DNA of 32,000 bases from Candidatus Saccharimonadota bacterium (lineage in GTDB: Bacteria > Patescibacteriota > Gracilibacteria > BD1-5 > UBA2023), in the NCBI GenBank assembly GCA_963706795.1, contig OY970170.1, positions 390,001-422,000 on the forward strand. Reading direction: 5' to 3'. The position numbers were made by a program, and so were the translations under genes. Under the pieces are notes generated by a model. The model saw only the letters and a program-made list of their open reading frames with translations, was not told the DNA's origin and ran no database searches. Positions 1 through 32,000 of this stretch are shown here, one piece after another (positions within the stretch are counted from its first letter, which is position 1; each line of letters starts with the position of its first letter).

Positions 1-511
1 CAACAATGCTTCCTGTTTTTGTAAGTAGTTTTTGTGCATGTGGAAGTACTTCTCGAAGCGAAATAAATGACACATCGATGGTAATAATCTCGAACAGTTC
101 GGGACTTTGCCATGTGCGAATATCAGTATTTTCGAGTGATGTAATCTTAGGATTTCATCTGAGCGATTCATGCAGTTGTGCTGATCACACGTCGAGCGCC
201 ACCACATGCTTCGCTCATTTTTCGAGAAGCACTTGAGTGAACCCCCCTGTAGAAGATCCGATATCGAGACAATGTTTCCCTGAGATATCTATAGGATATT
301 CCTCAAGAAATCCAGCAAGTTTCATAGCACTACGCGCCACATAGCGCAAACGAGGATCGTCTTTTACCTGAACTTCGTGCGTTTCGAGCACTTCAAAAGA
401 AGCTTTTTTTGTAGGCTTTCCATCGATAAAAACAAGCCCAGATTCGATTAAGAATTGGGCTCTATTACGAGAAAGTGTGAGTGATTGTGCAAGATACTGG
501 TCGAGTCGCAT
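1..511 (-). CDS. tlyA: TlyA-family rRNA 2'-O-methyltransferase (hemolysin A-like); C-terminal end lies beyond the window
   Basis: Track ORF 215..511 has an S4-like N-terminus (MRLDQYLAQSL...) and the SAM motif LDIGSSTGGFTQ. It stops at TGA 215-217, but the same frame stays open to position 2: [G]AKHVVALDV[G]SAQLHESLR[G]NPK...TIDVSFISL. In-frame TGA at 215, 185 and 155. Confidence 0.85.
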
Positions 512-537
512 GTGAAACTTCAGGGAAAGATAATACG

Positions 538-1401
538 CTATATTCGTGTCTTCATGAATTCCCTCAATTTAGGCCCCAGATCTTCTCTGGCAAGTGCATA
601 ATCAATCGTAGCCCTAAGAAATCCAAATTTATCACCCGTGTCATAGCGCATTCATTCGAGCTCAAGCCCGTAGATATCGCGATCTGCGAGCATGGCCATG
701 AAGGCATCCGCAAGGCGTTTTTCGTTGTCTTTACCACTTGACGCTTTTTCGATGTAATCAAAAATATCAGGAGTCAGAACGTATTTACCAATTACACCCA
801 GTCTCGAGCTTGTCTCGCTGGCTTTTGGTTTTTCAAGGAAGTGATCTACCTTATGGGCGCGTCATTCGGATGTTGTTGATTCGATGATTCCATAGCTCGA
901 AACCTGATCATCAGTCACTCGCTCGAGCGCTATAATTGGCGATTGTTTCTGATGAAAAGCCTCAATAAGTTGAGCAGCTCAAGGAACACTATGCGAGATG
1001 AGATCATCCCCAAAAAGCACCAAAAATGGCTCATTGCCAACAAAATGTCGTGCATACATAAGCGCATCCCCATCACCGCGAGGCAGGGGTTGGCGAACAT
1101 AGGCAATATTTGCAAGATTTGAAACCTTTTCGACTTCTGCCAACTCTTTAACTTTACCTTTTTCTACGAGCGTGTATTCGAGCTCAAATGATGTATCAAA
1201 GTGATCCTCAATGCTTCGCTTCCCGCGCCCTGTAACAATAACAATATCCGTAATACCCGAAGCAACAGCTTCTTCTACAAGATATTGGATTACCGGCTTA
1301 TCAACAATCGGCAGCATTTCTTTTGGCTGAGCCTTGGTAGCAGGCAAAAATCGTGTCCCGAACCCTGCGGCTGGGATGATGCATTTGGTGATTGGTTTCA
1401 T
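538..1401 (-). CDS. galU: UTP--glucose-1-phosphate uridylyltransferase
   Basis: N-terminus is [31 protein letters not shown]. Track ORF 979..1401 continues in frame through TGA at 979, 862 and 652 to TAG 538-540 (287 aa). LE[G][11 protein letters not shown] matches the conserved EGxRYDxGxKxG block of GalU/GtaB. Confidence 0.9.
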
Positions 1402-1434
1402 GAAATTTTTGCTTATGATAGATGACTTTTTGTT

Positions 1435-1908
1435 TTATCCAAGCTTCTTCTTATTTTGCTTTCGGTGGCAAATATAGAGAGTGCGATAGACATAAGTAGT
1501 CGACGCTAAAAGTAGCAATACACCAATTGTTCGAACTTCATAGCCAAAAAATGGCAAACTCGACATGAGCGAAGACAGTCCTAGATATGTCGCAATAGTA
1601 ACACTACATGCAGGACAACCAGTCACCAAAATTGAGAAAAAAGACCCTAAAATTCCTGCTCAATCTTTTTTTTCGAATCGAGTAAAATGGATAATTTTAT
1701 AGGTCGAGAGCCCAAAAAATATTGGCGCAAAAATCAGCGTCAGCACACTTAAAAAAATCTCATAGTAATAAGCAAAAGAGCCAAGATTACCAAGAGTAAG
1801 CGCGAAGTCAGAAAAAGTGTATTCGATATATCCAAACACCACGAGCATCAGAAGAGTCGGAATGACGAACGCTCGAGAGCGCAGAATACGAGAGAGATTA
1901 TTCGTCAT
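1435..1908 (-). CDS. small polytopic membrane protein with an intramembrane C-P-x-C motif
   Basis: Likely start is ATG 1906-1908 (MTNNLSRIL...). Track ORFs 1660..1977 and 1435..1629 join in frame across TGA 1660-1662. There are about 4 hydrophobic segments and LVTGCPACSV lies inside one. It overlaps the upstream gene by 11 nt. Confidence 0.6.
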
Positions 1909-2524
1909 GACCACCACAGGCTGCAGGATCTGGAAGACTATTCTGCTCATGTGCCGAAGATGGAACCATAGCAGCACGTGCTATTACCGCATCATTTGTC
2001 GCGTTTGAATAATCTATCAAGAGACGATCTTCGGATCGAATTTGAAGATTTTGAGGATTTTGAATGAACTTGCCATTGAGTACAAATCGCAGCTTTTTCT
2101 GAGCATCACTACGATACATTTTACCCGCATTATCCACAATATAATCGGCTCCAAAATTCCAACGTAAATTGCTCATGAGGTGACCCCATGCAGCGCCCGC
2201 ATCATGAACATGAAGCAGTCCGCCTTTGTTTTCATGGAGATGCACTCGATCCTGTGGGGTTTCTTTGTTAGGATCGACTGCACAACTAGCGAGTTCTTCC
2301 ATGTACTGATCACCATCAAAATTCACAAAGTCCTTATCAAGGAAGACGAGGAAATTAGCATGGTAATGGACTTTTGCCGTCGATCCAGAAGCAGAATGCG
2401 AATGTTCAGGAATGACAGAAGTCTGGGTTTTGTACCAAACGAGTGCCGAAATAACGAGAATGATATCAAGAATGATAAAGCAAGCAATAACGAGCTTGAT
2501 GCGAGATGGAGGAGTTGTAATCAT
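1898..2524 (-). CDS. membrane-anchored protein with histidine clusters, function unknown
   Basis: Intact track ORF of 208 aa. It has an N-terminal TM (IKLVIACFIILDIILVISALVWY), then HSHSASGSTAKVHYHANF and VHLHENKGGLLHVHDAG. I cannot name the family with certainty. Confidence 0.65.
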   Translation of the reverse strand: MITTPPSRIKLVIACFIILDIILVISALVWYKTQTSVIPEHSHSASGSTAKVHYHANFLVFLDKDFVNFDGDQYMEELASCAVDPNKETPQDRVHLHENKGGLLHVHDAGAAWGHLMSNLRWNFGADYIVDNAGKMYRSDAQKKLRFVLNGKFIQNPQNLQIRSEDRLLIDYSNATNDAVIARAAMVPSSAHEQNSLPDPAACGGHDE

Positions 2525-2533
2525 GCCCCCATA

Positions 2534-4684
2534 CTACGAAGCAAATCAGGCATCGCAAGTAGAATTACGCCTTCTCCCAACAAAATATCCACCCATTCAG
2601 ACTACAATAGCTAAAACTCACGCTGCGGCAGCTCGTCCAGCATTCGAAACTGCTCATGAATCTTGAGAGTTTTGAGCTTTATTTGAGGTAGTAGGCACAA
2701 TTTTTGAAGGAACTTTTTGTCTTGCAAGCAGCTTTGGTTTTTTGGCTGTGGCAACCTTTTTGGATTTCTTTTTAGTAGAGATCTTCGCCTTTTTAGAAGT
2801 CGTAAGTTTAGATTTTTTAGAAGTTGAAAGTCATTTTTCGGATTTTTCTGCTTTGGAAACCTTGCTCACCTTTGGATCTTTTTTTGTCTTTTTAGAAGTT
2901 TTTGCTCATGCCTCACCTGCAAAAAACTCAGATGACAAAAGCGCTGTACGTGAGGCTACAATTGGCTCAATAAAGCGATTTACTCACTGAAATACACGAT
3001 CAATAGGTTCTGGAATAATGCTCATGACTGATATTTTTGCCGTACGAGCGATCTCGGATTTTGAGGATTTCTTGGGAGCAGCTTCCGCGCTGCTTGCTAC
3101 AGATTTGGCGCGAATGGTAATAGTCCTCGCAATAACATTTTCGGGCTTTCCGTCTTCGGAGAGATTGAGTGTCACTTGATGATCACCTTCTGCAAATTCG
3201 ACAGAGCGCGGATTGCAACTGGTGAGACTTTTTTCATCGGTACTTCATCATTCGAATATCCAACTGCATCGCTCGTAGGCAAATTTTGGTATAAAAATAA
3301 AATTGACCCGACATGGACTCGAACGACACACAAGATCATCCGAAAGTCATGATTGTGCTGAAAAAATAGGATCTGAGAGCGATCTCGATGGGCCAAAATA
3401 GATTGTAGAAGAGGATGTTACTACACTCGATCCTCCGGATGCTGGGGCTGTTGGTGGCGCTATATAGGCAGTATTTTCAATAAACTCAGATGAGTAGGCA
3501 TGGAAGGATTTGGTGTAGGTAAGTGCTTCTGCATCTTTACCATTGAGATCCTTGAGCCCGAATCCTGAATACGTCTTGAGACGAATATGACTGCTTGTAG
3601 AAGTATTAATGTGGAGATCAAGATGCTCAATATCTCACTCAATAAGATCAATAATGAGTTCAGAGCCGGAAAGTGTAAGTGACTCGATAGCTCCTGTTGA
3701 GCTCTCAATTTTCGTACTCGCGAGACCACCAGTTCAAGAATACAAAACGATCTTACTTGCGTCGAGACTTCCTGTAAGTATGGCAGAATACTCGATAGTT
3801 AACCGATCGATTTTCCCATTGTCATCAGTGTCTTCAAGGATGAGTTTTTGGGCTTCGGTCGGAATAATAGATCCGGAATTTTGGATCACTGGAGGAATAG
3901 ACGATACGGAACCCGAGGAGATAGATGGCCCAGTCGACGAAATATTTGAGGATGGAAGTGTGCTGCCGGTTTGAGTGATGTTCACGCTTCACGTTGAGGA
4001 TTGAGATGCTCAAGTTGCAGTAACCCCTAGATCGGTAGCTCATGTCTGAGAGCTACCTCCATCCGTGAGTGATCAAGAAGCCGTCGAAAGGACAGCGCCA
4101 GTTGCATTTCAAGCGACACTACCCGTAGATGCAATAGATCAGGTGGATTCGAGGAGCGAACCGGAATTATTTTGGATAGGAACCACTGCTCAAGTATTTG
4201 AAGTCACTCATCCTGTCGAAGAGGTCGGTGGAGTGTCTATGCTTCCCGTCGCTGTGGGTATCGCAGGAACTGGTGGAATTTCAGGAATCGTTACGCATTG
4301 TGGAAGCACGTAGTGACCCGTCGAGAGCGATATATCTTTGGCACTTGTGGCATATGAGAACTGATCAATCAAAGCACCAGAGGCATCAAGGAGATCAATA
4401 CGTTCATCGGTATTATTGAGAATAATTTTTGATTCTGGTCGCATAACTCGCCGACGTTGTCATGAAGAAAGTGTACCAGAAAGCAAATAGGTCTTACCCG
4501 AAGCATCTCGAAGGATGTATCCTGTAATATCCATATCAAAACAGGTGATATCTGCAATCTCTATATATTCGAGATTAGCATCATCACTGGTATTGGGCAG
4601 GACTGCATCAATCACAATACCCGAAGTTGCAAACACCGTCAGTCCTCACAAGAGAAACAAGACAACAAAAAGCCAGCTTTTCAT
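2534..4684 (-). CDS. secreted lamin-tail-domain (LTD) surface protein with S/T/G-rich linker, beta-rich middle, Lys-rich tail and C-terminal TM anchor (716 aa)
   Basis: I translated the whole minus frame codon by codon. There is no TAA/TAG between ATG 4682-4684 and TAG 2534-2536, and 22 in-frame TGA. Signal peptide: MKSWLFVVLFLLGGLTVFA. LTD-like block: IVIDAVLPNTSDDANLEYIEIADIT...ILNNTDERIDLLDASGALIDQFSYA. C-terminus: AGRAAAAGVLAIVVGMGGYFVGRRRN. Track ORFs 4208..4444, 3734..3985 and 2984..3175 are fragments of it. An alternative ATG lies at 4688-4690. Confidence 0.8.
2740..2910 (-). repeat. coding low-complexity Lys/Ser/Thr repeat inside the LTD protein gene
   Basis: The + strand shows reiterated TTTTTAGAAG(T)-type units. 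The minus-frame translation is KTSKKTKKDPKVSKVSKAEKSEK[G]LSTSKKSKLTTSKKAKISTKKKSKK. Confidence 0.6.
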
Positions 4685-4739
4685 GTGCATTTTGTACACG
4701 CGAAAAGCTGGAAAAAAACGGAAAAGCGAGAGAAATTTA

Positions 4740-6683
4740 TTACACTGTTGCCTTCTTTGGGACTGCAATACCCTCAAAGAATGCATCAAATTCAGTTGCG
4801 AGGAGTTCTTCTTTTTGAAGAAGGACTTCGGCTACTGTTTGATGGATAGCATGGTACTCAGTAAGCACGACTCGAGCTCGCTCATAGGCGGAGAGTAGTA
4901 TAGCACGAACCTTTTCATCGATCTTTTCTTGAGTTTTGTCAGAGAAGATTTTTCCTCCTCCTTCACCGCCAAGATAGTTGCCTTCGATAGCGTCAGATGC
5001 GAAGTTTTCAGGTCCGAGTTCATCATCAAATCCATAGCGCATCACCATCGCACGAGCAATTTCAGTGGCATGCTCGATATCACTCGACGCACCTGTTGTA
5101 ATAAGGTCCTTACCAAAAAAGATTTCTTCAGCAACGCGTCCACCGTAGAGCGTAGCAAGCTCATCGAGGTATTTTGCTTTGGTGATATATGTACGGTCTT
5201 TTTCTGGGAGGAACCAAGTTACTCAACCAGCCCCACCACGTGGAATAATCGAGATTTTATGAACCGGATCATTATATGGAAGCATCTTTCCTACGATTGC
5301 GTGTCCGACTTCATGATAGGCAGTGATTTTTTTCTCGAGTTCGGTCATGCGGGACGATTTTTTTGTATTCCCCATGAGGACTTTTTCGATCGACTGCTGG
5401 ATCATTGCCTGTGAGAGCTCTTTTTGACCCATACGACCCGCGAGAATCGCTGATTCATTGAGGAGATTACCCAAATCAGCACCTGAGAATCCAATCGTTG
5501 ATGCGGCAATTTTTCGGAAATCTACATCCTTCGCCATAGGCTTCCCCTTAGCATGAACCTCAAGAATCTTGATACGGTCCTCAAGATTTGGGAGATTGAT
5601 CGTCACCTTGCGGTCAAATCGGCCTGGTCTCAGAAGTGCCTTATCTAGAACATCGGCACGATTGGTCGCTGCGAGGACGATCACGCTGGTCTCATTGTCG
5701 AATCCATCCATTTCTGTAAGGATCTGATTGAGTGTCTGCTCGCGTTCGTCATGACCTCCACCAATTCCAGGCGAACGCTTTTTACCAATGGCATCGATTT
5801 CGTCGATAAAGATGATCGAAGGCGAACGTTCCTTTGCTTCTTTGAAGAGATCTCGTACACGAGAAGCTCCTACTCCAACAAACATTTCTACAAATTCGGA
5901 ACCCGAAATTGAGAAAAATGGGACGTTAGATTCTCCAGCAACAGCACGAGCCAGAAGGGTTTTACCCGTTCCTGGAGGTCCAACCATGAGGATACCACGA
6001 GGGATTTTCGCTCAAAGATCCTTAAATTTCTTTGGATTTTTGAGGAAGTCGACAACTTCGGCGAGGTCTTCTTTTTCTTCTACTGATCCAGCAACATCGC
6101 CAAAAGTCACGCGGTCCTTACCTGGCTCATAGATGCGAGCTCGAGATTTAATAAATGCCATCGGTCCACCTCCACCACCACTCATACGAGAGACAACGAA
6201 GACAATCAACACCACAAATATGATCGTCATGACCACGCTCGGAAGCGAATCTACAAGGAATTTACCCCAAAAATCATCCTTCACACTGATCTTGGTAGGA
6301 TTTTTGATATCCGAAAACCCAAGATCCTTAAGGCTGTCCTTTGGAGGCAAGAGAATCTTGTCGACATCAACAACGCTTACGGTTTTTGCACCGATATTTT
6401 CGGTATGTGCGGGCTTTTTAGCATAGAGCGTATTCCCCTCTACAACGAGCTCCTGGTAAGAGCCGGAAAGATAATTAGTAACGACTTGGTTGATACCAAT
6501 TTTATCGTTGATATTCTCTTTTTGGCCACCGGCAAAATTTAAAAAAATTGCCGAAAGAACGATTGCTACCGCAAAAAGCACAAAGAGCGGATGAAGCTTT
6601 TTAGGTTTTTTGGGAGATTTTGTAGTGGCCTTCTTGATCATATCCATCATTTCTTCTTTGGATTTTTTAGGTTTTTTCGTCAT
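4740..6683 (-). CDS. ftsH: ATP-dependent zinc metalloprotease FtsH
   Basis: Track ORFs 6012..6683, 5223..5987 and 4740..5048 share one frame. Motifs: Walker A GPPGTGKT, Walker [33 protein letters not shown], zinc site HEVGHAIVG. The joins are TGA 6012 (FKDL[G]AKIPRG) and TGA 5223 (IIPRGGAG[G]VTWFLPE), both at Gly positions conserved in FtsH. Product is 647 aa. Confidence 0.95.
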
Positions 6684-6719
6684 GTCTACCGAATTTTATG
6701 AGTATTTGAGCGACGCTTC

Positions 6720-6747
6720 ATTCTAGAAAAAAGACTGAGAAATGCAA
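6720..6747 (-). promoter_or_regulatory. candidate sigma70-type promoter for ftsH
   Basis: The minus strand reads TTGCAT, then a 16-nt spacer, then TAGAAT. The -10 element ends about 37 nt upstream of the ftsH ATG (6683). Confidence 0.4.
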
Positions 6748-6784
6748 ATAGATGAGACTTTTTTATGAAAGAAGCGGAGAAATC

Positions 6785-6812
6785 TTGACAAGATCATTTT
6801 AACTCTTACAAA
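6785..6812 (+). promoter_or_regulatory. candidate promoter for the 6834 gene
   Basis: TTGACA (6785-6790), a 16-nt spacer, then TACAAA (6807-6812), about 20 nt upstream of ATG 6834. Confidence 0.35.
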
Positions 6813-6833
6813 GAAGAAAATTATTTCACACAT

Positions 6834-7280
6834 ATGACACGTTTTCTCCTCGCTCTCGTCGCCATTATTTCGGTTTTTGCCAATCTTGCGCCAGTCTCGG
6901 CACAGACAGATTTCTTTGAAGGCAATATCATCGGAAATGAGGCATTTACTACACGCATGGATGCCATCAAGATGAATAGTTACATCTTTCGGTCAGGTGC
7001 GCTCAATGACAAACTCGCACAAACGCGATATTTTCTCTCGAAGACTAAGCGAAATACTCTTGCAAATTTGGCAGATGGGACGATAACAAAGTACACGGCC
7101 GATGATGTTGCAGGATCTCTCGAGTACCTCACGCATTCGATGAATACATATTTTGCTAATATGAAGGCCTACGAACGTACTTCTCGCAAGATCTACAAGA
7201 CACTCGCTACTCAAAATCTGGGTGACGCCTCTGCCGTATATAACGAGCTCAAGGCCATCACTTGGAATTCTCTCAGGTAA
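6834..7280 (+). CDS. secreted hypothetical protein (148 aa)
   Basis: Intact track ORF with a signal peptide (MTRFLLALVAIISVFANLAPVSA/QT). The mature part looks helical. No family recognised. Confidence 0.7.
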   Translation: MTRFLLALVAIISVFANLAPVSAQTDFFEGNIIGNEAFTTRMDAIKMNSYIFRSGALNDKLAQTRYFLSKTKRNTLANLADGTITKYTADDVAGSLEYLTHSMNTYFANMKAYERTSRKIYKTLATQNLGDASAVYNELKAITWNSLR

Positions 7281-7286
7281 TCCACC

Positions 7287-8084
7287 ATGAACACTTTCGC
7301 CTCCTACCCTACTGACGAAAACACTCCAGATCAGATCAAACAAGATATCGCAGAAGCTCTCTCGATAGCATTTCCTGCAGAGCTCAGCTATGTAATGTTT
7401 GACCACAAAAAAGAGAATCAGATCTATTTTTTTGATCCAGGATTTAACGAAATTATCGATGTCGAAATTGGCATCAGAAAAACTCTTTGAGCAAACAAGA
7501 CGTGACCTCGGTACTGATATTTAGATATTCGGTTTGATGAAGCAGACTATACACTCTGCACGAGAGCGATTGATGTTCTTGTTAAATCATACAAAAACAT
7601 CAATGCATCTCGCATAACACAGGAAGTGGAACAAGTAGATGACGAATTCTCAAGTTTTGTAAAGAAAGTAGATGATGAGACCATAAAAGAGAACTTTTCT
7701 CACGGGCTCCCTGATATCATCACTTACACATACAGACTTCCCTGGAAAATTCCTCGAGAAAACGCACGGACCGGCCTACAAGAGATGCTGAGCATCCTCA
7801 TGGAAGAACTTATGCACCTCAGCGCCCCAGTAAGAGAGATGCAACTGAGTCAGGAAATCTATGTCAGTGGTAAAATCAAAGGTATTCAGTCCATTTTCAA
7901 TCACAAAACCGACCAAGAGCCAAGAGTATTGAGTGATCTATCAAAAACTCGTGCAGAGCACTATCAAGTACCCCTCGAGCAGGCAGAAATACGAGCAAAA
8001 GTTGAGGATATATTTGAGCACGGTGGCCCCGAAGAAGAAGAGGCCCGAAACGAACTCAAACGAATCTTCCAAACAAAAAAATAG
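7287..8084 (+). CDS. hypothetical acidic protein (265 aa)
   Basis: Track ORFs 7287..7490 and 7626..8084 are in the same frame. The interval has three TGA (7488, 7503, 7515) and no TAA/TAG. It starts 6 nt after the stop codon of the preceding gene. Confidence 0.65.
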
Positions 8085-8105
8085 TCCGATCGGACTATTT
8101 TTTTG
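8074..8105. terminator. bidirectional intrinsic terminator between convergent genes
   Basis: AAAAAAA-TAGTCC-GATC-GGACTA-TTTTTTT. It overlaps the stop codons of the 7287 gene and of der. Confidence 0.7.
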
Positions 8106-9585
8106 TTTTCTTCCTGCGAACCCCCTTACTAAATGTGCGACGATTACTCACTTGATCGTCTTCAGCGTGGAAAGTTTTGGCGATTTTTTCGATATATTCT
8201 GGATCTTCAGCCTTGAGACCTCCACCCTTCTTAAAGATACTTTCGCGTCCCTTGAGCTCTATGATGACCGGTGTTCCAGAGAATCCAAAGTATTCTCGGA
8301 TCTGGTTCTCGATATAGCGTGGATATGAGAAGTGGAAGTGCTTTTCGTTATTTACCGAAATGAGGAATTTTGGCGGATTCACATCAACCTGAGAACCGTA
8401 GAAGATTTTTGGCTTATGTGACTTTTTATTACCCGTTGGTGGATGCTTGAATGCTATCTGTTCGAGGAAATTATTAAAGACTCCTGTCTTCACTCGCTTC
8501 ATTCGTTCATCACGGATAGTGACTGCGAGATCGAGGATTTCATCGATACGTTTCCCATCAATCGCGCTTGAGAAAATCGGCGTAACGTAGGAGATGAACT
8601 CAAATTTACGACGGAGATATCCGAGATATTCTTCTTTGATCGTTTCGGCATCAACGTCCTTGCGTGCAAGAACCTTATCCCACTTATTAAAGACGAGAAC
8701 GAGACCCTTTGAGGATTCGAGAGCCTTTCCGACGATGGATTGGTCCTGGGAAGTAATTCCTTCACTCGCGTCGAGTACAATGACCGCAACATCGGCACGT
8801 TCGATAGCTCGCTCGCTGCGCATTACGCTCCAGTCTTCGATATTTCGTGCACCAATCTTACCAGAGCGGCGGATACCAGCGGTGTCAATGAGGACGATTT
8901 TTTCTTCTTTGTAATCAAAGATTGAGTCGATGGAGTCTCGTGTTGTTCCAGGCATATCTCGAACCATGGCGCGATTTTCACCGGTAATAGCATTTACGAG
9001 CGACGACTTACCAACATTCGGTCGACCAATGATCGCGATCTTAAGGAAGTCTTCGTCATATTTTGGCTCATTGTAGTTGTAGCCTTCCGCCTTGAGAATG
9101 CGAGCAAATGTCTCAGAGAGATCATAAATACCACGAGAATGCAGCGAACTCGTAGGCACTAACTCAGGGAATCCGAGTGAAAGAAGTGCTTGTGCCTCAC
9201 GAACACGATCAGCATTGTCTGCCTTATTTGCAGCGATGACGATTTTTTTACCAGAACGGCGAAGCATCTTGGCGATTTCTTCGTCATAGGTTGTGATCTT
9301 GTCGTATTCGAGTACGAAGAGGATGATATCCGAACGATCAATCGACTCAGCAACACGCTTACGGACGTCAGTGAGGATTTCGTCATTGGTTCCAAACGAA
9401 AGTCCTCCACAGTCAGCGATGATGTAGGTGAGATGTTCTTCTTCGTCGTGGATTTGGTACTCGAGAACGTCTCGAGTGGTGTTCTCAATATCCGAAACAA
9501 TCGCGATCTTGTGACCCGTGAGGGCATTAAAGATACTTGATTTCCCGACATTGGGACGTCCTACGATGGTGATTCTTGCGATCAT
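8095..9585 (-). CDS. der: ribosome-associated GTPase Der (EngA)
   Basis: Intact 496-aa ORF with two G domains (GRPNVGKSSIFN and GRPNVGKSSLVN, each followed by DTAG/NKxD-type motifs) and a basic C-terminal tail. No in-frame TGA. Confidence 0.93.
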   Translation of the reverse strand: MIARITIVGRPNVGKSSIFNALTGHKIAIVSDIENTTRDVLEYQIHDEEEHLTYIIADCGGLSFGTNDEILTDVRKRVAESIDRSDIILFVLEYDKITTYDEEIAKMLRRSGKKIVIAANKADNADRVREAQALLSLGFPELVPTSSLHSRGIYDLSETFARILKAEGYNYNEPKYDEDFLKIAIIGRPNVGKSSLVNAITGENRAMVRDMPGTTRDSIDSIFDYKEEKIVLIDTAGIRRSGKIGARNIEDWSVMRSERAIERADVAVIVLDASEGITSQDQSIVGKALESSKGLVLVFNKWDKVLARKDVDAETIKEEYLGYLRRKFEFISYVTPIFSSAIDGKRIDEILDLAVTIRDERMKRVKTGVFNNFLEQIAFKHPPTGNKKSHKPKIFYGSQVDVNPPKFLISVNNEKHFHFSYPRYIENQIREYFGFSGTPVIIELKGRESIFKKGGGLKAEDPEYIEKIAKTFHAEDDQVSNRRTFSKGVRRKKTKK

Positions 9586-9586
9586 A

Positions 9587-10891
9587 CTAACGGGTTATTT
9601 TGCGAATTTTAATGTCTTCTATTTTGCCATCTGCTACGTGCTGCACCTGGAGTGAAATCAGGATTTTTCCTGAACCAATGGTAAGGGTTTCTTTCGGATC
9701 AGGAAATCTTTCGAGAAGCGAGATAATAACATAAGACACCGTCTCTCCAAGAAATGTTTCGTCGAGTCCAATATCTGTGATATTTGCGATATCGAATTCT
9801 TCGAGTACATCGTCGATGAGCACTCAGCCATTGACGAGCATGGTGCCATCGGAGAGTTTTTTCATGTATTCTGCTTCTCGGTCTTTTTCGTCTTTGATAT
9901 CACCAAATACTTCTTCGACGATGTCTTCCATAGTGATAACTCCTGCGACTCCACCGTGTTCGTCAATGACGAGCGCGATGTGCTTATGTGAGCGTTGGAA
10001 GACCTCAAACACAGAATCTATCGGCTTGGTAACGGGCACCTTGATGATTTTTTCGAGCTCGAGACTACAAAGAAGTGCGTCTCCAAGACCAGCTTTGTGC
10101 CATTCGAGGACTTCTCGTAGAGTAACGACATGATCAATATTGTCCGTGGTTTCGCGATAGACGGGCAATCGCGAATGACTCGAACTCAGGAATATATCGA
10201 GCGCTTCATTCACGGTCGTGTCACAGGCAATGAACTCAACATGCACGCGTGGCGTCATTACTGAGGAAGCATCCGTCTCGGAGAGATCGAGGATATTTTT
10301 AATCTTGCGGTGCTCGTCGTCTTCTACCGCTCATTTTTCTCGTGAGAGATCGATGAAGGCAATGAGTTCTTCGAGAGAAATCGATGGCCCATGGATATCA
10401 CCCTTCCCGCCCGTCAAAAAATTTAGAAGTCTGACGAAGAATTCGATCAAAAAATTAAGCGGCCGAAATATAAACAAAAGAAGCTGATAAATCGGTGCAA
10501 CAAGTAGTGCGGTCTTGTCAGTAAATCGTACTCAGAGAATCTTTGGCGCGATCTCACCAAAGAGCAGTATCACGGTTGAAGCAATAAAGATCGCTCATCC
10601 AACTGCCTGATCCCCCGAAAACCCAAACTTCGTCGCAAACTGGATCGCGACCACCGTGGAAATCGACGATATCGCTATCGTTACCACCGTAGTACCGATC
10701 AGGTTTACGATGAGGAGGCGCTCATTATTTTTTTTAATCTCCGATAGATTTTGTGCTCCAAATCTCTTCTCGCGCAGAAATCCTGCAAGCTTATGAGTTG
10801 AGACCGACATGAGAGGAATCTCTGTTCCCGCAAAAAATGCGAGCAGTCCAAGCAAAATAAGAAAAGAGAGAATGGTGGACACGAGGTCCAT
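9587..10891 (-). CDS. HlyC/CorC-family transporter-associated protein (DUF21 TM domain + CBS pair + CorC_HlyC)
   Basis: Track ORFs 10595..10954, 9824..10258 and 9587..9823 share a frame. TGA at 10595, 10532, 10331 and 9824. Likely start is MDLVSTILSFLILLG (ATG 10889-10891). The TAG stop is 1 nt from the der ATG. Confidence 0.85.
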
Positions 10892-10939
10892 ATATCGGAG
10901 GATTAGGAATGATTTGAGGAACGAATTTCGCTCGCAATT

Positions 10940-11014
10940 TGGTGCCCTCAGCAAGAATCGAACTTGCGTCTAAGCCTTAGGAGTGCCTTGTTCTATCCAC
11001 TGAACTATGGGGGC
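10940..11014 (-). tRNA. tRNA-Arg (anticodon CCU)
   Basis: The reverse complement folds as a cloverleaf: GCCCCCA-TA-GTTC-AGTGGATA-GAAC-A-AGGCA-CTCCTAA-GGCTT-AGAC-GCAAG-TTCGATT-CTTGC-TGAGGGC-ACCA. CCA is encoded. There is one C:A mismatch in the acceptor stem and one mismatch at 31:39. Confidence 0.85.
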
Positions 11015-11021
11015 GACGACG

Positions 11022-11039
11022 AAAAAAGGCCCGAAGGCC
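11022..11039 (-). terminator. short GC hairpin plus U-run downstream of the 11081 gene
   Basis: The minus strand reads GGCC-TTCG-GGCC-TTTTTT, 40 nt after the TAG of the 11081..11476 gene and 7 nt before the tRNA-Arg 5' end. Confidence 0.5.
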
Positions 11040-11044
11040 CGCGC

Positions 11045-11072
11045 ATCATACGAAAAAAGTCAAAATCTTCAA
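11045..11072 (-). promoter_or_regulatory. candidate promoter for tRNA-Arg (and the corC-der operon)
   Basis: The minus strand reads TTGAAG (11072-11067), a 16-nt spacer, then TATGAT (11050-11045). The predicted start falls inside the hairpin at 11028-11039. Confidence 0.35.
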
Positions 11073-11080
11073 ATTTAAGC

Positions 11081-11476
11081 CTAGCGTGCGAGTTCGCGAT
11101 CGAAGACAACTGTAAGATACGGATTGCAATACGGATCCTTGAGTACCGCACTCACTGCTGCTGAGAGCTGCATTTCCTCGGTTTTGAGGACGGGGATATA
11201 CGTATATCCCCCATTTCGAAATGTAAAAATTCGATCGATCGACACATAGTCTACGACTCGTGAAATCTGCTCATCTGTGAGATAGCTCGCCCGAGTGAGG
11301 TGATATGCACCACGCACAAGATAACTGCGGCCACGGTATGTAAATTTGAGAGCAAATTTCGATGCCTCAATCAGACTAGAAGCCGGCTGAAAAACTGCCT
11401 TGGTACTGTGTCTGACTGCTTCGGGACGGGCTGGACGCGCTGGAGCATCGAGATCGAGGATGAGTTGATCGGTCAT
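11081..11476 (-). CDS. hypothetical protein (131 aa)
   Basis: Intact track ORF (MTDQLILDLDAPARPARPEAV...). No motif recognised. Confidence 0.6.
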   Translation of the reverse strand: MTDQLILDLDAPARPARPEAVRHSTKAVFQPASSLIEASKFALKFTYRGRSYLVRGAYHLTRASYLTDEQISRVVDYVSIDRIFTFRNGGYTYIPVLKTEEMQLSAAVSAVLKDPYCNPYLTVVFDRELAR

Positions 11477-11609
11477 ATGAATTTTTGTTTACAGGGTAAT
11501 CGTCTCACATATAGAGACGATGTCAAGAGTAAATTGTGACAATATTATATCTACGAGAGCTTAAGTAATCTTCAAAGATGCAGGGTTCGAACTATGGGCG
11601 TGCATAAAA

Positions 11610-11639
11610 TTGACAAGAAGGACTCATTTGAGGTACCAT
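11610..11639 (+). promoter_or_regulatory. candidate promoter giving a leaderless mRNA for the 11646 gene
   Basis: TTGACA (11610-11615), an 18-nt spacer, then TACCAT (11634-11639). ATG 11646 lies 7 nt after the -10 element. Confidence 0.35.
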
Positions 11640-11645
11640 AACCGC

Positions 11646-11912
11646 ATGATTGATCCTCAAACACTTCTCGCCCTCAGCCAAGAAATCGTCGATGCTCTCG
11701 AGCTCGATGTTTCAGCACGCGAGGGCATTGCCGCAGAACTTGCGACATGCACCAACGAAGAGCTCATGTATGTAGCTGAATCCCTCAGCACATATTACAA
11801 CCACGTAACGCTTACGGCTAATAGCGTATCGAGTCAGTTTTTGTCTGATAAAAACGAAGCTCTCGAAAACAACGAACGTGCCGATGTTTCAAATAGTCTT
11901 TTATTTTTGTAG
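11646..11912 (+). CDS. hypothetical acidic helical protein (88 aa)
   Basis: Same frame as track ORF 11610..11912. I prefer ATG 11646 (MIDPQTLLAL...) because the track's TTG start is the putative -35 hexamer. Confidence 0.55.
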   Translation: MIDPQTLLALSQEIVDALELDVSAREGIAAELATCTNEELMYVAESLSTYYNHVTLTANSVSSQFLSDKNEALENNERADVSNSLLFL

Positions 11913-11913
11913 T

Positions 11914-12372
11914 ATGGAACTTTTAAAATTCAATCGCGAAGCGCAAAAAATAGAATGTACGCCCGAAGGCGTAGCAGATGCTGTTGCACAACTCGGTGGC
12001 CCAGCCCAGGAAGCAAAAAATGCGCTTGCGAATTGCAATGCAAATATTCAAAAACAGACCGAAGGAATGCGCGTCGGAAATGCTGAATATCGCGGTATTT
12101 TAGACCGAAGACTCCAAGGAAATCAAACAGAACTCGCAGGACTCTTAGGACTCAACTCAGTCAAGGCTGCACTCGATAAAAAGGAATTCGCTGGCGCAAT
12201 GACTCGCGTCTGAAATGAAGCCACAGCAAATGTTGCTGCCGAAAAAGTACGTGATCTCAAACATCAGCAAGAACGTGTAGCTGCGGCAAAAGCAGGAATA
12301 GCCCAACAAACAGCAGATAACGCAGATGCCACTAAAATCAGCAAGGATTTCCAATATATCAAAATACGCTAA
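11914..12372 (+). CDS. hypothetical helical protein (152 aa)
   Basis: ATG 11914 (MELLKFNREAQK...) is 1 nt after the upstream stop. The frame reads through TGA 12211-12213 to TAA 12370-12372. Confidence 0.6.
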
Positions 12373-12408
12373 TATAGGAGGGCTTAGTTATTTGCGACCG
12401 ATCTTTCC

Positions 12409-13101
12409 ATGACTCCTGAACTCTTCGATGCACATCAAGAAACCCCTAAAACCACTTCCGAAACGAGCGGTATTCAGGGGCTTCTTATTAAATATAGATA
12501 CGCCGTACATGCATTGTTATGAGGTGGGGCAATAGTACTATGATTCTGAGCCGGAAATTTAGCTGCGGAATACTCTGCAAAGCACCATGAGGAGCAACGA
12601 TTTTGGCAACAGCAAGTACAAAATGCAGCAATGCTCGAAGAGCTCAAAACTCTGATGATCGAATCCTCTCTGCAGTGAGATAGTGATAATAAGGGAATTC
12701 TCTGAGCGATCGCCTTCAAGCAAAAAGCAGCGGACGCCAAGAAAATTGAAGAAACACTTAAGCGAGCACATGAGCTTGAAAAAATCGTTATAGCCGCTGT
12801 TTGACCAGATGGAGATTATTCCAAGGCAGCCTTCAGGGATTTTAGTTTTCCAGCAGAAAACATAAATACTACGAGCGAAACAGCAAAAGCCGCTGCTGAA
12901 AAAGCAAAAACCGCGATGCTTGAGCTCTACAATCTCAGAAATGCGCATACCAAAGCTCTTACATCTGACATGATAGCAAAGCAAGGAAGCTCATTTATCA
13001 TAGATTTTTGAGCAGACAAAGAGGAAGACCAATACTACATCAAGAGAATATATCTCAGCCCGCCTGATAAAGAGCAGTCGGCAAAAACAAGTAACGGGTA
13101 A
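12409..13101 (+). CDS. hypothetical single-pass membrane / coiled-coil protein (230 aa); not in the ORF track
   Basis: Translated codon by codon from ATG 12409 to TAA 13099-13101, with 7 in-frame TGA and no TAA/TAG. The TM segment is HALL[G]GGAIVL[G]F[G]AGNLAA. The rest is charged and helical. Confidence 0.65.
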
Positions 13102-13122
13102 TTATTTAGACACTGCGTATTC

Positions 13123-13155
13123 AAAAAAACTTCCATATAAACTGGAAGTTTTTTT
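13123..13155. terminator. bidirectional-type intrinsic terminator
   Basis: AAAAAAA-CTTCCA-TATAAAC-TGGAAG-TTTTTTT, directly after the 12409 gene. Confidence 0.7.
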
Positions 13156-13227
13156 GATAGATCGCATTTTTGGCTTTCGCCTTTGTAAAAAACTCGTATA
13201 AATAGCATCGTTTCTCTCAATCATCGC

Positions 13228-14013
13228 ATGAATCCAACACCAAATACCCAAGAACTTCTCGCAGAAATCGAAATCCTCAAGCGCAAGCTCGCTTCTTCTG
13301 CTGCATGGATGCGCCGAGAGGTCGAAGAAAATGTCCACAAGATTGCCAAGCGCAAGGTCACCAAAATGACCGAATCTGGCAAAGAAGATTTCCTCCGTGA
13401 AAACCAAGAAGAAATCATTGCGAACCGCATTCGTGGATATTTTGGGGATATTTTGCTTATGAATGCACCCAAGAATCTCCTCGAATACCTCATCGACTCT
13501 GAGATCAGCTACTATCACCTCTCTCGCAATCCGAACGGAGATGGTTTTTCGGTGGCGAGCTCATATAACAAGATTCTTGACGGACTGATCGAATCTCAGA
13601 TTACTTCTCAGTTCCGCAAATTTGTTCTCAAAAAAGGTCCTGTTATCCTCAGAACAAACGATCCACTCGAAAAAGCGCTTCATCTCGTAATTACCAAAAA
13701 ATACATCCTCTCAACGGGTCGACTTTTTGGGCTCATGCGAGCACTGAAGGGTCGCGAAAAGCTCTACGAATTTGCGACTTCGTTCCAAGAATATCTCGAA
13801 AAATACAACGAACTCAGAACACTCCTTATGAGTGATAATTTTTATATGCCCTATTGCACCCTCATCGAGAGTGACATCTTTGGTGGGAAGCGCCATGCCG
13901 GACGACTCAGCTTTGAAGAAACTGAAAAAGCCCGTCAGATATTGACTGGAGGCTACCAGAATACCAACGGACTTATTCATCAGTTACTCACTTACGCGAG
14001 TGTTCTCTACTAA
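13228..14013 (+). CDS. hypothetical protein (261 aa)
   Basis: Intact track ORF with no TGA. No family recognised. Confidence 0.7.
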   Translation: MNPTPNTQELLAEIEILKRKLASSAAWMRREVEENVHKIAKRKVTKMTESGKEDFLRENQEEIIANRIRGYFGDILLMNAPKNLLEYLIDSEISYYHLSRNPNGDGFSVASSYNKILDGLIESQITSQFRKFVLKKGPVILRTNDPLEKALHLVITKKYILSTGRLFGLMRALKGREKLYEFATSFQEYLEKYNELRTLLMSDNFYMPYCTLIESDIFGGKRHAGRLSFEETEKARQILTGGYQNTNGLIHQLLTYASVLY

Positions 14014-14162
14014 AGAAGCTCTTTGAGTTCTTCTAGTTCTGTTGGCGTAAAATAGAGAAGAAGTTTTAAAAACTGTTCTTTTTCTTCGATGGTGAGCGAG
14101 GTTGAAAGTTTGATCTTTTCGGAGATTGGGACTTCAACAAGTACCCCAGAAATATGAGCCAT
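14010..14162 (-). CDS. possible small protein (50 aa)
   Basis: ATG 14160-14162 to TAG 14010-12: MAHISGVLVEVPISEKIKLSTSLTIEEKEQFLKLLLYFTPTELEELKELL. It is below the track's size cutoff. Its stop overlaps the stop of the convergent 13228 gene. Confidence 0.3.
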   Translation of the reverse strand: MAHISGVLVEVPISEKIKLSTSLTIEEKEQFLKLLLYFTPTELEELKELL

Positions 14163-14208
14163 TAGGTTGTTCGATTGGATAAATATATTTAAACATTAAA
14201 TAGGTTAT

Positions 14209-14688
14209 ATGTCAATAATTCTCGGAATCGACCCTGGGACAACCACTGTAGGATTCTGAGTACTGGAAGTTGTGGGCAATAAACGAAATATTCTCAACTT
14301 TGGAGTTATTCACACCACTCCCAAGCTCGATGCTCATCTCAAACTTCTTGATATTGAGCGCGATCTGAGCGAGCTCATAGAGATGTACAAACCAAGCGCT
14401 TGTGGGATCGAAAAACTCTTCTTTTTTAAAAATCAAAAGACCGTTATTGATGTGGCGCAAAGCCGTGGTGTACTCATCCATACCATCGCCAAACACGGAA
14501 TCCCAATCTACGAATACACTCCCCTGCAAGTCAAAAAAGGCATCTGTGGAAATGGTGTCGCTACAAAACTCCAGGTCCAAAACGCACTCAAAATCCTCTT
14601 TGGACTGAATGAAATCCCAAAGCCCGATGACGCTGCTGATGCACTCGCTATCGCCTATATCACGAGCCTCGCTCGCCCAAAAATGTAA
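14209..14688 (+). CDS. ruvC: crossover junction endodeoxyribonuclease RuvC
   Basis: Track ORF 14272..14688 extends upstream through TGA 14257-14259 to ATG 14209: MSIILGIDPGTTTVGF[G]VLE, the conserved RuvC N-terminus with its catalytic Asp. The C-terminal part has DDAADALAIAY. Confidence 0.9.
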
Positions 14689-14689
14689 T

Positions 14690-14718
14690 AAAAAAAGCGC
14701 TCCTGAGAGCGCTTTTTA
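14690..14718. terminator. bidirectional intrinsic terminator
   Basis: AAAAAAA-GCGCTC-CTGA-GAGCGC-TTTTT, between convergent ruvC and the 14741 gene. Confidence 0.75.
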
Positions 14719-14740
14719 GTGATGTGTTCCAATCCGAGAA

Positions 14741-15073
14741 CTACTTGTGTTTACGGATAGGAATCACGTTGTTCAATTTTTTTCCTTCAGCTACTTTTGT
14801 TTGAAGAACATGCTGATCATTGGAAGCTTCATGATGTGTCCAAGCGGCTTCCCAGACGATATTGCGTTTCATCGTCCAGACCCAATACATGACTGCGATA
14901 ATAACAATGAGAACGATGCAGATGAGTACAAGAGCCCCGAATACATCATATTTCCCAACGCCATACCAGATGGACCATGAGCATGTGAGTGCTATAAGCC
15001 CTAATCCAATCAGACACCACCGAAAAAGTTTTTTGAGTGATGCCTCACGGGCTGTACAGAATACTTCTACCAT
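14741..15073 (-). CDS. small two-TM membrane protein (110 aa)
   Basis: Intact track ORF with two long hydrophobic segments, ending ...IPIRKHK. Confidence 0.6.
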   Translation of the reverse strand: MVEVFCTAREASLKKLFRWCLIGLGLIALTCSWSIWYGVGKYDVFGALVLICIVLIVIIAVMYWVWTMKRNIVWEAAWTHHEASNDQHVLQTKVAEGKKLNNVIPIRKHK

Positions 15074-15082
15074 CTATTACTC

Positions 15083-15403
15083 CTATTTGTGTTTACGACT
15101 GTAGTCGTAGGCGAAACGTTGTTGTTCATAATGCATCCATTTCCGGAATCGTAGACTGATCCAGACACAGAGAGCGGCGATCACAATGGCGCAGAGTACG
15201 CCTATGCGAATGTCAGCGATGCCGACATATCGTATAATTGTGAATATCAGAGCTACAACGCTCCACACCAGCACAATACGTGCAATTTCCGGATGTTTGG
15301 CTGCAATCCGGAGAATTTTTTGCTCTCCAGAAACGAGCAAGGTACGAAATATATTCATTTTGGTCTCCTCACCGCTTCTGCGGCTTTTGTTTTCTCTGTT
15401 CAA
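15083..15403 (-). CDS. small two-TM membrane protein (106 aa or shorter)
   Basis: Intact track ORF ending ...YSRKHK. An internal ATG (MNIFRTLL...) is an alternative start. Confidence 0.55.
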   Translation of the reverse strand: MNRENKSRRSGEETKMNIFRTLLVSGEQKILRIAAKHPEIARIVLVWSVVALIFTIIRYVGIADIRIGVLCAIVIAALCVWISLRFRKWMHYEQQRFAYDYSRKHK

Positions 15404-15481
15404 AATGAAAAGAGTGGGCGTAAATTAATGATAAAATTGAGATTGTCAATATTCGAGAATCGAGCTACCAAACGAGGGCTC

Positions 15482-15509
15482 TTGATGAACGAAAGTTTTT
15501 GATTACAAT
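15482..15509 (+). promoter_or_regulatory. candidate promoter for alaS
   Basis: TTGATG (15482-15487), a 16-nt spacer, then TACAAT (15504-15509). This argues against the track's TTG 15499 and ATG 15508 as start codons. Confidence 0.4.
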
Positions 15510-15537
15510 GCCACTTCGATTCTTAAAAGCACAGTTC

Positions 15538-17517
15538 ATGCGCATCATTTCATCTGACATCCGAAACAAATATCTTGAGTTTTACAAGGCTCAGGGGCAC
15601 GCCATTATCCCATCGGCGCCACTCGTTCCTGAGAATGATCCTACAACTCTCTTCACCGGATCTGGTATGCAGCCAATGCTTCCCTATCTTTTGGGTGAAC
15701 GTCATCCGCTTGGTAAGCGTATTGCTGACTCACAGAAATGTTTCCGTGCCGTTGATATGGAAGAAGTTGGTGATAATCGCCACACGACATTTTTTGAAAT
15801 GCTCGGAAACTGGTCGCTTGGTGACTATTTTAAAAATGAGCAGATTCACTGGATGTGGGATTTCCTCGTCGGAGAACTCGGTCTCGATCCAAAGAAGCTC
15901 TATTTTACATGCCACAATGGCTCTGCTGCCGCTGGTATCGAACGTGATGACACTGCAGCGAATCTCTGGATAGAACTCTACAAAAGTGTAGGGATCGATG
16001 CAAAAACTGCAGATAATGCAGCTAAAGAAGGTATGAAGCCAGGCGAGCGAATCTTCTTTTATGAAGACAAGAAAAACTGGTGGTCACGCGCAGGAGTTCC
16101 TGCAAATATGCCAGCCGGAGAACCTGGAGGACCTGACTCAGAAATGTTTTGGGACTTTGATCCAACTGGAGAAAAAGCACTTCACGAAAACTCTCCATGG
16201 AAGGACCAGCCATGTCACGTGAATTGTGACTGTGGGCGCTTCCTCGAGATCGGAAACAACGTCTTTATGGCATACATGAAGGAAAAGGATGGCACATTTA
16301 GTGAGCTCGCTGGCAAAAATATCGACTTTGGAGGTGGACTTGAGCGTATTGCAATGGCACTTGCGGATTCACCAGATATTTTCCAGACTGGGATTTTTGA
16401 TCTCATCCGCGAAAAACTCGAATCTGTGAGTCACAAGACCTACGGTACAAATTCTGATGAAACTCAGGCATTCCGTATTATTATGGATCACATCCGTGCA
16501 GCGACATTTCTCATCGGAGATGATGTTGTACCATCTAATGTAGATGCTGGATATTTCGTACGTCGACTTATTCGTCGCGCAGTTCGAGCGGGACGCAAAC
16601 TTGCGATCAGTGAACATTTTTGTGGAGAAGTCGCAAAGGGTGTTATCGACACCTACAAAGATGCATATACCAATCTCGAGGCAAAACGCGAAAATATTCT
16701 CCGTGTTCTCTCAGAGGAAGAAGAAAAATTCCAAAAAACGCTCGAGCGTGGTGAGCGTGAAATCGAAAAGATCCTCGCTTCTGGAGAAAAAATCGATGGA
16801 AAGAAGGCATTCTGGCTCTTTGAAACATACGGATTCCCCCGCGAAATGACGGAGGAAATCATTCTTGAGCACCTCATGGCACAATACGATCTCGGAATTG
16901 CCGCAAACGTAGAAATCATGCGCGAGAAACTCTTTGCAGTTAATACTGGGCTCGCAGACGAAATGAAGGCATTCGCAAGCGCATTCGACACTGCTTCACT
17001 CGAACATGCTGAACTCTCACGAACGGCTGCAGCCGGTAAATTCAAGGGAGGACTTGCAGATCAATCCGAGGAAACTACGGCGCTACATACCGCTTGTCAC
17101 CTCATGCTCGCAGGACTTCGTAAAGTCCTCGGAGCACACGTTCACCAAGCAGGATCAAACATCACTGCTGAACGCCTCAGATTCGACTTCACACATCCCG
17201 AAAAAGTTACTCCAGAACAGCTCACAGCCATCGAAGATTTCGTCAATAAGGCTATCGACTCTGGACTGAGTGTTTCGATCAGCGAGGAAGACAAAGAAGC
17301 TGCAAAATCCCGCGGTGTCGAAGGTGCATTTTGGGAAAAATATCCTGAAGTCGTTACGGTCTACAAGATGCAAGGAGGCGATGGAGTTGTCTACTCCGAA
17401 GAACTCTGTGGCGGTCCACATGTAGAAACTTCTATCACCATGGGCCACTTCAAGATCCAAAAAGAAGAATCCTCAAGCGCTGGAGTACGACGCATTAAGG
17501 CGATTTTGACGAAGTAA
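15538..17517 (+). CDS. alaS: alanine--tRNA ligase, short form ending after the editing domain
   Basis: Begins MRIISSDIRNKYLEFYKAQGHAIIPSAPLVP. Motifs: FTGSGMQP, HTTFFEMLGNWSLGDYFK, editing-domain HTACH and CGGPHV. The ORF ends 30 aa after CGGPHV. No in-frame TGA. Confidence 0.9.
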   Translation: MRIISSDIRNKYLEFYKAQGHAIIPSAPLVPENDPTTLFTGSGMQPMLPYLLGERHPLGKRIADSQKCFRAVDMEEVGDNRHTTFFEMLGNWSLGDYFKNEQIHWMWDFLVGELGLDPKKLYFTCHNGSAAAGIERDDTAANLWIELYKSVGIDAKTADNAAKEGMKPGERIFFYEDKKNWWSRAGVPANMPAGEPGGPDSEMFWDFDPTGEKALHENSPWKDQPCHVNCDCGRFLEIGNNVFMAYMKEKDGTFSELAGKNIDFGGGLERIAMALADSPDIFQTGIFDLIREKLESVSHKTYGTNSDETQAFRIIMDHIRAATFLIGDDVVPSNVDAGYFVRRLIRRAVRAGRKLAISEHFCGEVAKGVIDTYKDAYTNLEAKRENILRVLSEEEEKFQKTLERGEREIEKILASGEKIDGKKAFWLFETYGFPREMTEEIILEHLMAQYDLGIAANVEIMREKLFAVNTGLADEMKAFASAFDTASLEHAELSRTAAAGKFKGGLADQSEETTALHTACHLMLAGLRKVLGAHVHQAGSNITAERLRFDFTHPEKVTPEQLTAIEDFVNKAIDSGLSVSISEEDKEAAKSRGVEGAFWEKYPEVVTVYKMQGGDGVVYSEELCGGPHVETSITMGHFKIQKEESSSAGVRRIKAILTK

Positions 17518-17538
17518 TAGAAAGAATAGATTACGACA

Positions 17539-17571
17539 TAAAAAAACATCCCTCTCAGGGATGTTTTTTTA
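17539..17571. terminator. bidirectional intrinsic terminator
   Basis: AAAAAAAA-CATCCCT-CTC-AGGGATG-TTTTTTT, between alaS and the convergent 17572 gene. Confidence 0.75.
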
Positions 17572-18747
17572 TTACACCGTATAACTCACACTCTTTTCTT
17601 CCCTAGATTTTTGCTGGAAGGATTTCGTACCAGCAATGAGTCCAAATGATAAAAATGAGAGAAGTGCTGAAAGCTCGTATAGGACAGGTATTCTGTAAAA
17701 TGGTCGAGTCTTAATAGTCGCCATTCAGAGAGCAATTGGCAGGAGCGCAATAGTAAGGATTGGATCAAAAAAGCCATAAAAATATGCTGCAACTGCCACC
17801 AAAATAGTGAGCACCATTCCCTGTCCGATAGCGAGCACATAGGGACTTTTGCCAGGCACAAAGAATCGAACGATATAAATAAGATTGATGAATGGCACAT
17901 AAATCAGATACGGCGAGAATGGCCCCGTAGGTCCATCAAAAAAGGCTACGAGCTGTGCTTCTGTCGCATTATCCAACTGCTCTCGCTCGATGAGTCGTGC
18001 ATGAAAATTGAGATGGTCCTTTTTGCCAACAACTGCTGACATCACATCTCTCAAATAGATCGGAATCGTACGCATAACTCTCGCAATTCATTCAAGTGAA
18101 GGAATCCAGTAAAAAAACGAGAGAAATTCTACGCTCTTCCCCAAAAACAAGAGACTTGCGACACTCACCAAGAGTACAACAAAAAAGAAGAGAATCGAGA
18201 GAATCGTACTCTCACCTCTCGAAAACACAAAGAGAAATACGAGTAAAATACTCATCAGGCCAGAGATTCGAACCCCTACTCGTGTAAGTGGAGTCTGGAG
18301 ATGTTCATAGATGAACGGGCCGATAAATGGCACAAATGAGAGAATACTTCGGATCATTTCAGATTCGTTTTGGACGTACACTCCATTGAGACTCTCAGAA
18401 GTCAGTCCAAGATCAAACGAAAATATTCCCGTCGAGTCTCTACCAGCAAAGGCTCGAGATGCCCCGATGAACAACAAGGTGAAGATGTATGCAAAAACCA
18501 TGATGATCAAGATTCGATCAATCCGGATTGGTAAAAATGGCAGTGTGATAGCCAGGAGTCTGGACAAAAATATCTGGTGCAAAAAGATATATCCTATGAA
18601 CAAGAGATGCAACTTGGTCGCCGACTTTGCGTGAGAGCGAACAAATGGCTCAGAAAAATTGGGGTTTTTTCGTGCCAGCAAGAAGAGAAAACCGAGAAAA
18701 AAGTAGCTGATTGCCGCATTTGTGCGGACTTTTTGTGAAATTTCCAT
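17572..18747 (-). CDS. polytopic membrane protein (391 aa), N-terminal DUF4870-like segment
   Basis: Track ORFs 18088..18747 and 17725..18075 share a frame. TGA 18088 and TGA 17725 are read through to TAA 17572-17574. The N-terminus NAAISYFFLGFLFLLARKN...FVRSHAKSA resembles the DUF4870-type pattern from memory. Confidence 0.65.
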
Positions 18748-19062
18748 GAAAATATGCTACCATACATCCAGCCAAGGAGCAACACCCCTGACTTGCAGAT
18801 TACAAAATATTCTTTGCAATAAGACTTGTGCTCCAAAAAATATATATTGAAATAGGCAGGCACTTAAACAAAAAACTATGCACAACACACCAAATACCTT
18901 TTTTGCATCTGTACGCGCGAGTTCACTTGCTGAGACCAAAAATGGATCACATTGGACTCAAGAGAACACGTTTTCTCAGATTAAAAATATAGTAAATATG
19001 CATGGGGTTGAATTCTCTGTGCATAGTTATTAGTCGTGCCTCCAGTCACCAGACTGCGCAGT

Positions 19063-19095
19063 AAAAAAGAGACAGGAAATTTCCTGTCTCTTTTT
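19063..19095. terminator. bidirectional intrinsic terminator
   Basis: AAAAAA-GAGACAGGAA-AT-TTCCTGTCTC-TTTTT, 15 nt downstream of the nitroreductase stop. Confidence 0.7.
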
Positions 19096-19109
19096 GCGTC
19101 TCATACTTT

Positions 19110-19757
19110 TTAGCGAACTTCGATGACTTCAGCTGCATCAAAGCGAGTCTTTTTATAATGCGCAGTCTGATCATCTGAGTGTCGGTAACCGAGAGCTACT
19201 GCAGCTACAGTTGTATATTCTGATCCTTCAAGACCAAGCATTTTATCGTAGTCAGCTGGGCTGATTCCTTCCATCATAACGGCATCGATCCCGAGGAGTC
19301 CGGCGCTGAGACCAAGAAATCCCATAGCGATATATGACTGCTTCTGAGTCCATGCGAGATGATCTCGTGGATTATTAACAACACCTCCGATCATCATATC
19401 ACGATAGCCATCAAGCACTGATGGATCCATTCCACGAATCTGTGCTGTGCTTTCGATATATTTTTGAACATATGCTTCATCTACTTTTTTAAGTGTAGTA
19501 AACACTACAAAAAGTGAAGCATCCTCAACCTGACCTTGATTCCAAGAGGCTGCACGAAGCGATGTGCGGAACTCTGGATTTTGTACTACGATAAATTTCC
19601 ATGGCTGGAGACCATACGATGATGGTGCGAGGCGAAGAGATTCGAGGAGAACATTCTGGTCCTCATCGGAGATCGTCTGAGATGCATCGAATTGTTTTGT
19701 CGCATAACGAGCATTAAGGGTTTCGAGGAGAACTTCTGGTGAAATATTTCTTTTCAT
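19110..19757 (-). CDS. NAD(P)H nitroreductase-family oxidoreductase
   Basis: Intact 215-aa ORF with RYATKQFD, LAPSSYGLQPWKFIVV and a GF..L...LGID block typical of the NfsB/FRase-like nitroreductase fold. No TGA. Confidence 0.8.
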   Translation of the reverse strand: MKRNISPEVLLETLNARYATKQFDASQTISDEDQNVLLESLRLAPSSYGLQPWKFIVVQNPEFRTSLRAASWNQGQVEDASLFVVFTTLKKVDEAYVQKYIESTAQIRGMDPSVLDGYRDMMIGGVVNNPRDHLAWTQKQSYIAMGFLGLSAGLLGIDAVMMEGISPADYDKMLGLEGSEYTTVAAVALGYRHSDDQTAHYKKTRFDAAEVIEVR

Positions 19758-19851
19758 ATATGTGTATTAAAATTTACGACTTGCATTATATAGTTAATAT
19801 ATAAAGTACAAGTACTTACAAAAAAGTAATATACATACTTAAAAGATAGTT

Positions 19852-20223
19852 ATGTTTACAACCAAAGAGTCTGATAAAAAAAAATCTGAAGTTTTTGAGA
19901 TTTGCGATCGCTCATTCTATTGTCCCGTTGTTCTGGCGCTCAGTGTACTCTGAGGCAAATGGAAGATGCCCCTCCTCTGGCATCTCATCAACGAACCCGT
20001 GATGCGCTACGGCGACATCAAACGAAGCCTCGGGAAAGTTACGGACAAAATGCTCATCCAGTCACTGCGAGAACTCGAGGCTGATGGTATTGTCATCCGT
20101 TCTGTCGAAGCAACCGTCCCACCAAAGGTCTCCTATAGCCTCACTGAACACGGCAAAGAGATTAAAGGAATTATTACTCAACTCAATGCTTTTGGTATGA
20201 AATACAAGAAGACTGAGGTATAA
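19852..20223 (+). CDS. HxlR-family winged-helix transcriptional regulator
   Basis: Track ORF 19966..20223 extends through TGA 19951-19953 to ATG 19852: CPVVLALSVL[G]GKWKMPLLWHL matches the HxlR signature (I/L)GGKWK. PPKVSYSLTEHG lies in the wing. It is divergent from the nitroreductase gene. Confidence 0.85.
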
Positions 20224-20303
20224 TTACGTCTATTGACAATGTCTGTAATTAGGTAGAATCATTCAAATCTTTCATTCCGAAGGATCAAAAGGAGGCAAAC
20301 AAA

Positions 20304-20870
20304 ATGAGTTTTCTCAACCAATGGATCAAAAGCGATCCAAAAAATGCACAGATTTTTTTGAGCATAGCACCAGCAATAGCATGCCTCATCCTGCATTTTA
20401 CAGAAGCAGGAAGGCCATATCTGTTTTTAGGTATGACCGTCTGCCTAATCCACGGAATATTTTGGGGTGAATATATTGCAAGTATCACAACCGACACCGT
20501 GATACACCCCAATCAAAAGGGCATCAAGGTAAAACAAACTGATGGCGCGAGCGTATATTATCTTCGCACCATCAGCACCGAAGCTGCCGCATCCTCACCA
20601 GTCTCCAAGTACTATTTGGTAATGAGTCTGGTCTGGGCAGGATGGATAGCCCTTTATACCTACTGGCTACCATTCAAAATGATCACTTCAATGGTGGTCG
20701 AATTGGTATCTCCGCTCATTGTATTCGCACTGCACTATCACCTGATAGGCGCATTCATAAAGTTTTACCAGAATCCTCCAACCATCAAGGCTAAAGGCAT
20801 ACCGGCAGACCATGTCGAAAAAGAAGTTTTTGTAGAAAGAAGAAGGAAATGACTTATTTTAAAGGGGTAA
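20304..20870 (+). CDS. hypothetical polytopic membrane protein (188 aa)
   Basis: The track ORF reads through TGA 20850-20852 for 5 more codons to TAA 20868-20870. A strong SD, AAGGAGG, lies at 20289-20296. Confidence 0.65.
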
Positions 20871-20874
20871 GTCG

Positions 20875-20905
20875 AAAAAGAGCATCTCACGGATGCTCTT
20901 TTTTA
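20875..20905. terminator. bidirectional intrinsic terminator
   Basis: AAAAAGAGCATC-TCACG-GATGCTCTTTTTT, between the 20304 gene and the convergent methyltransferase gene. Confidence 0.7.
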
Positions 20906-20923
20906 TGGTTTTTGAATTGCAGA

Positions 20924-21559
20924 CTATGTCTTATATCCTTGAGCTATCATAATTCAGAGGAGTTTGTTTATGAGCTTCTTCTGAAGATGCACATTTTCAA
21001 AACCTGCATTCTCGAAGAGATGTACGAGCTTTGATGAGGTCATGCTCCCAATATGTCATTTTTCTAGTAGTTTATAGGTGATATCCATACATTTTGTGAG
21101 TATGTAATCATTACAAAACTCCTCAAGCACCAGCGTACCTCCTATATCTAAAAGAGCGTACATCTGTGCAATGGCAGCTGCCTGATCATCAAAATGATGG
21201 AAGGCATTTGAAGTCACTATGGCATCGAATGTAATATCTTGCAAATCAAAGACAGTACCATGAACCACTTCAATATTTTGGTATTTGCTCGTTGATATCT
21301 TTTTCTGAGCTTCGCGTACCATTTCTTGAGAGATATCTATACCGACAATCCTGCCAGATCATTCAAGGAGTTCAGCTAGATCTAAGAGCCCAGTACCGCT
21401 TCCACATCCAACGTCCAATATGGTCATTCATTTTTTGATGCCTAACTGCTCTATTGTTAGTTGCTGGATCGGACGCTGAAAATTTCGCACAATAAGTGAT
21501 GAGTCATACTCACTTGCAAGCGAATTAAAGGTTTTTTGTGTATGAGCAGTTGGATCCAT
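20924..21559 (-). CDS. class I SAM-dependent methyltransferase (211 aa)
   Basis: Track ORFs 21428..21613 and 21056..21322 share a frame. TGA at 21428, 21359, 21056 and 20954. Motif I reads KK[G]MTILDVGCGSGTG. The likely start is MDPTAHTQ (ATG 21557-21559). TAG stop at 20924-20926. Confidence 0.8.
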
Positions 21560-21626
21560 GGGCAGTACATCGGTTATTTTCGAGCATTTTATAGTACGGA
21601 ACAAAAACTGCAAAAAACTAAGATTT

Positions 21627-21661
21627 AAAAAAACTGTTCACCTAGGGGTGAACAGTTTTTT
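21627..21661. terminator. intrinsic terminator downstream of the tRNA pair
   Basis: AAAAAAA-CTGTTCACC-TAGG-GGTGAACAG-TTTTTT. Confidence 0.7.
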
Positions 21662-21674
21662 GTTGAATTGTATA

Positions 21675-21749
21675 TGGTTGCGGAGGTTCGAATCGAACGA
21701 ACGACCTCAAGGTTATGAGCCTTGCGAGCTACCACTGCTCTACTCCGCG
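21675..21749 (-). tRNA. initiator tRNA-fMet (anticodon CAU)
   Basis: The reverse complement is CGCGGAG-TA-GAGC-AGTGGTA-GCTC-G-CAAGG-CTCATAA-CCTTG-AGGTC-GTTCG-TTCGATT-CGAAC-CTCCGCA-ACCA. The C1:A72 mismatch is the bacterial initiator hallmark, and the sequence closely resembles E. coli tRNA-fMet. Confidence 0.85.
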
Positions 21750-21801
21750 ATATATTCCGACGCGCCACATTGTAGTGGAATTTCGGGAAAATCAAATCAA
21801 A

Positions 21802-21876
21802 TGGTGCCAATGAGTGGAGTTGAACCACCGACCGCAGGGGTATGAATCCTGTGCTCTACCGCTGAGCTACATTGGC
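21802..21876 (-). tRNA. tRNA with CAU anticodon (elongator Met, or Ile2 if lysidine-modified)
   Basis: The reverse complement is GCCAATG-TA-GCTC-AGCGGTA-GAGC-A-CAGGA-TTCATAC-CCCTG-CGGTC-GGTGG-TTCAACT-CCACT-CATTGGC-ACCA. The acceptor stem pairs perfectly. Confidence 0.8.
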
Positions 21877-21923
21877 AAATACAAAGTGCCAAGAGGGTAT
21901 AGAAAACTGGAGTTTCGTCAAGT

Positions 21924-21950
21924 AAAAAACGGCCAGAAGGCCGTTTTTTA
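21924..21950. terminator. intrinsic terminator downstream of the 21968 gene
   Basis: AAAAAA-CGGCC-AGAA-GGCCG-TTTTTT. Confidence 0.7.
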
Positions 21951-21967
21951 AAGTGATACAATTGGCA

Positions 21968-22378
21968 TTAATCTCCCCATCGGTGCAGACGATGCCTTTT
22001 TCGCTCGGCGAAGTGAGTATGGATTATTTTTGCGAAGCAGCAGCTAATGATGACAACGTGCGATAATCCAATATTGAGCAATAAACCATAGTGTATCGCC
22101 GATAGTAATGTGTGTTTATAGTCTATGTAGAACCAAAAATCCAGTACAAAAATCAATACACCAAGTATGACTTTTGTTTTGATTTCCTGACTCCATTTTG
22201 TTTTGGATGTTTTTTTGTATGCAAGATTCTCAAAGAATGCTTCAACAATGAGATCCCCCGTGAGACCGCCCATAAGTGCAAAGAATGCACACACGAACAG
22301 AAAGTTTCCTACAACAGCCAGACTAAGATTTTGCATGTCGACCTCCCAATTTTGTTGTGCGACGGGGGATTTATACAT
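21968..22378 (-). CDS. hypothetical membrane protein (136 aa or shorter)
   Basis: Intact track ORF with three hydrophobic segments. Alternative start is MQNLSLAVVG. Confidence 0.55.
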   Translation of the reverse strand: MYKSPVAQQNWEVDMQNLSLAVVGNFLFVCAFFALMGGLTGDLIVEAFFENLAYKKTSKTKWSQEIKTKVILGVLIFVLDFWFYIDYKHTLLSAIHYGLLLNIGLSHVVIISCCFAKIIHTHFAERKRHRLHRWGD

Positions 22379-22426
22379 CCAAGTTTCGGGAAGTCAAACC
22401 TACGTGACTGCGTCAGGCCTTTCCAT

Positions 22427-22454
22427 TTGACTTCACCCCCCTTTTCTCTATCAT
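22427..22454 (+). promoter_or_regulatory. candidate promoter for fusA
   Basis: TTGACT (22427-22432), a 16-nt spacer, then TATCAT (22449-22454), about 50 nt upstream of ATG 22504. No SD is visible. Confidence 0.45.
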
Positions 22455-22503
22455 ACACGCGTCATTTTTACGGACTGACTTTTTTTATTCTTCTTTTTAC
22501 TGT

Positions 22504-24648
22504 ATGGCCATTTCCAAGGACCTAAAAAATATCCGAAATTTCGGTATTTGTGCCCACATCGATGCCGGAAAAACAACTACTTCGGAGCGTATTCTTTTCT
22601 ACTCTGGTAAGTCTCACAAAATCGGAGAAGTACACGATGGAGAAGCTACAATGGACTGGATGGCTCAGGAGCAGGAGCGAGGTATTACTATTACTTCAGC
22701 TGCTACTACAACTGAATGGAAGGGTATTCAGCTCAATCTCATCGACACCCCAGGGCACGTTGACTTCACAATCGAAGTTGAGCGTTCTATGCGTGTTCTC
22801 GATGGAGCAGTTGCAGTATTCGACGCATCACAGGGTGTAGAACCACAGTCTGAGACCGTTTGGAAGCAGGCTGACAAGTACAATGTTCCACGTATTGCAT
22901 TCGCAAACAAGATGGACAAGACAGGTGCATCTTTCGAGATGACTCTCCAGTCTATCAAGGACCGTCTTACTGGACCAAATAAGGTAGTAGCTATTCAGCT
23001 TCCTATTGGTGAAGAGTCTGAATTCTCTGGAATTATCGATCTCGTTGACCGCAAGGCGTACAAGTTCGAAGGAAAGATGGGAGAACAGGTAATCGAAATG
23101 CCAATTCCTGAATCTTACAACGCAAAGGTTGATGAGATGCGCGCTATTCTTATCGAAAAGGCAGCAGAACAGGATGATGCACTTATGAATAAGTTCTTCG
23201 ATGCAGGAACACTCTCAACTGAGGATATCAAGGCAGGTCTCCGCAAGGGAGTTGTCAGCAACTCAATCTACCTCCTCATGTGTGGATCATCACTCATGAA
23301 TAAGGGAGTTCAGCTCGTTCTCGACGGAGTTGTTAACTATCTTCCTTCACCAATGGACGTTAAGGAAGGAACAATCAGTGGAGTTGATGCAGATGACGAA
23401 TCAAAGGTTGTTACATTCAAGCAGGAAGCGAATGAGCCACTTTCGTCTCTCGCGTTCAAGATCATGACTGACCCATTCGTAGGTCGTATTACTTTCGTAC
23501 GTGTTTACTCAGGTACTCTCAAGTCAGGTTCTTACGTATTCAATCCAATTTCTGGACAGAAGGAGCGTATTGGTCGCCTCCTCCAGATGCACGCTAACCA
23601 GCGAACTGAAATCGACGAAATCCCAGCCGGAAATATCGGAGCCGTTATCGGACTCAAGGATACAAAGACGGGAGACACTCTCTGTGATCCAGAGAAGCCA
23701 GTGATCCTCGAACGAATGATCTTCCCTGAGCCAGTTATCTCTATCTCAGTTGAGCCAAAGACAAAGGCTGACCAGGAGCGAATGGGTATGGCCCTCAACA
23801 AGCTTGCTGAAGAAGATCCTTCATTCCGTGTTTCTTCAAACGCTGAAACAAACCAGACGATCATCCAGGGTATGGGAGAGCTTCACCTCGAAATCATCGT
23901 TGACCGAATGCGTCGTGAATTTAAGGTAGAAACCAACGTTGGTGCTCCACAGGTAGCATACCGCGAAACCATCACTCAGGCCGTTAAAGATCAGGATGGA
24001 ACACACAAGAAGCAGTCTGGAGGACGAGGACAGTTCGGACACGTTATCATGACATTCGAGCCAATCACTCCTGAAATGCGCGCAGCAGATCCAGAAGGTC
24101 TCGCTGAAGAAAACGTATTCGTGAACAAGGTTGTCGGAGGTGTGATCCCTAAGGAATACATCCCAGGTATCGAAAAGGGTCTCAAGAAGGCTTACTCACG
24201 TGGTCTTATTGCTGGATATCCAATCGTTGACGTACGAGCAACTGTTACATTCGGTAGCTACCACGACGTTGACTCGAATGAACTCTCATTCCAACTCGCA
24301 GCGATCAAGGCATTCCGTGGTGCCGCAGGAAAGGCAAAACCAGCCCTCCTCGAACCAATCATGAAGGTTGAAGTCAACACTCCTGAAGAATACATGGGAG
24401 ACGTTCTCGGAAACCTCAACTCAAAGCGTGGTCAGATCACTGAAATGACTGAGCGAGGAATGGCGAAGATCATCAAGGCCTTCGTTCCACTCTCTGAAAT
24501 GTTCGGATACTCTACAGACCTCCGATCTATGTCTCAGGGTCGAGCAACCTACGTTATGGAATTCGGACACTACAACCAGGTTCCAAACAACATCACTGAA
24601 AAAATCCGTGCAGAGCGCGGAGTGAAGTTCGAAGAAGACGAAGAGTAG
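22504..24648 (+). CDS. fusA: translation elongation factor G
   Basis: Intact 714-aa ORF with [21 protein letters not shown] and full domains II-V. No in-frame TGA. Confidence 0.95.
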
Positions 24649-24652
24649 TATT

Positions 24653-24685
24653 AAAAACTCCCCGATCACTCGGGGAGTTTTTTTA
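24653..24685. terminator. bidirectional intrinsic terminator
   Basis: AAAAA-CTCCCCGA-TCAC-TCGGGGAG-TTTTTTT. The stop of the convergent 24683 gene lies in the T-run. Confidence 0.75.
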
Positions 24686-25426
24686 TGCCAAGAAAGTAAT
24701 TCAGGTACTTGCTGATTCCTCAACATGTTCTATGAGCGTGGAATTTATTCCATCAAAGAATGTAGCTCTCTTAATTGTATCAGCCTGGAGAAGTGCGAGT
24801 ATTTGATTGCGAAATATCTGCCCCTCTCCAATTTCTCAAAGCACATTTTGCATTGCTGCATGCATTTCTCGATCCTTTAGATGTTCTGTATGAATTGTCT
24901 TATGTGGGGTATTATTCTTGTGCGACATTCCGTTGATCATACAGTAGATATTTTTTGGGCGAAATAGCTCACAGATATCTCCAATAACATCTGTATCTTT
25001 CGCAAGTATGAGCGGGGTAATTCATGCATCGAGCACGGCATCCACCTGGTTTTTAAAATTCCGAACCTGTTCTGCAATTCAACTACTCACGGACATATCT
25101 GGAAAATATGTATTTCAAAGCCGGATATGTGCATCTGAAAAAATCTTTCCCCAGTATTTAAACTGTTCGATTTCACCGACTGCCCTATTTACAAGTTCTC
25201 CGTTGCGGATTTGCTGTGATTCTTTTTTTTCCATGAGCTGTTCGTCTATGCGAGCAGCTCACTCAACTACAAATATAACTTTGTGGCGAGTATTGCCTGA
25301 TATGACTTGGATATTTTCTGCAAGTGCTTGATGTTCTCGAACATTTTCCTTTATACGAAGATTTGGACTAACAGCAGGAACATGGACAACAAGATAGTCA
25401 TGCATGTGACTGATTTTCTTAGACAT
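24683..25426 (-). CDS. hypothetical protein (247 aa); absent from the ORF track
   Basis: I checked every minus-frame triplet from ATG 25424-25426 to TAA 24683-24685. There is no TAA/TAG, and 6 TGA (25259, 25115, 25079, 25022, 24836, 24701). Begins MSKKISHMHDYLVVHVPAVSPNLRIKENV...VIFVVE[G]AARIDEQ. No family recognised. Confidence 0.65.
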
Positions 25427-25484
25427 ACACAAGGGGATGAATATTTGCTAACTATAGGCAACCACAATACCTTCGTCAAGTAAC

Positions 25485-25510
25485 AAAAAAGAGCCCGAAG
25501 GCTCTTTTTA
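25485..25510. terminator. intrinsic terminator downstream of lysS
   Basis: AAAAAA-GAGCC-CGAA-GGCTC-TTTTT. The lysS TAA (25508-25510) abuts it. Confidence 0.7.
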
Positions 25511-27073
25511 TATTTCATTCCTTGGTCGCATCAGCGGAAACAGCGTCACATCACGGAGATTATTCTGCTCAGTGAGGAAGGCTACGAGGCGATCAACACC
25601 CATTCCCCATCCTGAGATAGGTGGCATGCCGTATTCCATGGCTTTTATAAATTCGGCGTCGCCGGTCATGGCTTCTTCGTCTCATTCTGCTGCGGCTTTT
25701 TCACCGGCGACAAATCGTTCTGCTTGGTCAATGGGATCAACGAGCTCAGAATACGAATTAATGAGTTCCCATCCATTGATTACGAGCTGGAAGGCATCCG
25801 CATGCTCAGGGTTGCTGTCATTGCGACGAGCAAACGGCTTAAGCTGGATTGGATAATTGTAAAGGAAGGTTGGGTTGATGATCTTTGGACGTGACATCTT
25901 TTTGTAGAGATAGTCGATGAGTGTTGTAAGCCCCATCTTGTCCATTCCTTCGATCTCGATCCCCTGCCCAGCAATATCCGCGCGGAGCTTCTCGACATCG
26001 GTGTACGTACTCACATCAAGTCCAGTGTCCGCCTTTACGAGCTCGATGTAATCGACTTTTGCCCATGGCGTAGTGAAGTCTACATCGACGAGTTCATCAT
26101 GCTTGTTGAGGATTTTTCGCTGACGATCCAGATCGAGTGTATCAAAGATGTAATCAAACATCTTTTCTGTGAAGGCGATATTGTCGCGGAAGGTCCAATA
26201 GTTCGCATTGTGTTCGAGATGCGTGTGTTCTGGAAGATGTGATGGATCCTGGCCCTCGTTGCGGAATGCTTTGCCGAGCTCAAAAATCTTTTCCATTCCG
26301 GCGATATTCATGAGCTTGAGCGGGATTTCGTGAGAAATTCGGAGAAAAACATCCACATCGAGTGCATTTTGATGTGTTAAGTATGGCTTAGAAGCGGCAC
26401 CCGTAGCAGCATTGGTGAGGACTTGACCTTCGATTTCAGTGAAGCCTTCTGACCAATAAAATTCACGAAGCGTGCGAATAAGATCAGAGCGAAATTTAAA
26501 TCGCTTCATCGCGCTCTCATCGGTAATCAGATCGAGATACCGCTCACGATATTTGAGCTCACTGTCCGCAATTCCATGGAATTTTTCGGGCAGTGGACGA
26601 AGTGACTTCCCGAGGAAAGTAAACTCTGAGACGAATACTGTGAGCTCTCCTTTGTGTGTGCGGAATAATTCACCCTCGATACCAATAAAATCACCAAGAT
26701 CGAGGAGTTTTTCGACAAATTTAAATGCCGAAATCGGTTCACCATTTTCGATAACTGAATCATGAAGCTCTCAGTCTATTCGGATCTTGCAGTTTTCTTT
26801 GGCGAACATGATTTGGATGCGACCGGTATCATCCTGCAAATGTGCGAATGCAATCTTACCAAACGAACGAAAAAGGACGATGCGTCCCGCAGTCGAGGTA
26901 TCAAGACTTGGTGCAGCGAGGACAGTTTCTACCTCACGAAAATCCCCTGATCGTGCAAGGATGCTCGAAACAGTGTGTTTTTTCGCATATGTCTGAGGAT
27001 AGACCTGAACTCCCATCTTTCGCATGCGCTCCAATTTGGAGAGTCGCATATTCATTTCTTCATTTCCTGCCAT
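25508..27073 (-). CDS. lysS: lysine--tRNA ligase (class II)
   Basis: Track ORFs 26771..27172 and 25682..26509 plus a C-terminal piece share one frame. TGA 26771, and TGA 25682 at AAE[G]DEEAM (conserved GDDEAM). OB-fold: [26 protein letters not shown]. Motifs FRNEG and GWGMGVDRL. The start is probably [19 protein letters not shown] (ATG 27071-27073) and is uncertain by a few codons. Confidence 0.9.
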
Positions 27074-27107
27074 TTGTCGCTTTGATACGGGTAAAAAACG
27101 AGTTTTC

Positions 27108-27135
27108 ATCGTAGCAAATCGCGGGCGAAAGTCAA
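27108..27135 (-). promoter_or_regulatory. candidate promoter for lysS
   Basis: The minus strand reads TTGACT (27135-27130), a 16-nt spacer, then TACGAT (27113-27108). This argues against the longer track start at 27172. Confidence 0.4.
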
Positions 27136-27197
27136 AAGGTTTGTGCTTCTGGGAGAAAATGCTAGTATTCACGAATAAATTTACATAATTTTTCTCG

Positions 27198-27788
27198 ATG
27201 ATCGGACAAAAAATAATTGTCGAAGCCTATAAGCACGTCATCTCGCTTTTGCGCAAGGTCAATCATTTTCCATATCACAACATCGCGCATACGCTCGATG
27301 TTTATAGACGAGCAAAAGAGCTCGGAATTGCCGAGAACATAAACGAAGATGACATGGCAGATCTGCTCATCAGTGCCCTCTTCCACGACGTAGGTTTTGT
27401 CGTCGAATACAACAAAAATGAAATTATCGGAGCCCGCATGGCACGCGAGTGGCTCGAGTCAAAAGGACATCCTGAAGTACGTATCAAAAAAGTTGAAGGT
27501 ATCATCATGGCCACGGTACTTTTTGCCAAACCCAATACGCTTCTTGAGGGCATTATCCAAGATGCTGATCTCGACAATCTCGGTCGCAATGACGGCATTA
27601 GCAAGACTGAGCGTTACGCCGTGGAGCTGAGTGAACAGACTCCTGATTTCGTGCTCCACAACTATCTCACCTTTACTGAGCGACTCTACCGAGAACACAC
27701 CTATAACACAGAAACCGCCAAAAAAGAACGCACTCAAAAACAACTCAACAATCTCGAAGAGCTTCGCACAAAATATGATCTATCCTAG
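27198..27788 (+). CDS. HD-domain metal-dependent phosphohydrolase
   Basis: Intact 196-aa ORF with YHNIAHTLDV, LFHDVGF and DADLDNLG (the H...HD...D pattern). Confidence 0.8.
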   Translation: MIGQKIIVEAYKHVISLLRKVNHFPYHNIAHTLDVYRRAKELGIAENINEDDMADLLISALFHDVGFVVEYNKNEIIGARMAREWLESKGHPEVRIKKVEGIIMATVLFAKPNTLLEGIIQDADLDNLGRNDGISKTERYAVELSEQTPDFVLHNYLTFTERLYREHTYNTETAKKERTQKQLNNLEELRTKYDLS

Positions 27789-27841
27789 GTTTCTGAGGTC
27801 TTTGCACGAAAATCACACACATCAATTTTACAGTCAAAACA

Positions 27842-27865
27842 AGAGGTCTATACTGACCTCTTTTA
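27842..27865 (+). terminator. candidate terminator after the HD gene
   Basis: AGAGGTC-TATACT-GACCTCT-TTT. Confidence 0.5.
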
Positions 27866-27873
27866 AAAAATTC

Positions 27874-29853
27874 ATGAAAAAAAGCCTCCTCGTTCTCACT
27901 TGATGTTTAATGCTTATTTGATCATCAGATCAGTTATTTGCAGCATCAGATTTTGGCTATCCGTTCAATCAGATTTCCAAAACTACCTGCAAGCGTCAGG
28001 CCTGGAGCGAGCTGGGAGAAGACTGTAAAATGCCACTTCCACGGATCGTGTGAGCCGATTACGCAAAATACAAAAATGATACTACCTATCGTCGCATCTA
28101 TAGCGTGCTTTGGGGTGCAACCTATGACTATGGTTGGGATAGTGGATTTGGAAGTCATCAGGGAGTCGATATTGCGACTTCGGAATGAACTCCTGTCATC
28201 GCCATCGGAGAATGAACGGTCGTCACTGCAGGCAATGTTAGTGGTTGGGGAAATACCGTAACGATCAAACATACGCTCGTAGACAAAACTGTCATCTACT
28301 CAAACTACTCTCACCTCTCGAAAATCGACATCAAAAAAGGTGATATTGTCACCAAATGACAAACCATCGGAGGCGTTGGAAATACCGGAAATTCGTATGG
28401 AAATCATCTTCATTTTCAGATCGATATTACTCCCCAGAGTCATCCATACTACTATTTTACGTGCGCCAAATGAGTAGACGAACTCAAGGCTGTAAATAAG
28501 GGACTATGTCGCGATGATCTCACAAAAAATACGATCGATCCGATTGTATTCCTCGAGACGGGCAATCTTGCGACCGTGCCACCAACACAAGGAACCATCG
28601 ATCAAATCAAAGAGAAGCCACCGGTCATCATCAATCCAAATAGCATCGAATCTCGACAAAAAATCATCGACGACGAAGCGGCAGAATACCTCCAAAGATT
28701 TACCATCGACATAGCCATCGCACCGGATGGACTCAATCTCGAAGCCGGTAAAAGCATCACCACAAATCTCTCTGTCCGAGATCCAAACGGCAAGGCGCCA
28801 AAAGGTAATCTCCCCGAAGCCGGACTCAAGATCAGCTTTGATAAGAAGGCGCTCACAGTCTTCCCTGAGAGCATTATTGCACTCGATGGTGGAACTCGCG
28901 ATTTTACCATCATCGCGAACAAAACTGGAACCTACGATATTACCTTTTCACTCGGCAAAACCGTCCTCGGAAAACGTACAATATATGTAGTCAAAAAGGG
29001 TGAAAAACTCGAACCCGAGAGCGTTGAGATCCGTGTCGCAAAGACGCTGAATCTTGCCTCCGAATCCAACCTCTTCATAGTTCCAAAAACCAAGTTTGGC
29101 TCATATTTGACCGATACACCATATCAAACTCGATACAAGATCAATATCCTCAAAGGTAAGGCAAAATTCTGCAATCTCTCAAAGAGTAATTCTGAAGTCT
29201 GTAATCCTCTGTTAGTAGCAGAACAGATCGAATTTGGATATAATGACAGCTTCCGCGGGTATTTTAAAGGCAAGATTGTTGCGCTCGATTCAGAGCCCAT
29301 AGTCTTTACCGTAACAAAGCTCGGGCAAAAAACTGAGACAAAGAGTCGCACGATCACCGTCAAGCCTCCAACTGGACTCGATAAGCGTAATATTTACTAC
29401 GACGCAATCCTCTCTGGACTCAAGCGCAATTGGTGGAAAACAATGGGTGGCTATGCGTACGAAGCTAAAGAGATGACTACCTCAGATACCGTAGAGATGC
29501 TCAAGCGTGTACTCTCATATCGTGTTCTTAAAGCCGGTGGTGACAAGCTCAAACGAGCTGGTGCTATGAATCTCTTAGGGGTCTTCATCAATCAAACAAA
29601 AAATCTCCCTGATCAAAAATGGACGCGCGGAAGCTTCTCAAAACTCCTACTCCAGAGTGTGGGGACTGGGCTCATTAAAAATAAGACGAGCGTCTTGATG
29701 GACGAGCAGTGAGACTACAAAGACGTCATTACGACACTTCGAATGAAATATAGCTTTGCATGGCTCGATCAATTTGCGGCTCGATATTTCCAGCCAGACA
29801 AAAATATCACTGTAGGAGAAGCGCTGTATATGGTTGATGTGGTGAATAGGTAA
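27874..29853 (+). CDS. M23/LytM-family metallopeptidase lipoprotein with a long C-terminal extension (659 aa)
   Basis: ATG 27874 gives MKKSLLVLT[G]CLMLI, where the lipobox L-T-G-C has its Gly encoded by TGA 27901. The catalytic half is missing from the track: GSHQGVDIATSE[G]TPVIAIGE[G]TVV...NHLHFQID. It joins track ORF 28576..29712 in frame and reads through TGA 29710 to TAA 29851-29853. There are 8 TGA in total. Confidence 0.85.
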
Positions 29854-29855
29854 TC

Positions 29856-30040
29856 AAGAATAAAATCATCGAGCATTTTTACATAGACATGAATGCGACG
29901 AAAACGAGTGAATTATTGAGGCATAGTAGAAAGGCGATTAATCGGTATTTCTGATTCTTCAAGAGGATGATCTACATTGATCGAGTGAATGTTTCAGTGA
30001 GAAGATTGATTGAGAAGTAGAAGTGGATGAGAGTTTTTTG
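29856..30040 (+). pseudogene. relic of an IS1595 (ISXO2-like) family transposase, truncated and frameshifted
   Basis: Frame 0 reads KIIEHFYIDMNATKTSELLRHSRKAINRYF[G]FFKRMIY, which looks like the HTH region. A different frame reads FSEKID[G]EVEVDESFF, the start of the DDE domain. A stop follows soon after and no rest of the transposase is present. Confidence 0.5.
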
Positions 30041-30053
30041 ACGTATCTTTTTT

Positions 30054-30083
30054 TTGACTTAAACTTCGTTCAAATCCTAAAAT
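30054..30083 (+). promoter_or_regulatory. candidate promoter (possible leaderless start at ATG 30091)
   Basis: TTGACT (30054-30059), an 18-nt spacer, then TAAAAT (30078-30083). ATG 30091 lies 7 nt downstream and is in frame with the 30235 ORF. Confidence 0.3.
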
Positions 30084-30234
30084 CACCCGCATGAACTGAA
30101 CCAATCACTCTCGGTCTCGCAACGGAAAAATTGATTTAAATCAACTCCCCAAGGAGGAAGACCTCGCAAGAGCCGTTTTTGAGGCCGAATTAAAAGCCGA
30201 GTCATGTGCTGGATGAAGTCATGGGACGCAGATA

Positions 30235-30729
30235 ATGTCAGGTAAAAGTCTAAATGCTCGGATATCTGCCTATAAAGATGCTTTCGCGAGCGGAGAGATA
30301 CAAAAAACCTACCAAAATTTGGTCGCTATTGTTCAAAATCTTAGAACTGATTTTTTCAAAACGTATATAGGTGAGTACTCAGTAACAAGCGTACTGCATG
30401 GCTATATAGATTTCACTTATTTTTATCTACAAAATGACTACCTCAAAAAGCGCAAGCTTAAGCTAGCTATCGTACTTAATCACCATCAAGCACACTTTGA
30501 GCTTTGGCTACTTGGACAAACAAAGGATGTTCAGATTAGTTACTGGGAAAAATTGAAAGGTGTGAAGTGGGTAAACGAAAATACAATGCCAGAATGGTCA
30601 ATTTTCGAAATAGTAATGCTTACCGAGCTTGATTTTGACGATCCTAAAAAGCTAACAGAATCTCTTCATGGTTCATTTAGAGTTCTTTCAAAAGATATTT
30701 TTGACACACTCGCAGCATATGAGCGTTAG
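30235..30729 (+). CDS. hypothetical protein (164 aa; up to 212 aa if it starts at 30091)
   Basis: Intact track ORF (MSGKSLNARISAYKDAFASGEIQKTYQNL...FELWLLGQTKDVQISYWEKL). The frame is also open upstream to ATG 30091, through 2 TGA. Confidence 0.65.
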   Translation: MSGKSLNARISAYKDAFASGEIQKTYQNLVAIVQNLRTDFFKTYIGEYSVTSVLHGYIDFTYFYLQNDYLKKRKLKLAIVLNHHQAHFELWLLGQTKDVQISYWEKLKGVKWVNENTMPEWSIFEIVMLTELDFDDPKKLTESLHGSFRVLSKDIFDTLAAYER

Positions 30730-30860
30730 AGCAAAACAGGTGGCTTAGATTGATTCGTTATTTCTACCTGTAGAAATAGTCTTCTGGTCTAGAGTCTTGC
30801 AAAATACTTGCCCCACATCCAGATAGATGAACGAATAGGATAGAGGATTTTAGATTTCGA

Positions 30861-30891
30861 AAGAAAAAAGGCCTAATACAGGCCTTTTTTC
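30861..30891 (-). terminator. intrinsic terminator overlapping the uvrB stop codon
   Basis: The minus strand reads AAAAAAGGCCT-GTATT-AGGCCTTTTTT. The TAG (30873-30875) sits in the loop/stem. Confidence 0.65.
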
Positions 30892-32000
30892 TTTCTGCGG
30901 AGTTCAATGAGCACATCTCGGATTTCACCCGCTCGTTCAAAGTCGAGATTGGAAGCGGCGACGTCCATTTCGAGTTCGAATCGTTTGATTTGAGTCTCGA
31001 GTTTTTCGCCGGTTGTTTCGGCAAGATCATCGGTTTTTTTACCTTTGAGGCTGAGCTCTTTGATTGACGAGATGATTGTTGTAGGAGTAATACCATGCTC
31101 GAGATTGTAGCTATGCTGGATTTCACGACGTCGATTTGTTTCACCAATAGCATCTACCATCGCAGCAGAGAGCTTCTTTTGATGAGAATACATCACTACC
31201 TTTCCATTTGAGTTACGCGCGGCACGACCGACGATCTGTAGAAGAGCTGAGGTGGATCGCAAAAATCCGATCTTTTCGGCATCCAAAATCGCAATGAACG
31301 AAACTTCTGGTAGGTCGAGACCTTCTCGTAGAAGATTAACTCCAACGATTACTTCGATTTTTCCGAGACGCAGATCACGAAGGATTTCGAGGCGTTCGAT
31401 GGTTTCGATTTCGGAGTGGAGATAGCGGACTTTGATCCCGTTGCCTGCTAGATATTCTGCAAGTTCTTCACTCGATTTTTTGGTGAGCGTGGTAATAAGC
31501 GCACGTTCATCTCTCGCTCGTGTCTCGACAAGATGTTGCATGATAGAGTCAACCATGTGCTCCATGTCCTCAATCTCAATGATCGGATCAAGAAGTCCCG
31601 TCGGTCGGATAATCTGTTCAAATATCCCACATTCCTGGGCGGCTTCGTATTTGGATGGAGTTGCAGAAACAAAGACAGCCTGGCCGATTTTTTGCTCAAA
31701 TTCTGGGAATTGTAGAGGGCGATTTTCGAGTGCAGACGGGAGACGGAATCCATATTCGACGAGATTCATCTTGCGAGAACGGTCACCTGCATACATTCCG
31801 CCAATCTGAGGAATCGTAATATGCGACTCATCGATAAAAGTGAGATAGTCCTTTGGGAAGAAATCTAAAAGCGTACTTGGCGTCATACCAGGACTTCGTC
31901 TGGAGAGATACATCGAGTAGTTCTCGACCCCATTTACATATCCAACTTCTTGGAGCATTTCGAGATCATATTCGGTCTTCATTTTGATGCGCTCAGCTTC
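30873..32000 (-). CDS. uvrB: excinuclease ABC subunit B (C-terminal ~375 aa; N-terminus beyond the window)
   Basis: Helicase C-terminal motifs (LREGLDLPEVSFIAILDAEKIGFLRS, QIVGRAARN) and the C-terminal UVR domain (LEMDVAASNLDFERAGEIRDVLIEL). The frame is open to the window edge. Confidence 0.93.
   Translation of the reverse strand, partial: EAERIKMKTEYDLEMLQEVGYVNGVENYSMYLSRRSPGMTPSTLLDFFPKDYLTFIDESHITIPQIGGMYAGDRSRKMNLVEYGFRLPSALENRPLQFPEFEQKIGQAVFVSATPSKYEAAQECGIFEQIIRPTGLLDPIIEIEDMEHMVDSIMQHLVETRARDERALITTLTKKSSEELAEYLAGNGIKVRYLHSEIETIERLEILRDLRLGKIEVIVGVNLLREGLDLPEVSFIAILDAEKIGFLRSTSALLQIVGRAARNSNGKVVMYSHQKKLSAAMVDAIGETNRRREIQHSYNLEHGITPTTIISSIKELSLKGKKTDDLAETTGEKLETQIKRFELEMDVAASNLDFERAGEIRDVLIELRRKKKGLY

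Follow-up and report, generated by a model that had tools for sequence, protein, structure and literature searches.

Evidence that UGA is read as glycine in a 32-kb window of probable Gracilibacteria/Absconditabacteria origin

In the table-11 list of open reading frames (ORFs) for the 32-kb window, i.e., the whole stretch of DNA analysed here, single genes are cut into pieces lying in the same frame, as the preliminary description had recognized. FtsH, for example, is listed as the pieces 6012..6683, 5223..5987 and 4740..5048. This raises the question of whether UGA is a sense codon at this locus and, if so, which amino acid it specifies. We consider it highly probable that the window derives from the Gracilibacteria/Absconditabacteria radiation (CPR/Patescibacteria) and uses genetic code 25, with UGA as glycine, UAA and UAG as the stops and the remaining codons standard. 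The basis for this reading is that UGA occurs in frame within conserved genes, falls on Gly columns and exchanges with GGN codons in relatives.

Gene structure and in-frame TGA codons

A gene model in which only TAA and TAG serve as stops comprises 33 genes and three tRNAs, which together occupy 91% of the window. A Rfam gathering scan of the window returned three tRNAs only, and no tandem repeats were found in it. The model contains 71 in-frame TGA among 9630 codons, distributed over 18 of the 33 genes (Table 1), a figure that refines the approximately 70 counted previously by hand, and no in-frame TAA or TAG. Each of the 32 genes that end within the window does so at TAA or TAG, as had been claimed, which is partly so by construction, and no model gene requires a TGA stop; TlyA runs past the window edge. 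The C-termini of FtsH, LysRS, RuvC, GalU and HxlR agree with the lengths of their homologues.

A comparison of translation tables, as proposed in the preliminary description, used a single greedy caller throughout. Treating TGA as sense raised coding density from the 59.6% of table 11 to 82.8%, a gain that exceeds chance; no gain was obtained when TAG (58.6%) or TAA (59.4%) was treated as sense instead. Given that long spurious antisense ORFs also arise once TGA is dropped as a stop, ORF length alone over-calls, and the argument for the code therefore rests on homology. Pfam domain matches were found to extend across at least 22 TGA sites, and an NCBIfam search of ten hypothetical proteins gave no match. 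Two of the TGA codons in the M23 peptidase lie within its signal peptide, MKKSLLVLTxCLMLIxSS (x, TGA).

Table 1. Genes of the window that contain in-frame TGA, with the residues found at TGA positions in solved structures.
Gene product	Coordinates	Strand	In-frame TGA	Residue in solved structures	Matches and remarks
TlyA-type rRNA methyltransferase	2..511	-	215, 185, 155	215 and 185, invariant Gly; 155, N/S	Pfam FtsJ and S4 matches run over TGA sites; 3' end cut by window edge
GalU (UTP-glucose-1-phosphate uridylyltransferase)	538..1401	-	979, 862, 652	652, G; 862, G/D; 979, A/V	Pfam NTP_transferase match 7-264 covers all three TGA
Hypothetical membrane protein	1435..1908	-	1660		ORF and translation
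Lamin-tail-domain (LTD) surface protein	2534..4636	-	21 TGA		Pfam LTD match; S/T/G-rich region and C-terminal anchor; homologues in L002, L003, L005, L006
FtsH	4740..6683	-	6012, 5223	Both Gly (E. coli and T. maritima FtsH)	Pfam AAA and M41 matches
Hypothetical secreted protein	6765..7280	+	6786		Homologues in relatives
Hypothetical protein	7287..8084	+	7488, 7503, 7515		No Pfam or NCBIfam family match
CNNM/CorC-type transporter	9587..10891	-	10595, 10532, 10331, 9824		Pfam CNNM, CBS and CorC_HlyC matches cover TGA sites
Hypothetical protein	11914..12372	+	12211		Homologue in L002
Hypothetical protein	12409..13101	+	12520, 12541, 12547, 12676, 12703, 12802, 13009 (7 TGA)		Homologue in L002, 31% identity
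RuvC	14209..14688	+	14257	Gly (4/4 structures shown)	Pfam RuvC match 4-149
Hypothetical multi-pass membrane protein	17572..18747	-	18088, 17725
HxlR-family regulator	19852..20223	+	19951	Gly (4/4 structures shown)	Pfam HxlR match
Hypothetical membrane protein	20304..20870	+	20850		TGA six codons upstream of TAA
Class I SAM methyltransferase	20924..21559	-	21428, 21359, 21056, 20954		Pfam Methyltransf_31 (41-186) and Methyltransf_23 (28-192) cover 3/4 TGA
Hypothetical protein	24683..25426	-	6 TGA		Gene model on coding score only; no Pfam or NCBIfam family match
Lysyl-tRNA synthetase (LysRS)	25508..27109	-	26771, 25682	25682, Gly (three structures); 26771, within unaligned insertion	Pfam tRNA-synt_2 and OB-fold matches
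Secreted M23 peptidase	27874..29853	+	27901, 27919, 28051, 28186, 28213, 28357, 28471, 29710 (8 TGA)	28213 and 28357, Gly (3/3 structures); 28186, G/N	Pfam M23 match

What TGA aligns to

Fourteen TGA sites could be aligned with solved structures, all of them from standard-code organisms. Ten of these sites correspond to an invariant Gly, two to mixed positions that include Gly and two to variable non-Gly positions, with Trp at none. For the M23 peptidase, nothing was retrieved at E <= 1e-14, and the matches used were those of a shorter query at 1e-9. The preliminary description had named ten TGA codons as examples of conserved glycines, and the coordinates, frame and peptide context of all ten proved exact. 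Eight do indeed occupy invariant Gly positions, including the FtsH (6012, 5223), RuvC (14257) and LysRS (25682) sites, for which alignments had been recommended. The claim was too strong for M23 site 28186, where the position is only mixed G/N, while methyltransferase site 21428 falls within a Pfam domain match, i.e., it is placed at the level of the domain and not residue by residue.

Comparison with 80 FtsH-anchored loci of relatives gave a similar picture, in tallies to which two FtsH sites and phylogenetically related sequences contribute most. Opposite window TGA, relatives had Gly in 153 and TGA in 56 of 291 pairs (209/291 together), and Trp and Cys in one pair each, against a background Gly frequency of 8%. 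In the reverse direction, TGA codons of relatives stood opposite a window Gly in 657 of 942 pairs and opposite a window Trp in two. At FtsH site 6012 the 80 relatives have G (59), TGA (20) or Q (1), and at site 5223 G (57) or TGA (23). When only the five closest relatives were considered (n=95 pairs), window TGA was matched by GGN 39 times, by TGA 11 times and by TGG once. The vote over 15 conserved columns was Gly 7, Ala 4, Ser 1 and other residues 3, with none for Trp. At weakly conserved sites, relatives show Ala, Ser, Thr and other residues opposite TGA, and the per-column Gly majority is therefore modest outside well-conserved enzymes. The Gly columns in the structure alignments and in the relatives bear out the earlier proposal that UGA is a sense codon for Gly and not Trp.

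Judging from conserved columns, CGA, CGG, TGG and the remaining codons keep their standard meaning. TGG corresponds to Trp in 7/7 such columns, as had been stated. CGA corresponds to Arg in 24/26 and CGG in 1/1, and an Absconditabacteria-type reassignment of CGA/CGG to Trp was accordingly rejected.

Lineage, tRNA and release factors

The best FtsH relatives (81-51% identity) were Patescibacteria and Gracilibacteria metagenome-assembled genomes (MAGs), some of them under the label 'Peribacteria', and in-frame TGA occurs in most of them. It is absent from FtsH relatives that fall under 50% identity (Saccharibacteria among others). By this FtsH comparison, the source of the window probably belongs to a code-25 CPR lineage, in agreement with the preliminary description. 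The radiation of Gracilibacteria (BD1-5) and Absconditabacterales corresponds to GTDB class JAEDAM01. Full-length FtsH and RuvC with Gly or Trp at the TGA positions were absent from the protein collection, which means that the gene calls of that collection use table 11. In the FtsH genes of relatives, TGA and Gly codons together number approximately 44-61 (mostly 50-57), of which TGA makes up from 0 to 88%. This share follows GC content inversely (r = -0.87), with up to 45 UGA in FtsH alone in low-GC relatives.

No tRNA-Gly(UCA) was found in the window or in approximately 9 kb of further sequence from the same organism (Logan contigs L001, L082, L083 and L084, sample ERR12037365), and neither prfA nor prfB lies within the 32-kb window. 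Two relatives possess a tRNA(UCA), at 21287-21365 of L033 and 12119-12197 of L042, and in one of them it adjoins tRNA-Gly(GCC). Both molecules have a 7-bp acceptor stem, a short variable loop and the glycine identity set G1:C72, C2:G71, G3:C70 and U73. Based on what is known of the lineage, UGA in the source organism would be read by a dedicated tRNA-Gly with anticodon UCA that keeps this set for recognition by GlyRS. Release factor 2 (RF2) would have been lost, such that UGA would no longer cause termination, and RF1 would serve both UAA and UAG.

Nothing in the window differs in kind from NCBI table 25, the code of SR1/Absconditabacteria and Gracilibacteria. The two agree in having in-frame UGA on Gly columns, UAA and UAG as the only stops and TGG as Trp, as well as Gracilibacteria-labelled MAG neighbours and, in relatives, a tRNA(UCA) with Gly identity elements. 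Published work has established code 25 in these lineages across a GC range of 0.21-0.53 (PMC8629427; gTranslate preprint), which includes the 0.44 found here. Furthermore, 97 peptides of a BD1-5 population were unique to a UGA-Gly database, as compared with three for UGA-Trp and none for UGA-stop (PMC4032931). The use of table 25 here is known biology and not novel; it matters for annotation. In Absconditabacteria, Codetta predicts an extended code in which UGA is Gly and CGA/CGG are Trp (PMC8629427). The window shares the UGA-to-Gly reassignment but, unlike that code, has CGA as an abundant Arg codon (12.7 per 1000). With no sign of arginine-codon reassignment, the window points to the Gracilibacteria (BD1-5) side and not to Absconditabacterales.

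Uneven use of UGA, alternative readings and annotation

This genome is comparatively rich in GC (44%), and UGA has a minor share among its glycine codons. It accounts for 7.4 per 1000 codons and approximately 11% of Gly, as compared with 60-88% in the FtsH of low-GC relatives. Core genes avoid it, and it is common in surface and hypothetical proteins that evolve fast: core genes contain 11 TGA vs 297 GGN, and the other genes 60 vs 298 (Fisher p = 1e-8). UGA is nearly absent from core genes of translation and repair, yet it provides 36-44% of the Gly codons in hypothetical proteins specific to the lineage and in the surface LTD protein, the gene densest in TGA (36% of Gly-type codons). One speculative reading, to which we attach little probability, is that, in this GC-richer subclade, UGA is perhaps not entirely neutral as a Gly codon, its decoding being slow or ambiguous and acting as a throttle on expression. 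Such a throttle could act on fast-evolving surface proteins, and the skew would fit Gly read-through competing with residual termination or with misreading as Trp. The alternative is that a rare codon is simply under translational selection.

A stronger form of ambiguity would be an incomplete reassignment, in which a suppressor-like tRNA reads UGA as Gly while RF2 is kept; UGA would then also end some genes or attenuate the expression of UGA-rich ones. The rarity of UGA and its strong avoidance in core genes would suit this scenario, as would two genes in which TGA precedes the TAA or TAG stop by four and six codons. However, approximately 1.4 genes with TGA within the last six codons are expected by chance, and RF2 loss is described as a hallmark of such reassignments (gTranslate preprint). 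Moreover, functional FtsH, LysRS and RuvC, which are essential and single-copy, require UGA to be read through, and the UGA counts in the FtsH of low-GC members of the radiation are incompatible with competing termination there. We therefore regard incomplete reassignment as very improbable.

Translation table 4, in which UGA encodes Trp, is used by Mycoplasmatales, by several insect endosymbionts such as Hodgkinia, Zinderia and Nasuia, and by others. It is likewise a stop-to-sense reassignment of UGA, and the in-frame TGA codons, the TAA/TAG-only gene ends and the jump in coding density suit it equally well; retention of TGG as Trp is also compatible with it. A small genome, RF2 loss and a tRNA(UCA) are reported as hallmarks common to codes 4 and 25 (gTranslate preprint). 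What separates them is the residue at UGA, which in the window is Gly and not Trp by relatives, by column vote and by solved-structure alignments. The near absence of Trp from both pairwise tallies, its lack of a vote in any conserved column, and the invariant glycines at 10/14 structure-aligned sites, including motif glycines of RuvC, TlyA, HxlR and M23, together with nearest relatives that are Gracilibacteria-type MAGs and not Mycoplasmatales, effectively refute code 4.

We give a negligible probability to pseudogenes, sequencing errors or selenocysteine as explanations of the interrupted frames: many genes do appear truncated under table 11, but all 71 interruptions are TGA, frameshifts are unneeded, TGA recurs at the same two FtsH sites in independent relatives, the independent Logan assembly of sample ERR12037365 is identical to the window in the overlaps checked (L083, L084), Cys is as rare as Trp opposite TGA, 71 selenocysteine sites in 32 kb, spread over 18 unrelated genes, would be unprecedented, and the tRNA(UCA) of relatives is not a tRNA-Sec because of its 7-bp acceptor stem and short variable arm.

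The consequence of glycine-coding UGA is practical rather than conceptual. Gene calls made with table 11 are wrong for 18 of the 33 genes of the window, with FtsH, LysRS, GalU, the CNNM transporter and the M23 peptidase all fragmented, and table 25 is needed for every downstream reading of it. The closest relatives carry the label 'Patescibacteria group bacterium' only, and taxonomy-based automatic table assignment has been reported to fail on such records (gTranslate preprint). Fragmented genes of just this kind are present in the public Logan gene calls for the same organism; in public table-11 calls, the CNNM/CorC-type transporter appears as pieces of 98, 144 and 78 aa and the multi-pass membrane protein as three pieces.

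UGA as a sense codon in the window

In this window UGA is a sense codon that acts as glycine and terminates no model gene. The preliminary description had proposed as much under genetic code 25, and all ten TGA codons that it cited were found in frame, at the exact coordinates and in the peptide context reported. Its view that the supplied ORF track is broken was likewise borne out, with the table-11 list breaking individual genes up into segments that share one frame. A non-overlapping gene model, scored by codon usage and with only TAA and TAG as stops, was built and then refined by hand. The refined model (33 protein genes and three tRNAs) covers 91% of the 32,000 bp, at 43.7% GC, and holds 71 in-frame TGA codons (9630 codons; 18 genes), very close to the "roughly 70" counted earlier by hand. 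None of the 33 genes contains an in-frame TAA or TAG and, the stops having been set to TAA/TAG, all 32 gene ends inside the window terminate in one of these two, as had been claimed. In a first-pass model of 27 genes, TGA numbered 66, 129 and 356 in frames 0, 1 and 2, respectively, and TAA plus TAG numbered zero in frame 0.

Pfam matches cross TGA sites in TlyA/FtsJ, GalU, the lamin-tail-domain (LTD) surface protein, FtsH, the CNNM/CBS/CorC transporter, RuvC, HxlR, the SAM methyltransferase, LysRS and the M23 peptidase, with at least 22 sites lying within domain envelopes. In public table-11 calls on Logan contigs of the same organism (sample ERR12037365), the CNNM gene appears as pieces of 98, 144 and 78 aa, FtsH likewise falls into three, and RuvC is shortened to 138 aa.

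One greedy caller was applied to four code hypotheses. Coding density and median gene length were 59.6% and 114 aa under table 11, 82.8% and 216 aa with TGA as sense, and 58.6% and 113 aa or 59.4% and 123.5 aa in the controls with TAG or TAA as sense. Reading TGA as sense also gave 161 ORFs with lengths of 100 aa or more, together approximately three times what the window could encode, and a spurious 736-aa antisense ORF opposite EF-G carries 16 TGA and 24 TGG codons. Given such spurious ORFs, length is no proof by itself and the argument rests on homology; with table 25, naive longest-ORF calling would predict too many genes at the 44% GC of this genome.

The amino acid at UGA

Solved homologues from standard-code organisms were aligned across the TGA sites. 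Ten of the 14 alignable sites are invariant glycine, two are mixed including glycine, two are variable and non-glycine, and none is tryptophan, in agreement with the earlier statement that TGA falls on conserved glycines in recognisable family motifs.

Coordinates of TGA sites, genes and tRNAs (window positions unless a locus is named)
Feature	Position	Observation
FtsH TGA	6012	Gly in E. coli and T. maritima structures
FtsH TGA	5223	Gly in E. coli and T. maritima structures
LysRS TGA	25682	Gly in 3/3 structures
LysRS TGA	26771	in unaligned insertion
RuvC TGA	14257	Gly in 4/4 structures
GalU TGA	652	Gly
GalU TGA	862	G/D
GalU TGA	979	A/V
TlyA TGA	215	Gly
TlyA TGA	185	Gly
TlyA TGA	155	N/S
HxlR TGA	19951	Gly in 4/4 structures
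M23 TGA	28213	Gly in 3/3 structures
M23 TGA	28357	Gly in 3/3 structures
M23 TGA	28186	G/N
Near-end TGA, membrane protein 20304-20870	20850	6 codons before stop
Near-end TGA, LTD protein 2534-4636 (-)	2546	4 codons before stop
FtsH in table-11 ORF list	6012..6683, 5223..5987, 4740..5048	
Core genes include	4740-6683, 8095-9585, 15538-17517, 22504-24648, 25508-27109, 30873-32000	
Alanyl-tRNA synthetase	15538-17517 (+)	659 aa
Unmatched proteins	11081-14162, 1898-2524, 6765-8084, 24683-25426, 17572-18747	
Antisense ORF	22522-24729 (-)	spurious
tRNA(CAU)	21675-21749 (-)	C1·A72 mismatch, initiator-like
tRNA(CAU)	21802-21876 (-)	resembles elongator tRNA-Met, possibly tRNA-Ile2 precursor
tRNA(UCA), relative L033	21287-21365	16 nt upstream of tRNA-Gly(GCC), 21381-21457
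tRNA(UCA), relative L042	12119-12197	after tRNA-Phe, 11996-12070; ~400 bp downstream of ftsH
TraC-like gene, contig L083	9975-10700	~2 kb past left window edge
T2SSF, contig L084	8689-9891	~3-4.5 kb past right window edge

GTDB species representatives, a set that does not include the source itself, were scanned with FtsH as the anchor. The scan yielded 80 loci, whose ORFs were translated with TGA as X and aligned to the window proteins. In pairwise tallies, in which two FtsH sites and related sequences dominate, window TGA stood opposite Gly in 153 of 291 pairs (Gly background 8%), TGA in 56, Ala in 14 and Trp in one, and of 942 pairs with TGA in the relative, 657 had Gly in the window and two had Trp. 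Because of this weighting, one vote per conserved column was also taken, and TGA received seven votes for Gly, four for Ala, one for Ser, three for other residues and none for Trp. Every other codon voted for its standard meaning (CGA, Arg in 24/26; CGG, Arg in 1/1), including TGG, which is still Trp in 7/7 conserved columns, as first described. With the comparison restricted to the five closest relatives, 39 of 95 window TGA pairs had a standard Gly codon (GGN) on the other side, 11 had TGA and one had TGG. Across the relatives' FtsH proteins, the sum of TGA and Gly is roughly constant (~44-61, mostly 50-57), and the TGA share of Gly sites goes from 0% at 45-59% GC to 88% at ~25% GC or less (r = -0.87 versus GC). 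This pattern is the signature that synonymous TGA and GGN leave.

Alternative readings and decoding machinery

The alternative that survives best holds that UGA is partly ambiguous and release factor 2 (RF2) retained. We consider this highly improbable, since essential genes would need read-through and TGA lies six or fewer codons from the gene end in only two genes, against ~1.4 expected by chance. These two codons are the only places where reading UGA as stop would be harmless. Code 4 (UGA as Trp) is ruled out by the alignments. Pseudogenes and sequencing errors are ruled out because all 71 interruptions are TGA, no frameshifts are needed, TGA recurs at the same sites in independent relatives and an independent assembly is identical to the window across the checked overlaps. 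Selenocysteine is ruled out because the sites are too many and too widely spread and do not align with Cys.

The code of the window is NCBI translation table 25, which is established for Absconditabacteria and Gracilibacteria, GTDB class JAEDAM01 (PMC8629427; gTranslate preprint), and the window lies inside the GC range of 0.21-0.53 reported for table 25 lineages (PMC8629427; gTranslate preprint). The Absconditabacteria-type extension, in which CGA and CGG become Trp (Codetta, PMC8629427), is argued against by window CGA, which is abundant and aligned to Arg. In BD1-5 population proteomics, unique peptides numbered 97 for the UGA-Gly database, three for UGA-Trp and zero for UGA-stop (PMC4032931). 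The code-25 finding is correct but is already-known biology; it matters for annotation.

UGA would be decoded by a tRNA-Gly(UCA), and RF2 would have been lost, such loss being called a hallmark of these reassignments (gTranslate preprint). The only tRNA genes in the 32 kb are tRNA-Arg(CCU) and two tRNA-Met(CAU) genes, the latter 52 nt apart, and a further ~9 kb of flanking sequence from this organism contains none. Two relatives carry a tRNA(UCA) with the glycine identity set (G1:C72, C2:G71, G3:C70, U73), an acceptor stem of 7 bp and a variable loop that is short, and these features are exactly the Codetta criteria for tRNA-Gly(UCA) (PMC8629427). The "tRNA-SeC" label that ARAGORN gives both comes from the anticodon alone.

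Uneven UGA use and lineage

Nine core genes contain 11 TGA versus 297 GGN codons, compared with 60 versus 298 in the remaining genes (Fisher p = 1e-8). TGA is absent from the genes for EF-G, AlaRS, Der and UvrB, as well as from those for a nitroreductase and an HD protein; it makes up 36% of Gly codons in the LTD protein (21 TGA) and 40-44% in two hypothetical proteins. The simplest reading of this strong skew, a mildly interesting nuance of the code-25 finding, is that translational selection disfavours a rare codon.

For FtsH, the best matches (81-51% identity) come from MAGs that bear the labels Patescibacteria group, Candidatus Gracilibacteria and, in some cases, Peribacteria; the low-GC ones among them show essentially no long ORFs when read with table 11. 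In-frame TGA is absent in FtsH relatives whose identity is under 50% (Saccharibacteria and others), which marks the edge of the recoded clade. Synteny with the closest relative (JBMOJK010000001.1) extends over window positions 1-17517 and 16 genes. Neither Pfam nor NCBIfam gave a match for ten of the predicted proteins; several of these are kept in that relative at 31-87% identity and are thus lineage-specific genes, not noise. The alanyl-tRNA synthetase is short; Pfam finds just its catalytic domain and its second additional domain (tRNA_SAD) and does not detect the C-Ala C-terminal domain. Past the window edges, flanking contigs of the organism carry a TraC-like gene and T2SSF, a type II secretion/type IV pilus platform protein, whose gene forms one ORF across a single TGA and is given as 307 + 85 aa in public table-11 calls.

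What the first reader, a model, noticed from the sequence alone, without database searches (positions are those of the whole stretch)
2534..4684. 716-aa LTD-domain surface protein hidden by 22 in-frame TGA codons
The track shows only three short fragments plus antisense noise here. One minus-strand frame is free of TAA/TAG for 2151 nt. It encodes, in order: a signal peptide, a lamin-tail-domain-like beta sandwich, a ~130-aa S/T/G-rich linker, repeats such as LILEDTDDNGKIDRLTIEYSAILTG and ...VTLNLSEDGKPENVIARTITIRA, a Lys-rich tail, and a C-terminal TM helix followed by RRR. It is the largest non-housekeeping gene in the window. It sits directly downstream of ftsH and upstream of two small membrane/metal-motif genes. 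In an epibiotic or predatory CPR cell such a protein is a plausible adhesin or envelope component. Its function is unknown.
Basis: partly seen in the sequence, partly recalled or inferred. Interest (0 to 1): 0.7.

Follow-up and report, generated by a model that had tools for sequence, protein, structure and literature searches.

The report
Recoded lamin-tail-domain cell-surface protein gene
This is a real 716-residue gene in a bacterium that reads TGA as glycine; it encodes a membrane-anchored surface protein built from known binding-type modules plus one uncatalogued module, and it is interesting for these bacteria but not a new kind of system.

Summary
The minus-strand frame 4684..2534 has 22 in-frame TGA, no TAA/TAG, and ends in TAG. 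Chance is excluded (P about 1e-13; shuffles reach at most 360 open codons, against 766 here).

TGA means glycine. It sits at conserved Gly positions of the neighbouring FtsH. In 11 orthologues, 31.5% of residues aligned to the window's TGA codons are Gly or TGA, against a 4% background, and none is Trp.

The anatomy, in order:
- a signal peptide;
- a Pfam lamin tail domain (LTD) at residues 19-112 (39.7 bits, cut-off 34.3);
- a disordered Ser/Thr/Gly spacer of about 150 residues;
- a confidently modelled Ig-like beta-sandwich with a DxDxNGxID loop and no Pfam or PDB relative;
- a divergent, disulfide-bearing PKD domain;
- a Lys-rich segment (net +23);
- a C-terminal transmembrane (TM) helix followed by RRR.

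No catalytic domain was found. Orthologues with intact frames sit after ftsH in Gracilibacteria-type genomes. More distant relatives carry a second LTD plus a staphylococcal-type nuclease.

My best reading is a fast-evolving, non-catalytic surface tether or adhesin. Its ligand is unknown. I rate it a new member of a known kind, of moderate to low interest.

The parts
2534..4684 (-). Whole coding sequence: 716 codons plus the TAG stop at 2534-2536. It contains 22 TGA codons read as Gly. An alternative ATG lies at 4690.
   Evidence: full-length orthologous frames
4628..4684 (-). Signal peptide, residues 1-19 (MKSW + hydrophobic core + VFA|TS). The cleavage site is inferred by the -3/-1 rule.
   Evidence: Hydropathy. 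An equivalent N-terminus ending AFA/AYA/ASA occurs in the orthologues. No SignalP was available, so the cleavage site is an inference.
4349..4630 (-). Lamin tail domain (LTD, PF00932), residues 19-112. It is acidic (pI 4.4) and has conserved Cys48 and Cys130.
   Evidence: Pfam 39.7 bits against a cut-off of 34.3. In the AlphaFold model of orthologue P0001 this domain has pLDDT >90. That model matches lamin Ig-fold structures at probability 1.0, TM about 0.55-0.60. 76% identical to L008. Charge.
3845..4294 (-). Ser/Thr/Gly-rich acidic spacer, residues 131-280, with degenerate (S/N/Q)-T-G motifs. It holds 8 of the 22 TGA codons and is predicted disordered.
   Evidence: Sequence. pLDDT <50 for the equivalent stretch of P0001. 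Only 35% identical to L008 and variable in length. pI 4.1. No tandem DNA repeat.
3470..3844 (-). Family-specific Ig-like beta-sandwich, residues 281-405, with a conserved DxDxNGxID (calcium-loop-like) motif and an SSHLRLK strand. It belongs to no catalogued family.
   Evidence: Found in 72 protein clusters. Model of the P0001 copy: pLDDT 93.8, pTM 0.87. No significant PDB or viral structural match: best E 7e-3, TM 0.3-0.5. No Pfam family and no PDB sequence hit. 66% identical to L008.
3041..3370 (-). Divergent PKD-like domain, residues 439-548 (QSGL..C..C.VNF..CxW.F.GG..CNP), with four conserved cysteines.
   Evidence: The family profile hits the PKD domains of collagenase ColH and other PKD structures (E 1.8e-7 for the whole chain). 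5 of 19 aligned copies hit Pfam PKD_4. The window-type HMM matches P0003 residues 421-509, a protein that carries a precomputed PKD_4 (PF18911) hit. The window copy itself is below Pfam detection. The Cys columns are shown.
2657..3040 (-). Membrane-proximal basic segment, residues 549-676 (net +23, pI 10.6). The Lys-rich core is residues 593-665 (window 2690-2908).
   Evidence: Composition and charge. A basic tail of net +14 to +28 is present in the close orthologues (L013: +7), although sequence identity there is only 13-32%.
2576..2635 (-). C-terminal transmembrane helix, residues 684-703.
   Evidence: Hydropathy. An equivalent helix followed by basic residues occurs in the orthologues.
2537..2575 (-). 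Short cytoplasmic tail, residues 704-716, beginning with RRR.
   Evidence: Sequence. RRR/RRK/RTRK occur at the same place in orthologues.
4740..6683 (-). ftsH, directly upstream on the same strand with a 55-nt gap. It has two TGA codons at conserved Gly positions, which calibrates the genetic code.
   Evidence: The ftsH -> LTD gene order is conserved in L001, L008, L010, L011 and L013.
1898..2524 (-). Downstream 208-aa gene, starting 10 nt after the stop. It has an N-terminal TM helix and His-rich motifs. Function unknown.
   Evidence: No Pfam, NCBIfam or PDB match. 67% identical copy at the same position in L008.
1435..1950 (-). Downstream 171-aa multi-pass membrane protein with a GCPAC motif. 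Function unknown.
   Evidence: Conserved immediately after the LTD gene in L008, L009, L010 and L012. Only 6 homologues in the large protein collection, none with a Pfam domain.

Best explanation
Shown:
- The locus is a genuine gene of a Gracilibacteria-type (Patescibacteria/CPR) genome that decodes UGA as glycine.
- Its product has a signal peptide and a single C-terminal TM helix followed by RRR, which predicts a type-I membrane protein.
- Everything between those two elements is therefore predicted to lie outside the cell. Conserved cysteine pairs in the LTD and the PKD-like domain fit that location.
- No catalytic domain was detected.

Inferred mechanism:
- The Lys-rich, strongly basic segment next to the membrane lies in or passes through the anionic envelope.
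- The PKD-like and Ig-like beta-sandwiches, together with a spacer of about 150 disordered Ser/Thr/Gly-rich residues, act as a stalk.
- The acidic N-terminal LTD is held at the far end as a binding head.
- The protein would thus work as a non-enzymatic tether or adhesin, binding a ligand on a host cell or an extracellular polymer. That suits an organism dependent on other cells.

The ligand is not identified. Relatives use the same head and anchor to carry a second LTD plus a staphylococcal-type nuclease. The family therefore looks like a modular surface scaffold, and this gene is its cargo-less version.
For: Gene and genetic code:
- 22 TGA, no TAA/TAG, chance excluded.
- TGA aligns with Gly in FtsH.
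- 31.5% of orthologue residues at the window's TGA columns are Gly or TGA, against a 4% background, with no Trp.
- Conserved sequence continues across the TGA codons in every orthologue.

Topology:
- Only two hydrophobic segments, at the N- and C-termini.
- Six conserved cysteines.

Domains:
- LTD above the Pfam cut-off, with a lamin-like fold in the orthologue model.
- Ig-like sandwich modelled at pLDDT 93.8.
- PKD profile match.
- No enzyme domain in Pfam, NCBIfam or PDB sequence searches.

Charge polarity:
- Acidic head and spacer and a basic membrane-proximal tail occur in the close orthologues.

Surface-protein style of evolution:
- The protein is 43% identical to L008, while Der is 92.5% and FtsH 81% identical.
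- Folded domains are 66-76% identical. Spacer and tail are 29-35%.

Modular family:
- Of 55 relatives scanned, LTD is found in 37, PKD in 16 and SNase in 3.
- L019, L022 and P0012 carry a second LTD plus an SNase with an intact RLIGIDTPE motif.
Against: - Nothing here shows binding to anything.
- No expression data were found. The supplements of the one Gracilibacteria metaproteome paper I checked contain no LTD term.
- In ExeM and Xds, the two LTD proteins studied by experiment, the LTD was dispensable for nuclease activity. In Xds it was also dispensable for membrane localisation. What a bacterial LTD does is therefore unknown.
- Signal-peptide cleavage and topology rest on hydropathy and sequence rules, not on a dedicated predictor.
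- The structural models are of orthologue P0001, not of the window protein.
Confidence: 0.6

Rival explanations
1. Nucleic-acid capture. The protein holds extracellular or host DNA/RNA at the cell surface, through the polycationic Lys-rich segment, the LTD, or both. Nucleases, type IV pili and ComEC would then take it up, feeding an organism that cannot make nucleotides.
For: - Distant family members carry a second LTD plus SNase on the same head-and-anchor scaffold.
- Characterised or discussed LTD proteins are extracellular nucleases or DNA-metabolism proteins: ExeM, Xds, Hvo_1477 and an Izemoplasmatales locus.
- The tail resembles histone-H1-type Lys/Ala/Pro tracts, especially in L001.
- DNA uptake via ComEC, ComEA and pili has been proposed for related predators.
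Against: - The LTD, spacer and Ig-like domain are all acidic (pI 4.1-4.5), which does not favour DNA binding.
- The basic tract is the membrane-proximal part, where a wall-spanning role is equally likely.
- The LTD is dispensable for DNA degradation in ExeM and Xds.
- There is no nuclease, OB fold or HhH domain in this protein or elsewhere in the window.
- In L021 the SNase motif has decayed, so nuclease cargo is not essential to the scaffold.
Confidence: 0.2
2. Structural envelope component. The protein is a spacer or fibril of the cell surface (a wall-spanning, S-layer-like coat) with no specific ligand.
For: - Domain set typical of coat proteins: Ig-like, PKD and low-complexity Ser/Thr-rich stretches.
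- A weak structural resemblance of the middle domain to SbsA-type Ig-like domains.
- A fibrous surface is described for the related Vampirococcus.
- A galU-like gene lies in the same-strand run.
Against: - The N-terminal LTD is the best-conserved part (76% identity to L008; motif LPNTxDDANLEYIE in all 16 loci). That points to a specific function at the distal tip rather than a passive spacer.
- It is a single-copy gene with no self-assembly domain detected.
Confidence: 0.15
3. Not a gene. TGA is a stop codon here, and the region holds only short fragments, a pseudogene or noise.
For: Under table 11 only ORFs of 89 aa or less exist in this frame. The exact full-length translations are absent from a collection of 15 billion proteins.
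Against: - An open frame of this length free of TAA/TAG has P = 1.4e-13.
- Pfam LTD hit.
- Amino-acid conservation continues across every TGA in 11 orthologues from genomes of 33-56% G+C.
- TGA lies at conserved Gly positions of FtsH.
Confidence: 0.01

Closest known systems
ExeM (Shewanella oneidensis) and Xds (Vibrio cholerae), extracellular nucleases
   Same: Signal peptide, then an N-terminal lamin tail domain, long unstructured linkers, and a C-terminal hydrophobic anchor followed by a cluster of basic residues. Both remain associated with the cell.
   Different: ExeM and Xds carry OB-fold and EEP nuclease domains, which are essential for their activity. The window protein has none. It has instead an uncatalogued Ig-like sandwich, a PKD-like domain and a polycationic tail. 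No GlyGly-CTERM model matched.
LTD + thermonuclease proteins such as Haloferax volcanii Hvo_1477 (extracellular DNA metabolism)
   Same: The LTD-plus-SNase combination occurs in distant members of this same family (L019, L022, P0012, P0003). Hvo_1477 is described.
   Different: The window protein and its close orthologues (L001, L008-L013) lack the second LTD and the SNase domain.
Eukaryotic nuclear lamin tail (Ig-fold) domain, Pfam PF00932
   Same: Sequence-profile membership. A similar beta-sandwich fold in the orthologue model, matching 2lll, 3jt0 and 1ifr.
   Different: Here the domain is extracellular, at the N-terminus of a secreted and anchored protein, with a conserved cysteine pair. 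Identity to lamins is only 10-16%.
PKD domains of secreted or surface proteins (for example collagenase ColH; Methanosarcina surface-layer protein 1L0Q)
   Same: The family profile aligns to the W-D-F-G..NP..Y..G.Y.V.L core of solved PKD domains.
   Different: The window copy is too divergent for Pfam to detect. It also has an added N-terminal QSGL..C..C segment and four conserved cysteines.
Gram-positive wall-anchored adhesins (LPXTG / MSCRAMM type); comparison from general knowledge
   Same: Overall logic: signal peptide, distal binding domain, Ig-like stalk modules, a charged wall-spanning region, a C-terminal hydrophobic helix and a positively charged tail.
   Different: No LPXTG motif precedes the helix (sequence), and no conserved motif is visible there among the orthologues. 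The helix is most simply read as a permanent membrane anchor.

Membership tests
Genetic code 25 (UGA = Gly; Gracilibacteria / Absconditabacteria) | In-frame TGA at positions where homologues have glycine, not tryptophan or a chain end | tested here: met
   FtsH has LgAKIPRG and GAGgVTWFLPE where the L001 copy has G. 31.5% of residues aligned to the 22 TGA columns are Gly or TGA, against a 4% background, with 0 Trp.
Lamin tail domain (Pfam PF00932) | Profile score above the curated gathering threshold | tested here: met
   39.7 bits against 34.3, residues 19-112, profile positions 4-108 of 109.
Lamin tail domain (Pfam PF00932) | Ig-like beta-sandwich fold resembling the lamin globular tail | tested here: met
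   Tested on orthologue P0001, which is 49% identical in this domain. pLDDT >90. Foldseek hits to lamin A/C, B1 and B2 tails with probability 1.0, E 4e-4 to 3e-3, TM 0.55-0.60.
PKD domain (PF00801 / PF18911) | Pfam profile match of the window sequence itself | tested here: not met
   No PKD hit at E up to 1 for the whole protein or for the isolated domain (member 1).
PKD domain (PF00801 / PF18911) | Homology to PKD domains shown through the family profile | tested here: met
   Profile A4 hits ColH and other solved PKD domains (E 1.8e-7 to 0.1). 5 of 19 aligned copies hit PKD_4, best 1.9e-10. The window-type HMM matches P0003 residues 421-509 (2.6e-8), and P0003 carries a precomputed PKD_4 hit.
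ExeM/Xds-type LTD nucleases | OB-fold and EEP nuclease domains | tested here: not met
   No such Pfam or NCBIfam hits.
LTD + SNase surface nucleases (Hvo_1477-like; L019/L022/P0012) | Staphylococcal nuclease domain with catalytic R..D-T-P-E motif | tested here: not met
   No SNase in the protein or anywhere in the window's six-frame code-25 translation. It is present in distant relatives.
Sortase / exosortase / rhombosortase C-terminal sorting signals (LPXTG, PEP-CTERM, GlyGly-CTERM) | Signature motif immediately before the C-terminal helix | tested here: not met
   No NCBIfam CTERM model at E up to 1. No LPXTG, PEP or leading GG motif before residues 684-703, and no conserved motif among the orthologues. 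Short-motif models are insensitive, so a new signal type is not excluded.
Secreted type-I membrane protein | Cleavable N-terminal signal peptide plus a single C-terminal TM helix | tested here: inconclusive
   Hydropathy shows exactly these two segments, and a VFA|T site fits the -3/-1 rule. No SignalP, TMHMM or experiment was available.

The most novel reading that the evidence does not exclude
The conserved block ftsH - LTD protein - CPAC membrane protein could be a lineage-specific surface module of Gracilibacteria. In that reading, the LTD-headed scaffold is the cell's device for contacting prey or for DNA capture. The uncatalogued DxDxNGxID beta-sandwich would be a new calcium-dependent binding domain. 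The co-conserved 171-aa GCPAC membrane protein would be its dedicated partner, either for disulfide formation or for processing the C-terminal helix-plus-RRR signal.
Probability: 0.1. Interest if true: 0.55.

Novelty: new member of a known kind. Interest (0 to 1): 0.3.

Why it matters
Gracilibacteria and Absconditabacteria are tiny bacteria that depend on, or prey on, other cells. How they touch those cells and take material from them is largely unknown. This gene belongs to a family of surface proteins found in many genomes of that group (16 genomic loci; 72 protein clusters for the middle domain). The family is fragmented, or translated with TGA read as Trp, in standard protein collections.

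The gene is therefore a concrete, fast-evolving candidate for the cell-contact surface of these organisms. It also provides one well-folded domain with no catalogued relatives and a clean test case for UGA=Gly decoding. It does not reveal a new kind of mechanism.

Tried and rejected
I used orthologue P0001 and database proteins instead.
- PDB sequence searches found nothing for the whole protein or for a profile of the middle domain.
- Foldseek of the middle domain against PDB and BFVD gave only generic Ig-like hits. I therefore rejected any specific fold assignment, including an EF-hand or dockerin reading of the DxDxNG loop. The only Pfam EF-hand hits were one member each at E 0.06-0.09.
- NCBIfam gave nothing for the protein or its two downstream neighbours.
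- Promoter and terminator scans around the gene did not clearly exceed shuffle expectation, so operon structure is inferred from spacing only.
- Tandem Repeats Finder found no repeats in the spacer.
- An exact-sequence look-up of four full-length translations found none in the collection.
- A literature search for LTD together with Gracilibacteria returned nothing. The supplements of a Gracilibacteria metaproteome paper contained no LTD terms.
- Searches on the 171-aa and 208-aa neighbours gave no functional lead.
- TGA=Trp (code 4) is rejected: no Trp aligns at any TGA column.
- Database proteins such as P0002 and P0014 show W at the positions where their source loci (L002-L007, L014) have TGA. 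They were evidently translated with TGA as Trp.
Full report
OBSERVATION

The minus-strand frame from 4684 to 2534 translates into 717 codons. All 22 internal stops are TGA, and the frame ends in TAG. The stretch free of TAA/TAG extends to 4831, which is 766 codons. A second ATG lies two codons upstream of the proposed start.

This is not chance. From the window's base composition, 717 codons without TAA or TAG has probability 1.4e-13. In 200 shuffles the longest such run averaged 210 codons and never exceeded 360.

GENETIC CODE

The neighbouring ftsH (4740-6683, minus strand) has two in-frame TGA codons, in the conserved stretches LgAKIPRG and GAGgVTWFLPE. The FtsH of a related contig has GGN-encoded glycine at both positions.

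I aligned the protein with 11 orthologues. Of 184 residues opposite the window's 22 TGA codons, 58 (31.5%) are Gly or TGA. The background at non-Gly columns is 4%, and columns where the window uses GGN reach 59%. No aligned residue is Trp. At positions inside conserved folded domains (75, 446) or in recurrent spacer motifs (165, 225), most aligned residues are Gly or TGA.

So UGA is read as glycine (code 25). That places the window in the Gracilibacteria/Absconditabacteria part of the Patescibacteria. The related loci are labelled Gracilibacteria, Peribacteria or Patescibacteria MAGs.

ANATOMY

- Residues 1-19: a typical signal peptide, with a basic N-terminus, a hydrophobic core and VFA|TS. 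The only other hydrophobic segment is 684-703, followed by RRR.
- Residues 19-112: these match the Pfam lamin tail domain at 39.7 bits, above the 34.3 cut-off.
- Residues 131-280: an acidic Ser/Thr/Gly-rich spacer with degenerate (S/N/Q)-T-G motifs. It has no DNA tandem repeats. The equivalent part of the orthologue model has pLDDT below 50.
- Residues 281-405: a domain with a strictly conserved DxDxNGxID loop.
  - An exhaustive HMMER search with the orthologue's copy found 72 clusters.
  - AlphaFold models it as a beta-sandwich at pLDDT 93.8 and pTM 0.87.
  - It has no Pfam family, no PDB sequence relative and no significant structural neighbour. The best PDB hit is E 7e-3 with TM 0.3-0.4, to antibody V domains. 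The viral library gives weak hits to Ig-like and SbsA-type domains.
- Residues 439-548: a divergent PKD domain.
  - The window copy is invisible to Pfam.
  - A profile of 19 aligned copies hits the PKD domains of collagenase ColH and other solved PKD domains.
  - Five of the 19 copies hit Pfam PKD_4.
  - Four cysteines are conserved.
- Two further cysteines, Cys48 and Cys130, bracket the LTD and are conserved in the close orthologues.
- Residues 549-676: strongly basic (net +23, pI 10.6), with a Lys-rich core.
- No catalytic domain was detected by Pfam, NCBIfam or PDB sequence search.

They are not related to each other.

RELATIVES

A scan of species-representative genomes returned 16 loci. 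Fifteen come from apparent code-25 genomes of 22-56% G+C. Each has a long frame free of TAA/TAG with 4 to 49 in-frame TGA. Each frame starts with a signal peptide and an LTD bearing the motif LPNTxDDANLEYIE...ESKIILNNT, and ends in a Lys-rich stretch, a hydrophobic helix and basic residues.

The close group (L001, L008-L013) has the same five-part architecture as the window. The gene follows ftsH in L001, L008, L010, L011 and L013. The 171-aa GCPAC membrane protein follows it in L008, L009, L010 and L012.

The low-G+C members drop the Ig-like domain and multiply the PKD-like units. L019, L021 and L022 insert a second LTD plus a staphylococcal-nuclease domain. The catalytic motif is intact in L019 and L022 and decayed in L021. 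Of 55 family proteins scanned with Pfam, 37 hit LTD, 16 PKD_4, 8 PKD and 3 SNase.

EVOLUTIONARY BEHAVIOUR

Against the closest genome (L008), Der is 92.5% and FtsH 81% identical, but this protein only 43%. By region the identities are: LTD 76%, Ig-like domain 66%, PKD-like domain 45%, spacer 35%, basic tail 29%.

The charge pattern is kept in the close orthologues even where the sequence is not. The head, spacer and Ig-like domain are acidic (pI about 4.1-4.7 in most). The membrane-proximal tail is basic (net +14 to +28 in most close orthologues; +7 in L013). This is how exposed surface proteins usually evolve: constrained folds joined by free linkers.

HOW IT MOST LIKELY WORKS

Shown: the gene is real and is decoded with UGA=Gly. 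The product has the features of a secreted protein held in the membrane by one C-terminal helix. It is built of binding-type beta modules and has no recognisable enzyme.

Inferred: the basic tract sits in or crosses the anionic envelope. The PKD-like and Ig-like modules and the long flexible spacer form a stalk. The conserved acidic LTD is presented at the tip to bind something. I call this a non-catalytic tether or adhesin, with confidence about 0.6.

What it binds is open. The literature ties bacterial and archaeal LTDs to extracellular nucleases and DNA metabolism:
- ExeM, PMC6085458;
- Xds, PMC6746945;
- Hvo_1477, via PMC5118699;
- an Izemoplasmatales locus, PMC8289736.

Distant members of this family carry SNase, and related predators are thought to import host DNA (PMC8080830). 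That supports a nucleic-acid-capture variant (about 0.2). Three facts weaken it. The LTD, spacer and Ig-like domain are acidic. The LTD was dispensable for DNA degradation in both ExeM and Xds. The only basic part is the segment next to the membrane.

A purely structural coat role is possible (about 0.15). It does not explain why the distal LTD is the best-conserved part.

COMPARISON WITH KNOWN FAMILIES

The protein contains a Pfam LTD domain and, through family profiles, a PKD-superfamily domain. It is not a member of the ExeM/Xds or LTD-SNase nuclease families, because the nuclease domains were looked for and are absent.

It shares their outline: signal peptide, LTD, long linkers, and a C-terminal helix plus basic cluster. 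It resembles Gram-positive wall-anchored adhesins in logic, but it has no LPXTG or other recognised sorting motif.

NOVELTY AND VERDICT

LTD- and PKD-containing surface proteins are a known kind. 'Hidden by TGA' is the ordinary result of reading a code-25 genome with the standard code. The modestly new points are these:
- The architecture is a cargo-less LTD-headed scaffold with a polycationic base.
- The Ig-like domain has no catalogued relative.
- The position after ftsH is conserved.
- The full-length translations of this gene and three orthologues are absent from a 15-billion-protein collection.
- I found no paper linking LTD proteins to Gracilibacteria.

I rate it a new member of a known kind, with interest about 0.3.

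Noticed in passing
window 2534-4684 (-) compared with ftsH 4740-6683, der 8095-9585, alaS 15508-17517, fusA about 22507-24648, lysS 25508-27109; also L001, L008, L010, L013: TGA supplies 37% of the glycine codons in this gene. In the housekeeping genes of the window it supplies 0-6%, and in the CorC-like and M23 peptidase genes 13-14%. The same contrast between the LTD gene and ftsH/der holds in four related genomes. The reassigned codon seems to be avoided in conserved, presumably highly expressed genes and tolerated in fast-evolving surface proteins.
   Followed up: partly
window 1435-1950 (-): A 171-aa multi-pass membrane protein with a GCPAC motif sits immediately after the LTD gene in L008, L009, L010 and L012. 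It has only 6 homologues in 5.8 billion proteins and no Pfam, NCBIfam or PDB match. It could be a partner of the disulfide-rich, C-terminally anchored LTD protein, but nothing tested supports that yet.
   Followed up: partly
window 1898-2524 (-): A 208-aa protein starting 10 nt after the LTD gene's stop. It has an N-terminal TM helix and several His-rich motifs (HSHS, HYH, HLHE, HVHD). Among the fetched loci it was found only in L008 (67% identity). No family match.
   Followed up: partly
window 538-1401 (-); L001 5762-6652: A GalU-like nucleotidyl transferase closes the same-strand run ftsH - LTD gene - small membrane genes. A gene with the same N-terminal sequence lies downstream of the LTD gene in L001.
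   Followed up: no
L021 8001-10565; L019 and L022 for comparison: In L021 the staphylococcal-nuclease domain of the family member has lost its catalytic R..DTPE motif (LNFLgLNIYDNQE). L019, L022 and P0012 keep RLIGIDTPE / RLIGVDTPE. This suggests the scaffold persists after the nuclease decays.
   Followed up: no
window 27868-29853 (+): A secreted M23 peptidase (Pfam 95.7 bits) has a C-terminal extension of about 470 residues with no domain match and 8 in-frame TGA. It is the other large, TGA-rich, probably extracytoplasmic protein of the window.
   Followed up: no
window 11081-15358 and 17572-18747: A run of small ORFs and a 391-aa multi-pass membrane protein had no Pfam match among those tested. 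This is unannotatable content typical of CPR genomes.
   Followed up: no
L023 7653-9371: An apparently standard-code Patescibacteria locus carries an LTD with the same ESKIILNN motif. It is preceded by a helix-hairpin-helix-like segment (GIGEARLLDI, judged by eye as ComEA-like) and followed by a TM helix. This is a different architecture, and one plausibly DNA-binding.
   Followed up: no
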